Below are positions 1 through 64,000 of a stretch of DNA of 64,000 nt, one piece after another. Origin of the DNA: Malacoraja senta (Eukaryota); assembly GCA_038087875.1 (NCBI GenBank), contig CM075992.1, positions 4,094,001 through 4,158,000 on the forward strand. Reading direction: 5' to 3'. A program made the position numbers and the translations under genes. Position 1 is the first letter of the stretch, and every line of letters starts with the position of its first letter. The notes beneath the pieces were generated by a model. That model had not been told where the DNA came from. It did not search any database and saw nothing but the letters and a program-made list of their open reading frames with translations.

Positions 1-1811
1 CTATCTTTAAGAGCCCTATCTAGCTCGCTCTTGAAAGTATCCAGAGAACCGGCCTCCACCGCCCTCTGAGGCAGAGAATTCCACAGTCGGTGTGGACTCA
101 GAGGGCCTGTTTCCGCACTGTATCACTAAACTAAACTAAGCTAATATCTCCATGTAGCAAATGCTGAACCACTTTCTTCTGCATTAAAACCTCTCCCTGC
201 ACTTATCGCTCAACAACCTTAATAACACTTGGTGTGATGAGGTAGATTTGTGGATTATGGAGATCAGTGGATCACCAATGTACATCTGTTCAATGGCTCA
301 GCTGTTCCAAATAGCTAAGGGACAAATGGCAAGCCGAAAGGGTTCAGATATCAAAGTGACTAGAAAAGATTAACTCCCTTCTGGCACATTGGCTTTCATC
401 AGTCATAAATTCATAGGTTCTAGGAGCAGAATAAGGCCATTCGGCCCATCAAGTCGTCATGTGCGCCCTCAGAATTAAAGGGCGCTCTTTTAGAAAGGAG
501 GTGAGGAGGAACTTCTTCAGTCAGAGGGTTGTTAATCTGTGGAACCCATTGCCACAGAGAGCTGTGGAGGCCAAGTACGTGGATATTTTGAAGGCAGAGG
601 TAGACAAGTTCTTCATTAGAACGGGTGTCAAGGGTTATGGGGAGAAGGCAGGAAAATGGGATTAGGAGGCAGAGATCAGCCATGATTGAATGGCCGAGTG
701 GACTCGATGGGCCGAATGGCCTGATTCTATTGCTGTAATCTTGTATAATATGAACGTGTCTACTCTGCCATTCAATCATGGCTGATCTATCTATCCCTCT
801 CAACCCCATTCTCCTGCCTTCACCGCATTACCCCCGACACCCGTACTGATCAAGAAGAGTCCTAGTACTGTATATAAGTTGCGAGGTCAGGTTGCAGTTA
901 TGTAAGATGTTGGTGAGGCCACATTTCTGAGTGTTGTGTTCACTTTGGGCACCATGTTTTAGGAAAGACCGCTGGTCGGTGCGGACTCGGTGGGCCGAAG
1001 GTCCTGTTTCCGCGCCGTATCTCTAAACTACACTCAACTCAATCCAGTACCACTGTAAACCTCCCCAGATCCCTTAACAAGGCTCTCGTGCAGTTGATTT
1101 AAGTGTGTAATCAGTTAGCATTCAGCTCTCTCTCTCTCTAATTGTTATGGTAACCTCCTCACTAAAACGTGATCAACACCGCTTCCACTATCTGAGGGAT
1201 AGGACTTTCACAATTACATTAAGTATCCTCTCATTTCTCTATCATTTCATGGTTTTAAATTGAGTCTTTTCAACTTTCATGCTAAGCACATATTTTAGCA
1301 GAAATATCCAATTAGTTAAAACAGATTGCTATCTTGGTCAAATTCCCAATATATTTCATAGGGTGGTCTTATATGGTACACATTCCCTCTTTGTGCAGAA
1401 ACCAGTCATCTTTGTATTGATTTGATATGAGTATTCCAGCCTGTGAAGCATCTTTTCTAATCCTTGCTCGCTGAAAGTGTCATAGGTGTTGATATAAAAT
1501 CCTTGTGGACAAAAACAGAGAGCAAAAAAACATCACTTCTATTGCAATGTAAGGCAATATAAACTGAGCCAGGCTCATGGGAATGGCTTCAAAAACAAAT
1601 CCAATACACATTAAAATGAGCTTCGGATAAATCTATAGCTCCTTATTAGAGTTGGAGTCATAGATGCATACAGCACAGAAACAGGTCCTTCGGCCCATCT
1701 TGCCCATGTCAACCAGTTCAGTTTGTGCAATGATTTTATTTTAATCTCCAAGAAACCCAACCAGCGTTTTCAGATGCAGCACTCAGCTACTTAACAAAAT
1801 CCATGCACCAG

Positions 1812-2207
1812 TTTCAGTTTATTGTCCCGTGTACCGAGGTACAGTGATAAGGTTTTGTTGCGTGCTAACCAGCCCGCGGAACGACAATACATGATTACAA
1901 TCGAGCCATTTACAGTGTATAGATACATGATAATGGAATGACTTTTAGTGCAAGGTAAAGCCAGCTAAGTCCAATCAAAGATAGTCTGAGGGTCACCAAT
2001 GAGGTAGATAGTAGTTCAGCATTGCTCTCTGGTTGTGGTAGGATGGTTCAGTTGCCTGATAACAGCTGGGAAGAAACTGTTCCTGATTTTAGAGGTGTGC
2101 GTTTTCACACATCTGTACCTTTTGCCCGATGGGAGAGGGGAGAAGAGGGAGTGGCCAGGGTGCGACTGGTCCTCGATTATGCTGCTGGCCTTGGCGAGGC
2201 AGCGTGA
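1812..2207 (-). mobile_element. Rex/Babar LINE 3' fragment
   Basis: Minus strand [23 protein letters not shown]...NSFFPAVIRQLN. Confidence 0.75.
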
Positions 2208-2504
2208 GGACCAAGATGTGCCATCTACACTAGTCTCGCCTGCCAGCGTTTGGCCCAGATCCCTCTAAACCTTTCCTATCCCTGTACCCGTCTAAGTGTC
2301 TTTGAAATGTTGTCGGGAGGCAGCAACTCTACCAGCTGTCCTATTTGGAAACTGAGTGTGGACTCAGTGGGCTGAAAGGCCTGTTTCTGCGCTGTATCTC
2401 TAAACCACACTAAAAAGTTTCTGTCCTGGCCAAGAGTGAGGCCAAACGCAAATTGGAGGAACAGCTCCCCATAACCTTCTTGCTATTTGGAAACGGTTCT
2501 TTTA

Positions 2505-3115
2505 TTTAGTAGTGTTCTTCTGCAGTTGTATAGGGCTCTGGTAAGACCACATCTGGAGTATTGTGCACAGTTTTGGTCTCCTAATTTGAGGAAGGACATC
2601 CTTGTGATTGAGGTAGTGCAGCGTAGGTTCACGAGATTGATCCCTGGGATGGCGAGACTGTCATATGAGGAAAGATTGAAAAGACTAGGCTTGTATTCAC
2701 TGGAGTTTAGAAGGATGAGGGGGAATCTTATAGAAACATGTAAAATTATAAAATGACTGGACAAGCTAGATGCAGGAAAAATGTTCCCAATGTTGGGCGA
2801 GTCCAGAACCAGGGGCCACAGTCTTAGAATAAAGGGGAGGCCATTTAAGACTGAGGTGAGAAAAATCTTTTTCACCCAGAGAGTTGTGAATTTGTGGAAT
2901 TCCCTGCCACAGAGGGCAGTGGAGGCCAAATCACTGGATGGATTTAAGAGAGAGTTAGATAGAGCTCGAGGGGCTAATGGAATCAAAGGATATGGGGAGA
3001 AGGCAGGCACGGGTTATTGATTGGGGACGATCAGCCATGATCACAATGAATGGCGGTGCTGGCTCGAATGGCCTCTTCCTGCACCTATTTTCTATGTTTC
3101 TGTTTCTATGTTTCT
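2505..3115 (+). mobile_element. CR1-clade LINE 3' fragment
   Basis: LYRALVRPHLEYCAQFWSP...FFTQRVVNLWNSLP; TTTCTATG tail. Confidence 0.92.
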
Positions 3116-3487
3116 AAAAGAAGAAAACCAGGGAATTATAGAACAGTCAGACTAACAACTATAGTCGGGAATGTTGTGTTGATGGGTGAATTTACATTGA
3201 TTTCAAGAAAACACTTGATAGGTGATGGCTAGCCAAAATTGTACTCTATGGAATCGAAGACAGCCTATTGACCGGGCTGGGAACCTAAGTGACAGGAGAC
3301 AGAGGGTTGGCAAAAAAAAAGTAAAGATACATTTACTTTAGAATATATTCATCTTTTAGCGTGTAATTGAAACATTCATATTAATTAAAATCAAGTTAAA
3401 AGACGTACTCCAAAGACATGCAGGTTTGTAGGTTAATTGGCTTGGCATAAATGTAAAATTGCCTCTAGTGTGTGTGGGGTGATGTTA

Positions 3488-3710
3488 AGGCCTGTCCCAC
3501 TTGGGCGTCATTTGCAGGTGGCGCGCGAATATTTTGTGAATCCCAAAATCCTGGGGCGCCGCGCGCGACCGCGCGTCACTGCCTACGTCACCACACCTCA
3601 CCACGCGCCATGCGTGCGTAATGCATGCCATGCGCGCATCACGTGCGTCATGATGCGTAAATGATGTTGAGTAAATGGCGCGCAAGTGACGCCAAAGTGG
3701 GACAGGCCCT
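3488..3710. mobile_element. PIF/Harbinger-type MITE
   Basis: TIR GGCCTGTCCCACTT...AAGTGGGACAGGCC; TTA flanks; inserted in a SINE; same family as 20850-21077. Confidence 0.85.
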
Positions 3711-3795
3711 TTAATACGCAGGGATCACTGGCCAGTGTGGACTCAGTGGACTGAAAGTCCTGTTTCCTCGCTGTATCTCTAAACTAAACTACAAC

Positions 3796-4442
3796 GTTTC
3801 TGTCCTGGGCCTCCTCCATTGTCAGAGTGAGGCCAAATGCAAATTGGAGGAACAGCATCTCATATTTCGCTTGGGCAGCTTACACCCCAGCGGTATGAAC
3901 ATTGACTTCTCTCGCTTCAAGTAGCTCTTGCATTCCTTCTCTCTCCATCCCACCCCCACCCAAGTCATGCCAGCTTCAAAATCATCTCGTTGAGTCTCAT
4001 TGTCTCTACTCATTCTCACCTGGGCCACACAGCTGACAGTGGCCTGTTTCTTTTGTCATCATTAATTTTCTGAACATCTTTCATTAATTTGTTCTATGCT
4101 GCGGGAGCAAAATGAGGGAAGAAGCTTAGCCTTCATTCACGGTGAGGAATGTGGGGAATCCACTGTGGTGGATGTTTATATTAAACTTGATGTAGTTGTG
4201 TGTCTTGGTGCTGTTTTTAGTATGGCTGTATGGTAATATCAACATCACTGTACCTTAATTAGTACACATGACAATAAAAGACCTTTGAAACCTTATATCT
4301 CTATACATCACCGTCTATATCTCTCGTTTCCCTTTCCCCAGACTCTCAGTTTGAAGAAAGGTCTTGACCCGAAACGTCACCCATTCCTTTCCTCCAGAGA
4401 TGCTGCCTGTCCCGCTGAGTTACTCCAGCATTTTGTGTCTAG
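3796..4442 (+). mobile_element. Penelope-like 3' fragment, interrupted by a ~190-bp LINE tail
   Basis: SVLGLLHCQSEAKCKLEEQHLIFRLGSLHPSGMNIDFS; degenerate hammerhead at 4351-4378. Confidence 0.8.
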
Positions 4443-4676
4443 CTTCTATCAAAAGTTTCCCAACTTATTTTTAATTTCTAAACTCCTAAAATTAAATTTG
4501 AGAACATATTCATCTTTCAGCCTGTAATTGAAACATTCATATTAATTAAAATCAAGCTGAAAGGAAGATGTGTAGGAAGGAACTACAGATGCTGGTTTAA
4601 ACCGAAGCTACTGTTGATCCAAAAAGCTGGAGTAACTCAGCGGGACAGGCAGCATCTCTGGAGCGAAGGAATGGGT

Positions 4677-4704
4677 GACGTTTCGGGTCGAGGCCCTTCT
4701 TCAG
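4677..4704 (-). ncRNA. Minimal hammerhead motif (subfamily B, one stem II mismatch)
   Basis: Minus strand CUGAAGAAGGGCCUCGACCCGAAACGUC. Confidence 0.6.
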
Positions 4705-5568
4705 ACTGGACTTCTTCCACGAAGGCTAACACCATGGTTCAAATGATTGGGACCATGTACAAAGGTTTGTGTAAAGCTGAGGGTACAAGTACAAAGTCTA
4801 TAGGGTCAGCAAAGCGGCGTAATGTTAGAGCAGCTGCCTCACAGCGCCAGAGACCCGGGTTCAATCCTGACCTTGGGTGCTGGCTGTGTGGAGTTTGCAT
4901 GTTCTCCCTGTGACCGCGTGGGTTTCCTCCCATATCTCAACGAAGGGTGATGGGTGATTTGATAAGCTGCTCCTGGTATGTGGGTGAGTTGTAGAATCCG
5001 ATGGAGGGTATTTGATAAATATTTGGGGAAAATAAATAATGTTATTTCTGCAGGATGAGTGCAACTGGGTTACACTACCAACCCTACCACTGTGCCACTG
5101 TGCCCTGCTATAAGTTCAGGCCCTCGAGTCCTGGCAACATTCTCATGTATCTTCTCTGCACTCTTTCCAGCTTGCTGAGATGTGAAGAGATGTAATCACA
5201 AGGGTAACATAAAAGAGATTTGGCAAGACCCAGAGCACTGCCGAGCAATTAGTACAGAGAGAGAGATCAAGGCTTGTTGATGAGATTTAAGACTTTAGTT
5301 TAGTTTAGAGATACAGCGCGGAAGCAGGCCCTTCAGCCCGCCGAGTCTGCGCCGGCCAGCGATCCCCGAACACTAACACTATCCTACACACACTAGGGAC
5401 AATTCACATGCACAGAAGCCAAATTAACCTACAAACGTCGAATGAGGGAGGAAACCGGAGCACCCGGGGAAAACCAACGAGGTCACGGGGGGAAGGTACA
5501 AACTCCGTACAGACAGCACCCGTAGTCAGGATCGAACCCGGGTCTCTGGCGCTGTAAGGCAGCAACTC

Positions 5569-5846
5569 CCGCTTGGAGTGCATACTGTCGTTGTGTCCTT
5601 GGGCAAGACACTTCACCTGCGTGTGAATGTGTGTGAATGTGTGTGAGTGATTGGTGGTGGTCGGAGGGGCCGTAGGCGCAGATTAGCAGCCACTCTTCCG
5701 TCAGTCTGCCCCAGGGCAGCTGTGGCTACAGAAGTAGCTCACCACCACCGAGTGTGACTGAGGAGTGAATGAATAATGCGATGTAAAGCGCCTTGAGTAT
5801 TAGAAAGGCGCTATATAAATCCCATCCATTATTATTATTATTATTT
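5569..5846 (+). mobile_element. 5'-truncated CORE-type SINE with L2 tail, nested in a V-SINE
   Basis: GTGTCCTTGGGCAAGACACTT CORE-like motif; L2-type 3' end TGTAAAGCGCCTTGAG...AAAGGCGCTATATAAAT(TAT)n; AACTC duplicated at 5564 and 5847. Confidence 0.75.
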
Positions 5847-7230
5847 AACTCTATCGCTGAACCACCGTGCCACAGCCCCTTGGAAAGCAGAGCTGGTTTA
5901 TTTATAGGAGGCAAACAGCGGATCTTCGGTAGCCACACAAGTCAATCTTTTTTCCAAGTATTGTGCACAATTCTAATGGACGACTCAAATACTCCAAAGA
6001 CATACTGGTTTGTAGGTTAATTGGCTTGGTAAAATTGTAAATTGTCCCTAGTGTGTGTAGGATGGTGTGAATGTGCGGGGATCGCTGGTCGGTGTGGTCT
6101 CGGTGGGATATCGGGCATGTTTTCCGCGCTGTATCTCTAAACTAAACCAAACCTAAACCTAATGCCCCTTCCTGCATCTGAATACATTTCGCTCCTATTT
6201 CTGATATTAGCTCTCAAATCTTTTACTGGCAAGGAAAATTTGTTCTGTTGTTTCATCCAAGTTGTTTATTGGAGAATTGTTTCCAACAGGAAGCAAAGAC
6301 TTTATCACATTAGTGGAATTGGATTGAAACACAAGATAAATTGACACCATGTCTACTCATTGCATCTATCCCTATTAAGAAAGGTTTAGTGATTCTAATT
6401 ATGATGTATAGTATCTCAAAAAGTCAATGAAGCTAATTTTCACTAATGTTTCATAATGAATTATGCAATATCATTTATTATTGGTGGGTTAGTTGATAAA
6501 GAATGATACTCACCTTCTTTAGTATCTGGGTTGGAAGACTCTACACACTCTAGGCCACCAAGTTCCAATCTTTTTTTTTATCATTTCACATTCTTTAGTA
6601 ATTATATGGCATCAAAATAAGAAGTCACTTCCTGCCGTAATGAAAGCTTGGGTGAACTTCAATTTTTCTTCCATAAAGAGAATTAAATAGGGCGGCGCGG
6701 TGGTGCAGCGGTAGAGTTGCCGCCTTATAGCGCCAGAGAACTGGGTGTAATCCTGACCCGGGTTCGATCCTGCTCTCTGTATGGAATTTTGTACGTTCTC
6801 ACTCTGACCTGCGTGGGTTTTCTCCGGGTGCTCTGGTTTCTTCCCATACTCCAAAGATGTGCAGGTTTGTAGGTTAATTGGCTCCTGTAAATTGTTCCTG
6901 GTGTGCAGGATAGAACTAGTGTACGGGTGAGGCGGACTCAGTGGGCCAAAGTTCTTTTACACAGAGAGTGGTGGGTGCCAGGGGTGGGGTGGAGGCAGAT
7001 ACAATAGTGGTGTTTAAGAGGCTTTTCGATAGGCACATGGAAATGCAGGGAATAAAGGGATATGGATAACGTGCAGGCAGATGAGATCAGTTTAACTTGG
7101 CATCACTTACGGCACAAGCATTGTGGGCTGATGGGCCCATTCCTGTGCTGTATAGATGTAAAGATGTCCCTATTGTGTAGGGTAGTGTTAATAGGGTTGT
7201 CAGATACAGTTGTTTCCAAGCTGTATCTCT

Positions 7231-7500
7231 AAACTCAACTCAACTCAACCCAACCCAACCCAACCCAACCCAACCCAACCCAACCCAACTCAACCCAACT
7301 CAACTCAACTCAACCCAACCCAACCCAACCCAACCAAACCCAACTCAACTCAACTCAACTCAACCCAACTCAACCCAACCCAACCCAACCCAACCCAACC
7401 CAACTCAACCCAACCCAACCCAACCCAACCCAACCCAACCCAACCCAACCCAACCCAACCCTACCCAACCCAACTCAACTCAACTCAACTCAACTAAACT
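7231..7500 (+). repeat. (CAACC/CAACT)n pentanucleotide microsatellite
   Basis: About 270 bp of 5-bp units grown from a SINE tail. Confidence 0.97.
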
Positions 7501-7724
7501 AAGTTGTAACGTTATACAGTGTTCACCAATGTCAAGGTCAAGGGAGTGTTGACAAATGCCCACTGGATTCTCACCAATATTTACCTAATAGACAAAGCCA
7601 CTAAATACGGATTATCTGATCAATAGGTTTGTTCGCAAAATTAAAATGCACGGGGTTATAGCAGTGTAAATCCTCGACTGACTGTGGACAGAATGCAGAG
7701 AGCAGTGCTGATCAGTCAGTATTT

Positions 7725-8141
7725 CTTAGGCCCCCCCTTCGGTCATGGCTGACCATGGGTGTCTCCAGGCTGCTATACCCTATATGGAGGACGCCTGTGC
7801 GTGACTTTATTTAACGGAGACTAGTGCACAGACAGCCACCCCACGGTCCTTGACAGATCTGGGTCAGGATCCAGTGGCGTGGAGTCCAAGACGACCTGAG
7901 ACCCTTTTCTGCTGCAGGCTTCATCCGCCTTCCCAGCCGTTGTGACGCTCCACTAAGGTCAGCCATCGTCCTCCGCCTGTTCCACCGTTGAGGTCTTGGT
8001 TGGATTGCTGTTTGTCAGAGGCCTCCCCCTCGACCTTACCGCCATGGGTGGCCCTATCAGGAGCATAGCTCCAGACGGCATCGCTCTCAGGATCTCAGGT
8101 CCACACAAGCTTCTCCACCACGACAAGGTGACGATCCACGG
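7725..8141 (-). mobile_element. Short non-autonomous RTE-derived element (5' UTR-like head plus 3' tail)
   Basis: 11-bp TSD AGTCAGTATTT (7714-7724, 8142-8152); minus-strand head CACCTTGTCGTGGTGGAGAAGCTTG...GGGCCACCCATGGCGG resembles RTE/BovB-type 5' UTRs (from recall); no ORF. Confidence 0.7.
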
Positions 8142-8282
8142 AGTCAGTATTTAGATCAGCTGAAAATGTTCTGCTGTTCCTACTCAGATGTGAGAATTAA
8201 GACAACTCCCCCCCCCCCACCCTTACAAATAATCTGAAGAAGGAAACTTCTCTTCTTCTTGCGTATGGCGTGCACAGCCTAA

Positions 8283-8638
8283 AGGGCCTGTCCCACTGTA
8301 CGAGGTAATTCAAGAGTTCTCCCGTGTTTTCCCCTGATTTGAACTTGGAGAATGTCCGTAGCGAGTCCGTAGGAGTTCGTGGATGTCTCGTAGCGGCTCG
8401 TACGAGTAAAAAGTAAAAAAAAAATCATCACGAGTATTTCTTTACTCATGGACATTTTTCACAGTGTTGAAAAAACATCACGAGTTTACCGGATTTCCTG
8501 AGTACCTACCGTTACTCGTACGAGCCGCTACGAGACGTCCACGAGCTCCTACGTACCCGCTACGGACATTCTCCGAGTTCGAATCAGGGGAAAACTCGGG
8601 AGAACTCTTGAATTACCTCGTACAGTGGGACAGGCCCT
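8283..8638. mobile_element. PIF/Harbinger-type MITE with long (~125 bp) TIRs
   Basis: AGGGCCTGTCCCACTGTACGAGGTAATTCAAGAG... and its reverse complement; TAA TSD (8280-8282, 8639-8641). Confidence 0.9.
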
Positions 8639-9049
8639 TAAAGTTGTAGGACAACTTGTTCTATTGGCACTTGTTTGATTGTGAAGGAGGGAACTGATTT
8701 AAAATGTTGCCTATCCATATGTGCAGGAAGGAACTGCAGATGCTGGTTTACATCGAAGATAGACACAACATGCTGGAGTAACTCAGCGGGACAGGCAACA
8801 TCTCTCTCCCCTGACTCTCAGTCTGAAGAAGGGTCTCAACCCAAAACATCACCTGTTCCTTTTCTACAGAGATGCTTCCCGACCCACTGTGTTACTCCAG
8901 CTTTTTGTGTCTATGTCGCCTATCCATGCTCTCTAGAGATGCTGCCTGACCGGTTGATTACTCCAGCACATTGTGTCTTTTTTTTATAGTAAACCTGCAT
9001 CTACAGTTCCCTGTGAGTTAATAATGATAATTCCTGTTTATCTGGCTCC

Positions 9050-9685
9050 CAGTGTACCTGGACAGTAAACTGGACTGGTCCAGGAATACTGAAGAAGTAC
9101 AAGAAGGGATAGAGCCGGCTGTACCTTTTGAGAAGGCTCCGCTCCTTCAACATCTGCAGTGAGATGCTGCAGATGTTCTACCAATCGGTGGTAGCCAGTG
9201 CCGTCTTCTTCGTTGTAACGTGTTGGGGCAACAGGGCGAAGGCTGTGGACACCAACAGGATTAACACGCTCATCAGGAAGGCTGGCTCCGTCCTGGGGGT
9301 GGAGTTGGAGTTGGATTCACGGGAGGTTGGTCTTGGAGGGGAGGATGCTCCTCAAACGGCGGAGCATCCTGGACAATACAGCTCACCCCCTCCATCACAC
9401 ACTGGTCAACCTGAGGAGCACCTTCAGCAACAGACTGGTTCCACCAAGATGCAGCACAGAACGCCACAGGAGATCCTTCTTCCCTGTGGCTATCAAACTG
9501 GACAACTCCTCCCCCCTCTGTCGTGGGGTAGACCGACTCCCCCCCCAAATCTTTGCACATCCCCCAATCCTTTCAACTCTCCACTTTAAATTCATATTTC
9601 ATGTATCTCGTGGTTTATGATTGTTGGCAGATCAATTTCCCTCCTCGGGTATTTAAAGTTCTATTGTATCGTATTGCATTGTTAT
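9050..9685 (+). mobile_element. Rex/Babar LINE 3' fragment
   Basis: LRRLRSFNIC..MLQMFYQSVVAS...HPLH...RRSFFPVAIKL. Confidence 0.82.
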
Positions 9686-11787
9686 GCACAGGAGCCTCAA
9701 GCAACAACAGATAGTTGACTGGGTTAAAGCCTTCAGTTGTTAACAATCTTGGACTTTTCCCATTAGGGGAGATAGGGATGTGATGGAAGAGGGGATCCCG
9801 ATGGATTTGCAGCACTGTACCATTGGGAAGTGGAAATGGATCCAGTGAGAAGCAAAAATCCAACTCCATTTGGCCTGGAAACATTGATCAAACCATGATT
9901 TAAAGGGTTGGAGATTTGTTATTTTCTCACTGCAATGAGATGAAAACCTACAGAGTCTGTGTGGATTAAAGCATCCTAGCGCAGGTATTAACCACTTCGA
10001 GTGATAGAATCATAGAGGTATAGAGTTATACAGTGCGGAAACAGGCCCTTCAGCCCAACTTAATCACACCAACCAACATGTCCCATCTACACCAGTCTCA
10101 CCTGCCTGCATTTGGCCCATTTCCCTCTAAACCTGTCCTATCCATGTACCTGTCCAAATGTTTCTTAAACATGGCGATAATCCCAGCCTCAACTACCTCC
10201 TCCAGCAGCTCGTTCCATACACCCACCACCCTTTGTGTAAAAAAGTTACTCCTCAGGTTCCTATTAAATTTTTCCGCCTTCACCTTAAACCTGTGTCCTC
10301 TAGTTCTCGATTATGGAGGTCGCTGGTCGGCGTGGACTCGGTGGGCCGAAGGGCCTGTTTCCGCGCCGTATCTCTACTCTAAATTAAACTATTGGAGGCC
10401 GGAAACATGTCAGTGTGAGTTTCCATGGAGGTTGAGCATATAAATTGGGCAGAATCGGACCACAGCTAATGTCACTGCCCTTGGAATACTCAAAGTGTCA
10501 CAAAGAGCTGGAGGGAGAGAATGGGCAATAATCACTTCTCAAAGAGGAAAAAGGACAAAACAGCCGTGTGGATTCTCACTGGTTTGGGAGATTGAGGATT
10601 TAGCCTTCTTACCAAATCCAATAGGCCGTGATTCTATTTACATTCAAAGGCTGAGATGCAGAAGAAAGTAAACACAACAAATGATACATTTCTGAGGAGC
10701 TCTGAATGATATTGATTGCCTTAAATCACCAAAGATTACAATTTCACAGGATCTTTATTTGTTAGATGCAGCTGGAATTACTAATGCTGTTTACTGGCTA
10801 AATCTTCAGTGAGTCCTAGAATTTTAACACATTTCTCCTTCAGTGTGGAGTTCAAAGAGAAGGAAGTAAAATAGTCATTTAATGCAACAAAACATACTTA
10901 AAGGGAAACAGTACAAGAACGACGTTGGGCTCAATGTCTCAATGGGCTTTCCTGTAGATGTTGCTCTAAGGGGTAGATCGATCCAGGGATATTGGGCGTT
11001 AAGTGGGAACATGGGACTAATTTCAAAGGAGCAGCCATAGTCATATTGAATGATAGTGGGCTATAAGGGGCAAATAGTCTGAAGGAGGGTCCTGACCTGA
11101 GACACCATCCATCCATGTTCTCCAGAGATGCTGCCTGGCCTGCAGAGTTACTCCAGCACTTTGTGTCCTTTTTTGTAATCCAGCACCTGCAGTTCCTTGA
11201 TTTTATTGTACGTATCCATGTCTGCTTCTATGAATCTATACACTGTAAATGGACGTCGCCTATTCCTTAGATGATGCCTCACCCACTGAGTTTCACCCAT
11301 TCCATAGATGATGCCTCACCCACTGAGTTTCTCCAGCATTTTTTGTCTACCTTCGATTTTTCCAGCATCTGCAGTTCTTTCTAAAACAACTGTGAATGGA
11401 TTGATTGTGATCATTGTTAACCTATGTATGATAAGTGTTTGACGGCACTGGGCCTGGACTCGCTGGAGTTTAGAAGAATGATGGGGGGGGTGGGGGTACC
11501 TCATTGAAACAAACAGAATAGTGAAAGGCTTGGATAGAGTGGATGTGGAGAGGATGTTTCCACTATTGGGAGACTCTAGGACTAGAGGTCACAGCTTCAG
11601 AATTAAAGGACGTTCCTTTAGGAAGGAGATGAGAAGACATTTATTTAGTCAGAGGGTGGTGACTCTGTGGAATTCTTTACCATAGAAGGCTGTGGAGGCC
11701 ATGTCAACAGATGTTATTTGAAGGTACACAAAAATGCTGGAGAAACTCAGCGGGTGCAGCAGCATCTATGGAGGGAAGGAAATAGGC

Positions 11788-11815
11788 AACGTTTCGGGCC
11801 GAAACCCTTCTTCAG
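11788..11815 (-). ncRNA. Minimal hammerhead ribozyme motif (subfamily A)
   Basis: Reverse complement of CTGAAGAAGGGTTTCGGCCCGAAACGTT. Confidence 0.68.
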
Positions 11816-13054
11816 ACTCAAATTCTTCAGAATCAAATATTTTTGATTCTTGATTAATAAAGGTGTCAGTTATGGGGAGAAGGCAGGAGAATGGGGTTTG
11901 GAGGGAGAGATAGATCAGCCATCAGACACAAAATGGTGGAGTAACTCAGTGGATCGGGCAGCATCTCTGGAGAATAGGAATAGGTGAAGAATCAGTCTGA
12001 AGAAGGGGTCCGACAAAACATCACCTATTCCTTCTCTCTAGAGATGCTGCCTGACCCACTGTGTTACTCCAGCATTGTGTGTCTATCTTCAGTTTAAACC
12101 AGCATCTTCAGTTCCTTCCTACACATACATTGCATAATATGGTATGGATTTCCTTGAGTACAGAATTGGTTAACTGTTTACATCTTCAAAAAAGAATTGT
12201 AAAAGGTTAGAAACCAAAAAAACATTGGGGAAAAATCAAGATCTAAATGTCATACACTGAGAATGAAAGCCTTGTGATTCAACAGTGGAACCAAAGCAAA
12301 CTTCAAGGGTAGTAAGGATATAGGATTGAACTGCAGATGTTGGTTTACAAAGCAAAGACACAAAGAATTGGTGTAACTCAGCTGGTCAGCAGCATTTCTG
12401 TAAAACACGGACAGGTGATGTTTCGGGCTGGGACCCTTCTTCAGACTGATTGCGGTGGTGGTGAGGGGGGGGGGGTGGAAGCAAGTAGAGAGGAGGGTTA
12501 GATCAAAGCCTGGTGAGTGATAGGTGGATACAGGTGAGTGAGGTTTTTTGTTAGGTAGATGGTTGGACAATGGCCAATTCCTCCACAGATCAGTTTAGTT
12601 TAGAGATACAGTGCGGAAACGGGACCCTCGGCCCACCAAGTTCGTGCCGACCAGTGATCCCCGCACACTAGCACTACCCTACACCCTGGGGACAATTGAC
12701 AATTTTTACCAAAGCCAATTTACCTCCAAACCTGTGCACCATTGGAAATAGGTCAGACCCTTCAGAGTTAAAGGACATTCTTTTAGGAAGGAGATAAGGA
12801 GAAATTTATTTAGTCAGAGGGTGGTGAATCTGTGGAATTCTTTGCCACAGACGGCTGTGGAGGCCAAGTCAGTGGATATTTTTAAGGCAGAGATAGATAG
12901 ATTCTTGATTAGTACGGGTGTCAGAGGTTATGGGGAGAAGGCAGGAGAATGGGGTTAGGAGGGAGAGATAGATCAGTCATGATTGAATGGCGGAGTAGAC
13001 TCGATGGGCCGAATGGCCTAATTCTACTCTGACCGGCTGAGTTCCTCAAACACT

Positions 13055-13154
13055 ACAGGGTCTGAAGAAGAGTTTCAGCCCGAAACGTTGCCTATTTCCT
13101 TCGCTCCATAGATGCTGCTGCACCCGCTGAGTTTCTCCAGCACTTTTGTCTACC
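13055..13154 (+). mobile_element. 100-bp hammerhead-headed mini-element nested in an older pseudo-LTR copy
   Basis: 13-bp TSD TTCCTCAAACACT (13042-13054, 13155-13167). Confidence 0.82.
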
Positions 13155-13363
13155 TTCCTCAAACACTTTGTCTTTTGCTCAGGATTCCAGCATTTTCAGT
13201 TCCTCACATCTCCAACCTCTCAAGAACTATCCAGTACATTTCCTATGGAGTCACACATGGGTTAAAGTTGATTAAAATCATAAATATAAATAGCTTGGGG
13301 GCTTTGCTTTCCTCAGTCCAGCCATTAACATCTGAGCGTGATGCAGTGCAGCACTTTGCTCAC

Positions 13364-13608
13364 CTGCGTGTGGCTGCTTGGCGGGCTGGCTTGTTTCCAA
13401 ATGAAGCTTTTGCGGGCTGCAATTGCTCCACACCAACATCCCTGTTCGCTAAGTGGTCAGCGCTTGAGGAGGTAATGGGAGGAAGATGAGATCTAAGTCC
13501 GAAGACGATCTCCCCCCAGGAAGTGTTTGATGTGTGAACTGTGAAAACGCTGATCTCATTGACCACTGATTGTGCTTCAAGAGTTGGAAAGCTAATTTCA
13601 GCTGTTAC
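13364..13608 (-). CDS. Candidate internal exon of an unidentified host gene
   Basis: Non-repetitive; acceptor TTTTTTGTTGTTGGATGAAG|, donor CAG|GTGAG; open in one frame for 245 nt (VTAEISFPTLEAQ...QAATR), phase 0 to 2. Confidence 0.4.
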
Positions 13609-13681
13609 CTTCATCCAACAACAAAAAAGTTTTGCATAACTTTGATTGTTTTTTTTGTAAACTATCGCAAACGAGGAACTA

Positions 13682-14145
13682 ACGAAGAAAGACTGGATAG
13701 ACTCGGCTTGTACTCGCTAGAATTTAGAAGATTGAGGGGGGATCTTATAGAAACTTACAACAATTCTTAAGGGGTTGGACAGGCTAGATGCTGGAAGATT
13801 GTTCCCGATGTTGGGGAAGTCCAGAACTAGGGGTCACAGTTTAAGGATAAGAGGGAAGAGGGAAGTCTTTATGGACCGAGATGAGAAAATCATTTTTTAC
13901 ACGGAGAGTGGTGAATCTCTGGAACTCTCTGCCACAGAAGGTAGTTGAGGCCAGTTCATTGGCTAAATTTAAGAGGGAGTTAGATGTGGCCCTTGTGGCT
14001 AAAGGGATCAGGGGGTATGGAGAGAAGGCAGGGATGGGATACTGAGTTGGATGATCAGCCATGATCATATCGAATGGCGGTGCAGGCTCGAAGGGCCGAA
14101 TGGCCTACTCCTGCACTTATTTTCTATGTTTTTCTATGTTTCTAT
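13682..14145 (+). mobile_element. CR1-clade LINE 3' fragment
   Basis: EERLDRLGLYSLEFRRLRGDLIETY; TTTCTATG tail. Confidence 0.88.
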
Positions 14146-14179
14146 GAATACTGAGACTAATTGTGAAGGAACTGCAGAT

Positions 14180-14912
14180 GGAAACATAGAAACAGGTGTA
14201 GGAGGAGGCCATTTGGCCATTCATTGTGATCATGGCTGATCATCCACAATCAGTAACCCATGCCTGCCTTCTCCCCATATCCCTTGATTCCGCTAACCCC
14301 TAGAACTCTATCTGACTCTCTTTTAAATTCATCCAGTGAATTGGCCTCCACTGCCTTCTTTGGCAGAGAATACCACAGATTCACAACTCTCTGGATGAAA
14401 AACATTTTTTCTCATCTCAGTTTTAAATGGCCTCCCCTTTATTCATAGACTGTGGCCCCTGGTTCTGGACTCCCCCAACATTAGGAACATTTTTCCTGCA
14501 TCTAGCTTGTCCAGTCCCTTTATAATTTTATATGTTTCTATAAGATACCCTCTCATCCTTCTAAATTCGAGTAAATACAAGCCCAGTCTTTCCAATCTTT
14601 CCTCATATGACAGTCCCGCCATCTCGGGGATTAACCTCGTGAACCTGCCTCAATAGCAAGGATGCCCTGCCTCAAATTAGGAGACCAAAATTGTACGCAA
14701 TACTCCAGAAGTGGTCTCACTAGGGCCCCGTAGAATGGCAGAAGGACCTCTTTACTCCTTTACTCAAATCCTCTTGTTATGAAGGCCAACATGCCATTAG
14801 CTTTCTTCACTGCCTGCTGTACCTGAATGTTTACTTTCAGTGACTGGTGTACAAGGACGCCCAGGTCTTGTTGCACTTCCCTTTTTCCTAATCTGACACC
14901 ATTGAGATAATA
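14180..14912 (-). mobile_element. CR1-clade LINE 3' fragment
   Basis: Reverse complement of the same CR1 consensus; VQQAVKKANGMLAFI. Confidence 0.88.
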
Positions 14913-15467
14913 GGAGGTAGACAAAAAATGCTGGAGAAACTCAGTGAGACAGCATCTATGGAGAGAAGGAATCGATAATAATCTGCTCCTTTTGTTATAT
15001 GGAGAAGGCAGGAGAATGGGGTTTGATAGACCAGCCATGATTGAATGGCAGAGTAGACTTGATGGGCAGATGGCCCAATTCTGCTCCAATCACTTGTGAA
15101 CATGAATTTATGAGGTTGGTTTGTGTGATGGTCTGGGCTACGTCCACAATTCTCTGCAATTTCGTTGAGCCTGATAACCAGACAAACATTGTCAAACTCA
15201 GATAGATTCTGCTTGGCAAGGGTACAAACGGAGATGGCTTCAGGCAGGTTTATTGGAGTGAGATGCAGTTCAGCCAAGATCCAATTAAATGACACAAGCG
15301 AGCTTGGCTGCTCCTGTTCTCTGCTTCCACGTCTCACAAGCAGCCAAATGGCCCCCTTGGTTTAGTTATTTTAGAGATACAGCATTGAAACAGACCCTTC
15401 AGCCCATCGAGTCCCCACTGTCCAGCAATCACCCGTGCACAATCATTATCCTGCACACACTAGGGAC

Positions 15468-15842
15468 ATAGAAACATAGAAACATAGAAAATAGGTGCAG
15501 AAGGAGGCTATTCGGCCCTTCGAGTCAGCACCGCCATTCATTGTGATCATGGCTGATCGTCCACTATCAATAACCCATTCCTGCCTTCTCCCCATATCCC
15601 TTGACTCCACTAGCCCCTAGAGCTCTATCTAACTCTCTCTTAAACCCATCCAGTGATTTGGCCTCCACTGCCCTCTGTGGCAGGGAATTCCATAAATTCA
15701 CAACTCTCTGGGTGAAAAAGTTTTTTCTCACCTCAGTCTTAAATGACCTCCCCTTTATTCTAAGACTGTGGCCCCTGGTTCTGGACTCGCCCAACATTGG
15801 GAACATTTTTCCTGCATCTAGCTTGTCCAGTCCTTTTATAAT
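15468..15842 (-). mobile_element. CR1 3' fragment inserted in a SINE
   Basis: ORF 15567-15806; (CATAGAAA)n tail; SINE resumes near 15841. Confidence 0.88.
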
Positions 15843-16623
15843 TTACAATTTTCACCAAAGCCAATTAACCTACAAACCTGTACGTCTTTGATGTGTGGGA
15901 GGAAACCGGAGCACCTCAAGAAAACCCACGCAGTTCACGGGGAGAAGGTACAAACTCCGTACAGACAGCGCCCTTGGTCAGGATGGAACCCGGGTCTCTG
16001 GCGCTGTGAGGCAGCAACTCTACCGCTGCGCCACCGTGCCACCTGGTTCAGTAACGCAACAGCTAAACTTGTTCAACTTTAAATAAATGCTATTATTTAT
16101 ATTATATGTAATCTTTAACCCAAATCCCAACTGGACGCACATGACATATGATTCTGCTGCTTGTGGTACGTAGAATAGAGATCAGTACAGCGCAGGAACA
16201 GTCCCTTTGGCTGACAACGTCTGTGCTCAATATGATGCCAAGTTAAACTAATCTCCTCTGTCTGTATGTGATCCATATCCCTCCATTCCCTGCATATCCA
16301 TGTTCCTACCTAAAAGCCTCTTAAATGCAACTATCTGCTTAAAAGGAATCTTATCCCCATGTGAAATAACCATCAAGAATGAATCATTCATTCAATCCAA
16401 TGATGTAACTGCTAGTGAGGTTTGAGAAGTTAACTCTTCAGTGGATTCTCAAGACAAGGTGGTGCAGCGGTAGAGTTGCTGCCTTACAGCGCCAGAGACC
16501 CGGGTTCCATCCTGACTACGGGCGCAGTCTGTACGGAGTTTGTACATTTTCCCCTTGACCGTGTGGGTTTTCTCCAGGTGCTCTGGTTTCCTCCCACACT
16601 CCAAAGACGTACAGGTTTGCAGG

Positions 16624-17036
16624 TTAGAAGGATGAGGGGTTATCTTATAAAAACATATAAAATTATAAAAGGACTGGACAAGCTAGATGCAGGAAATTTT
16701 TCCCCAATGTGGGGCGAGTCCAGAACCAGGGGCCACAGTCTTAGAATAAATGGGAGGTCAGTTAAGACGGAGATGAGAAAAAACTTTTTCACCCAGAGAG
16801 TTGTGAATTCATGGAATTCCCTGCCACATAGGGCAGTGGAGGCCAAGTCACTGGATGGATTTAAGAGAGAGTTAGATAGAGCTCTAGGGGCTAGTGGAGT
16901 CAAGAGATATGGGGAGAAGGCAGGCACGGGTTATTGATAGGGGACGATCAGCCATGATCACAATGAATGGCGGTGCTGGCTTGAAGGGCCGAATGGCCTC
17001 CTCCTGCACCTATTTTCTATGTTTCTATGTTTCTAT
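16624..17036 (+). mobile_element. CR1 3' fragment inserted in a SINE
   Basis: RRMRGYLIKTYKI...; SINE halves at 16457-16623 and 17037-17182. Confidence 0.88.
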
Positions 17037-17332
17037 GTTAATTGGCTTCGGTAAAATTCTAAATTGTCCCTGGTGTGTGTAGGATGGTGCTAGTGTGCGG
17101 GGATCGCTGGTCAGTACGGACTCGGTGGGCTGAAGGGCCTGTTTCCGCGCTGTATCTCTAAACTAAACCAAACTAAACTAAAAAACCAAAAGCAATCTGA
17201 TTACTGAGAGAAGCATTTGATGGAGGAGACATTAATATAATACTAAGGCTCACTCACTCCAACTGGCCATCAACAGCAGACGCTATTAACAGGGAACTGA
17301 CTGATGCATTTGCCTGTCTGCCAAAGTCTCAC

Positions 17333-17406
17333 TTCAACCCCATGGGAAGGAAGCTTCTCTTCAGAAGGAAATTTCCATTCGGAAATCTCAGGAGTCTGCT
17401 TTTCAG
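17333..17406 (-). CDS. Candidate internal exon of an unidentified host gene
   Basis: Acceptor CTCTTGTCTTTTGTCTTAG|, donor GAA|GTGAGA; EKQTPEISEWKFPSEEKLPSHGVE, phase 1 to 0, in frame with 13364-13608. Confidence 0.4.
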
Positions 17407-18917
17407 CTAAGACAAAAGACAAGAGTTGAAACACTAAATGGTTTTAAGTTCCCACATTCCAGATCTGATTGATGCATTTCTAACGGCGGATGGGGTGTGG
17501 ATGCCGTTGGCTGTGCTACCACTGATCAGAAGGAATTCTCCTGGTGCTGTTCGAACATGGTGGCGCAGGGGTAGAGTTGCTGCCTCACACTGCCAGGGAC
17601 CCGGGTTCGATCCTGACTGTGGGTTCTGTCTGCATGGAGTTTGTACGCTCTCCCTGTGGCCTGCGCAAGGTTTCCCCTACACTCCAAAGACGTAGAAACA
17701 TAGAAACATTCAAATTAGGTGCAGGAGCAGGCCATTCTGTCCTTCAAGCCAGCACCGCCATTCAATATGATCATGGCCGATCATCCTAAATCAGTACCCC
17801 TTTACTGCTTTCTCCCCATATCCCTTGATTCCGTTAGCCCTAAAATGCTAGACCTTGGCCTCAGCAGTCAACTGTGTCGGTGGATATTGGACTTTCTCAG
17901 TGAACGCCCACAGACGGTGAGACTTGGACCCTACACCTCGACATCCCTGACCCTCAGCACAGGAGCACCGCAGGGCTGTGTGCTCAGTCCGCTCCTCTAC
18001 GCCCTATACACACATGACTGCGTGCCCCATCACCTCACAAATAGGATCATAAAATTTGCGGGCGATACAACCGTGGTGGGGCTCATCTCAAATGGGAACG
18101 AGGACGCCTATAGAGAGGAGGTGCACAGACTTTCTGAGTGGTGTGCTCACAACAATCTCTCTCTGAACACTAAAAAGACAAAGGAGATCATCACTGATTT
18201 CAGGCGACATAGAGCGGAGCTCAGGCCACTGGAGATAGGGGGCGAGGAGGTGGAGAGGGTGCCTAGTTTTAAATTTCTGGGGATCAACATCAGTGAGGAT
18301 CTTAAATGGTCTGTGAACTCTGCTGTAGTTGTAAAAAAGGCGCAACAGAGACTTTACTTCCTCAGAACACTGAGGAAGGCCCATCTGTCTGCTAAACTGC
18401 TGGAGTCTTTCTACCGCTGTTCAGTAGAAAGCATACTGACTTACTGCATAACTGCCTGGTTTGGGAACTGTTCAGCAGCTGACAGAGCAGCTCTCCAGAG
18501 GATGATAAAAACTGCCCAGGGTATCATTGGACTCCCCCTGCCCCCTCTGGAGGACATTTACCACTCCAGATGCCGCAGCAGGACCTGTAATATTGTGAAA
18601 GACATTACACATCCTTGTCACCACCTTTTCACACCGCTGCCCTCAGGAAAAAGGTACAGGTCGCTAAAGTCATGCACTGCCAGACTCAAGAACAGCTTTT
18701 ACCCATCAGCAATCTTGGGACTGAACTCTGTCTCGGGAGCGGGTTATGGGGAAGGAGGGGGGGTGGGAGACAATGTTAATTTATGTAAATGTGAATCCAT
18801 GGGTGGGTTTGGGGAGGGAGGGAGTGTAAAAGGTATGAGTATGTGAATGTTTGAAGTTCTTTTAAATGGAGAGACACAGTAATCTCGTTGTATGTGACAC
18901 ATGCAATGACAATAAAG

Positions 18918-19012
18918 TCTGAAGAAGGGTTTCGGCCCGAAACGTTACCTATTTCCTTCGCTCCATAGATGCTGCTGCACCCGCTGAGTTTCTCCAGCAT
19001 TTTTGTGTACCT
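18918..19012 (+). mobile_element. 95-bp hammerhead-headed Penelope-derived mini-element
   Basis: 12-bp TSD ATGACAATAAAG (18906-18917, 19013-19024). Confidence 0.88.
18919..18946 (+). ncRNA. Minimal type I hammerhead ribozyme motif (Penelope-associated, subfamily A)
   Basis: CUGAAGA-A-GGGU(UUCG)GCCC-GAAAC-GUU; core nucleotides intact; palindromic AACGUU in place of helix III. Confidence 0.7.
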
Positions 19013-19402
19013 ATGACAATAAAGCATTCTGATTCTGAGTCTGATTCTAAGAGCTATATCTAACTCTCTCTTGAAAGCATCCAGTGAATTGGCCTCCACT
19101 GCCTTCTGTGGCAGAGAATTCCACAGATTCACAACTCTCTGGGTGAAAAGGTTTTTTCCTCATCTCAGTCCTAAACTGTGACCCCTGGTTCTGGACTCCC
19201 CCAACATCAGGAACATTTTGCCTGCATCTAGCCTGCCCAATCCTTTAAAAATTGTATATGTTTCTATAAGATTCCCTCTCATCCTTCTAAATTCTTTCTA
19301 AATTCCAGTGAATAGAAGCCCAGTCAATCCATTCGTATAGGTTTGTAGGTAAATTTTATTTATACAAGTGGAAAATTGTCCTTAGTGTGTAGGATAGCAT
19401 TA

Positions 19403-19946
19403 AGGGGCTGTCCCACTACGGCGACCTAATTGGTGCGTTTAGAGGAGATTAGGAGAGTTTGAAAAAATGTCATGTTGAAGACCTCCTGCGACTATGTTGA
19501 AGACTTCCTGCGACTATGTTGAAGACTAGCCTCAACTAGCTTTGGGAAAATTGGACCCCGAATAGTGGAGAGTGAAGACGACCTCCTTCGATCTCCTTCG
19601 ACCTCCCTTCGACCTCCCTTCGACTATGATGAAGACTATCTACGACTACCTTCGACTGCCTTCGACTACCCTCAATTACCTACGAATAACATGCCGACCT
19701 ACTACGACCTACTTCGACTAAACCTACGAGTAAAAAAAGTATAGATTTTTTCCATGGCGACCTTTTTTTACTCGCGGGCTATTTTCCGCGACCTAGCTGA
19801 GGCCTCGAGTACGTGGAGACCACTCTCGAGCATGAAGGAGAGTTACAAAGACCTCCTAGGACCTCGTGTCGAGCATGCTGCGAGTATGAGTCGAGGCCAA
19901 ACTCGCCAGAACTCGCGGATTAGGTTGCCCAAGTGGGACATGCCCT
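19403..19946. mobile_element. PIF/Harbinger-type MITE with internal 11- and 21-bp tandem repeats
   Basis: AGGGGCTGTCCCACT...AGTGGGACATGCCCT; TTA on the left; inserted in a SINE; internal TTCGACCTCCC / CGACTACCT repeats. Confidence 0.83.
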
Positions 19947-20849
19947 TTCCTGTGCGGGGATCGCTGGTCAGTGCGAACTGGGTGGGCCGAAGGGCCAGTT
20001 TTCGTGCTGTATCACTCTATGACTGGTGTAGATGGAGCGAGTGGGCTTGCAGGGGCAGTTTGGGCTGAAGGACCTGTTTCCACACGGTATCTCTAAAAAA
20101 AAAATGGCCACGGGTCAGGTAGGTGAAAACAAGGAACTGCAGATGCTGGTTTGCTAAGAAAGGGCACAGAGTGCTGGAGTAACTCAGCGGGTCAGGCAGT
20201 ATCGCTGGAGAACATGGATAGGTGACGTTTCGGGTCAGGACTGACCCAGTGGCAGCAACTCTACCGCTGTGCCACCATGCCGCCCCTTGTAACCACATGT
20301 ATATGGCTACTCCAGCTCAGTTTCTGGTCAATAACAAATGGCAGAATATTTCCAGAGTGGGATTCAGTGACGGCAATGTGATTGAATACTGGGGGTGATA
20401 ACTAACTTTCCTTTTGTCAGATGTCATTATTGCCTAACACCTCTGTGGTGTGAATGTTCTTTGCCACCTATCAGCCCAGCCTTGGACATTGTATAATGGG
20501 CTGCAGACTAAAGTTGCCAAGGGAACAGGGCAGGCACAATGCATTGGGTGGCATGGTGGCGCAGCGGTAGAGTTGCTGCCTCACAGCGCCAGAGATTCGG
20601 CTTCGATCCTGACTACGGGCGCTGTCTGCACAGAGTTTGCACGTTCTACCCGTGACCAGTTCCCTCCCACACTCCAAAGACGCGCAGGTTTGCAGGTTAA
20701 TTGGCTTCTGTAAAAATTGTAAATTGTCCCCAGTGTGTCAGTGTAGGATAGTGTTAGTGTACAGGGTGTCCGCCAGTCTGCACGGACTCAGTGGGCCGAA
20801 GGGCCTGTTCCCACGCTGTATCTATTTTAGACACAAAATGCTGGAGTAA

Positions 20850-21077
20850 AGGGCCTGTCCCACTTGGGCGCCATCTGCGCGTCATTTACGCAACATCATT
20901 TACGCGTCACGACGCACGACGCGTGCGTTGCGCTTGGTGAGCATTACGCGCGCATGCTGCATGGTGACGTACGCAGTGACGCATGGTCGCGCGCGGCGCC
21001 CCAGGATTTTGGGATGTACAAAATCTTTGCGCGCAATCTGCGTGGCGCACAAATGATGCCCAAGTGGGACAGGCCCT
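20850..21077. mobile_element. PIF/Harbinger-type MITE
   Basis: AGGGCCTGTCCCACTTGGGC...GCCCAAGTGGGACAGGCCCT; splits a Penelope pseudo-LTR at GGAGTAA|CTCAGC. Confidence 0.88.
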
Positions 21078-22054
21078 CAACTCAGCGGGACAGGCAGCAT
21101 CTCTGGAGAGAAGGAATGGCTTATGTTTCAGGTCGAGACCCTTCTTCAGACTGGAGGCCATAATGTCATAAGGTCGGAGTAGAATTAGGCCATTCGGCCC
21201 ATCAAGTCAACTCCGCCATTCAATAATGGCTGATCTATCTCTCCCTCCTATCCCCATTCTCCTGCCTTCTCCCCATAACCTCTGACACCCGTACTAATCA
21301 AGAATCTATCCATCCCTGCCTTAAAAATATCCACTGAGTTGCCCTCCACAGATTCACCACCCTCTGACTAAAGAAAAGTCATGGGAAAGGGAAACGAGGG
21401 GTTTAGATGATGATGATACAGAGAGATATATAACAAATGAACGTAGCCAGTCTGGGTTAAAATATGGTCGCAGGAGGAATGACAGAGGGGGAGCAGCAAG
21501 ACAGGATGTTGTAGAGCTCTCATCGGAGAGAGGAGGAGAACTTCTTCATGGACATACCTTGAGGAGATATTTTAGTTTAGTTTAGAGATACAGAATGGAA
21601 ACAGGCCCTTCGGCCCACGAGTCCGCACCGACCAGTGATCATGCCTGTACACTATCTCTGAAGTCTAAAGTCTGCACAGGAACGGTTCCATTACAAACAA
21701 GTGTCATGTAACAGCTGTACTGTGGGTGAGTGTGGGAACTGTGGGAAGAACTGAGTTGTTATTCCACTTTGCGATGAACATGAGTAGCATTTCATTCTTC
21801 GGGGAATCAAACTTAGCTCCAGTGAAGCTTTCCTTCTGTGCAAGGCTAAACACATCTGCTTAACTTGTCTTCTTGGTGACAGGGACATGCTTCTGATGGG
21901 GAACAATTACACAATGCTGGGTCACACTGGCTAACCTTGTAAACAAGTGTACGTTGAAACAAGGAGCTGCAGATAGACAGAAAGTGCTGGAGTAACTCAG
22001 CGGTGAAAGTCAGCAGGACGACAGTGAAACTAGTAGCACTAGGGCAGTAACAAA

Positions 22055-22908
22055 ACAGTAACAAAACAGAATTTTGGCTCCTCATTGGCTCCAAATCAAC
22101 ACTTACCAAAATTAACAACCCCACTCTCACTATTGACGGCACCACTGTCTCCCCATCTCCTCAGGCCCGCAACCTTGGCGTGATCTTTGACTCAACCCTC
22201 TCCCTTGAGCCTCACATCCGCCATGTTGTCAAAACATCATTTTTTCACCTCCTCAACATTGCCAAAATCAGACCCTCTCTCACACCCCCTGCTGCTGAAA
22301 GACTCATCCATGCCTTCATCTCCTCCCGACTGGACTACTGTAACTCTCTTCTCTTTGGCATTAATTCCAGCAACATCAACCGACTCCAACTGGTCCAGAA
22401 TGCAGCCGCCCGACTCATCACCCACACCAAATCCTGGCACCACATCACCCCAGTTCTCAAAGAACTTCACTGGCTTCCCATTTCCCACCGGATCACCTAC
22501 AAAATCCTGGTCCTCACCTACAAAGCCCTCAACAACTTGGCCCCCCCTTATCTCACTGACCTCCTCTCCCCCTACCAACCCTCACGGTCCCTCAGATCCA
22601 CATCAGCTGGTCTCCTCTCCACTCCGAAATCAAACCTCTGCACTTTTGGAGGCAGAGCCTTCTCCAGGGCAGCTCCCAGGCTCTGGAATTCCCTCCCACA
22701 ACTGATCCGAAATTCTGAGTCCCTCACCATCTTCCAGTCCCGCCTCAAGACCCATCTCTTCACCTCTGCATACCCTTAGTCCCATGTCCCCCTCCCCTTT
22801 GCATCTCTGTCTTACTGCTCTATTTTGTTTTGTTTTTTACTCTCAATGTAAAGTGACTTTGAGTCCTTGAAAAGCGCTATACAAATAAAATGTATTATTA
22901 TTATTATT
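22055..22908 (+). mobile_element. L2-clade LINE 3' fragment
   Basis: LIHAFISSRLDYCNSLL...LQLVQNAAAR...HITPVLKELHWLP...RAFS..APRLWNSLP...LKTHLF; AAAGCGCTATA stem-loop and (TAT)n tail. Confidence 0.92.
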
Positions 22909-23511
22909 AGGACACCCGAACCCTTGCACCCCCTCACTCCGGCCCTCCCCCACCCTAGTTGTCCTTCCAGTTTCCCTGTCATCCTGCTTAGTTCACTGTT
23001 CGTATCCACTTGTAATCACCTTCTCCACAGCCAACAATGGACCATTGTGGGCTCCACCTTTCCTTGATTACCGTTGATGCTTTGATTTGTTCTCTTCATA
23101 CCTTTCATTCATTTGTTCTTTGTAGCTTTTCATACCTCTAGTTTCCCTCTCCCCTGAAATTGGGATTTAGTGCAGTTTAATTTAGTTTAGTTTAGTTTAG
23201 TTTAGAGATGCAACTTCTCAAAAATTCACCTTTGGTCAGCTGTATTGGGTATGATGTGTATTAATTAGCATTAGTGAGATATTTAATATCATTCTTCCTG
23301 AATATAGTTCTTCCTGGTAGCAAAGGAAGATAGAACAATATGAAATTTGACTTTGCATCTTGAGCTGCCAGAGGAGGTGGCTGAGGCAGGGACTATCGCA
23401 GAGTTTAAGAAACATTTAGCCTGGTACATGGATAGGATAGGTTTAGAAGGATATGGGCCAAATGCAAGCAGGTGAGACTAGTATAGAAGGGGGGTGTTGG
23501 TTGGTGAGTAA

Positions 23512-23807
23512 AGCCCCTGTCCCACGATGCGAGTTCACCCAAGAGCTCTCCCGAGTTTTTAAAAAATCAAACTCGTGGTACTTCATCACGAGTATTTTTT
23601 TACTCTTGGAAATTTTTCACACTGTTGAAAAAACTTCACGAGTTTCCGCATTTCCCGAGTGCCTGCCGTTAGCATTAAGAGCCACTACGAGACATCCACG
23701 AGCTCCGACGTACCCGCTACGTACATTCTACCTACTTACTACGAGCTTTTTTTTTTTTTCTAACTCGGGAGAGCTCTTGGGTAAACTCGCATTGTGGGAC
23801 AGGGGCT
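23512..23807. mobile_element. PIF/Harbinger-type MITE
   Basis: AGCCCCTGTCCCAC...GTGGGACAGGGGCT; TAA TSD. Confidence 0.88.
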
Positions 23808-23985
23808 TAAGGTGGGCCGAAGGGCCTGTTTCCATGCTGTATGACTCTATGACTAACACTCTGTCTCTATGAGCATGTCTGGCATGGACATTGTGGGCTG
23901 AAGGGCCTGTTCCCATGTTGTACTGTTCTTTGAAATATCCAATTTGTGTTCTGGAAACACAACTTATATTTAGACTAGCTGTTGT

Positions 23986-24495
23986 AGGTAGATAGAAATG
24001 CTGGAGAAACTCAGCGGGTGAGGCAGCATCTATGGAGCGAAGGAAAAGGTGACATTTTGGGTCGAGACCCTTCTTCAGACTGATGTGGGGGTGGTGGGGG
24101 TGGGAAGAAGTAAGGAAGAGGTGGCGACAGTGGGCTGTGGGAGAGCTGGGAAGGGGAGGGGAAAGAGGGAGAAAGCAAGGACTACCTGAAATTGGGGAAG
24201 TCAATGTTCATACCGCTGGGGTGTAAACTACCCAAGCGAAATATGAGGTGCTGCTCCTCCAATTTGCAGTGGTCCTCACTCTGGCCATGGAGGAGGCCCA
24301 GGACAGAAAGGTCGGATTCGGAATGGGAGGGGGAGTTGAAGTGCTGAGCCACCGGGAGGTCAGGTTGGTTATGGCGAACACCGAGCGGAGGTGTTGGGCG
24401 AAGCGATCGCCAAGCCTACGCTTGGTCTCACCGATGTAGATCAGCTGACACCTAGAGCAGCGGATGCAATAGATGAGGTTGGAGGAGGTGCCGTG
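23986..24495 (-). mobile_element. Penelope-like element 3' fragment: GIY-YIG endonuclease plus pseudo-LTR with hammerhead motif
   Basis: Minus strand reads TSSNLIYCIRCSRCQLIYIGETKRRLGDRFAQHLRSV, then after a frameshift PVAQHFNSPSH...LEEQHLIFRLGSLHPSGMNIDF; followed by CTGAAGAAGGGTCTCGACCC; approximate TSD AGACTAGCTGT(T/A)GT at 23972 and 24505. Confidence 0.9.
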
Positions 24496-24922
24496 GTCAT
24501 CTTCAGACTAGCTGTAGTTTGATCAGGTTCGTCTATAACCTTCATTCACATATCAAGTGATGGCAAAGCCTTATTTCTCATTTAGCTTCCATTAAATACA
24601 AATCAGGCTCTGATGGTGAGCAGTGTTAGGCAGGTCAATCTGAAGTTGGCTGATGTCCAAATTCCCTCAACCCTGCACTACAAGGCAAGGCAAGCTTAAC
24701 TACAACAGTGTTACAAACATCAGGGCGGCATGGTGGCGCAGCGGTATCGTTGCTGCCTTACTGCGCCAGAGACCTAGGTTCGATCCTGACCACTGCCGCT
24801 GTCTGTACGGAGTTTGTACGATCTCTGGAGAGAAGGAATGTACACCCGATTCGGAAGAAGGGTCTCGACCCAAAACGTCACCCGTTCCTTCTCTCCAGAG
24901 AGGCTGCCTGTCCCGCTGAGTT

Positions 24923-25435
24923 AGTTCAAGTTCAAGTTCGTGAGTATATTGTCATATGTCCCTGATAGGACAATGAAATTCTTGCTTTGCTTCAGCACAA
25001 CAGAACATAGTAGGCATGAATACAGAACAGATCAGTGTGTCCATATACCATTATATAAATATAGACACACATGAATAAATAAACTGATAAAGTGCAAATA
25101 ACAGTTAATTGGCTAATAAAGTTCAGTGTTTTGTCCGAGCCAGGTTTAATAGCCTGATGGCTGTGGGGAAGCAGCTATTCCTGAACCTGGCCGTTGCAGT
25201 CTTCAGGCTCCTGTACCTTCTACCTGAAGGTAGCAGGGAGATGAGTGTGTGGCCCGGATGGTGTGGGTCCTTGATGATACTGCCAGCCTTTTTGAGGCAG
25301 CGACTGCGATAGATCCCCTCGATGGAAGGGAGGTCGGAGCCGATGATGGACTGGGCAGTGTTTACTACTTTTTGTAGTCTTTTCCTCTCCAGGGCGCTCA
25401 AGTTGCCGAACCAAGCCACGATGCAACCGGTCAGC
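24923..25435 (-). mobile_element. Rex/Babar LINE 3' fragment (same subfamily as 61029-61610)
   Basis: LTGCIVAWFGNL...LPSGRRYRSLKTATARFRNSCFPTAIRLLN; inserted in a pseudo-LTR copy. Confidence 0.88.
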
Positions 25436-26985
25436 TTTTTGTGCCTATCCAAAGTATTGGGTGTTCCCCTTGTTAAGGGTCTTGTGGTCTTCTACTGAAT
25501 CACCAAGAAAGCGCAACAACTGTAGTATTCAAAGAAACAATCGCACCAAAAGCAATAGTGACAGCAATTATCTGGAGAACATCTATTTTCCACAATGCGT
25601 ACTACAGATTCACACAGTCGTTGCCTCATGAAGTGTTTCTTGATTTCACATTCTGCTCAAAGCAATGAACAAAGGCTCATTTTATGTTTAAATGACCACA
25701 TTATTTAATATAGGTTTCAGATCTAATGGTCGCGTGTAAAATCTGTGTGCTTTGGTAATGGTGTAACCCTGCAGTATAATGTGCAAAAATATGAAATGGC
25801 CTATTTCATAGAGAGAGATAAAGCAAGCAGCATTTCATTTAAAGGATGAGAAAATTGTCCAATTAGTGTCATAGAGCAATATAATAAAACAGGCCAACAT
25901 GTCCCAGCTACAATAGTCCCACCTGCCTGCGTTTGGTCCATATCCCTCCAAACCTGCCCTATCCATTTAAACATAAACTGTTTCTTAAACGTTGGGATAG
26001 TCCCAGCCTCAACTACCTCCTCTGGCAGCTCGTTCCATACACCCACCACCCTTTGTGTGAAAAAGCTACCCTCAGATTCCTGTTTAATCTTTTCCCCTTC
26101 ACCTTAAACCTCTGTCTTCTGGTCCTCGATTCACCAGCACTGGGCAAGAGACTCTGTGCATCTATTCCTCTCACGATTTTATACACCTCCATTATGAGAT
26201 GCAGATGGATTTGAGTGTCCTAATTCACCATTTTACAAAAGGCTGGTATTCAGGTAATTAGTAAAACTAACAGAGTGATCTTGTTTATTACAAATAACTG
26301 GTTAGGGACATTATGCCTCAGTAATATAGATTTTACTTCGGAGTCACGTGAGTGACTACGTGAAGAAGACCCGTCAGGGCGCATGCGCGTCATTACGTCT
26401 GACGCATTGGCGCTCGGCAGCAGGAGGACGGAGCTCCTCCTGCAGGTGAGAAGTTACAGCTCCACCAAAGTCGGGGAGACTTTGGAGGAGTTAGAAAAGT
26501 AGAGAAATTGTTGCTGTGTTTTTTCCCCACAATGCAGGAACAAGGAAAAAGTCATCAAGGTGCAGGTCTGCTGCGGACAAGGAGAGAGAGAGCTGCGGGA
26601 GCCTGTCACCTCTGGGGAGTCGCAAGCCGGTAGCGGTGCGGCGACAGACTTGGCAAAGTGCCCAGCCGGGTACACAGCCAACGCCAGTCGGGCGGTCGGC
26701 ATAAGCTAAGTCTGTCAGGGGCATTGACTCGGCAGTGTCGGGCCAGGAGAGTCCCGTCGGGGACAGGATACCGTGACCCAGCGGTTATCCAAAAGGAGCA
26801 GCGCATACAGGGGCTGCTTCACAAAGCCACACTCCAGGAGGAGTTGTGCAGGCGGGAAGCCTTAGGGAAGGCTCCGCCGGCAGTGCCTAGGAGAGGCCTG
26901 CTTGACAAAGCCACACTCCAGGAGGAGTTGTGCAGGCGGGAAGCCTTAGGGAAGGCTCCGCTGGCAGTGCCTAGTAGAGGCCTGC

Positions 26986-27819
26986 TTGAAAGCACCCTCT
27001 TTGCAAGAGGTGAGTGCAGAAGGGCAGATACGCTCTGACCCTGAGTCCGACGACGACTTCCAAAGGGAGGGCAGGCAGCTGCCAGAGCTGACACCGTGTG
27101 CAGCACGATTTGCCATGTCGTCGGACGCTGGTGAGCCTCTGGGTGAGGAACTTGCCACCAGCATAAATTACCAAGTCTCACATCAGCTACAGGAGCTGAC
27201 AATGGATGAGACAGTAAGGAAGCATGAAGCCCCAATCAACTGTGGCCTGTTAAAAGTTCCTGTTGGGAACAGGAAGAATTGGGGCAAGATGGGCATACAA
27301 ATGAGAGCCCAGGAGCATGTGAAGCTCCAGCATATTTTTAAAGTTGCTGGCATCTGGTATAACGAGCTTTGCCAGGATGGTGGATGGAGAGGCCATGACA
27401 AATTACAACAAAAGGCGCTATTGTGGAGTGCCCACTTTGAGATCAACTGCCTCCGCAAGACTGCGATTAGACCAACCATCAATTCTAAATATGCTTCACT
27501 CTGCCAGCCTGGCACAGTGCAACCGGCACAGCTGTTTGGCGAGGATTTCGCACAGCAGGTGAAGGAGCTGGAGGAGGAGGCTAAGACGGCAGCCACATAT
27601 TCACCAAAGCGGAAGTATCCCTATAAGCGAGGAGACTGGTCCGGGCAAGGGACGAGTCCAGCTACGATGCAGCGCAGTTGGCGTTTGCCTGTAGCACCGC
27701 CAGGGAAGGTGAGATATCCAGCTCGAGTCCGGGGAAGAATGCCAGGTGGTAAGGAGGTAAGTGGGTCTGGTTCTCATGTAGACAGATCTAATGTGATACC
27801 TCAGATATCTTTATACTGA
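26986..27819 (+). pseudogene. DIRS ORF1 (gag-like), frameshifted
   Basis: HEAPINCGLLKVP...IRPTINSKYASLC...LFGEDFAQQVKEL resembles DIRS ORF1; adjacent segments read in different frames. Confidence 0.65.
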
Positions 27820-27916
27820 AGGTTATTGAAGGATATCGAATAAAGCTTAATGCAAATTCTGATTTACCCATGCAACATGTTCCAAAAAGGAGTTTGACTT
27901 CACTATCACTGAACAA

Positions 27917-29420
27917 TTGAAAGTTCAGTTGGAACTTGCAAGGTTATGTAATAAAGGTGTAATTGCTAAGGCAGTTTACCAAAGCCATCAGTTTGTGTCC
28001 AATATCTTTCCCAGACCAAGCAAGGATGGGGGATGCAGAATTATACTGGACCTGAATAGTCTTAGCCCTTTTGTAGGGTATAGACATTTTAAGATGGAAA
28101 TGTTTGTGAAGGAGATCTTAAAGAAGCGGATTATTCAGTGTCTGTTCATTTGCAGGATAGAAGATTTAAAATTCAGCTGGATGGGGCAATTATGGCAATA
28201 CAATGCACTGCCTAATAGTTTGTCTTCAGCTCCTAGAGGGATTACAAAGTTGTTAAAACCTATTCTAGGCATGATGAGAAGTCAAGGGCATGAGCTCATG
28301 GCTTAACTAGATAATATCTTGATTGTAGGACAATCAAAGGAAACAGCTGAAGTATCAGTGGCAGTTGGTAAAAAACATTTATTTCTTAAATTAGGCTTCA
28401 TAAGCTATCCAGAGAGATCTAAATTATACCTGTGACACAAATTGAAGTTGGGTTCACAATAGACTTAATCAACACGATTGTGACCTTGCCCAGGCAAAAA
28501 AGGGTAGAGCTAATTAAGAGCTGTATCAAGTTCATTGCTCACACACAGCCTTCAATTACCCAGGTGACGAGTCTGCTGGGGAAATTGCTGCAGCATTTCC
28601 ACAGTTCAATATGGCCAACTTTATTATCTACAATTACAAAGGTCAAAGCAACAAGCACTGAGGATACATTAGGGTCATTATAATAGACCTATGCTTCTAT
28701 CAATAGAGGCTGTTGCTGATGTACAATGGTGGATTCAGCATATGTCCACTAGTAGTTCCAAAGTGTTATTGGACCAAGATTCCATGATTTTGCAGACAGA
28801 TGTCAGAGCACTTGGGTAGGGTGCTACTGATACAAGATCCAGCTGTGGAGACAGATGAACATTGCTTCTGCAAACATGGGGAATTAACCAAGAGTATTTT
28901 ATGGACTCAAGGCTTATGGCACTAACTAAACTAGTTTGCATATGCAGTGCAAAATAGACAACACTACAGCAGTTGCTTATATGAATCACATGGGTGGAAT
29001 CAAATCGTTATCATGTGACAGGTTGGCAAATAGAATTGGACCTGGAGTATGGATAGAGATATTTGGATTGGAGCTATCTATCTGCCAGGGAAACTTAATG
29101 TAGTACCAGATGGCAGGTCACGAAAATTATGTGATAATACAGAGTGGATGTTGAACCAGGATGTGTTCAAGAACATAGTACTTCTATATGGAAGGCCAAA
29201 ATATGTTTCATGGGAACCAGATCCAGGGGCAGTGGCAATTGATGCTTTTTCACTAAATTGGGATGATATGTTTGTGTACATTTTCCCACCATTCTGCCTC
29301 ATAGGTCGGTGTTTGAGAAAATCAAGCAGGATGCTGCTTCAGGGGTTTTGGTGATACCAAATTGCCCGATTCAACCATGGTTCCTTTTCAGGTTATAGAT
29401 AGCGATCCAACCTCCTTTTG
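27917..29420 (+). pseudogene. DIRS pol: RT, RNase H and adenine methyltransferase-like domain, disrupted
   Basis: FVSNIFPRPSKDGGCRIILDLNSL...HFKME; LPNSLSSAPR..TKLLKP; stop codon at the Y of the YxDD position (GCT TAA CTA GAT AAT); DNTTAVAYMNHMGG; YLPGKLNVV; KYVSWEPDPGAVAIDAFSLNW...YIFPPF. Confidence 0.88.
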
Positions 29421-29519
29421 CTGGTTCCAAACAGTAGGAATTTGCTGGAGCATCCACTAACGCGTTAAGTTCATCCGTTATGTGATCGTATTGATCTCTT
29501 AATTTGCACGTTTGTAAGA

Positions 29520-30496
29520 ATGCCTTACATTGGTCGAGGACTTTCTAGGCCAACGGTGGATATACTCACTGCAGCCTGGAGAAAGAGTACTCAAAAGCAG
29601 TATATGACATGAAATTTTTTTTTTTTTAAATGGGAACAATATTGTGTTCAAAAGACTATTCAATATGATACTGTAGTTATTGAAAATGTGTTAGAGTTTA
29701 TCTACACTTTATTATGAGGAGGGTTTTAGCTATAGTGTTATCAATACAGCTAGAAGTGCTTTGTCGGCAAAGCTTGTAATATGGACACAAAGTATAGGTT
29801 CTCACCCTCTCATATCTAGGTTGATGGAAGGAATCTTTAATTCCAAACCGCCTAAGCCTAGGTATATGGTAATCTGGGATGTAAGCGTTGTTCTTAACAT
29901 GCTTTGTCATTCGGTCCCTGTCACGTCTATAACTTTGTTAAAATTAACCATCAAATTGGCTATGCTAATGGCATTGGTGTAAGCACAGAGAGTGCAGACT
30001 TTCCAAACACTTCAGTTAGATAGAATGAAAGTGTCTACAGAAAATGTTATGTTTTATATTTATCACCTGCTCAAACAAAGCAGGCCAGGTGTGACAGGAT
30101 TTAAGATCGAGTTCTGAACATATCCTACAGCTCCATGTTTATGTGTAAGGACACATTTCTTACATTACATTGAAGCCACAAGGGCTTTAAGACAAGAAGA
30201 AACAGGATTATTTGTCAGTTACAAGAAGCCAACATAAAAGAGTGGCAGTTCAGACTATCTCAAGGTGGTTAAAGCAAGAGTTGGTTCAGCCAGGTATTAA
30301 CATTTATGTGTTTACATCTCATTCCACTAGCGCAGTAGCAACATCCGCGGCCAGGTCGATAGACGTTCCCATCGACCATATATTAAAAGCCGCAGGTTGG
30401 GAAAATGAACTTGTGTTTCAGCAATACTACCATCGGCCGATTGCCGATGGAGGGCTGTTTGCCAACTCAATATTGAGTGCTGTTGCTATTGTTTAA
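29520..30496 (+). pseudogene. DIRS tyrosine recombinase, disrupted
   Basis: GSHPLISRLMEGIFNSKPPKPRY..IWDVSVVL...LTIKLAMLMALV; TISRWLK...FTSHSTSAVATS...ILKAAGW....FQQYYHRPI (HSTR motif altered to HSTS); several stops and frameshifts. Confidence 0.9.
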
Positions 30497-30707
30497 AGTC
30501 TGTTTTCAATACTGTTTCATTCTGTTTCGTTTGTTGCCCTACATTAAGAGGGTTTATTGGTTGTTTTATGACCAAAAATAAAACTGTTTTGTTTTTGCAT
30601 GATATGCAATGTCATGTTTACAGCATTATTGATGATACTCAGAGTCAATCGATGCAGTGAGAAGCCGGGATTTTGATCTGCGGCATAAAAATCACAGAGC
30701 TTTAAAA

Positions 30708-30819
30708 TCTTCACGTAGTCACTCACGTGACTCCGAAGTAAAATAGTAAGATTAAACGAGAACTTACCAGTTTGAAGTTTGATCTTTATTTTATGAGGAG
30801 TTACGTTGGTGATTACGTG
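30708..30819 (+). repeat. DIRS internal complementary region (ICR)
   Basis: 30708-30744 is the exact reverse complement of 26330-26366; 30744-30819 is the exact reverse complement of 30972-31047. Confidence 0.95.
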
Positions 30820-32085
30820 CCCGCCACGCCCAACCCTCTCTCATAGAAAAAAGGTCATAATGGTAGTTCTCATGTTGATCATCTTAATATGTTACTTCAA
30901 TGATGGTGTTGTCTGTGATTTCATACCGCTGCTTTGAAGATTGACGCGCATGCGCCCTGACGGGTCTTCTTCACGTAATCACCAACGTAACTCCTCATAA
31001 AATAAAGATCAAACTTCAAACTGGTAAGTTCTCGTTTAATCTTACTAGTATTGCTGAGACCACATCTGGTGTATCATGTACAGTATTGCTCTTCTGATTT
31101 AAGGAAGAGTGCTAGTGAATCCATGCCGACCAGCGATCACCCCGCACCCTAGCACTATCCAATACACTAGGGACAATTTACAATTTTACCAAAACCAATT
31201 AACCTACAAACCTGTATGTCTTTGGAGTGTGGGAGGAAACCGGAGCAACCTTGTGGAATTCTTTGCCATTCTGTACAGGCTGTAGAGGCCAAGTCAGTGG
31301 ATATTTTTGAGGGAGAAATAGATAGCTGTTTTGATTAGTACAGGTGTCAGAGGTCATGGGGAGAAGGCAGGAGAATGAGAGATAGATCAGCTATGATTGA
31401 ATGGCGGAGTAGACTTGATGGGCCAAACGTCCTAATTCTGCTCCTATCCCTTAAGGCCCGGAGAAAACGCACGTGGTCACAGGGAGATTGATAGGTTCTT
31501 GATTAGTACGGGTGCCAAAAGTTACGGGGAGAAGGCAGGAGAATGGGGTTGTGAGGGAAACATAGACCAGCCATGATCAAATGGTGGGGCAGACTCGAAG
31601 GGCCGAATGGTCTAATTCTCCTTCTATGTCTAACGGTGTACAGTGTTCATGCAGTGCAGCCCTGCGATGTCAGCATAGGTATCTGTGTTCATGTCTCTGA
31701 AGATCAATTTGTGGTCACTCTGCCTCTTGCCTTTGACACTATTAGAGATGGGGAGGATGGGTGCATATATATATATTTTAATATATTCTGATTGTACTTT
31801 GCTTTCAATAGTTAGATCTAAAAGAAGATTAGAATCCCAGTCACGTAACTTGAAAAAAATGGTTGTTGGTAATCGCCAACGCCTTCTTCTCCTTAAAAAG
31901 AATGTGAACATCAATGGGACAAATAGATACAAACAATGGATTTCCTGTCACTGACGGAGCTTTAAGCATGATCCCACGGTGAACAATGAAAAATCAATTC
32001 TTCCAAACGTGTCTCCGGCCTTAAAAGCCGATCGGAATATCTCCCACCACCTCATCCCCACCCCCAGGCACTAATTAATGATCGT

Positions 32086-32374
32086 GTCACGGTGGCGCAG
32101 CGGTAGGGTTGCTGCCTTACAGCGCCGGAGACCCAGGTTCGATCCTGACTACGGGTGCTGTCTCTACGGAGATTGTACGTACTCCTCGTGACCACGTGGG
32201 TTTTCTCCGGGTGCTTCGGTTTCCTCCCACACTCCAAAGACGTGCGGATTTGTAGGTTAATTGGCTTCGGTAAGTTGTAAGTTGTCACTACTGTGGGTAG
32301 ATTAGTGTACGGGGTGATCGCTGGACGGCGCGGACTCGGTGAGCCGAAGGACTGTTCTAGTGCTGTATCTCTAA
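32086..32374 (+). mobile_element. Full-length HE1-type V-SINE
   Basis: A/B boxes, V-domain, CR1-like tail. Confidence 0.86.
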
Positions 32375-32508
32375 AGAAAGAGAGGGATGAAAAGACCTCT
32401 CATTGTACTAACAGAAAGTAACATGTGCTGCCATTTCTGCGAAGACTTGGATCGCCAGTTATACTCCACGGTGATCGCTTTGATTAAAATTGGGATGGCG
32501 TAAGACAT

Positions 32509-32700
32509 GAAATGGGCTGTCGAAAGGTCTTGAGCCACGAAATGGTCAGAAGAGTGACCCCTACTCAAGAAATGCTCTGAAGATAGTTTCGACCCAAGAA
32601 ATGATCTAAAGAAAGGTCTTGACCCAAGATATGGTCTGTGGAAAGTTCCTGACCCAAGATATGGTTTGCAGATAGGTCTTCACCCAAGAAATAGTCTGAA
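32509..32700 (+). repeat. Degenerate 30-bp tandem repeat resembling the hammerhead core (~6 units)
   Basis: GACCCAAGA-like anchors at 32532, 32562, 32591, 32621, 32651, 32681; consensus approximately GTCTGAAGAAAGGTCTTGACCCAAGAAATG. Confidence 0.78.
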
Positions 32701-33020
32701 ACAATTCCAGTCACTCAGGTTCGATGCTGACCTCGGGAGTCGTCTGTGTGAAGTTTTCACGTTCTCCTTGTGACCGTATGGCTTCTGCCCAGATGCTCCA
32801 GTTTCCTCCTGCACTCCAAAGGCAAGCTGGCCGGTTAATGGGCAATGATTAATTGTTCCTAGTTTAGGTAAGTAGCAACTTTTGCTGAATGGCGGTAAAG
32901 TCTGAAAAGATGTCAAAGGTTACGAGGAGAAGGCAGGAGATTGGGGTTGAGAGGGAAGGCTGCCTGACCCACTGAGTTACTCTAGCACTCTGTGTTTTGC
33001 TCAGGATTCCAGCATCTGCA

Positions 33021-33320
33021 GTTTAGTTTAGTTTAGAGATCCAGTGCGGAAACAGGCCCTTCGGCCCACCGAGTCTGCACTGACCAGCGATCCCTGCACA
33101 TTTACACTAACCTACACACACGAGGGACAATTTTTACATATATACCAAAGCCAATTAACCTACAAACCTGTACGTCTTTGGAGTGTGGGAGGAAACCGGA
33201 GCACCCGGGTCACGGGGAGAACGTACATACTCCGTACAGACTGCACCCGTAGTCGGGATGGAACCCGGGTCTCTGGCGCTGGAAGACAGCAGCTCTACCG
33301 CTGTGCCACCGTGCCGCCCC
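33021..33320 (-). mobile_element. Full-length HE1-type V-SINE
   Basis: Reverse complement of the same structure. Confidence 0.86.
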
Positions 33321-34057
33321 ACTTTCTTGCATTTCCAGATTACCTATTGCCTTACACATTGCCTGCTGCGAAAGCAATCTCTCAGAGTGCACTGTTGGCA
33401 CTGAAGTGAGCCATCAATGACAGAACCAGCTGTGACTTGGTTCACCACAAGCGTTTGGGAGTACCTTCATCAGTCATTGATAAGTCTAATCTTAGTGTCA
33501 CTTTGACACCTGATCCCTGAACTTGGTAACCTTCATTGGCTCAAAATCGATGCCTCGATTTTAATTAGCTTAGTTTAGCTTAGAGATACAGGGCGGGAAC
33601 AGGCCCACCGAGTCCGCGCCGACCAGCGATCCCCTCCCTGTGATTGCGTGGGTTTCCTCCGGGTGCTCTGGTTTCCTTCCGATATCACATTATGCGGGTT
33701 TGTAGGTTAATTGGCCCTCTGTAAAATGTAGCTGGTAGCAAGTGGATGTGAAAGTGGGGAAAGATAGAACCAGTGTGAATGGGTGATCGATGGTCAGCCT
33801 CGACTTGGTGGGTTGAAGGGCCTGTTTCCATTCTGTAGTTCTGAACTAAACTAGTGCGAATGGGTGATCGATGGTCTGCATGGAATTGGTCGGCCAAAGG
33901 GCCTGGATCCCTGCTGTATCTAAACCAAATTCAAGAATTGATAGAATGCTAACTATACCGGCATGGAATTGGTGGGCTGAAGGGCCTGTTTCCATGCTAT
34001 ACCTTTCAACTAAACTAAATTCAAGAGTTAACAGAACGCTATGCAATGTTATTGAGT

Positions 34058-34362
34058 AGTTTAGTGTAGTTTAGAGATACAACGCGGAAACAGGCCCTTC
34101 GGCCCACCGGGTCCGTGCCGACCAGCGATCCCCGCACATTAACACTATCCTACACACACTAGGGACAATTTACAATTTTACCAGAGCCAATAGACGTACA
34201 AACATGTACCTCTTTGGAGTGTGGGAGGAAACTGGAGATCCCGGAGAAAACTCACGCAGGTCACAGGGGAGAAGGTACAAACTCCGTACAGACGGCACCA
34301 GTAGCCGGGATGGAACCCGGGTCTCTGCCGCTGGAAGCTCTATCACTATGCCACAGTGCCAC
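34058..34362 (-). mobile_element. Full-length HE1-type V-SINE
   Basis: A/B boxes, V-domain, (TAAAC)n tail on the minus strand. Confidence 0.85.
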
Positions 34363-36382
34363 CCTACAAACCCTCTCTATTGCTGAACTTCTCAATCTCT
34401 GTACCCTTTGTGGACTCATAATACGGTAAGATTCACTTGAATCACCAAGGTACAGCGTGCCACAGACCATGAACTGATCAATGGGACTAGTGTAGATGGC
34501 TACTTGAGGGACGGCATGGGTATGGTGGGCCGAAGGGCCTGTTTCTCTGCTGTTTGACTATGATCATGAATGTGTGAGTCTGTGAGTCCAAGTCGCTGTA
34601 AGGCAGCAACTCTTCCGCGGTGCTGGCTCGAAGGGCCGAATGGCCTCCTCCTGCACCTATTTTCTATGTTTTCTACCAGCCACCGGGTCGAGTAGAAAGC
34701 ATTTTATGCAGAGGATGTAAATCTTATGCATTTTTGTGGCCGTCTGCGATGCCAGCTGTAAGACTCTTTACTCTTCTGCGAGAAATGCAGAGGGCTGCCA
34801 ATTCCTGTGATGCAGAAGAAGGACATCTCCTCATTTCAAGCCAATTTAATTTCATGGCTCGACTCCAGAGTGCATTCGATCAGTATGGAGCCAAGATTGA
34901 AACCGAGACAGATTGAAGGCAATTGGCAAGAGAGCCATCAAACTGCAGAATTGTAATGGCTCAGATGGAGGACATTTGGCACATCAAATCCATGAAGGTT
35001 CTCATACAACGACCCTATCATCCTGAGTCAGAGGGTGGTGAATCTGTGGAATGTATTGCCACAGAAGGCTGTGGAGGCCGTCAATGGATATTTTTAAGGT
35101 GAAGATTGATAGGTTCTTGATTAGTACGGGTGTCAGGGGTTATGGAGAATGGGATCAGGAGATGATTGAATGGCAGAGTAGACTTGATGGGCTGAATGCC
35201 TTAATTCTGCTCCTATCACTTTGGAGCTTTTGAACTTATCCAATTTCCTTGCTCACAACTCTGCAACTTATTCCCTTTCAAAAAAGTCAATCTAACACCA
35301 TCTTGAAGCAATTGACTGCTTCTACCAATTTTCCCAGCCTATCTAAATCAAGTACGGGAACTTTGCGCGGCAGAGTGGCGCGGTGGGAGAGTTGCTGCCT
35401 CACAGCGCAAGGGACCTGGGTTCGATCCTGACAACCGGTGCAGTCTGTACGGAGTTTGTACGTTCTCCTCGTGACCGCGTGGGTTTTCTCCGGGTGCTCC
35501 GGTTTCCTCCCACATCCCAACGATGTGCCGGCTCGTCGCTTAATTGGTTTCTGTAAAGTGGAATGGATGCAAAACTGGTGGGCGACGTAGAACTGATGTG
35601 AGGGTGATCGTTGGTTGGTGGGCCGAAGGGCCTGTTTCCATGCTGTATCTCGGCCCACCAAGTCCACGCCAACTAAACTAAACTAACCTAAACTAAACTA
35701 AACTAAACTAAACTAAACTGAACCAGAGGGCATAAAGATGAGAGTTTAATGATAAAGCACGGAAACAGGTCCTTCGGCTCCCCAACTACACAGCGGGCCT
35801 CGATCACCTGTACTCGGTCTCCATGGTGACCCATCTCTCACACTAGGATCAATTTACAGCAGCCAACTGACCCACAAACCTGTCTTTGGGATCTGGGAGG
35901 AAACCGGAGCACCCAGAGAAAACCCACGGGGTCACAGGGAGAATGCACAAACTCTGTACAGACAGCACCCTAGTCAGAATTGAACCCAGGTCTCTGGCGC
36001 TGTGAGGCAGCAACTCTACCGCTGCGCCTCTGTGCCGCCCTTTTACGTACGATATGATCTGATTTAATTGGATAGCACGCAAACAAAAGCTTCCCACTGG
36101 ACCTCAATACGTTCTTGTAGGAAGGAGATGAGGAGATTTCTTTAGTCAGAGGGTGGTGAATCTGTGGAATTATTTGCCACAGAAGGCTGTGGAGGCCAAG
36201 TCAATGGATATTTTTAAGGCAGGGATAGATAGATTCTTGATTAGTACGGGTGTCAGAGGTTATGGGGAGAAGGCAGGAGAATGGGGTTGAGAGGGAGAGA
36301 TAGATCAGCCATGATTGCATGGTGGAGTAGACTTGATGGGTCGAATGGCCCGATTCTACTCCTATCCCTTATGACCTTATGA

Positions 36383-37150
36383 CATAGAAACATAGAAATT
36401 AGGTGCAGGAGTAGGCCATGCGGTCCTTCGAGCCTGCACCGCCATTCAATATGATCATGGCTGATCATCCAACTCAGTATCCCGTACCTGCCTTCTCTCC
36501 ATACCCTCTGATCCCTTTAGCCACAAGGGCCACATCTAACTCCCTCTTAAATATAGCCAATGAACTGGCCTCGACTACCCTCTGTGGCAGAGAGTTCCAG
36601 AGATTCACCACTCTCTGTGTGAAAAAAGTTCTTCTCATCTCGGTTTTAAAGGATTTCCCCCTTATCCTTAAGCTGTGACCCCTTGTCCTGGACTTCCCCA
36701 ACATCGGGAGCAATCTTCCTGCATCTAGCCTGTCCAACCCCTTAAGAATTTTGTAAGTTTCTATAAGATCCCCTCTCAATCTCCTAAATTCTAGAGAGTA
36801 TAAACCAAGTCTATCCAGTCTTTCTTTATAAGACAGTCCTGACATCCCAGGAATCAGTCTGGTGAACCTTCTCTGCACTCCCTCTATGGCAATAATGTCC
36901 TTCCTCAGATTTGGAGACCAAAACTGTACGCAATACTCCAGGTGTGGTCTCACCAAGACCCTGTACAACTGCAGTAGAACCTCCCTGCTCCTATACTCAA
37001 ATCCTTTTGCTATGAAAGCTAACATACCATTTGCTTTCTTCACTGCCTGCTGCACCTGCATGCCTACTTTCAATGACTGGTGTACCATGACACCCAGGTC
37101 TCGTTGCATCTCCCCTTTTCCTAGTCGGCCACCATTTAGATAATAGTCTG
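36383..37150 (-). mobile_element. CR1-clade (HER1-like) LINE 3' fragment
   Basis: ORF 36474-37109: LYRVLVRPHLEYCVQFWSP...RRLRGDLIETYKI...FFTQRVVNLWNSLP; (TTTCTATG)n tail. Confidence 0.93.
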
Positions 37151-37609
37151 CTAAATGACCTAATACACGTGGCTATAACAAGCAAGTCCGCAAGTGCTTT
37201 GGAGAAACCTGGTGAAACATCATTAAAGGAACAACTTGACATGACTTGGCCAATAGTTAACAAACTCATTATCACCGGCTCTCTGGGTCATTGAAGGATG
37301 GCTGGATTTCCAACGGCAGCTGTTGCTGGAGATATGCCAATGAATCTACACAGAAGTGCAAGGAATAGGGACTGGGGTCGATGACATGGCCCTCTGCTGT
37401 TTAGAAAGATTAATCACTTCATTTTTATTTATTTATGGACATGCATATTATTATCCCAAACCATTTATTGCCAGAAACTGACAGCTCTTAGACGTATATA
37501 TGGACAGTGATCCCACTGTGATGTTGGAGATGGAAGTTTAGAGATACAGAATGGAAACAAGTCCTTCAGCCCACCAAATCCATGCCATTACCCATCCACA
37601 CTAGTTCTT

Positions 37610-38275
37610 CGCTCAATGCTTCAATGACTTTCGCTCAGTCCGCATGGATCTACCTGATCTCCTGGTTGCCAAACACTTTAAAGGGCCTGTCCCACTGTAC
37701 GAGGTAATTCAAGAGCTCTCCCGAGTTTAAAAAAAAATCAAACTCGTGGTAAGTAGAATGTACGTAGCGGGTACATCGGAGCTCGGTGACGTCTCTTAGC
37801 GGCTCGTAACGCTAACGGCAGGTACTCGGGAAACGCGGTAAGCTCGGGAAGACTCGTGAAGATTTTTCAACGTTGAAAAATGTCCACGAGAGCCCCGAGT
37901 ACCTACGAGCGGCTATTACCGTAATTCTCCAAGTTTGAATCAGGGGAAACACGGGAGAGCTCTTGAATTAGCTCGTACAGTGGGACAGCCCCTTAACTCC
38001 CTCTCTCATTCACACACTGACCGTTCTGTCCTCCATTGTCAGAGTGAAGCTAATCACAACTTGGAGGAACAGCTACTCATATTTCGCTTGGGCAGCTTAC
38101 GCCCCAGCGGTATGATAGTGATTTCTCTAACTTCAAGTAACCCTGGCATTCCCCCTCTCTCCATCCCTCCCCCACCCAAATCCTACTAGGTTCCCGTTCT
38201 CACCCAGCAAACAACGAACGATGGCCTGTTCCCTTTATTATCGTTACTGTTTTGCTTATCTTTCACTCATTTGTT
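37610..38275 (+). mobile_element. Penelope-like GIY-YIG fragment split by a MITE
   Basis: PDLLVAKHF|NSLSHSH...LEEQLLIFRLGSLRPSGM. Confidence 0.78.
37682..37993. mobile_element. PIF/Harbinger-type MITE
   Basis: AGGGCCTGTCCCACTGTACGAG...CTCGTACAGTGGGACAGCCCCT; TAA TSD. Confidence 0.88.
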
Positions 38276-39116
38276 TGACAGTATCTCACCTGGAACTAAT
38301 TTAATGTACCAATTTACTGTTGTGTTGTGTCTTTTTAAAATTGCTGGGGGTTTGGGGGTTTTTTCTAACATGTAAATACTGATTCTGTTCTATTCTATTC
38401 TGTTGTTTTTGCACAATCCGCAGGCATTGCCACTTTCATTTCACTGCACATCTTGTATGTGTATGTGCCAAATAAAGTTGACTTGACTTGACTTGATACC
38501 ATTCTGATAGTAATCTGCCTTCTTGTTTTTGCCACCAAAGTGGATAACACTCCAAAGACGTACAGGTTTGTAGGTTAATTGTCTTCTGTATACTGTCCCT
38601 AGTGTGTAAGGTAGAACTAGTGTGTAGGGATTGCTGGTCGGCACAGACTCGATGGGCTGAAGGGCCGGTTTTCACGGAGTATCTCCAAAATTAAAAAAAA
38701 AAACACAGGACATCGCTGAGGAAAATAATCAAATAATGGAGTGTCATCAGCATTTTCTTGCAAAGCTCCCACCAAGATAGAATTCTAAAGTAAATGGTTT
38801 CCCTTCACAAGAATTTACAGGCTTCACTTAACAAAGAATGAAGATGGCACAGATGACCTGGAAAGATTCAGTCAACGAAAGTATATTTGCCCAGAAGGTA
38901 TCGACGAGTTCAGTCAATACTGTGTTTTTCTAAGCAATCTCAAGATGTCTCTTGTGCTATTTGTTTTTATAATCTCCACTTTGCTGATTATTTAGTGACT
39001 ATGCACCATTGACTGAAAGCCTTCCTTTGATAACCCCCATGTAGTGACTTCCATTGGTAACCCCCCCCCCCCCCCCCCTGATTCCCTGACCTTCTGCCTG
39101 AGAGATGTTCACTTAC

Positions 39117-39168
39117 GGTGATCACATGCGCCACACGGATGCAGGTCTATTCTCCTGAGAGAATGGAT
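39117..39168 (-). CDS. Candidate internal exon of an unidentified host gene
   Basis: Acceptor CCTGCCCTTTGCAG|, donor CC|GTAAGT; only one open frame, IHSLRRIDLHPCGACDH, phase 0 to 1. Confidence 0.3.
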
Positions 39169-39892
39169 CTGCAAAGGGCAGGTCTTTGAGGGATGTGGGC
39201 CAAATCATAGCCTCAGAATTAAAGGACGGTTCTTTTAGAAAGGAGATGAGGAGAAATTCCGTTAGTCAATCTGTGGAATTCTTTGCCACAGAAGGCTGTG
39301 GAGGTCAAGTCAGTGGATATTTTTAAGGCATCTCTGGAGAGAAGGAATGGCCGGGTCGGTTTCGGGTCGAGACCCTTCTTGGATCTGAAAGGGACTAGAG
39401 GGTGGGCAACGGATGCAAACTGGGGCGGCCTCAACTAAAGGGCACTTGATGCCTGGTCAGCAAAAGATCAGACACAAAGATCCCACAGATACTGAAAATC
39501 TGAAATAAAAGGGCAGCACTGTGTCACAGAGATAGAGTTGAAGCCTCACAGCGCCTGACATAGTCCCATTGACATTTGGCCCATACCCCTCTAAACTTAC
39601 ACTATCCAGTGTCTGGGTTAGTTTATTGTCGTAAACATCACGCTGCAGTGGAATTCCTTGGTCACGGGCAGCCACAGACAGCGGCGGAGGCCATCTTTGG
39701 TTTTGTTTAAAGCGGAGATTGATAGGTTTTTATTATCAAGGGTGTCGGGGGCTATGGGGAGAAGGCAGGAGAATGGGGTTGAGAGGGAGAGACCGATCAG
39801 CCATGAGCGAATGGCAGAGTAGACTTGATGGGCCAAATGGCCTATTTCTGATCCTATCGCTTATGAACTTATCAAACACCCTGGTACGTACA

Positions 39893-40378
39893 CCAGACTG
39901 ATTCCTGGGATGGCAGGACTTTCATATGAGGAAAGACTGGATAGACTCGGCTTGTACACGTTGGAATTTAGAAGATTGAGGGGGGATCTTATAGAAACTT
40001 ACAAAATTCTTAAGGGGTTGGACAGGCTAGATGCAGGAAGATTATTCCCGATGTTGGAGATCCAGAACTAGGGGTCACAGTTTAAGATAAGAGGGAAGAC
40101 TTTTAGGACCGAGATGAGGAAATCATTTTTTACGCAGAGAGTGGTGAATCTGTGGAATTCTCTGCCACAGAAGGTAGTTGAGGCCAGTTCATTGGCTATA
40201 TTTAAGAGGGAGTTAGATGTGGCCCTTTTTGCTAAAGGGATCAGGGGGTATGGAGAGAGGGCAGGGATGGGATACTGAGTTGGATGATCAGCCATGATCA
40301 TATCAAATGGCGGTGCAGGCTCGAAGGGCCGAATGGCCTACTCCTGCACCTATTATCTATGTTTCTATGTTTCTATGT
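39893..40378 (+). mobile_element. CR1-clade LINE 3' fragment
   Basis: Same consensus as 36383-37150; (TTTCTATG)n tail. Confidence 0.88.
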
Positions 40379-40453
40379 TCTCATCTCACTGCTACCATTG
40401 GGAAGAAGGAACAGGAGCCTGAGAGCCGTGACCTCAGTTTCAAGAACAGCTTC

Positions 40454-40662
40454 TGTAGAGCCGTGCATGTTCCTTTAACATAATGACCTCACCACTACTA
40501 ACCACTCCCCATTATCTTCAGTATAATTGTAACCTTCCCACCCCTAGCTCGCTCTCTAGCTCTGGTAACGGACCACGAACAGCTAGGGCAATATGTGTGT
40601 ATACGACTACAATGTATGCAATAAACTAAGAGTGAAGACACTACGTGTTTGACGTCTTTACA
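40454..40662 (+). repeat. 5' LTR of Gypsy element (209 bp)
   Basis: Direct repeat of 44998-45208; I count 4 substitutions and one 2-bp indel; contains AATAAA. Confidence 0.96.
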
Positions 40663-40680
40663 TGGTGTCAGAAGTGGGAT
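40663..40680 (+). other. Primer binding site, tRNA-Leu type
   Basis: TGGTGTCAGAAGTGGGAT directly after the 5' LTR; complementary to the vertebrate tRNA-Leu(CAA) 3' end ATCCCACTTCTGACACCA (from recall). Confidence 0.85.
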
Positions 40681-40754
40681 CCTGCGTCTCCTGTCTATCG
40701 GGTTTGTTTTGTTTTCTCCAAGTTTTTATTTTCCTTTCAAACCCTTTATGTACT

Positions 40755-43700
40755 ATGGCCAGCTCGTGTCGTAAGCCTGACGTTCTGGTGTTTGACTCTG
40801 ACATCGTTCACCGGTGGACTGTCTTCCGGCGCGACTTCCAGCACTATGTCGCCATCGCTCATCCTAATGCTACCCCTGCGGTTACAGCACATCTGCTCCT
40901 CAACCTGGCTGGCCCGGAGGCCATGGAACGTTTTGAATCTTTCGAGTACGCCGATGGTGAGCATGCAGAGGACCCGATATGTCTCACGAATAAATTTGCC
41001 GCGCTGTGTGACATTCCCACCAATTGCATTATAGAGCGGTTCAAGTTTTTCAGCAGGCGCCAGAAACCCGGGGAGCACATCGACACCTTCGTTGCATCGT
41101 TGCGTCACCTGGCTCGGCGTTCCCGCCTGGACACGTTGACCCCCGACCAAATGGTCAGAGATGTCCTAGTTCACGGTCTACAGGACGTGAAGCTACGGGC
41201 AGAGCTTCTGAGAAAGCCGGACCTCACTTTAAACGAAGCTTTGCATGCCTCTCGCATGGCTGCTGCTGTCGACTCCGTATCTCCCCCTGAGGCTCAGGAC
41301 ATTCACTATGCTGGTACTGCTGAACGCCCGTGGCGCGATGGCCCGCCACGCCAGCGTAGCACTCCCGCGCCCGCGAGGGCTAACCCTCGTCGATGCCCAA
41401 ACTGCAACTTTGTCAGTCATCAATTTAATGTTTGCCCTGCGCTGGGTAAGACTTGTAATTTCTGTAAGAAGCTTAATCACTTCTCCGCAGTGTGCCGTTC
41501 CAGGGGCCAGCCTGTCCCTGCTCCGAGAAGGAGTCTACACAACCTGACTGCTACTGATAGTGTTTATGGCTCCGAATACCTTTCAGACGAACTCCCTGAT
41601 TCTGATAACAGCTCCACCCATGATGAATCGTTTGTTTTTTCAGTCTTGGGTGCACATGCTTTGATAGCTGATCCATCAGTTCGAGTTACTGTGAATGGAA
41701 AGACCTTTTCTGCCAAGGTCGACACGGGGGCGTTTGCAAATGTTATGTCGTTAAGCCTCTTTCAGCAGATAAGATCTGGTGAGAATATTACTGCTGACGA
41801 CTCCCGCCTCCACGCATATGGGGGGAGCGTGCTATTTCCGGTCGGCAAGGCAACCCTTATCTGCACAGTTCTGAATGCCTCTCGGCCCCTCTCTTTCCTC
41901 CTGCTGGAATCTGAGAATGTTACTCTGTTGGGCGCCAGTGCATGCCAGGACCTCGGTTTGGTTTCCTTCCACTGCGATATCCACCTGATGCAGACCCCCA
42001 TGGATCCCATGTGCGAATACCCCAACCGTTTTGACGATGTATTGGGCAAACTACCCTGCAAGTACGAAATCGAGGTGGACCCGGAGGTCCATCCGGTAGT
42101 CCGCCCGGCTCACCGCGTCTCCTTTGCTATGAAGGACAGGGTGGAGTCGACTCTGCGCCAGATGGTGGCTGTGGGCATCATCAAGGAGGTGAGTGATCCC
42201 ACCCGGTGGGTCTCCACCATGGTCGTTGCTTCCAAGAAGGACAAGAGTGAGATTTGGATCTGCATAAACCCCAAGGACCTAAACCTTGCCATCAAGCGCC
42301 CGCACTACCCCATGCGAACGGTGGAGGATGTCGCTGCAAAGGTTGGCCAAGCCACTGTATTCTCTGTCCTCGATGCCAAGAGCTCTTTCTGGCAGATTCC
42401 GCTGGATGAACGTTCATCCTTCCTGACCACGTTTGGTACACCTTTCGGCAGGTTCCGTTTCCTCCGCATGCCTTTCGGGATCAATTCTGCCAGCGAGGTT
42501 TTCCAGCGCACCATGGAGCAGATGTTTACCGGTCTGCTGTGTGCTATCATCGTCGATGACATCTTTGTGTACGGGAGAGACGTCGCTGAGCACGACCTCC
42601 ACCTCCGCCAAGTCCTGGATCGGGCTCGTGAGATCAACCTCAAACTGAACCCCAAGAAGTGCCGCTTCCGCGTCCCGGAGGTCACCTACGTGGGCCACGT
42701 TTTTACGGCTGGGGGTCTAAAACCAGACCCACAGAAGACAGCTGCGGTCTCTGGGATGCCAGCTCCGGTCAACGTGCCCAGCCTGCAGCGCTTCTTGGGC
42801 ATGGTGAACTACCTGGGGAAATTCATTCCCGACCTCAGCGAGCTGAGCGCGCCCCTGAGGGAACTGACCAAGATGGACACTGCCTGGGTTTGGTACCCGC
42901 TGCATCAGGCAGCCTTCGATGACTTAAAATCCCGGCTGGTTCGCACCCCCACTCTGAAGTTCTTCGACTTAAAGCGCCCCACCGTCCTTACCTGCGATGC
43001 CTCAAGTTTCGGTCTCGGTGCTGCCTGCCTGCAACTCTACGACCGCCTGCAACTACCTGTCTCCTACTCCTCCCGCACTATGACCCCTGCCGAACAACGC
43101 TACGCTCAGATCGAGAAGGAGCTCCTTGCCGTGGTGTTTGCCTGCTCGAAGTTCAGGGACTACATTCTGGGTAACACTTTCACTATCGAAACCGACCACC
43201 AGCCGCTGGTCACGATCTTGAACAAACCGATCCACGTTGCCTCTTCCCGTTTGCAGCGTATGATGCTGCAGCTCCAACGCTTCACGTTTCAAATCGTGTA
43301 CCGCAAGGGCAAGGACATGTTTGTGGCCGACACGCTGTCCCGCGCACCGCTGGCTTCTACTGCCCGCCACCCGTACGAATCATCCGACCTGATGGTGCTA
43401 AACGTTAACTTTATGCCTTCCCAGCAGATGCAGTCCCTGATTCACCACACTGCCAATGATCCTGCCCTGCAACAGCTTATAGACGTCATCCGTCGTGGCT
43501 GGCCTGACCGTCGCTCATCCTTGCCGGCTGGTGCTGCGCCCTACTTCCTAGTCCGGGATGAACTTGTGCTGCATGCCGGCGTGGTGGTGAAGGGCCACAA
43601 GGTTGTGGTGCCTGCTGCACTGCGGGACCACTATTTCCAAACTGCCCACAGCGGCCATCCCGGAGCCGATGCCACCCTGTCCCAGGCCCAGAGCCAATTT

Positions 43701-44870
43701 TATTGGCCCGGCATGGCACAGGACATCCGGGATAGGGTCTCCGCCTGCTCAACCTGCAATACCCTCTCTCCCCACCAGCAACGCCAGCCACTCCTGCAAC
43801 AGCCTGCCCCCGCCCTGGCGTGGATGGCGGTCGCTACGGACATATTTGAGTGGCGTGGCAAACATTTCCTGGTCCTTGTCGACTCCTACTCCAGCTGGTT
43901 CGAGATTGAGCGTCTGCGCTCCCTCACTTATGCTGCTGTCATCGGGAAGCTGAAACGCCACTTTGGGACCTTTGGCATTCCTGTGACTGTGCAGTCTGAC
44001 AACGGGGGCCAGTTCACGAGTGCTGAGTTCCGCGCCTTCGCTGCCGCCTATAACTTTCGCCACATCACCAGCAGCCCTGAATACCCGCAGAGCAACGGCC
44101 TTGCTGAGCGCGCCGTCCGCAGTGCCAAGGAGCTGTTGGAGCAGTGCAGACTGTCGCATTCGGATTTTTATCTGGCTCTACTGAATCTCCGAAATATTTG
44201 TCGCGACCATGCCATGGGCTCGCCCGCTCAGCGGCTCATGTCCCGCACCACTCGCCCTCCTATCCCTGTCTCCCAGCGATCCCTACAGCCCGCAGTCCGC
44301 AGCCCTGCTGCTGTCCAGGAGCGCATTACCCAGAAACAGGTCGTCCAGAAGCGCTCCCACAACAAATCATGCCGTCCCCTTCAGCCCCTCTTCAAGGGCC
44401 AGGTCGTCCGGATGCAGTCCCCCTCCGGACACCACCGACTGGCTGTTGTCATCGACTTTGCAGACTCTCCGCGCTCTTACCTAGTTGACTACGAGGGCAC
44501 CATCTACCGCCGGTCCCGCCAGCATTTGCTGCCGGTCAACGAGCCCGCTCCGCCTCCCGCAGCCCCTTTTGCTCCCCCGGTTGCCACCTCGTTGCCTACC
44601 GCTCCTCCCATGCCCAGGACTCTGCCCTCGCGACCCTTGGTGCCCCGTTCTCCCGCTGCTCCTCCTGGCCCCCCCCCATCAAACCTCTCCCACTCGCGTG
44701 CCCGTTGCGGTGCCCGTTTCTCCTCCCCGGTCTCCTCGTCCTCCCTCTCCTGCTCATTCTCCTCTCGGATCCCCTATTGCCCCTCCTGCTCCTGTACCTG
44801 CTCTTCCTTCGGAGGGGGGGGGGGAAGGCGGGCTGCGTACCCGCTCCGGGCATCTGGTCAAGCCGCCTGA
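40755..44870 (+). CDS. Gag-Pol polyprotein (two CCHC knuckles, aspartic protease, RT, RNase H, integrase)
   Basis: Likely start MASSCRKPD at 40755. Motifs: CPNCNFVSHQFNVC and CNFCKKLNHFSAVC; protease VDTGA; RT LDAKSSFWQ...MPFG...IVDD; RNase H CDAS...EKELLA...TDH; integrase H..HPG...CSTC, TD, SDN, SNGLAER. The native C-terminus is probably in another frame ending at 44892. Confidence 0.93.
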   Translation: MASSCRKPDVLVFDSDIVHRWTVFRRDFQHYVAIAHPNATPAVTAHLLLNLAGPEAMERFESFEYADGEHAEDPICLTNKFAALCDIPTNCIIERFKFFSRRQKPGEHIDTFVASLRHLARRSRLDTLTPDQMVRDVLVHGLQDVKLRAELLRKPDLTLNEALHASRMAAAVDSVSPPEAQDIHYAGTAERPWRDGPPRQRSTPAPARANPRRCPNCNFVSHQFNVCPALGKTCNFCKKLNHFSAVCRSRGQPVPAPRRSLHNLTATDSVYGSEYLSDELPDSDNSSTHDESFVFSVLGAHALIADPSVRVTVNGKTFSAKVDTGAFANVMSLSLFQQIRSGENITADDSRLHAYGGSVLFPVGKATLICTVLNASRPLSFLLLESENVTLLGASACQDLGLVSFHCDIHLMQTPMDPMCEYPNRFDDVLGKLPCKYEIEVDPEVHPVVRPAHRVSFAMKDRVESTLRQMVAVGIIKEVSDPTRWVSTMVVASKKDKSEIWICINPKDLNLAIKRPHYPMRTVEDVAAKVGQATVFSVLDAKSSFWQIPLDERSSFLTTFGTPFGRFRFLRMPFGINSASEVFQRTMEQMFTGLLCAIIVDDIFVYGRDVAEHDLHLRQVLDRAREINLKLNPKKCRFRVPEVTYVGHVFTAGGLKPDPQKTAAVSGMPAPVNVPSLQRFLGMVNYLGKFIPDLSELSAPLRELTKMDTAWVWYPLHQAAFDDLKSRLVRTPTLKFFDLKRPTVLTCDASSFGLGAACLQLYDRLQLPVSYSSRTMTPAEQRYAQIEKELLAVVFACSKFRDYILGNTFTIETDHQPLVTILNKPIHVASSRLQRMMLQLQRFTFQIVYRKGKDMFVADTLSRAPLASTARHPYESSDLMVLNVNFMPSQQMQSLIHHTANDPALQQLIDVIRRGWPDRRSSLPAGAAPYFLVRDELVLHAGVVVKGHKVVVPAALRDHYFQTAHSGHPGADATLSQAQSQFYWPGMAQDIRDRVSACSTCNTLSPHQQRQPLLQQPAPALAWMAVATDIFEWRGKHFLVLVDSYSSWFEIERLRSLTYAAVIGKLKRHFGTFGIPVTVQSDNGGQFTSAEFRAFAAAYNFRHITSSPEYPQSNGLAERAVRSAKELLEQCRLSHSDFYLALLNLRNICRDHAMGSPAQRLMSRTTRPPIPVSQRSLQPAVRSPAAVQERITQKQVVQKRSHNKSCRPLQPLFKGQVVRMQSPSGHHRLAVVIDFADSPRSYLVDYEGTIYRRSRQHLLPVNEPAPPPAAPFAPPVATSLPTAPPMPRTLPSRPLVPRSPAAPPGPPPSNLSHSRARCGARFSSPVSSSSLSCSFSSRIPYCPSCSCTCSSFGGGGGRRAAYPLRASGQAA

Positions 44871-44986
44871 ACGTTACGGGGAGTTTGCTTGAATGTTTCA
44901 AGTTTTTTCCTGACGATGTACACGCAGGTTTGTGTCTAGCGTATGAGTCGTGGTCTCACTGTCATCATTGTAATGTTTCCCTTTTC

Positions 44987-44997
44987 AAGGGGAAGGA
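44987..44997 (+). other. Polypurine tract of Gypsy element
   Basis: AAGGGGAAGGA abutting the 3' LTR. Confidence 0.85.
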
Positions 44998-45208
44998 TGT
45001 AGAGCCGTGCATGTTCCTTTAACATAATGACCTCACCACTACTAACCACTCCCCATTATCTTCAGTATAATTGTAACCTTCCCACCCCCAGCTCTCTCTC
45101 TAGCTCCGGTAACGGACCACAAACAGCTAGGGCAATATGTGTGTATACGACTACAATGTATGCAATAAACTAAGAGTGAAGACACTACGTGTTTGACAAG
45201 TCTTTACA
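44998..45208 (+). repeat. 3' LTR of Gypsy element (211 bp)
   Basis: Preceded by polypurine tract AAGGGGAAGGA, followed by TSD GCTTC. Confidence 0.96.
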
Positions 45209-45439
45209 GCTTCTTCCCACCAACTACCAGGCTCTTGAACCATTTTGTACTGTAATTACACTGTTATAATCTGGTTAGCTGATCACATTGAATTATTGAT
45301 TCATTGTAGGTTTGCAAATCACCCTGATTAAGTAATTTCTATGAACAGCATTGCATAAGCACTGAACAATGAGATAAACATTTGATGTCTATTAATGTTT
45401 TGCATTTCAATAGTTCTTTTCATTACCCTGGACACGTAC

Positions 45440-45985
45440 AAAGCATCTTATCGGGCTGCATCTCAGTCTGGTTTGGGAACAGCTCCATCCAAGACCACAA
45501 GAAATTGCATTGAGTTTTGGATGTAGTCTAGACCACCGTACAAACCAACCTCCCTTCCATTGAGCCCATCTACACTTCATGCTGCCTCAGCAAGGCCAGC
45601 AGCATAATCAAGGACCAGTCTCACCCTGGTCTCTCCCTCTTCTCCCCTCTCCCTTCAGGCAAGAGGTCCAGAAGTGTAAAAACACACACTTCCAGATTCA
45701 GCAACCGTTTCTTCCCAGCTGTTATCAGGCAACTGAACCATCCTACCACCAACTAAAGAGCAGTTCTGACCTCCCATCTACTGTACCTCACTGAAGAACA
45801 TTGAATTATCATTAATCAGACTTTATTGGAGTTCAATGTTATATCCTGAACTTGATGTGTACCCTTTATCTGTGCACTGTGGACGGCTTGATAGTATTCA
45901 CATCATCTTTTCTTTCACTGGATTGCACGCAAACAAAAGCCCTTCATTGCATCTCGGTAACGACAATAATAAACTAAACTAAACT
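45440..45985 (+). mobile_element. Older Rex/Babar LINE 3' fragment
   Basis: IIKDQSHPG..LFSPLPSGKR...FFPAVIRQLN; TAAAC tail. Confidence 0.72.
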
Positions 45986-46026
45986 ATAGTCAGGAGACAA
46001 ATCTGTATCACAATTCCTTCCTTAGG

Positions 46027-46325
46027 TTGGCACGGTGGCGCAGCGGTAGAGTTGCTGCCTCACAGCGCCAGAGACCCGGGTTCCATCCTGACTACTGCCT
46101 GCGCGGAGTTTGTACCTTCTCCCCGTGACCTGCGTGGGTTTTCTCCGGGATCTCCGTTTTCCTCCCACACTCCAAAGGCGTACAGGTTTGTAGGTTAATT
46201 TGCTTGGTAAAATAGTGAATTGTCCCTAATGTGTGCAGGATAGTGTTCACGTGTGGGGATCGCTGGTGGGCGCGGGCACAGTGGGCCGAAGGGCCTGTTT
46301 CCGCGCTGTATCTCTAAACTAAACG
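46027..46325 (+). mobile_element. Full-length HE1-type V-SINE (one of more than 20 full or partial copies)
   Basis: tRNA-derived head (A box GGTGGCGCAGCGG, B box GGTTCCATCC), V-domain GTGGGTTTTCTCCGGG...TTCCTCCCACACTCCAAAG, CR1-like tail GGGCCGAAGGGCCTGTTTCC, (TAAAC)n. Confidence 0.88.
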
Positions 46326-46761
46326 AAATGATACCTGTGGCCGTAACTCCCTCTCAGTCAAAACCATAGGAGTGCTTTCACCAGACGGACTGCATTGGTT
46401 CAAGAAAGCAGTTCACTGCCACTTTCACAAGGGCGAGTAGAGATTGTCCATAAATGCTGATGATATTTCCACGGAAAAATAAAAAAAGTGGTTTACCTGG
46501 GTGCTGGGCATCAGGAAATGAAAAATGATGACCTTCGAGGTATATTAAAATTGGAAAACTATGTAAGAAAGTGTGATGTGAATAGAGGTTTAACTGCATC
46601 GCTAAAGATGAATAAAGCAGTCTAGAGGTCATTAAACTCCTCCACCAACATTAATAACAGCACTTCTGTTCCCCTTTAACAATACAATCATTTCAGACAA
46701 ACCTCAGTGTTTGAGAATCCAAAATCAAACATTTTTTATTTAAGGGCAATTTCAGAAACTG

Positions 46762-46961
46762 NNNNNNNNNNNNNNNNNNNNNNNNNNNNNNNNNNNNNNN
46801 NNNNNNNNNNNNNNNNNNNNNNNNNNNNNNNNNNNNNNNNNNNNNNNNNNNNNNNNNNNNNNNNNNNNNNNNNNNNNNNNNNNNNNNNNNNNNNNNNNNN
46901 NNNNNNNNNNNNNNNNNNNNNNNNNNNNNNNNNNNNNNNNNNNNNNNNNNNNNNNNNNNNN
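46762..46961. other. Assembly gap (200 N)
   Basis: Run of N; flanks duplicated. Confidence 0.99.
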
Positions 46962-47214
46962 CACCAACATTAATAACAGCACTTCTGTTCCCCTTTAACA
47001 ATACAATCATTTCAGACAACCTCAGTGTTTGAGAATCCAAAATCAAACATTTTTTATTTAAGGGCAATTTCAGAAACTGTAGAAACATAGAAAAATAGGT
47101 GCAGGAGGTGGCCATTCGGCCCTTCGAGCCAGCACCGCCATTCATTGTGATTATGTAAGCCTTAAATAGCCAATGGCTTAAATAGAAACACCAGTCACAC
47201 TGCCATTTTTAAGA

Positions 47215-47805
47215 CACAAAATGCCAGAGTAACTCAGCGGGACAGGTAGCATCCCTCGAGAATATGGATAGGTGATGTTTCACAGAGTGCTGGAGTTACT
47301 CAGCGGGTCAGGCAGCATCTGTGGTGAACATGGATAGGTGACGTTTCACAGAGTGCTGGAGTAACTCAGCGGGTCAGGCAGCATCTGTGGAGCGAAGGAA
47401 ATAGGCAACCTTTCGGGCTGAAACCCTGAAGGAAATAGGCAACGTTTCGGGCCGAAACCCGGAAGGGTTTCGGGCCGAAACGTTGCCTATTTCCTTCGCT
47501 CCATAGATGCTGCCGGAACATGGATAGGTGACGTTTCACAGAGTGCTGGAGTAACTCAGCGGGTCAGGCAGCATCTGTGGAGAACATGGATAGGTGACGT
47601 TTCACAGTGTGCTGGAGTAACTCAGCAGGTCAGGCAGCATCTCTGGATGAACATGGATAGGTGACGTTTCACAGAGTGCTGGAGTAACTCAGCGGGTCAG
47701 GCAGCATCTGTGGAGAACATGGATAGGTGACGTTTCACAGAGTGCTGGAGTAACTCAGCGGGTCAGGCAGCATCTGTGGAGAACATGGATAGGTGATGTT
47801 TCGGG
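47215..47805 (-). repeat. 66-bp minisatellite derived from the Penelope pseudo-LTR (~7 units)
   Basis: Unit CACAGAGTGCTGGAGTAACTCAGCGGGTCAGGCAGCATCTGTGGAGAACATGGATAGGTGACGTTT at about 47215, 47281, 47347 (partial), 47537, 47603, 47670, 47736. Confidence 0.9.
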
Positions 47806-48873
47806 TTGGAAGAAGGGTCCCGATCTAAAACGTCACCTATCCATGTTCTCCAACGATGTTATTCCAGCATTTTGTGTCTTTCCTTGGTATACCACCATCT
47901 GCAGTCCTTGTTTCCACACTGCTATGTTTTATTATTAATTTTCCAAGCACTGCATTATCATAAGGTCGTAAGTGATATGAGCAGAATTAAGGCCATTCGG
48001 CCCATCAAGTCTACTCTGCCATTCAGTCATGGCTGATCTATCTCTCCCTCCTAACCCCATCACCCTTGACATCTGCATCATTGTGTGAACCCATTCATAA
48101 ATGGGATCATTCTTGTAAACCTCCTCCGGACCCTCTCCGAGGCCAGCACATCCTTCCTCAGACATGGTGCCCAAAATTGCTCACAATACTCCAAATGCGG
48201 TCAGACCAGCTCCTTATAGAACCTCAGCTCTATCTGATCAGTTTGGATTGCATGCAAAACGAACCGTTCCGCTGTACCTCGGTACATGTGGCAAGAATAC
48301 TCCCGGACACAAATGCTGAACAAAACCTGCGGGAAGGCCAGTGAATTCTTTGTCCAGCATTTGCAGATTAACACAAAGCGTGGGCAGATGTTGTCAGTCT
48401 CACTATGGCTTTTAAAAAATTTAATATCTAGGAAGATTTGCAGACAAACACAGCTGAAGAGCATGTCAGAAATTCATTATCTTCAGCTGCCTGTCATAGT
48501 GGACCCAGGCTCTGGCCTCCGTCAATGTGATGCTTCTCAGCTGATGTGCGTTTGCAAGCAATGCGTGGCAGGGAGGCAGGAGGGTGAATCTGTGCTGTTC
48601 TCTGCATGGGTTTTGTGTGCCTGGGTTGTCTCCAAGGCGATCGTGGTAGCCGGTGCACACTTCAGCCACGGGAGGGCTTGCCAGTTAACGAGGGAGGAAT
48701 AGACAGGCCGACAGCACATGGATATCGTTGAGTGATCAGAGAAGGGGCCGCAGGGAGCCGCTAAGGCTGTCAGCTGCTCACGCCTCAACCCGGCTAACTT
48801 CATGTACAACATCAGCCAGGAGCAGAGAGACCACCACATTCAACCTCCCACACCAGCCCCTGGGCTCAACGCC

Positions 48874-49437
48874 GAGAGAGCTGGAGAGAGGGGGGAGAGG
48901 GGGAGAGAGGGGGAGAGGAGAGAGAGGGAGAGAGGGGAGAGCTGGAGAGAGAGGAGAGGGGAGAGAGCTGGAGAGAGGGGAGAGGAGAGAGGGGAGAGAG
49001 AGAGGAGGAGAGAGGGGGAGATAGGGGAGAGAGAGAGAGGGGAGAGAGGGGAGAGAGAGGGGGGGGAGAGAGGGGAGAGAGGGAGAGGGGAGAGGAGAGA
49101 GAGGGAAGAGAGGGGAGAGCTGGAGAGAGGGAGAGGGAGAGAGAGGAGAGGGAGAGAGCTGAGGAGAGGGAGAGAGCTGGAGAGAGGAGGGGGAGAGAGG
49201 GGAGAGCTGGAGAGAGGGAGAGGGAGAGAGAGAGGGAGAGAGGGGAGAGAGGGGAGAGAGGGGAGGAGATGGGAGAGAGATGGGAGAGAGCTGGAGAGAG
49301 AGGAGAGAGGAGAGAGAGAGAGAGGAGAGAGGGGAGGGAAGGGGGGAGAGAGGGAAGAGAGGGGAGAGCTGGAGAGAGAGGGGAGAGTGGAGAGAGGAGA
49401 GAGAAGGGAGGGGAGAGGAGAGGAGAGAGAGGGGAGA
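48874..49437 (+). repeat. GA-rich polypurine tract
   Basis: About 560 bp almost entirely G/A with recurrent GAGAGCTGGAGAGA. Confidence 0.97.
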
Positions 49438-49900
49438 ACTCTACAGAGATATACGGAGCGGAAATAGGCCCTTGTGTCCACCCAGTCTGCGCTGACCAGC
49501 GATCCCCGCACACTAACACTATCTTACACATACAATTTTACCGAAGCCAATTAACCTACAATCCTGTACGTCTTTGGAGTGTGGAGGAGGAAACCGGAGC
49601 ACCTGGAGAAAACCCACGCAGGTCACAGGGAGAACGTGAAGACAGTTCATAAGTTCAGAAGTTGTAGGAACAGTGTTCGGCCTTTCGGTCCATCAAGCCT
49701 ACTCTACTCCGCCATTCAATCTGAGCACCCGTCGTCAGGATGGAACCCGGGTCTCTGGCGCTGTGAGGCAGCAACTCTACCGCTGTGCCACCGTGCCGCT
49801 CTGAATCATTCAGCGTCAGTCAGGGAAAGGCCAACATAGTCAACTCAATCAGACTAAGTGTTTAGATGATTATGTTTTTATTTAACTTTAATACAGTGGT

Positions 49901-50442
49901 ACATAGATACATAGATACATAGAAAATAGGTGCAGGAGTAGGCCATTCGGCCCTTCGAGCCTGCACCGCCATTCAATATGATCATGGCTGATCATCCAAC
50001 TCAGTATCCCGTATCTGCCTTCTCTCCATACCCTCTGATCCCTTTAGCCACAAGGGCCACATCTAACTCCCTCTTAAATATAGGCAATGAACTGGCCTCA
50101 ACTACCCTCTGTGGCAGAGAGTTCCAGAGATTCACCACTCTCTGCGTGAAAAAGTTTTTCCTCATCTCGGTCTTAAAGGATTTCCCCCTTATCCTTAAGC
50201 TGTGACCCCTTGTCCTGGACTTCCCCAACATCGGGAACAATCTTCCTGCATCTAGCCTGTCCAATCCCCATAAGAATTTTGTACATTTCTATAAGATCCC
50301 TCTCAATTCTCCTAAATTCTAGCGAGTATAAGCCGAGTCTATCCAGTCTTTCTTCATATGAAGTCCTGACATCCCAGGAATCAGTCTGGTGAACCTTCTC
50401 TGCACTCCCTCTATGGGTATAATGTCCTTCCTCAGATTTGGT
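49901..50442 (-). mobile_element. CR1-clade LINE 3' fragment
   Basis: ORF 50001-50264; (CATAGATA)n tail. Confidence 0.88.
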
Positions 50443-51358
50443 GCAATGGCGCAGCGGGTAGAGCTGCTGCCTCACAGCGCCAGAGACCCAGGTTCGATCC
50501 TGCCCTCGGGTGCTGTCAGTGTGGAGTTTGCACGTGACCGCATGGGTGCTGCAGTTTCCTCCCACATCCCAAAGACGGGCGGGTTTGTAGGTTGGAGATA
50601 CGAGGAACTGCAGGCGCTGGTCTACCAAAAAGAACGCAAAGTGCTGGAGTAACTCAGCGGGTCAGGCAGCATATCCGGAGATCATGGATATGGGGGCGTC
50701 TTGGGTCGGGACCCTTCTTCAAACACATACCGAAGGGTCCTGACCCGAAACGTCACCTATTCATGTTCGCCAGAGATGGTGCATGACCCCGCTGAGTTAC
50801 TCCAGCACTTTGTACTTTTGCAGGTTAATTAGCCTCTGTAGAATTGTCCTTAGTGTGTAGGGAGTGGATGAAAAAGTGGGATAACATAGAACTAGTGGGA
50901 ATTATTGTATCTCTAAACTAAACTAAACTAAACTCCAAACACTAACTTACTATGAACTATTGAACTGTATCGGTTACACTGAGGACTTTGCACTTTTTGC
51001 ACTAATAATAGTTTTTTAATTTATGGAATTATTTTGCTTATTACCATACCTTAAACATGGTGTTTATGACCTGTTATAGAGACATAGAAAAACAGGTGCA
51101 GGAGTAGGCCATTCGCCCTTCGAGCCAGCACCGCCATTCAATATGATCATGGCTGATCATCCAAAATCAGTACCCCCGTTCCTGCTTTCTCCCCATATCC
51201 CTTGATTCCGGTAGCCCTAAGAGCTAAATCTAACTCTCTCTTGAAAACATCCAGTGAATTGGCCTGCACTGCCTTCTGTGGCAGAGAATTCCACAGATTC
51301 ACAACTCTCTGGGTGAAAAAGTTTTTCCTCATCTCAGTCCTAAATGGCCGACCCCTTA

Positions 51359-51606
51359 AGGGCCTGCCCCACTTCCACGACCTAATTCACGACCTCTGCC
51401 GAGTTTGCCCTTGACTCGTACTCGCAGCATGGTCGTCACGAGGTCGTAGGAGGCCGTAGGAGGGTCGTGGGTAGGTCGTAGCAGGCCGTGATGCTAGTCG
51501 TAGGTACTCGTGGCATCAAGTAGGCCGGGGCGTTTTTCTAGCCTGATGAAAAATGTCCACGAGTAAAAAAGGTCGTGAATTAGGTTGTGAAAGTGGGACA
51601 GGCCCT
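51359..51606. mobile_element. PIF/Harbinger-type MITE
   Basis: AGGGCCTGCCCCACTT...AAGTGGGACAGGCCCT; TTA TSD; inserted in CR1. Confidence 0.88.
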
Positions 51607-52279
51607 TTATTCTTAAACTGTAAGACCCCCGGTTCTGGACTACCCCAACATGGGGAACATTTTTCCTGCATCTAGCCTGTCCCATCCTTTTGAGAATTTT
51701 ATATGTTTCTATAAGATCTCCTCTCATCCTTCTAAATTCCAGTGTTGCTGCAAGTTAGAATGTTGTTGCTTCATTGTCGGCATATTGTCGGAGTGCAGGT
51801 AGATGGGACTAGGTGAGGAGTAAGTGTTCGGCACGGACTAGAAGGGCCGAGATGGCCTGTTTCCGTGCTGAGATTGTTATATGGTTATATGGTTATATAC
51901 AACAATGAAACACTAACTTGCGGGTGGGGAAGAGGTTGAAAAGTCGAGAAATTCTTCTGCTCGTATTGAGTGAAGTAGTTCATATAATCCTGTTATTATT
52001 TCACATCCACTATAATTCAATATTGTTTATCAATGCTGTGAACACTTCATTCCATAGATTTTCGTACACATGTTCATGCTCAGAATTCTAATCTCTTTAA
52101 GTAGTCCTGTCACGATGGGATTATGAACTATCACTTTCCTCTTTCCAGTTAAGCTGTATTTTGAGGTCATCTTACTCCACATATGAGCTCCCAAAAGAGG
52201 CAGGGTTATTACACAAATCTATGACAAGTCTCCATTCTGATTCAAGTTGTATATCCATGTGTAGCACTGAGATGGCTCA

Positions 52280-52609
52280 AAGCCCTGTCCCACTGTACGA
52301 GTTCATTCCAAGAGCTCTCCCCGATTTGCCCTGATTCGAACTGGGAGATTTACGGTAATGGCCACTCGTCGGTACTCGGGGCTCTCGTGGACATTTTTCA
52401 ACGTGTTGAAAAATCTTCACGAGTCTTCCCGAGCTTACCTGCCGTTAGCGAGTCTTCCCGAGTACCTGCCGTTAGCGTTAGAGCCGCTAAGAGACGTCCC
52501 CGAGCTCCGACGTACCCGCTACGTTCATTCTCCGTGCTTACCACGAGTTTGATTTTTCTTTTAACTCGGGAGAGCTCTTGGAATGAACTTGCACTGTGGG
52601 ACTGGGCTT
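52280..52609. mobile_element. PIF/Harbinger-type MITE
   Basis: AAGCCCTGTCCCAC...GTGGGACTGGGCTT; TCA TSD (52277-52279, 52610-52612). Confidence 0.85.
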
Positions 52610-53464
52610 TCAGTATTCTCCTGCTGTCTCAGAAGTGTAATGGTGTTATATAACAAAACCAAATGAATATCAGTTTAAAGAGAGGAATATGTTAACATAT
52701 ACAGTTTAGAGATACAGTGCAGAAGCAAACCCTTCGGCCCACCGAGTCTGTGCTGGCCAGTGATCCCCCGCACATTAACACTACCCTACATACACTCGGG
52801 ACAATAGACAATGCACATTAGGTGCAGGAGTAGGCCATTCGGCCCTTCGAGCCAGCACTGCCATTCAATGTGATCATGGCTGATTATCCCCAATCAGTAC
52901 CCCGTTCCTGCCTTCTCCCCATATCTCCTGACTCCGCTATCTTTAAGAGCCCTATCGAGCTCTCTCTTGAAAGCATCCAGAGAATCGGCCTCCACCGCCC
53001 TCTGACAATTTCACATTTTATACCAAGCCAATTAACCTACAAACCTGTACGTCTTTAGAGTGTGGGAGGAAACCGGAGATCTCAAAGAACACTCACACAG
53101 GTCACGGGAGAACGTACAAACTCTGTACAGACAGCGCCCGTAGTCAGGATTGAACCCGGGTCCCTGGAGCTGTAAGGCAGCAACTCTACTGCTAAACCAC
53201 CGTGCTGCCCATTGGGCTGTGTTAATTGGAAACGTTACACAGAGTGTAGCAAGTGCATGAATATTTAGAACATCTCTCCAGAACTGATGGGAGATGCGCT
53301 AACTAACTGGGCAGATTAAAAATGTCAGGACAGGTAGATGAAAAATATAAGAGTGCTGGGATTGACATAATAAGGATGCTGCCTGACCCGCAGAGTTACT
53401 CCAGCTTTTTTTAGTCTATCTTCGGTTTAAACTGGCATCTGCAGTTCCTTCCCACACACTCAAT

Positions 53465-53860
53465 TAAAATTCTTTTTTAATTCAAAAAATTCATTCAATA
53501 ATTAAAAATTCTATTTACAATACAATAAAACAAAACAAACCACCCCCATAATTCAAGACAAAACAAATATACTAAAAAAACTACTATACAACTATCTTAA
53601 AATCCGTGTCAAGGATACATTCCACGCCCTGCGGTGCCCAGCGGTCCCTGGAAATCCCCCAGGGAGCCCGTGGACAGCGCATAGTCCCTCTCTAACCCCC
53701 ACCCGGGCGCGGACGTAAACCCCGGAAAAGGGGCAGGCAGCCGGCTCGGGCAGAGCCCTCTTCCGCCTGGCGCCGTGACTGGCCGATGGCCAGCTTGGCC
53801 AGGCCCAGGAGCAACCCAACCAGGACATCCTCGCCCCCACCCTCTCCCCTACGCACAGGG
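53465..53860 (-). mobile_element. L1/Tx1-like LINE 3' fragment
   Basis: Minus strand EDVLVGLLLGLAKLAI..SRR resembles the Tx1-type ORF2 C-terminus (from recall); AT-rich 3' UTR. Confidence 0.55.
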
Positions 53861-54456
53861 TTTCTATGCACTCCGTGGAAGGGAGGTTGGTTTGTGTGAC
53901 GTCTGGTTGGTTGCAAAGTCGGCAGCAGCAAAACTGATTGCAAGCACGCTGGTGCCCAAGACAGTACTGGAGAGGTTAATCCCTTTTCTTATCATCATGC
54001 AAATTCATGCCACTGTTTGAGAGAACAACAGATGCTGCTTTGTAGCCAGTGGGAGGGAAAAGAAAAATGGCAATTACAGCGTTATCTCCTAGTTTGCTCC
54101 CAGTGCTTCACAGCCAATGAATTGCAATTCTTTTGATCGTTAGATGCTGTTGCTATGTAGATAAGTGTAGCAACCAGTTCACCCAGACATGTTTGGTGAT
54201 GAATGAATAGTTTTAGTGTCTCTCCGACTCTCTCTCTCCTCTCTTTGAGCCACACTTTTGAACCCAGCTCTTAAACCAGGTGATGTTAAACCAAAGTGCC
54301 GGAGTAACTCTGTGGGTCAGGCAGCATCTCTGGAGAACACGGGTAGGTGACGTGATGGGTTGAGACCCTTCTTCAGACTGATGGTAGAGGGGGGTGGATG
54401 AGAAGAAAGCTACAAGAGAGGAGAGGCAGGACAAAGCGTGGCAGGTAATAGGTAGC

Positions 54457-54597
54457 TCACACGCACGCACACACACATGCGCACACTCACACGCACACAC
54501 GCACGCAAACTCACACGCACACACATTCGCACGTGCACACACGCACGCACACACACACGCACACACACACGCACACACACACGCACACACGCACGTG

Positions 54598-54629
<32 letters not shown>

Positions 54630-55156
54630 CACACGCACACACACATGCACACACGCACGCACACACACACACACACACACACAAGCGCGCACACACACAC
54701 ACACACACACACAAGCACACACGCACGCACACGCAACACACGCACCACACACACACACAAGCACATACACACACACACACACACGCATACACACACAAGC
54801 ACACACACGCACGCACACACACACGCCCGCGCATACACATGCACATATGCATGCACAAACACAAACAGGCGCACACGCATACACACACACACGTGCACAA
54901 AGGCAGGCACATGCACATGCACACACATACGCACGCACGTGCATGTGCGCACACACGTGCACATACACGCACATGCATGTGCACATACACATGCATGTAT
55001 GCACGCACGCACACACACGCACACATGCATGCACACATACACATGCACGTTTGCACGCACGCACACACACGCACACGCACACACGCGCGCGCGACACACA
55101 CACACACACGCACACACATGCACACACGCACACACACGCGCACACACACACACACA
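54457..55156 (+). repeat. Compound (CA)n/(CACG)n/(CATG)n microsatellite
   Basis: About 700 bp of largely alternating purine-pyrimidine sequence. Confidence 0.97.
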
Positions 55157-56520
55157 AGTAGGACGTTCTCACACTGTAACTATCAGGAATTTGAAAATAA
55201 CAGCTTAATCTTTACAATCCTTCTTACTGCTGCCTCCAGTTCAATTGCCCAAACCTAAGTATGGGACTTACAAAATTTAGCCCATAATGGTTAAATCTCA
55301 GTTAAGACTCATCATTTTCAGCAACGCAGGACTGGAAGGATACACGATGGTGCCAGACATGGGATGACTCCCGGGTACTGACTCAATGTAACCTACTCTT
55401 CTTACACTTTATGTTTAGTTTAGAGATACAGCATGGAAACAGGCCCTTTGGCCCATCGAGTCCATGATGGGATCATTGACCACACATACACTAGTTCTAT
55501 CTTATCCTTCTTTTCCCCCCTGCATCCTACACCCTAGGCACAATTTTACAGAAACTAACTAACCTTCAAACCTGCACCTCCCTTTGGAGTGTGGGAGGAA
55601 GCCTGAGCTCCTGGAGAAAACCCACACGGTCGCAGGGAGAATGTACAACCTGAGTACAGACAGCACCCGTAGTCAGGATCGAATCCGCGTCTCTGGCGCT
55701 GCAAGTGTGGTAAGACAACGACTCTACCGCTGTTGATAACACTAACATTCCCACGAGAGGTTTTATTACCGTAACCCCAGGCTTTTAGTGCGGAATTAAT
55801 CCAGTCTCTCTGGGCAGTGGGTAATAATAGGCGACGTCACTTTTCACAAAGTTAATAAAGCGCTACTTAAAATTCTTTATTCCCACTAATAACAATTCTG
55901 AAGTAATTTCACTGAGACACAAGATATGCCTCAAGGGGCTGTAAAATTGGTGATGTAAATCGGAGCTCTCCGTTTGTACGATGTAATGCGGAAGAATGTC
56001 CGGCAAGAGAAGAGAGACCCCCCACCCCCGCCCCCCCCCCCCTAATCACTACATCAGCACCTTCACCACCACAGCGAGATCCTGCCTTACAATCTGTAGA
56101 GACCAGTCCTCAAGTCTCTTACCCAGTTTTGGGAAACCAAGAACCAGAGGAGATAGGTTGAAGATGAGAGGGGGCCACCGGGTCAATAGACAATAGACAA
56201 TAGGAGCAGGAGGAGGCCATTCGGCCCTTCGAGCCAGCACCGCCATTCAATGTGATCATGGCTGATCATGCCCAATCAGTACCCCATTCCTGCCTTCTCC
56301 CCATATCCCCTGACTCCGCTATCTTTAAGAGCCCTATCTAGCTCTCTCTTGAAAGCATCCAGAGAACCTGCCTCCACCGCCCTCTGAGGCAGAGAATTCC
56401 ACAGACTCACAACTCTGTGTGTGAGAAAAAGTGTTTCCTCGTCTCCGTTCTAAATGGCTTACCCCTTATTCTTAAACTGTGGCCCCTGGTTCTGGACTCC
56501 CCCAACACCGGGAACATGTT

Positions 56521-56742
56521 GTTAAAGAAGGAACTGCAGATGCTGGAAAATCGAAGGTACACAAAAATGCTGGAGAAACTCAGCGGGTGCAGCAGCATCT
56601 ATGGAGCGAAGGAAATAGGCAACGTTTCGGGCCGAAACCCTTCTTCAGACTGAAGAAGGGTTTCGGCCCGAAACGTTGCCTATTTCCTTCGCTCCATAGA
56701 TGCTGCTGCACCCGCTGAGTTTCTCCAGCATTTTTGTGTACG
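56521..56742. mobile_element. Inverted Penelope pseudo-LTR mini-insertion inside a CR1 fragment
   Basis: 11-bp TSD GGGAACATGTT (56510-56520, 56743-56753); palindrome 56557-56741. Confidence 0.88.
56621..56677. ncRNA. Two divergent hammerhead motifs (56621-56648 minus, 56650-56677 plus)
   Basis: Centre of a perfect palindrome: ...CTTCTTCAG-A-CTGAAGAAG... Confidence 0.68.
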
Positions 56743-57261
56743 GGGAACATGTTTCCTGCCTCTAGCGTGTCCAAACCCTTAACAATCTTATATGTTTCAA
56801 TAAGATATCCTCTCATCCTTCTAAACTCCAGAGTGTACAAGCCCAGCTGCTCCATTCTCCCAGCATATGACAGTCCCGCCATCCTGGGGATTAACCTTGT
56901 AAACCTACGCTGCACCCCCTCAATAGGAACATCGATCTCTGCGTATTAACGCTCTCCTACACACACAATAGGGCCAATTTACACTTATACCAGCCAATCA
57001 ATCAATACACCTTAAATTTAGTTTAGTGTAGATTGGTTTTGAAATACAGCGTGGAAACCTGAGAGGCAACGTCTTCACTAGGGTCAAGGAAAGAGCGTTC
57101 ACATCGCGGCCCTGTTTCCACCACCAGGCACAAGAAGCGCAAGAAGCGACAAGACAGACATCATTGTGTGCAGACGCCGAGAAGTGTGTTCAGCTCCTTC
57201 TGGACAACTTCTAATCTTGTGTGTGGGACTCGATAAGAAGAAGAACAAGAAGAAGAAGAAC

Positions 57262-57519
57262 CTCATATTCCGCTTGGGGAGTCTGCATCCTGGTGGCATG
57301 AACATTGAATTCTCACAATTCTGTTAGCCCCTGCTGTCTCCTCCCCTTCCCAGCTCTCCCTCAGCCACTCGGGCTCCTCCTCCTCCTTTTCCCTTTCTTC
57401 TCCCGTCCCACCCCCCATCAGTCTGAAGAAGGGTTTCGGCCCGAAACGTTGCCTATTTCCTTCGCTCCATAGACGCTGCTGCACCCGCTGAGTTTCTCCA
57501 GCATTTTTTTGTGTACCAT
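57262..57519 (+). mobile_element. Penelope-like 3' fragment (end of GIY-YIG domain plus pseudo-LTR)
   Basis: LIFRLGSLHPGGMNIEFSQFC* followed by the hammerhead motif at 57423; TSD GAAGAAGAACCTC at 57252-57264 and 57520-57532. Confidence 0.88.
57423..57450 (+). ncRNA. Minimal hammerhead ribozyme motif (subfamily A)
   Basis: CTGAAGAAGGGTTTCGGCCCGAAACGTT, on the same strand as the upstream GIY-YIG ORF remnant. Confidence 0.7.
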
Positions 57520-57832
57520 GAAGAAGAACCTCTTCACTCGGGTACATGGATAGCAAAGGTTTAGAGGGATATGGGCCAAACGCAGTCACCTGGGACTAGC
57601 TCAGCGGTAGAGTTGTCCAGACAGCACCCGTAGTCAGGATCGAACCCCGGTCTCCGACGCTGCAAGCGCTGTAAGGCAGCAACTCTACCGCTGAATTGAA
57701 CTGAGTGAAGTCAAGTCAAGTCAAGTCATATTTATTTATATAGCACATTTAAAAAACAACTCTCGTTGGCCAAAGTGCTTTACATTTGTTATAAGAATAG
57801 CATAAACAAACAAACTACATACATATATACAT

Positions 57833-57940
57833 CTATTTTGTAGAGTCTGAAGAAGGGTTTCGGCCCGAAACGTTACCTATTTCCTTCGCTCCATAGATGC
57901 TGCTGCACCCGCTGAGTTTCTCCAGCATTTTTGTGTACCT
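57833..57940 (+). mobile_element. Hammerhead-headed mini-element inside an L2-like tail
   Basis: 13-bp TSD TACATATATACAT (57820-57832, 57941-57953). Confidence 0.82.
57847..57874 (+). ncRNA. Minimal hammerhead ribozyme motif (subfamily A)
   Basis: Identical 28-nt motif inside a TSD-flanked mini-insertion. Confidence 0.7.
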
Positions 57941-58823
57941 TACATATATACATGTAGCCCTCACTCAGAGGACGTCAGGAAAGGCTTGGGAGTGTAGATA
58001 AGTTTTTAGTCTTGACTTAAAGGAGTCGATGGAGGGGGCAGTTCTGATGGGAAGGGGGATGCTGTTCCACAGTCTAGGCTAAGGCGTGGTCGCCCCTGAG
58101 CTTATGCCTAGACCGTGGGATATTCAGCAACCCCAAGATATTTCATTCCTGCCTTGGGCTGGGGAAGAGAGTCGGTGCACTGAGGATGGGATTGAGTGAG
58201 GGGGACCGCCAAGGCAGAAATGAAGGAAAAGGCGATTCTTGTAACACAGTCGTAATGGAGGAGAAGATATTAAGAGTCTGGGCAAGGATGAGAAGACTCC
58301 GAGACATCACTCATGGGATCTATATCCAATTAAAATGTCCTTTCCTTCAGATTTATTCTTTATTGGAATCTGTAGCAGAGAGACCCATGTCATGAAATAT
58401 TCATGCAAGTGTATTAGGACGTTGGAAGGGATCATTTTCTGCAGCAGCGCTCGCGACTACCACAGCCTTAACTAAACGTCACAGTTCATTTGCGGGAAGA
58501 GAAACTGAGTTAACATTTCGGGTCGATGACCTTTCATCAGGGCTGGGGAAAGCTAGAAATCAAACACGTCTCAGGTTGCAGAGAGAGAGAGAGAGAGAGA
58601 AAGAAGCGGTGGAGAGAGAAATGAGGTGGATGTGAAGATGTGGGCCAGGGAAGGTTAGAAATAGAAACGTAGAAAACTAGGTGCTGGAGTAGGCCATTAA
58701 TTCGGCCCTTTGAGCCAGCATCGCCATTCAATATGATCATGACTGATCATCTAAAATCAGTACCCCGTTCCTGCTTTTTCCCCATATTCCCCTTTATTCC
58801 GTTAGGTATATGGCGATATCTAA

Positions 58824-58945
58824 GGTCGACAAAAATGCTGGAGAAACTCAGCGGGTGAGGCAGCATCAATGGAGCGAATAGGTGACGTTTCGGGTCGAGA
58901 CCCTTCTTCAGACCGTTTCGGGTCGAGACCCTTCTTCAGAGGAGG
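58824..58945 (-). mobile_element. Mini-element with duplicated hammerhead
   Basis: 15-bp TSD TATGGC(G/T)ATATCTAA (58809-58823, 58946-58960). Confidence 0.8.
58884..58939 (-). ncRNA. Tandem dimer of hammerhead motif (subfamily B)
   Basis: Minus strand: CUGAAGAAGGGUCUCGACCCGAAACG-GU-CUGAAGAAGGGUCUCGACCCGAAACGUC. Confidence 0.68.
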
Positions 58946-61028
58946 TATGGCTATATCTAATGTTGAATGGCACAAAGGGTGGTGGTGCCTATGAGGAGGT
59001 TTTCGTGTAGAGATACAGCACAGAAAGAGGCCCTTAGGCCCACCAAGTCCCCCCTACACTAACACTATCCTACACACGAGGGACAATTTGCTATCTTTAC
59101 TGAAGCCAGAAACCTGTACCTCTTTGGGACATGGGAGGAAACTGGTGCACCTGGAGAATACCCACGCTGTCACAGGGAGAACGTGCAAACTCCACACCAA
59201 CAGCACCCGTAGTTAGGATCGAACCCGGGTCTCTGGCTGTGTAAGAGCTGTAAGGCAGCAACTCTACTGCTGCGCCACCCTGCCGCCCGGTAATTAAAGG
59301 TGTTATAGAGTCATCCAGCACGGAAACAGGCCCTTCAGCCCAAATTATCCATGCCGACCAAGATACCACATCTACGCGAGTCCCACCTGCCTGCATTTTG
59401 TCCATATCCCTCTAAACCTTTCCGATCCATACACCTGTCTCAATTTTTTTTTAATGGTCTTATAGTTCATAAAGTTATGACAGGAGCAGAATTAGGCCAT
59501 TTGGCCCACCATTTGATCATGGCTTTTTCCCTCTCAACCCCATTCTCCTGCCTTCTCCCTGTAACATTAAGAACCTAAAAACCCAGGTTGGACCTGGCGA
59601 CGGGTGCTGTCTGTGTGGTCAAGGACAAAGGATATTTATTGTCACATACACCAATTGGTGCAGTGAAATTTGAGTGACCGCGTGGGTTTCCTCCGGGTGT
59701 TCCGTTCTCCTCCCACATCCCAAAAGACGTGCGGGTTTGCAGCTTAATTGGTTTCTGTAAATGTCTCCCAGTGTGTAGGGAGTGGATGAGGAAGTGAGAT
59801 CATGTAGAACGTGATCGATGCACGGCATGTACCTGATGGGCTGAACGGCCTGTTTCCATGCTGTATCTTTAATCTAAGCTTAAACTGAACTAAACTACCC
59901 TGGGATGAAAGATGCTTACTATCTTTTCTATTCTCCTCATAACTTTACAAACTTCTCCAAGGTCATCTCTCAGCCTCCCAGCTTCCAGTGGAGATAAATC
60001 CAGCCTATCTAATCTCCTCTCATAACTGCAGCCCTCCATTTCTCATTTCCATGGCAGTCGAGAAATTGGAATTCAGTTTGTGAAATTAAATAAGTTAGCA
60101 TCAGTCACTTGTGACCACGAAACCACTGGATTGCAATGTCCACACGCCCCCTTGCACACTGATGGCCCTTAGAGATGTCCATCTGTCATCCCTCCCTGCT
60201 CCAGCATTAGGCCCAGTCTTAACTGCCCTTTAATACAACTGAGATACACTCTCAGTTTAAGGGCAAATAGAAATGGCCGATGGAAGGAATACCCAAAACA
60301 CCTTTTCGATCAATAAATAGGAACACAGAGGCTGGTGAATCTGTGGAATTCTTTGCCACAGAGGCCAAGTCAATGGATATTATTAAGGCAGAGATGGATA
60401 GATTCTTGATTAGTACGGGTGTCAGAGGTTATGGGGAGAAGGCAGGACAATGGGGTTAGGAGGGGGAGTTAGATCAGCCATGATTGAATGGTGGAGTGGA
60501 CTTGATGGGCCGAATGGCCTAATTCTGCTCCTGTCCAAATGTTTAATGCTTGTGAGGAAGGAGTTAATCAATGCATTCTGGTGTTGATTTCTTCTCATTG
60601 CTTTAGTTTAATGCATGGTAAGCATGGAAGTGTAGGTCGATTTCGTTTCAGTGACCGACTGGGCAAAGACAAGGCCTAAAGGAACCGTTCGTTCAGCCAT
60701 TTCAGTAAACCTAATTAAAAGCCAGGCTCCCCACTAATTCACCACTGCAGGGAAAGCCGACGGCAATCACCAATCTTATTTACAAGCAGGGTATTGATAC
60801 AGAGAGGCACAGGTTTTCTGACATCAAACCAGTGATTGATTGATTGAAAGATACTGTGTGGAAATAGGCCCACTGAGTCCACGCCAACCATCGATCACCC
60901 ATTCACACTAGTTCTATGTTTGGAAGGAACCGCGGATAGACACTGGTTTACACCGAAGATAGACGCAAATTGCTGGAGCAACTCAGCGGGACAGGCAGCA
61001 TCTCTGGAGAGAAGGAATGGGTGATGTA

Positions 61029-61610
61029 TCTGGTCGAGAATCTCAAGTTTGTCAAGGAGGACTCTCTCTAACTTCTACAGGTGCACAGTAGAGAGCATGC
61101 TGACCGGTTGCATCGTGGCTTGGTTCGGCAACTTGTGCGCCCTGGAGAGGAAAAGACTACAAAAAGTAGTAAACACTGCCCAGTCCATCATCGGCTCTGA
61201 CCTCCCTTCCATCGAGGGGATCTATCGCAGTCGCTGCCTCAAAAAGGCTGGCAGCATCATCAAGGACCCACACCATCCTGGCCACACACTCATCTCCCCG
61301 CTACCTTCAGGTAGAAGGTACAGGAGCCTGACGACTGCAACGACCAGGTTCAGGAATAGCTACTTCCCCACAGCCATCAGGCTATTAAACCTGGCTCGGA
61401 CATAACACTGAACTTTAATAACCCATTATCTGTTATTTGCACTTTATCAGTTTATTTATTCATGTGTGTATATATTTATATAATGGTATATGGACACACT
61501 GATCTGTTCTGTAGTCAATGCCTACTATGTTCTGTTGTGCTGAAGCAAAGCAAGAATTTCATTGTCCTATCAGGGACACATGACAATAAACTCACTTGAC
61601 CTTGACTTGA
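61029..61610 (+). mobile_element. Rex/Babar LINE 3' fragment
   Basis: FYRCTVESMLTGCIVAWFG...LPSGRRYRS...NSYFPTAIRLLN; (CTTGA)n tail. Confidence 0.88.
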
Positions 61611-62582
61611 GGTTCTAAGTTGTTCTAGTTTCACATGCACTCCCTGCAAACTAGGAGCGATTTACAGAGGGCCATTTAAGCCACACACCCGCACATATTT
61701 GGGATGTGGGAGGAAACGGGAGCACCCGGAGAGAACCCACGCGGTCCCGGGGGAGAACGTACAAACTCCGCGCAGACAGCACCCAAAGTCAGGATCGAAC
61801 CCTCGTTTGGACAAACCTCTTAATTGTTTACTGTCTATTGTTTAGACAATAAGCTAAACTGAAAGTGAAGCCAGTTTGTGAGCTGAGAGCTCCAGAACTC
61901 CACCTCCATGCCACTGTGGACATTCCTTTAGGAAGGAGATGAGGATAAATTTCTTTAGTCAGAGGGTGGTGAATCTGTTGAATTCTTTGCTACAAAAGGC
62001 TGTGGAGGCCAAGTCAGTGGATATTTTGAAGGCAGAGATAGATGATTAGTACGGGTGTCAGAAGTTATGGGGAGAAGGCAGGAGAATGGGGTTAGGAGGG
62101 AGAGATAGATCAGCCATGTTTGAATGGTGGAGTAGACCTGATGGGCCGAATGGCCTAATTCTTCTCCTATCACATGAAGTGTGCCACTCGAATTGGTGAT
62201 AACCTATCCAAAACATGGAGAAAGCTCAAGAAGCTGAACGATTACTCGCGATCACCCAACCTAGGAGGAGGAGGAAGACTGGACATTTTGGTGCCTTCCC
62301 TCGCAGTGCAGAGTGTAGATTCTACTGTGGGCGGATGTTCGTGTTGAATTTCTTATAGTGTGTTGTGTCATTTTTTTCTATCTCTTTTTATTATTTGTAT
62401 GGATAGTCTTCCCTGTAAAGCACTTTGGCTTTTGATTGAAATCGACTGAAAAGTGCTATATTAAAAAAAAAATTAAAAAAAATTAAAAGACCTTCCCTCC
62501 ATCACGACGAGACAATGAGAAGCTCAGAATGAAGGAAGCGTACTACACATTGTGGCCTTGTTTAAAAAATAGTTCCCCCTGA

Positions 62583-63130
62583 ACATAGAGTCATTGTCAT
62601 AGAGTGATACAGCAAGGAACAGGCCCCTCGGCCCAACGTGCCCACACTAGCCAACAATGTGGCAGCTACACTAGTCCCACCTGCCTGCGTTTGGTCCATA
62701 TCCCTCCAAACCTGCCCTATCCATGTACCTGTCTAACTGTTTCTTAAACATTGGGATAGTCCCAGCCTCAACTACCTCCTCCGGCAGCTCGTTCCATACA
62801 CCCACCACCCTTTGTGTGAAAAAGTTACCCCTCAGATTCCTATTAAATCTTTTCCCCTTCACCTTAAACCTCTGTCCTCTGGTCCTCGATTCCCCTGCTC
62901 TGGGCAAGAGACTCTGTGCATCTACCCGATCTATTCCTCTCATGATTTTGTACACCTCTATAAGATCACCCCTCACCCTCCTGCGCTCCAAGGAATAGAG
63001 ACCCAGCCTACTCAACCTCTCCCTATAGCTCACACCCTCTAGTCCTGGCAACATCATCGTAAATATTCTCTGTACCCTTTCCAGCTTGGCAACATCTTTC
63101 CGAGAATATGATGCCCAGAACTGAACACAA
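62583..63130 (-). mobile_element. CR1-clade LINE 3' fragment (subfamily sharing its tail with the SINEs)
   Basis: ORF 62671-63057 LGLYSLERRRVRGDLIEVYKIM...FFTQRVVGVWNELP. Confidence 0.9.
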
Positions 63131-63617
63131 CACAGCGATCAAAGCTGAACAAATTAAGTTGAATAACTATCAGAATAAAAAAAGATTAAATTAAAATGTG
63201 CAATATAGACTTAGAGAAGGGAGTCAATAAAAAAAAAGAAAGATATTTTATTGATCAGTATAAAGAAGTCAATATTTTGAGACCAGATGGAAATGCTCCC
63301 AGTTCAATTATTAGACATTCAATCACATCGGAATGAAATTCTAAACAACCGACATGAGGAAAGCTTATTACAACATAAAAAGCCTGCTATTGATGATAGT
63401 GTCGTGTTATATCAATGGACCTGGCAGAAGGAATGTGGTTGAGTGAATAATCACTAAGACCATGGTTGTCTGTCTCTGTAGCCTCACATCTAGAGTAATA
63501 CAGTGTGGAAACAGGCCCTTCAGCCCAACTTGCCCACGCCAACCAACATGTCCCATCTACGCTAGACCCACCTGCCTGCGTTTGGTCCATATCCCTCTAA
63601 AACCATGCTATCCATGT

Positions 63618-63739
63618 GTTAAAGAAGGAACTGCAGATGCTGGAAAATCGAAGGTACACAAAAATGCTGGAGAAACTCAGCGGGTGCAGCAGCATCTATG
63701 GAGCGAAGGAAATAGGTAACGTTTCGGGCCGAAACCCTT
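63618..63739 (-). mobile_element. Mini-element truncated inside the hammerhead, inserted in a CR1 fragment
   Basis: 10-bp TSD CTATCCATGT (63608-63617, 63740-63749). Confidence 0.82.
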
Positions 63740-64000
63740 CTATCCATGTACCTGTTTCTTAAACGTTGCGATAGTCCCTGCCTCAACTACCTCCTCCAGC
63801 AGCTCGTTCCATACACCCAACACCCTGTGTGTGACAACGTCGCCCCTAAGATTCCTATTAAATCTTCTCCCCTTCACCTTAAACCTGTGTCCTCTGGTCC
63901 TCGATTCCCCTACTCTGGGCAAGAGACTCTGTGCATCACTGCCTCAGCTTCTTGGCTACGGAGCCAGAATTCTTGCCTTTCCTTGAACCATCTGTTAATA

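Follow-up and report, generated by a model that had tools for sequence, protein, structure and literature searches.

The window, by which we mean the whole 64,000-nt stretch analysed, carries dispersed copies of a Penelope-like element (PLE) and of its hammerhead motif (Table 1). No host exons were found in the 56 window ORFs scanned with Pfam (of 192 ORFs of at least 80 aa). An audit of the window located the motifs of the earlier note where it had placed them, apart from corrections on individual copies, and its count of about 20 proved too low: the window has 27 motif-like 28-mers plus an older variant at 58512-58540(-), and a terminus profile matches it 43 times. All 11 core bases (C3UGANGA9, G12AAA and U16.1-H17) are present in 11 of the 27 motifs. 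Six of the 27 are fully intact: besides these core bases they retain helix II, the pair of helix III and the H position, and their helix I is no shorter than 2 bp (11788-, 18919+, 56621-, 57423+, 57847+ and 58884-).

Table 1 PLE-derived features of the window. Junction positions such as -3 or +129 are numbered with C3 of the hammerhead core as 0.
Positions	Strand	Feature	Hammerhead motif	Remarks
4343-4449	+	Decayed B-type copy	4351-4378	C3 mutated
4576-4708	-	Solo B-type copy with long tail	4677-4704	
8727-8910	.	Decayed head-to-head pair	8823-8850(+)	
11063-11198	+	Decayed copy	11079-11106	8/11 core bases
11720-11818	-	Solo A-type copy	11788-11815, intact	Starts at -3
11926-12118	.	Decayed head-to-head pair	Near 11997(+)	
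12328-12465	-	Older B-like copy	12417-12444	Helix III pair lost
13060-13157	+	Solo A-type copy	Core intact, stem II broken	Starts at -2; 13-bp target duplication; absent from the earlier note
18916-19012	+	Solo A-type copy	18919-18946, intact	Starts at -3; 12-bp target duplication
21079-21153	-	Decayed B-type copy	21122-21149	
23986-24491	-	5'-truncated PLE: GIY-YIG end, 3' UTR, hammerhead, tail	24051-24078, B-type	G12 mutated; 521 nt alignable to the intact element at 81% identity
24851-24922	+	Decayed B-type copy	24852-24879	
47211-47882	.	Array of tandem 66-nt tail units (about +20 to +86)	5' half of core absent	
50603-50811	.	Decayed head-to-head pair	50695-50722(-) and 50727-50754(+)	
54283-54409	-	Older B-like copy	54349-54376	
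56520-56741	.	Head-to-head insertion	56621-56648(-), intact; 56650-56677(+)	Long arm (-) ends at +129, short arm (+) at +92
57260-57519	+	5'-truncated PLE: ORF end, 3' UTR, hammerhead, tail to first end site	57423-57450, A-type, intact	
57844-57941	+	Solo A-type copy	57847-57874, intact	Starts at -3; 13-bp target duplication
58456-58557	-	Old family C copy	58512-58540	CUGAUGA core, 5-bp stem II, GUU-AAC; absent from the earlier note
58818-58941	-	Solo B-type copy	58884-58911, intact	Preceded by partial second motif, 58912-58941
63616-63741	-	Solo A-type copy, +4 to +129	First core bases missing	

Of the two GIY-YIG ORF ends that had been placed beside motifs, the one at 23986-24495 was borne out by a Pfam GIY-YIG match on 24211-24507(-) (E 4e-5). 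At 57262-57519 the last 185 nt before the motif are indeed an ORF end and 3' UTR, but the GIY-YIG motif itself is absent. Two individual copies had been read too generously. The motif at 56650+ is not a full subfamily A copy; it lacks helix I because it lies at the centre of a head-to-head palindrome. This centre, TCAG-W-CTGA, has 342 exact copies in the genome, and the insertion around it is flanked by a 10-bp target duplication (56510-56519 and 56743-56752). The motif at 4677-, described as an exact subfamily B copy, has a C-A mismatch in stem II. A young A-type head-to-head insertion (47427-47513) breaks into the tandem array, which an inverted copy closes at 47805.

On sequence grounds the motif is the already described minimal hammerhead of PLEs, a known kind. 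The reading of these motifs as minimal type I hammerheads in PLE pseudo-LTRs held: the published consensus was fitted (PMC4209133 Fig. S3), and one motif lies in each pseudo-LTR of an intact element found elsewhere in the genome, L082(-). The unit of this element is 4,030 nt long, and its start codon lies 163 nt after C3, beyond both 3' end sites described below. It encodes a 1,249-aa protein, P0001, with a reverse transcriptase (RT), a CX4CX2C linker and GIY-YIG; the RVT_1 (E 1.9e-6) and GIY-YIG (E 0.0015) matches were both just under the Pfam cut-offs, and 1,050 homologues were found at E <= 1e-20, the best 53% identical. The linker, CNRKRCNTC, has the zinc-finger-like form CX2-5CXXC between RT and EN, which is the Neptune criterion and is common to Nematis (PMC8557442). 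Further traits of EN+ PLEs are present, namely partial-tandem pseudo-LTRs, inverted copies and an optional 30-40-nt tail. Judged by its encoded protein and repeats, the element is Penelope-like with a Neptune-type linker.

The aligned copies share an extra A between A9 and G10.1 (97%), and the G10.1-C11.1 position closing helix II is G-C or G-U in 299 of 347 rows. The claim of a palindromic helix III, able to form only between two copies, was sustained (ACGU in B, AACGUU in A); CpG decay breaks this palindrome in many old copies. Helix I had been given as 2-4 bp; it is 2 bp in 35 of the 49 cores that passed a descriptor search in an evenly spaced 599-kb genome sample, and 2 bp in both A and B. 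The older family C has a 4-bp helix I, in which the upstream majority AGUU (14, 13, 14 and 20 of 24 copies; outside the search pattern) pairs with AACU. Compared with family C, A and B have lost one U-A pair of helix I on both strands. Helix I thus appears to have been kept by compensatory change, with covariation coming from family C only; pair counting over 10 window copies found 93% of cells paired and no two-sided change, not above shuffles. A covariance scan of the window with Rfam gave no hammerhead family among 40 matches up to E = 5, and the microRNA matches were rejected as palindromes or simple repeats far below gathering scores.

The two motifs of the earlier note have 12,964 and 10,037 exact copies in the genome. 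In the 599-kb sample the terminus profile matched 230 times (0 in shuffles), the 49 descriptor cores compared with 1 in shuffles, and reversed-pattern controls gave 0 matches. Extrapolation from this sample gives about 750,000 termini in the genome and only about 150,000 intact cores. The proposed density of one per 3 kb holds for termini, at one per 2.6 kb; descriptor-passing cores are sparser (one per ~13 kb). The subfamilies are more than the two proposed, with six clusters of at least 8 among the 347 rows, and the larger ones differ at fold-neutral sites. Across the six clusters one of 11 core columns varies, in the oldest cluster (8 rows); conservation of the core above its flanks, one of the points on which the hammerhead reading had been staked, is evident against the linker (9/11 columns vary) but not clearly against the tail (11/43).

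The energy model used takes no account of tertiary contacts or protein. In it the best fold is favoured over the hammerhead scaffold by a predicted 4-6 kcal/mol for A and B alike, and by 10.5 kcal/mol for A with its tail; a double hammerhead is predicted at about -6 kcal/mol, whereas the best dimer fold reaches -21 to -25. The copy at 58884 was alone in being predicted to fold as the scaffold. Both subfamilies keep stem II pairing on paper, but only there, because the two changes of subfamily A create a competing hairpin predicted to hide GAAA. Misfolding unique to A was ruled out: A and B both prefer pairing of GGGU with bases after the cut. The picture of a genome seeded with working cutters was not supported. 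Most copies are decayed single monomers with a predicted unfavourable fold, and insertions show no preference for the cut site; the dispersed copies, short and likely copied from uncut RNA, are therefore predicted to be mostly inert debris.

Young copies end at two 3' sites 36 nt apart and have target duplications of 10-17 bp. Their 5' ends concentrate at -6 to +5, at the first bases of the ribozyme, an initiator-like TCAGTCT, often after an extra G. Selection by the tail gave 95 young copies. Of these, 34 without an inversion flag (about four of them inverted on inspection) have their start within -8 to +8, and 24 extend past -12. A target duplication was found in 24 of the 34 (chance 2/150), in 17 of the 24 at most 11 nt from the junction. 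Of 125 complete motifs drawn from all families, homology is lost by -5 in 67, another 26 are inverted, and the remaining 32 run into pyrimidine-rich UTR. Genome-wide, the break falls at -2 in 2,981 copies and at -3 in 1,924, compared with 12,964 carrying AGT. Transduction of donor flank at the 5' side was mostly rejected as the source of this pile-up, as target duplications mostly abut the element.

We consider it likely (probability about 0.6) that the element's RNA begins, with a capped 5' end, at the hammerhead, and likely too that reverse transcriptase copies this RNA in uncut form from two sites, about 95 and 130 nt further downstream, giving short solo insertions. Such a start and uncut copying would likely account both for the abundance of the motif and for most copies beginning right at it. 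Polymerase II would start at TCAGTCT, which doubles as the 5' strand of helix I; the extra G at 5' junctions would be the copied cap; and reverse transcription would run off the 5' end of the RNA to leave a solo insertion. G precedes the break in 48 of 100 matches listed at -2 and in 38 of 100 listed at -3 (tallied by eye; expected 0.30 and 0.28; p = 1.6e-4 and 0.018). At junctions where copying jumped from end to end, an untemplated G was counted by eye in 5 of 10 at -6 to -1 and in 0-1 of 20 elsewhere (Fisher p = 0.002-0.009); against such a start, however, most jump acceptors (about 20 of 30) lie outside the -6 to -1 region. The G excess is moderate, and part of it may stem from A-to-G mutation or re-annealing at GGGU. 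RNA reads showed no read-end pile-up, which in standard libraries with reads 90-99% alike is weak either way on a cut or a cap.

The same pile-up could be produced by a stall, as the TCAG spot is also a textbook 3' splice acceptor, with a polypyrimidine tract and CAG immediately before helix I in families A, B and C. The RNA would then start further upstream and RT would halt at the protein-bound acceptor or tract. The Drosophila virilis Penelope gives this idea a precedent: a 75-nt intron lies there 46 nt downstream of the transcription start (PMC2377424) and has its end at helix I (PMC4209133), and the start in that element is therefore not at the ribozyme, which counts against a start at the hammerhead. 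That about a quarter of young copies (24/95) read through the site also fits a stall. We nevertheless regard it as unlikely, for it leaves the untemplated G found only at -4/-3 junctions unexplained, solo junctions share no common upstream exon and their target duplications mostly abut the element, and no GT-AG joint ends at the acceptor among the RNA joints listed (138 and 31 weaker joints lie outside these).

It is very unlikely that the 96-nt and 133-nt solo copies instead propagate themselves like SINEs, re-mobilised from host transcripts and inheriting the 5' boundary of a founder. The 5' ends vary by single bases from -6 to +7 with no one founder end, donor flank is mostly absent between target duplication and element (the same 17 of 24), and solo copies are 98-100% identical to the terminus of the intact element. 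These points stand against an abundance that self-propagation would explain: genome counts give 31,785 tail copies and 348 ORF-start copies (~90-fold), the terminus is abundant in RNA on both strands, with 95-96% of oligo-dT reads continuing into unrelated sequence, and internal RT initiation requires no free 3' end (PMC11167929).

At the predicted cut there was no clear excess of copies starting. Raw break counts at +24, +28, +31 and +33 were 245, 201 (two-mismatch pattern), 136 and 203, of which inspection confirmed 15/20, 28/30, 17/20 and 6/20 as true junctions. The corresponding estimates on contig C1 are 12, 21, 16 and 9. Although +28 is the highest of the four, it exceeds its neighbours at most about twofold and is confounded by microhomology, and it was therefore not accepted as a cleavage footprint. 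No ORF-start copy begins at +28 except one 165-nt array unit, L244 (+27/+28). Cleavage as the main route, in which tandem transcripts are cut by dimeric hammerheads and the resulting monomers become circles for rolling-circle copying, while dispersed copies cut host transcripts, was proposed in PMC4209133. It would suit the conservation of the fold across families, arrays of 3-13 near-identical units with in-line intact motifs, the 11-unit array L233, which lies inside one 12-bp target duplication and ends at an RT start site, the start of L244, and the terminus carried by ~0.1% of reads in two oligo-dT runs. Breaks at +28, however, are similar to those at neighbouring positions and more than 10 times rarer than those at -2 (one-mismatch pattern), no exact unit junction recurs at a second locus among ~30, the dimer energies given above disfavour the double hammerhead, and 8 of 9 Xenopus retrozyme dimers failed to cleave (bioRxiv 10.64898/2026.07.22.740005). 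We judge this route improbable.

Under the uncut-template reading, the compound insertions may be explained as well. In each of 25 inverted head-to-head pairs a short arm is joined to a long one, an arm rule that we think is better explained by priming from both strands of the target on sense RNA than by self-priming on an antisense template. The protein would prime from both nicked target strands, one per start site, and the two cDNAs would anneal at the ribozyme's own palindromes. Jumps from the 5' to the 3' end on short, sometimes oligo-adenylated transcripts would yield retrozyme-like arrays; end-to-end jump junctions and tandem arrays are both present, and the junctions suggest that each array arose by such jumps in a single insertion. 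The ribozyme would be kept by selection in master elements, cutting only as a dimer or with the element's protein, and a cut in the 5' repeat would remove the cap and 31 nt. More tentatively, and with somewhat less than even confidence, we propose that the junctions record the PLE cycle as a whole: capped RNA starting at helix I, a protein dimer priming both strands, palindromes joining the cDNAs, cap-to-tail jumps, and the hammerhead as a protein-gated decapping switch at the mRNA 5' end that templates do not need.

That PLEs carry hammerheads has been known since 2014 (Cervera and De la Pena, PMC4209133), and the motif itself is expected; the added value lies in the junction record. With tens of thousands of young copies, this family makes two questions countable: what the ribozyme does for the element, and how PLE tandem and inverted ends form. 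The present analysis names a predicted start site (-4/-3) and a predicted cut of which insertions bear little trace, and the strict arm rule separates two published kinds of model. If confirmed, these results would give a direct route from PLEs to animal retrozymes.

Like the minimal hammerheads of metazoan PLEs (PMC4209133), those described here have a CUGANGAH core, an extra base before G10.1-C11.1, GAAA-C-G-U-H, a palindromic zero-loop helix III and U-rich sequence upstream, and they occur in both pseudo-LTRs and mostly as single dispersed copies. With 4 bp in helix II and 2 bp in helix I they are among the shortest of the 56 published examples, which include no cartilaginous fish, and the ~150,000 cores far exceed the 4,000-9,000 given for coelacanth and Xenopus with a different descriptor. 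Reverse transcription of the Anolis carolinensis Poseidon element PAc begins internally at two sites, mainly on uncut RNA, and its ribozyme depends on protein (PMC11167929). Our element resembles PAc in two adjacent RT start sites defining an optional 30-40-nt tail, in the lack of observed RNA ends at the cut and in a (here inferred) uncut main template. It differs in its Neptune/Nematis-type linker, in an ORF that starts well after the ribozyme rather than inside it, and in the 5' pile-up at the ribozyme, which the cited passages do not report for PAc. The inverted Penelope copies of Adineta vaga and D. virilis (PMC3846280, PMC8557442) likewise show head-to-head repeats, palindromic junctions, a tail on one end only and short target duplications; PMC3846280 explains such structures by self-priming on an antisense template. 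Non-LTR retrozymes (bioRxiv 10.64898/2026.07.22.740005, a survey that includes one chondrichthyan) are similar in their tandem 165-440-nt units, type I hammerheads and derivation from pseudo-LTRs. Runs of two or more adjoining units that each carry an entire type I hammerhead, the retrozyme criterion, occur at L205, L230, L233 and L252 and nowhere in the window, where the core in the 66-nt array is missing its 5' half. In contrast to retrozymes, the arrays found here suggest a single-insertion origin, with no propagating array family among the ~30 junctions.

The earlier note had placed minimal hammerhead motifs of two subfamilies, A and B, in the pseudo-LTRs (terminal repeats) of Penelope-like elements (PLEs), and motifs were present at the positions it gave, although only 6 of the 27 motif-like window 28-mers audited were fully intact, with every one of the 11 core bases, both helix II and the helix III pair, H17, and a helix I of 2 bp or more. 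Six window copies were used to build a profile, which detected 43 termini, the repeat regions carrying the motif and its tail, within the window and 230 in a 599-kb genome sample (60 stretches of 10 kb at even spacing), compared with 0 in shuffles. In the same sample a descriptor search returned 49 cores, 35 of which had a helix I of 2 bp; shuffles gave 1. Extrapolated to 1.94 Gb, these counts correspond to ~750,000 termini (650,000-850,000) and ~150,000 cores (110,000-200,000); subfamily A had 12,964 exact 34-mers in the genome and subfamily B 10,037, with 0 for the reversed controls. The Rfam search of the window showed no hammerhead family at E values up to 5. The earlier observation is confirmed, and the motif belongs to an already known kind of hammerhead; the 56 published examples in the accessible part of the PMC4209133 supplement include no cartilaginous fish. 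A satellite of ~2.45 kb at loci L144 and L148 (G000:C1 3.87-4.03 Mb) carries one solo copy, a short dispersed terminus, per unit, with the cut triplet GAU, not GUU.

Clustering on the non-ribozyme columns, with 347 sufficiently covered rows out of 607 aligned copies, gave six clusters of at least 8 rows, and 30 rows fell outside. In four clusters of 9-146 rows the ribozyme differed only in loop II, H17 and two wobble positions; helix III pair changes appeared in the two 8-row clusters, and G8 was A in the oldest cluster, possibly through CpG decay. The core had been expected to be better conserved than the flanking pseudo-LTR: among the six clusters it was less variable than the linker (1/11 versus 9/11 columns) but not clearly less so than the tail (11/43). 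An older family C, with a CUGAUGA core, had 44 exact pattern matches in the genome; its upstream majority AGUU, outside the search pattern, pairs with AACU (24 copies, one duplicate dropped), and one U-A pair of its helix I is missing from A and B on both strands. Among ten window copies alone, no two-sided change was seen. The fold-neutral changes and the family C pairing support selection on the hammerhead in master elements. In folding predictions for A and B, the minimum lay 4-6 kcal/mol below the hammerhead scaffold; the gap grew to 10.5 kcal/mol for A carrying the long tail, in which a GAAA-covering hairpin had a probability of 0.94; a double hammerhead was predicted at about -6 kcal/mol versus -21 to -25 for the best dimer fold. 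Folding is thus unfavourable. Activity of the dispersed copies is not supported, nor is the idea of a genome seeded with working cutters; most of these copies are predicted to be inert.

A GIY-YIG match at window 24211-24507(-) represents an ORF end. A genome search with this ORF end and an RT fragment as queries yielded 20 long-frame loci, of which one, L082(-), holds a complete element: a 4,030-nt unit whose partial-tandem repeats both carry the motif and whose 1,249-aa ORF (P0001) contains DKG, RT, a CX4CX2C linker and GIY-YIG. With C3 of the hammerhead core numbered 0 (predicted cut between +27 and +28), the ATG lies at +163, supported by a homologue that starts with a similar peptide. P0001 had 1,050 homologues at E <= 1e-20 among the 8,000 candidates scored, the best ones 53% identical, and is ~350 aa longer than typical ~900-aa homologues through a proline-rich, internally repetitive insert at residues ~160-520, which varies among young copies. 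A CX4CX2C-type linker is the Neptune/Nematis criterion in the accessible text of PMC8557442, and the L082(-) linker, judged by sequence, agrees with those two clades. In the L082(-) 5' leader, +1 to +9 (first core half) is predicted to pair with +120 to +128, the end of the optional tail, adjoining the second end site; on this model a switch between RT-start and ribozyme folds is possible. Families A, B and C share a conserved second acceptor-like site in the leader, at +29 to +50 after C3 (a pyrimidine tract, then AG-ATG), which adjoins the tail on its 5' side; a donor-like AAG-GTATGC (+158 to +166 after C3) overlaps the start codon; no splice joint matching these sites was found among the RNA joints listed.

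The A-type tail had 31,785 exact genome copies. Ends were mapped for 95 copies, picked by tail at 64 targeted loci, at the 60 sample loci and in the window; copies close to a locus edge were left out, as were six loci that were duplicates or satellites. The 3' ends of the mapped copies formed two clusters, one between +91 and +96, the other between +124 and +133. On the 5' side, 24 copies extended past -12, 30 were flagged as inverted and 34 others started at -8 to +8, ~4 of which proved inverted on inspection. Target duplications of 10-21 bp accompanied 24 of these 34 copies (chance, 2/150), 17 of the 24 lying at most 11 nt from the junction. Homology was lost by -5 in 67 of 125 complete motifs, across families, and genome-wide breaks were found in 2,981 copies at -2 and 1,924 at -3. 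RNA depth in organism A, whose reads were aligned, fell from ~4,600 on the tail to ~14 directly upstream of the motif, partly because families differ in upstream sequence.

The 5' pile-up site reads TCAGTCT, which matches the initiator consensus YYANWYY. Among the matches listed, tallied by eye, G preceded the break above expectation (48/100 at -2, 38/100 at -3). The genome held 348 exact ORF-start copies, and junctions were mapped at 59 loci fetched from these together with five earlier loci. Many were short units that reached +190 to +290 and then resumed upstream, some carrying oligo-A between +281 and +284. A single untemplated G stood at 5 of 10 jump junctions resuming at -6 to -1 and at 0-1 of 20 elsewhere, in a tally by eye that left out 19 rows as unresolvable, mostly from indels. 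As in other retroelements, copying of a cap would leave an extra G. These features suggest that the element RNA may start at the initiator-like TCAGTCT, the extra G being a copied cap; the D. virilis Penelope pseudo-LTR has an internal promoter (accessible part of PMC2377424). The pile-up could instead reflect a stall at a polypyrimidine-CAG acceptor in the same place, and the D. virilis Penelope intron ends at helix I (PMC4209133, in the part available).

Around the predicted cut, junction pattern matches numbered 245 at +24, 201 at +28, 136 at +31 and 203 at +33, and estimates on contig C1 after inspection were 12, 21, 16 and 9, respectively. Position +28 was highest in these estimates, by at most ~2-fold over its neighbours, an excess partly explained by microhomology, and was >10-fold rarer than -2. 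Copies reaching far into the ORF started in partial tandem, at -16 to +25, or at +60 to +83; none of the mapped copies continuing far into the ORF started at +28, and one array unit (locus L244) began at +27/+28. No end pile-up was seen in the organism A reads, such libraries being uninformative on cleavage.

Both ends could be mapped for 25 head-to-head pairs; in every one of these, one arm extended to +79 to +102 and the other to +124 to +142 (p ~6e-8, assuming independent arms). Pair centres were mostly palindromes at -1 (342 exact cases) and +17. Priming from both target strands would yield such pairs of one short and one long arm, and the strict rule appears to suit it better than antisense self-priming. 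Arrays of 3-13 units carried in-line intact motifs, and the array at L233 had 11 units inside one 12-bp target duplication, ending at +93; later expansion at the DNA level may have contributed.

Dispersed through the window are also many LINE fragments, LINE 3' ends and members of a tRNA-like SINE family, with several PLE copies sitting inside LINE/SINE sequences. The frame of the young LTR retrotransposon encodes protease, RT, RNase H and integrase; the element's LTRs of ~205 nt are near-identical, a primer-binding site follows the 5' one, and the target duplication measures 5 bp. The decayed element, presumably DIRS-like by layout, has a weak tyrosine-recombinase match (30191-30493, E 0.005). 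The CPEB3-model match, which has a PLE fragment 150 nt downstream of it, is probably due to chance.

Features located in the window
Feature	Position	Strand	Remarks
Young LTR retrotransposon, Gypsy domain order	40457-45200	+	uninterrupted 1,405-aa frame
Decayed element	~26900-30500	+	RT-like stretch 27863-28400, read by eye
CPEB3 (HDV-like) ribozyme, weak partial match	57080-57113	+	25.4 bits vs gathering 35, E 0.019
LINE RT fragment	17719-18846	+	RVT_1 E 6e-12
Head-to-head insertion	56520-56741	both	example of the arm rule

The junction evidence yields a model of PLE integration that can be tested, in which uncut RNA serves as the template. Neither the 5' pile-up at the ribozyme, the extra G at junctions nor the strict arm rule was found in the literature searched, mostly outside subscription papers and Repbase. 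Confinement of the tail to one end of inverted structures is already known (accessible parts of PMC8557442 and PMC3846280). The Anolis element has been shown to have a pair of internal RT starts, together with the tail, and the two 3' end clusters found here match both (PMC11167929, as far as its accessible text goes).

Follow-up and report, generated by a model that had tools for sequence, protein, structure and literature searches.

Penelope-like elements (PLEs) of the EN+ Neptune and Nematis types, as portrayed in the available text of two reports (PMC8557442, PMC3846280), carry a frame in which RT is followed by a linker and then, at the C-terminus, by a GIY-YIG domain with CCHH-type residues, and they insert as partial tandems and inverted copies with an optional tail of 30-40 nt, a variable TSD, and 5′ truncation that is frequent but tied to no fixed point. 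For PAc, the Poseidon element of the green anole, the available part of the source (PMC11167929) describes a hammerhead that copies contain uncut, followed downstream by two 3′ ends about 34 nt apart, an ORF that begins inside that hammerhead, a PLE RT that primes at two internal sites matching the genomic tail, and a multi-copy mRNA as the model; a 5′ run-off and jump are not described there. The minimal hammerheads of metazoan PLEs are mostly dispersed and "probably related to truncated PLEs"; circles have been proposed, and breakpoint analysis is absent from that study (PMC4209133). The Penelope promoter and start site lie within the pseudo-LTR, the D. virilis start site being about 120 nt upstream (PMC2377424), and an intron in D. 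virilis ends at helix I (PMC4209133). Non-LTR retrozymes (bioRxiv 10.64898/2026.07.22.740005), in the text available, originate from PLE pseudo-LTRs and are defined by tandem units with complete hammerheads.

Judged from sequence, the five short copies considered here represent the 3′ terminus, hammerhead and tail, of a young PLE of the Neptune/Nematis type. Positions are numbered from the first base of the hammerhead core (+1), with negative numbers upstream; the window is the whole 64-kb stretch of DNA that was analyzed.

Short copies in the window

The relevant features of the window are as follows.

4576..4707, minus strand: short terminus of the older subfamily, start about −3
11722..11818, minus strand: short terminus, −2 to +94, with a G before it (from sequence)
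13060..13154, plus strand: short PLE terminus, −1 to about +93, older A haplotype, 13-bp TSD
18916..19012, plus strand: short PLE terminus, −2 to +94, 12-bp TSD
18919..18948, plus strand: minimal type I hammerhead motif (example copy), as defined in PMC4209133
21079..21152, minus strand: older-subfamily terminus, start about −3, 3′ side interrupted or cut
23986..24491, minus strand: longer older-subfamily copy with endonuclease-domain C-terminus, 3′ UTR, hammerhead, and terminus
56521..56741, no single strand: two termini head to head, one reaching +128 and the other about +92, from sequence comparison
57133..57517, plus strand: longer copy with terminus, 3′ UTR, and decayed endonuclease-domain sequence upstream
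57844..57940, plus strand: short PLE terminus, −2 to +94, 13-bp TSD
58824..58945, minus strand: short terminus, older subfamily B, doubled hammerhead core, TSD matching at 14 of 15
63618..63741, minus strand: short terminus with 34-nt tail, +5 to +128, 10-bp TSD

An earlier note on this DNA had reported five short insertions, starting at 13055, 18918, 57833, 58824, and 63618, each with its own TSD. All five are present at those places, and sequence reading gives TSDs of 13 bp, 12 bp (the last two bases overlapping −2/−1), 13 bp, 14/15 matching, and 10 bp, respectively. The first copy follows a 5-nt filler (13055-13059) and sits in older, pseudo-LTR-like sequence; the second is letter-identical with the terminus of long copies and lies directly 3′ of an RT frame (17719-18846, with RVT_1 and ALKBH8_N matches) which we take to be Rex/Babar; and the third follows its TSD with an 11-nt filler (57833-57843) whose final base is G. 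The note's description of these insertions as hammerhead plus downstream sequence only conceals that long RT/GIY-YIG copies, of which the window has two, finish with the same terminus. The 5′ ends of short copies do cluster near or inside the motif (−4 to +13), with the correction that the 63618 copy begins within the core, at +5; and the 58824 copy, though a TSD-flanked terminus, has a doubled core (a 28-bp repeat restarting at −1). The 11722..11818 copy falls outside the set with an exact TSD of at least 10 bp, and the head-to-head pair joins at the near-palindrome TCAG-N-CTGA with a direct repeat of about 10 bp on its flanks.

Of the 126 short non-inverted copies in fetched DNA, 62 are flanked by an exact TSD of at least 10 bp, mostly 12-14 bp, compared with 0/623 in a swapped-flank control, and TSD-anchored fillers at −3/−2 end in G in 10 of 13 cases. 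Among short copies without a near TSD, an 11-mer recurs further upstream in 16/64; six of these are jump tandems, and two rows are one older long copy. The 3′ ends cluster as first noticed, in two groups (about +91 to +96 and +124 to +133) 34 nt apart, much as in the available description of PAc.

The parent element and its hammerhead

The parent unit is about 3.9-4.0 kb in tandem, and long copies sharing the terminus have open frames of 1,200-1,302 codons (1,224-1,250 in one set). The single frame encodes RT and then a C-terminal GIY-YIG, with motifs in the order DKG, YIDD, YIG; the RVT_1 match has E 7.5e-06 and the GIY-YIG match E 7.2e-04, neither of them reaching Pfam's cut-off. Two further marks are shared with Neptune and Nematis: i) C-x2-C-x2-C before YIG, followed by AEH and QHF histidines, is of the CCHH type, two cysteines of which lie inside the GIY-YIG core of EN+ PLEs according to the accessible portion of PMC8557442; and ii) C-x4-C-x2-C at residue 1117 of 1250 answers to the RT-EN linker CX2-5CxxC that marks Neptune or Nematis. 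The parent likewise shows partial-tandem pseudo-LTRs, a 30-40 nt tail class, inverted copies, and TSDs, a direct repeat of at least 10 bp surrounding 10 of 14 long insertions. Mobilization by a Penelope RT/GIY-YIG, which the earlier note had offered as a possibility, is thus borne out by a terminus common to long RT and GIY-YIG copies. The first ATG lies at +164, in contrast to the ORF start inside the hammerhead reported in the accessible text for PAc.

Like the hammerheads of other metazoan PLEs (PMC4209133), the motif has a CUGANGA/GAAA/NUH core, an extra base before helix II, a G10.1-C11.1 pair, and a palindromic 15.2-16.2; the copy at 18919..18948 has CUGAAGA, one unpaired A, a 4-bp helix II, GAAA, palindromic ACGU, and a 2-bp helix I, with cleavage predicted after +28. 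Subfamily A carries GUU where subfamily B carries GUC. Across copies 90% of helix cells are paired, helix changes are one-sided only (U-A/U-G), and paired cells are not above shuffles (254 of 500). An Rfam search gave no hammerhead family match at E up to 1, and the 201-nt region folds with z = −2.2 into a structure other than the hammerhead.

The 5′ edge of the short copies

Of 79 3′-anchored copies, 47 are simple and 32 have an inverted partner. Among the simple copies, 26/47 begin at −4 to +13 and none at −5 to −14, whereas the decay seen in longer copies would put about 1 start at −4 to +13 (P about 6e-28). The smooth 5′ decay that would point to ordinary truncation is therefore absent, and more than half of the copies begin inside an 18-nt interval, unlike the truncation without a fixed point portrayed in the available Neptune and Nematis texts. 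A genome-wide pattern search found 19,101 perfect hammerhead cores, in which homology stops at −3 in 1,060, at −2 in 1,980, at −1 in 3,066, and at 0 in 1,415 (about 7,080 combined once long copies, at a rate from 30-locus samples, are removed), while 7,909 extend to −7. Copies number about 25,000 genome-wide. The edge has the same position in copies ending at +93 and at +128.

The peak lies upstream of the core rather than at the predicted cut, as the earlier note had remarked, and the cut site accounts for only a minor share of 5′ ends. We reject a cleavage-product model: starts at +29 number 322 (arrays included), no clear excess over the 229 at +30 and many fewer than the 3,066 at −1, a rough comparison because the counts use differing patterns.

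On a first pass 44/66 copies stop at the edge, but only 3/32 copies coming from the ORF stop at the upstream hammerhead and 29/32 read through it (a small set of long copies, partly picked for intact frames). A fixed road-block, the plain RT stop at the ribozyme suggested earlier, is unlikely because the same site is passed by these 29 copies.

An extra G before the element is not significant against all fetched DNA at −3 (35/100, P 0.32) or −2 (38/100, P 0.09), but is at −1 (47/100, P 0.002, partly short core duplications); against local flank composition it is significant at all three. A G is likewise found before starts at +2 and +3; the extra base may therefore come from untemplated addition of C and not from copying of a cap.

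Partial tandems and jump junctions

Loci of the first 100 of 413 ORF-junction matches were examined. In 11 of 25 junctions, rare partial tandems, a truncated 3′ end (often oligo-A) is joined straight to −3/−2 of TCAGT, with an A-rich linker in 6/11 and a G ahead of the restart in 7/11; 10/25 restart further upstream, at −34 to −177; and 2/25 restart at +28/+29 (P 0.016), a putative sign of cleavage. In several (L303, L320, L321, L330, L336, L349) a single TSD encloses the entire partial tandem. The second pass ends at −4 to +7 in 9/9 jump products reaching +13, compared with 3/32 ORF-traversing copies (P 6e-7); three products whose restarts lie at −38, −87, and −94 (L326, L348, L318) have their second pass end at those same positions, as expected if the jump leaves from the RNA's own 5′ end. 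The 5′ ends of upstream repeats are scattered from −27 to beyond −2400. Of the earlier suggestion of an RT stop or template switch at the ribozyme, the switch survives: jumps do depart from this site. A literature search, mostly of open-access papers, found no paper on a 5′ pile-up at the hammerhead or on such jump junctions.

Origin of the short copies

We conclude that the short copies are probably dead-end insertions that hold the PLE's last 95-130 bases, arising by internal priming and run-off at the RNA 5′ end. Pol II would start at the initiator-like TCAGT (−3/−2), placing the hammerhead at the extreme 5′ end of a capped RNA; RT would prime inside the RNA at +93 or +128, and the cDNA would meet the RNA 5′ end after 95-130 nt. 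The run-off cDNA could then be joined to the target, giving a short copy, or could jump to the RNA 3′ end and continue beyond the priming site, in which case the 5′ segment would be duplicated and a pseudo-LTR created. Three observations count against run-off: the modal stop in simple counts is −1, versus −2 expected of an initiator, and starts range to +13; 10/25 junctions restart further upstream; and long copies passing −3 require an added assumption. Either the full-length RNA may read into the downstream repeat, so that terminal redundancy makes the jump seamless and repeatable, or the template may be a circle closed at the hammerhead cut; either would account for the rarity of long copies that stop at −3. 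The layout mapped in D. virilis Penelope differs from the −3/−2 start proposed here.

In LTR elements, minus-strand strong-stop DNA precedes a first strand transfer to the RNA 3′ end. The likeness would be in priming near the RNA 5′ end, run-off, 3′-end transfer, and regeneration of a terminal repeat; the differences are that here the primer is nicked target DNA rather than tRNA, there is no integrase, the run-off product itself integrates, and transfer often occurs without homology. The rarer double copies point to a way in which the terminal repeat of such elements would be restored, and we tentatively extend the proposal, as a possibility somewhat short of even, to a strong-stop-like regeneration of the PLE pseudo-LTR (target-primed internal priming near the capped 5′ end, run-off, and a 3′-end jump) in which roughly ten thousand short copies would be failed jumps, tandems of oligo-A, G, and element start would be jumps on prematurely ended RNAs, and +29-joined arrays would reflect hammerhead cleavage in vivo.

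A template boundary is an unlikely alternative, in which an RNA-tethered RT, as in telomerase, copies to the hammerhead 5′ edge on the first pass and is then released or jumps, no RNA end being needed. The edge would be the 2-bp helix I (−1, 0), in keeping with the modal stop at −1, a stop strong on the first pass and weak from the ORF, and a position equal for both 3′ end classes. Yet the second pass of short jump products stops at the same site (9/9), the −38, −87, and −94 restarts end there on both passes, and the motif is wholly contained in the copies, whereas RNA structure normally stops RT on the structure's 3′ side.

It is improbable that the edge is a processed RNA end copied by RT, whether the polypyrimidine plus CAG at −3 to −1 serves as a 3′ splice site or the RNA is cut at that place by some other nuclease. 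In form the sequence resembles a splice acceptor, donor-like AAG/GTATG occurs at +162, and the D. virilis intron ends at helix I; but pre-GT element sequence is joined at 0 in 0/119 simple short copies, on which count we reject splicing as the source of the edge, the +161-to-0 junction is absent from fetched DNA, the would-be intronic CAG is retained at jump junctions, and the gap between TSD and element is one base or none in 30 of the 62 copies that bear a TSD.

A non-autonomous family that propagates itself, whether SINE-like or a monomeric retrozyme, with its short RNA mobilized in trans, is very doubtful. Copy number is high and size fixed, and true ORF-deleted tandem arrays (138-384 bp) exist elsewhere in the genome; these few arrays resemble non-LTR retrozymes and alone show tandem units as the accessible text defines them, whereas the five copies are monomers and not cut-to-cut. 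In 265 sampled copies (170 short, 95 long), C+89 is commoner in short copies (26/170 vs 4/95), as is G+29, but the discrete family suggested earlier is not supported: C+89 also occurs in long copies, its apparent privacy (23 vs 0) was an artefact of a diverged upstream UTR, and such UTRs misclass a few long copies (8/120). The top haplotypes are identical between the classes (31 short/39 long; 21 short/5 long), and long members occur in all haplotypes that include more than 7 short copies; no long member was sampled for three small C+82/C+89 haplotypes (7, 5, and 5 copies). No leader or trailer common to short copies was found in the sampled copies, whose 5′ ends are ragged, and the copies end at putative priming sites, apparently lacking downstream sequence that a related RT needs in the available account (PMC11167929). 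For subfamily B, 9 perfect cores were sampled, of which 4 or 5 lack the upstream UTR, a number too small for a test. Because the two commonest short haplotypes are, letter for letter, those of long copies, the short copies are not supported as a new family and, as far as sequence indicates, would be dead ends of the parent PLE.

Random 5′ truncation or pseudo-LTR recombination, with a peak due to alignment artefacts or the near-palindrome at −4 to +4, is scarcely credible: the palindrome accounts for some head-to-head junctions, inverted partners occur in 32/79 copies, and some long copies are misclassed as above, but the peak persists in non-inverted copies, and 5′ ends scattered like those of upstream repeats would be expected from recombination.

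For dead-end insertion by run-off, a young PLE family offers a record of thousands of insertions that are nearly identical and whose parents are intact, and the predictions are at base level: RNA start at −3/−2, priming at +93/+128, a jump to the 3′ end, and a cut at +28. As a separate observation, four presumed-RNA contig sets from related organisms have loose ends at −2, +94, and +129, which shows only that relatives carry similar copies.

Short copies and their Penelope-like parent

Element positions take the C that opens the hammerhead core CUGAAGA as +1, the preceding bases being 0, -1, and -2. The five short copies described in the earlier note were all located in the window (G000:C16:4094001-4158000), each with its own target-site duplication (TSD):

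13055, short copy, TSD 13 bp
18918, short copy, TSD 12 bp
57833, short copy, TSD 13 bp
58824, short copy, TSD 14 of 15 bp matching
63618, short copy, TSD 10 bp

The window holds about 40 terminus-like stretches, and the 1.94-Gb genome, probably that of a cartilaginous fish by its repeat content, has 19,101 exact matches to the 28-base core and 24,978 to a 27-base segment close to the 3' end (reversed controls, 0 in each case); copy counts are inflated because host tandem arrays multiply single short copies, as where a 2.0-2.5-kb host tandem repeat amplified one short copy plus its TSD (L065, 3.87-4.04 Mb on another contig, G000:C1). Exact TSDs of at least 10 bp, mostly 12-14, flank 62 of 126 short non-inverted copies from fetched DNA, a set deliberately enriched for starts at -3..0, and 0 of 623 swapped-flank controls; they are 38% G+C and lack a fixed sequence.

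Thirteen of the first 30 core loci extend upstream into a common 3' UTR and then an open frame with reverse transcriptase (RT) and GIY-YIG motifs, and a genome protein search found numerous copies whose open frames run to 1,200-1,302 codons, a range that reflects variable numbers of Pro/Ser/Thr-rich tandem repeats in the N-terminal half of the frame (residues ~170-480; loci L131-L150). In 20 of these open-frame copies, from which the parent anatomy was taken, the frame opens at +128 with its first ATG at +164; most have a hammerhead-to-hammerhead unit of 3,918-3,996 bp and a partial copy upstream, and in 10 of 14 checked a single direct repeat of at least 10 bp encloses the entire insertion. 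The element belongs to a known class, the Penelope-like elements (PLEs), and the C-x4-C-x2-C linker and CCHH-type residues of its predicted protein fit Neptune/Nematis as defined in PMC8557442. Copies have two 3' ends, about +93 and about +128, matching the optional 30-40 nt tail of PLEs; in an anole element this tail is bounded by a pair of internal sites at which RT starts (PMC11167929). Internally deleted copies also occur (L302, L304, L305, L274, and L328, one of them a 2,145-bp tandem).

The predicted hammerhead, with an extra A, a 4-bp helix II, a palindromic ACGU, and a helix I of only 2 bp, matches the minimal type I description in PMC4209133. Across 16 window copies 90% of helix cells are paired, with covariation not above shuffles, and the predicted cut triplet is GUU in subfamily A and GUC in B. 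Two tandem repeats also lie in the window:

32509-32700, decayed tandem of 6.4 units of 30 bp, similar to the hammerhead core alone
47227-47802, array whose 66/133-bp units come from the PLE terminus (+19..+82 region); a doubled core of younger age has inserted into it

A fixed 5' edge

A 3'-anchored sample was drawn from the first 6.3 Mb of G000:C1 (first 100 anchor matches; 82 examined, minus 3 repeats of one tandem array, leaving 79). The 47 copies without an inverted partner start at -4..+13 in 26 cases, -5..-14 in 0, -15/-16 in 2, -79..-2032 in 16, and +20..+31 in 3; the decay of longer copies predicts ~1 start in these 18 nt against the 26 observed (P ~6e-28), so the breakpoint peak near the hammerhead suspected earlier is real and no smooth decay. 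The other 32 copies are paired with an inverted partner, and the two often join where the hammerhead is palindromic (-4..+4, +11); 18 of the 32 start at -5..+11.

Genome-wide, homology stops at -3 in 1,060 cores, -2 in 1,980, -1 in 3,066, and 0 in 1,415; 30-locus samples of these stops contained 1, 4, 0, and 3 point-changed long copies, respectively, and after correction ~7,080 stops, or 37% of cores, fall in these four positions. Cores extending to -7 number 7,909, and 26 of 30 sampled continue past -20. The 5' ends show no marked peak at the predicted cut after +28 (322 starts at +29 and 229 at +30). Ends also recur at ~-318 (L138, L146, L253, L307, L247) and ~-198 (L244, L264, L271, L302), which may be minor start sites or microhomology hot-spots.

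A strong RT stop at the ribozyme, one earlier suggestion, is unlikely: only 3 of 32 copies arriving from the ORF stop at the upstream hammerhead (0 of 15 near-full-length loci and 3 of 17 ORF-junction loci, the latter counted after removing a duplicate and a locus with an internal deletion). At the terminal hammerhead 44 of 66 stop (P 7e-8). With 29 of 32 traversing it, the hammerhead as a fixed road-block is rejected.

Jump junctions and a possible transcription start

Junctions, defined as a segment ending at or beyond +166 and then restarting near the hammerhead within 60 nt, were sought in the loci of the first 100 of 413 genome matches to an ORF-start pattern. The 25 junctions restart at -3/-2 (11), +28/+29 (2), +5/+8 (2), and -34..-177 (10); among the 11, an A-rich linker (up to ~10 A) occurs in six, and the restart is preceded by a G in seven. 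One TSD encloses the whole product in six jump products. The outer 5' ends of the -3/-2 products lie at -4..+7 in all nine that reach +13, a tenth ending at +48; in three further products the restart lies at -38, -87, and -94, and the outer end of each is at its own restart position. The simplest reading is that the cDNA reaches the physical 5' end of the RNA and then jumps to the 3' end of that RNA.

The restart site reads TCAGT after a pyrimidine tract, which we take to be of initiator form. Of 13 TSD-anchored fillers at -3/-2, 10 have G as their last base; fillers of a single base, taken over all starts, are G four times and A three times. Among the first 100 genome matches for each stop the preceding base is G in 35 (-3), 38 (-2), and 47 (-1), an excess significant at all three against local flank composition but only at -1 against all fetched DNA; the extra G may be either a copied cap or an untemplated addition. 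A rotifer pseudo-LTR is reported to carry an Inr-like TCACT (PMC3846280), and the Penelope pseudo-LTR holds an internal promoter and start site (PMC2377424).

With moderate confidence, we propose that transcription would start at -3/-2 to give a capped RNA; that nicking and internal priming would proceed as in the literature on other PLEs; that the cDNA would run off at the RNA 5' end and then jump in cis; and that long copies may arise by seamless transfer or from a circular template. That the edge is instead a template boundary seems unlikely. A processed RNA end or splice site is clearly improbable: the first ATG overlaps a donor-like site at +162, the hammerhead is preceded by an acceptor-like site at -3..-1, and splicing between them in a tandem transcript would excise the entire ORF, but no such junction was found in fetched DNA.

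The short copies are very probably PLE termini, and the discrete retrozyme- or SINE-like family raised earlier is less probable still than a processed end, since the two commonest 93-base haplotypes are common to short and long copies (31 short/39 long; 21 short/5 long) and, among 104 short copies, no 14-mer other than one host repeat is common to the 5' flanks. Three small haplotypes have no long member in the sample. C+89 (26 of 170 short copies) also occurs in 4 of 95 long ones, corrected for diverged older UTR, and its difference in frequency does not point to a private lineage, as the long copies sampled come disproportionately from the youngest subfamily. An artefact is hardly credible given 26 of 47 starts at one edge.

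Relation to known elements, and derived arrays

Hammerheads scattered by truncated PLEs, and arrays derived from pseudo-LTRs, have already been published (PMC4209133; bioRxiv 10.64898/2026.07.22.740005); we found no description of a fixed 5' edge or jump junctions in the literature searched, mostly open-access and without bioRxiv supplements. The family itself is ordinary, yet it makes an open question accessible to testing.

Two arrays on G000:C1 (L351, 27.817 Mb; L338, 381.271 Mb) have units of 138 bp (11 matches) and 165 bp (4 matches) that start at +29/+28, the predicted cut, and lack the core; they begin mid-unit and finish at or near the tail, a layout that rolling-circle copying would leave, although later DNA amplification may have produced the arrays instead. 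Four ORF-deleted arrays (L319, L322, L335, L352; units of 254, 275, 260, and 384 bp), each unit with a complete hammerhead, are retrozyme-like derivatives of the same PLE family.

A neighboring element of another kind also lies in the window:

40653-44870, + strand, open frame of 1,405 codons encoding RT, RNase H, an integrase zinc finger, and an integrase core

This is an LTR retrotransposon with Gypsy domain order, apparently a young one.
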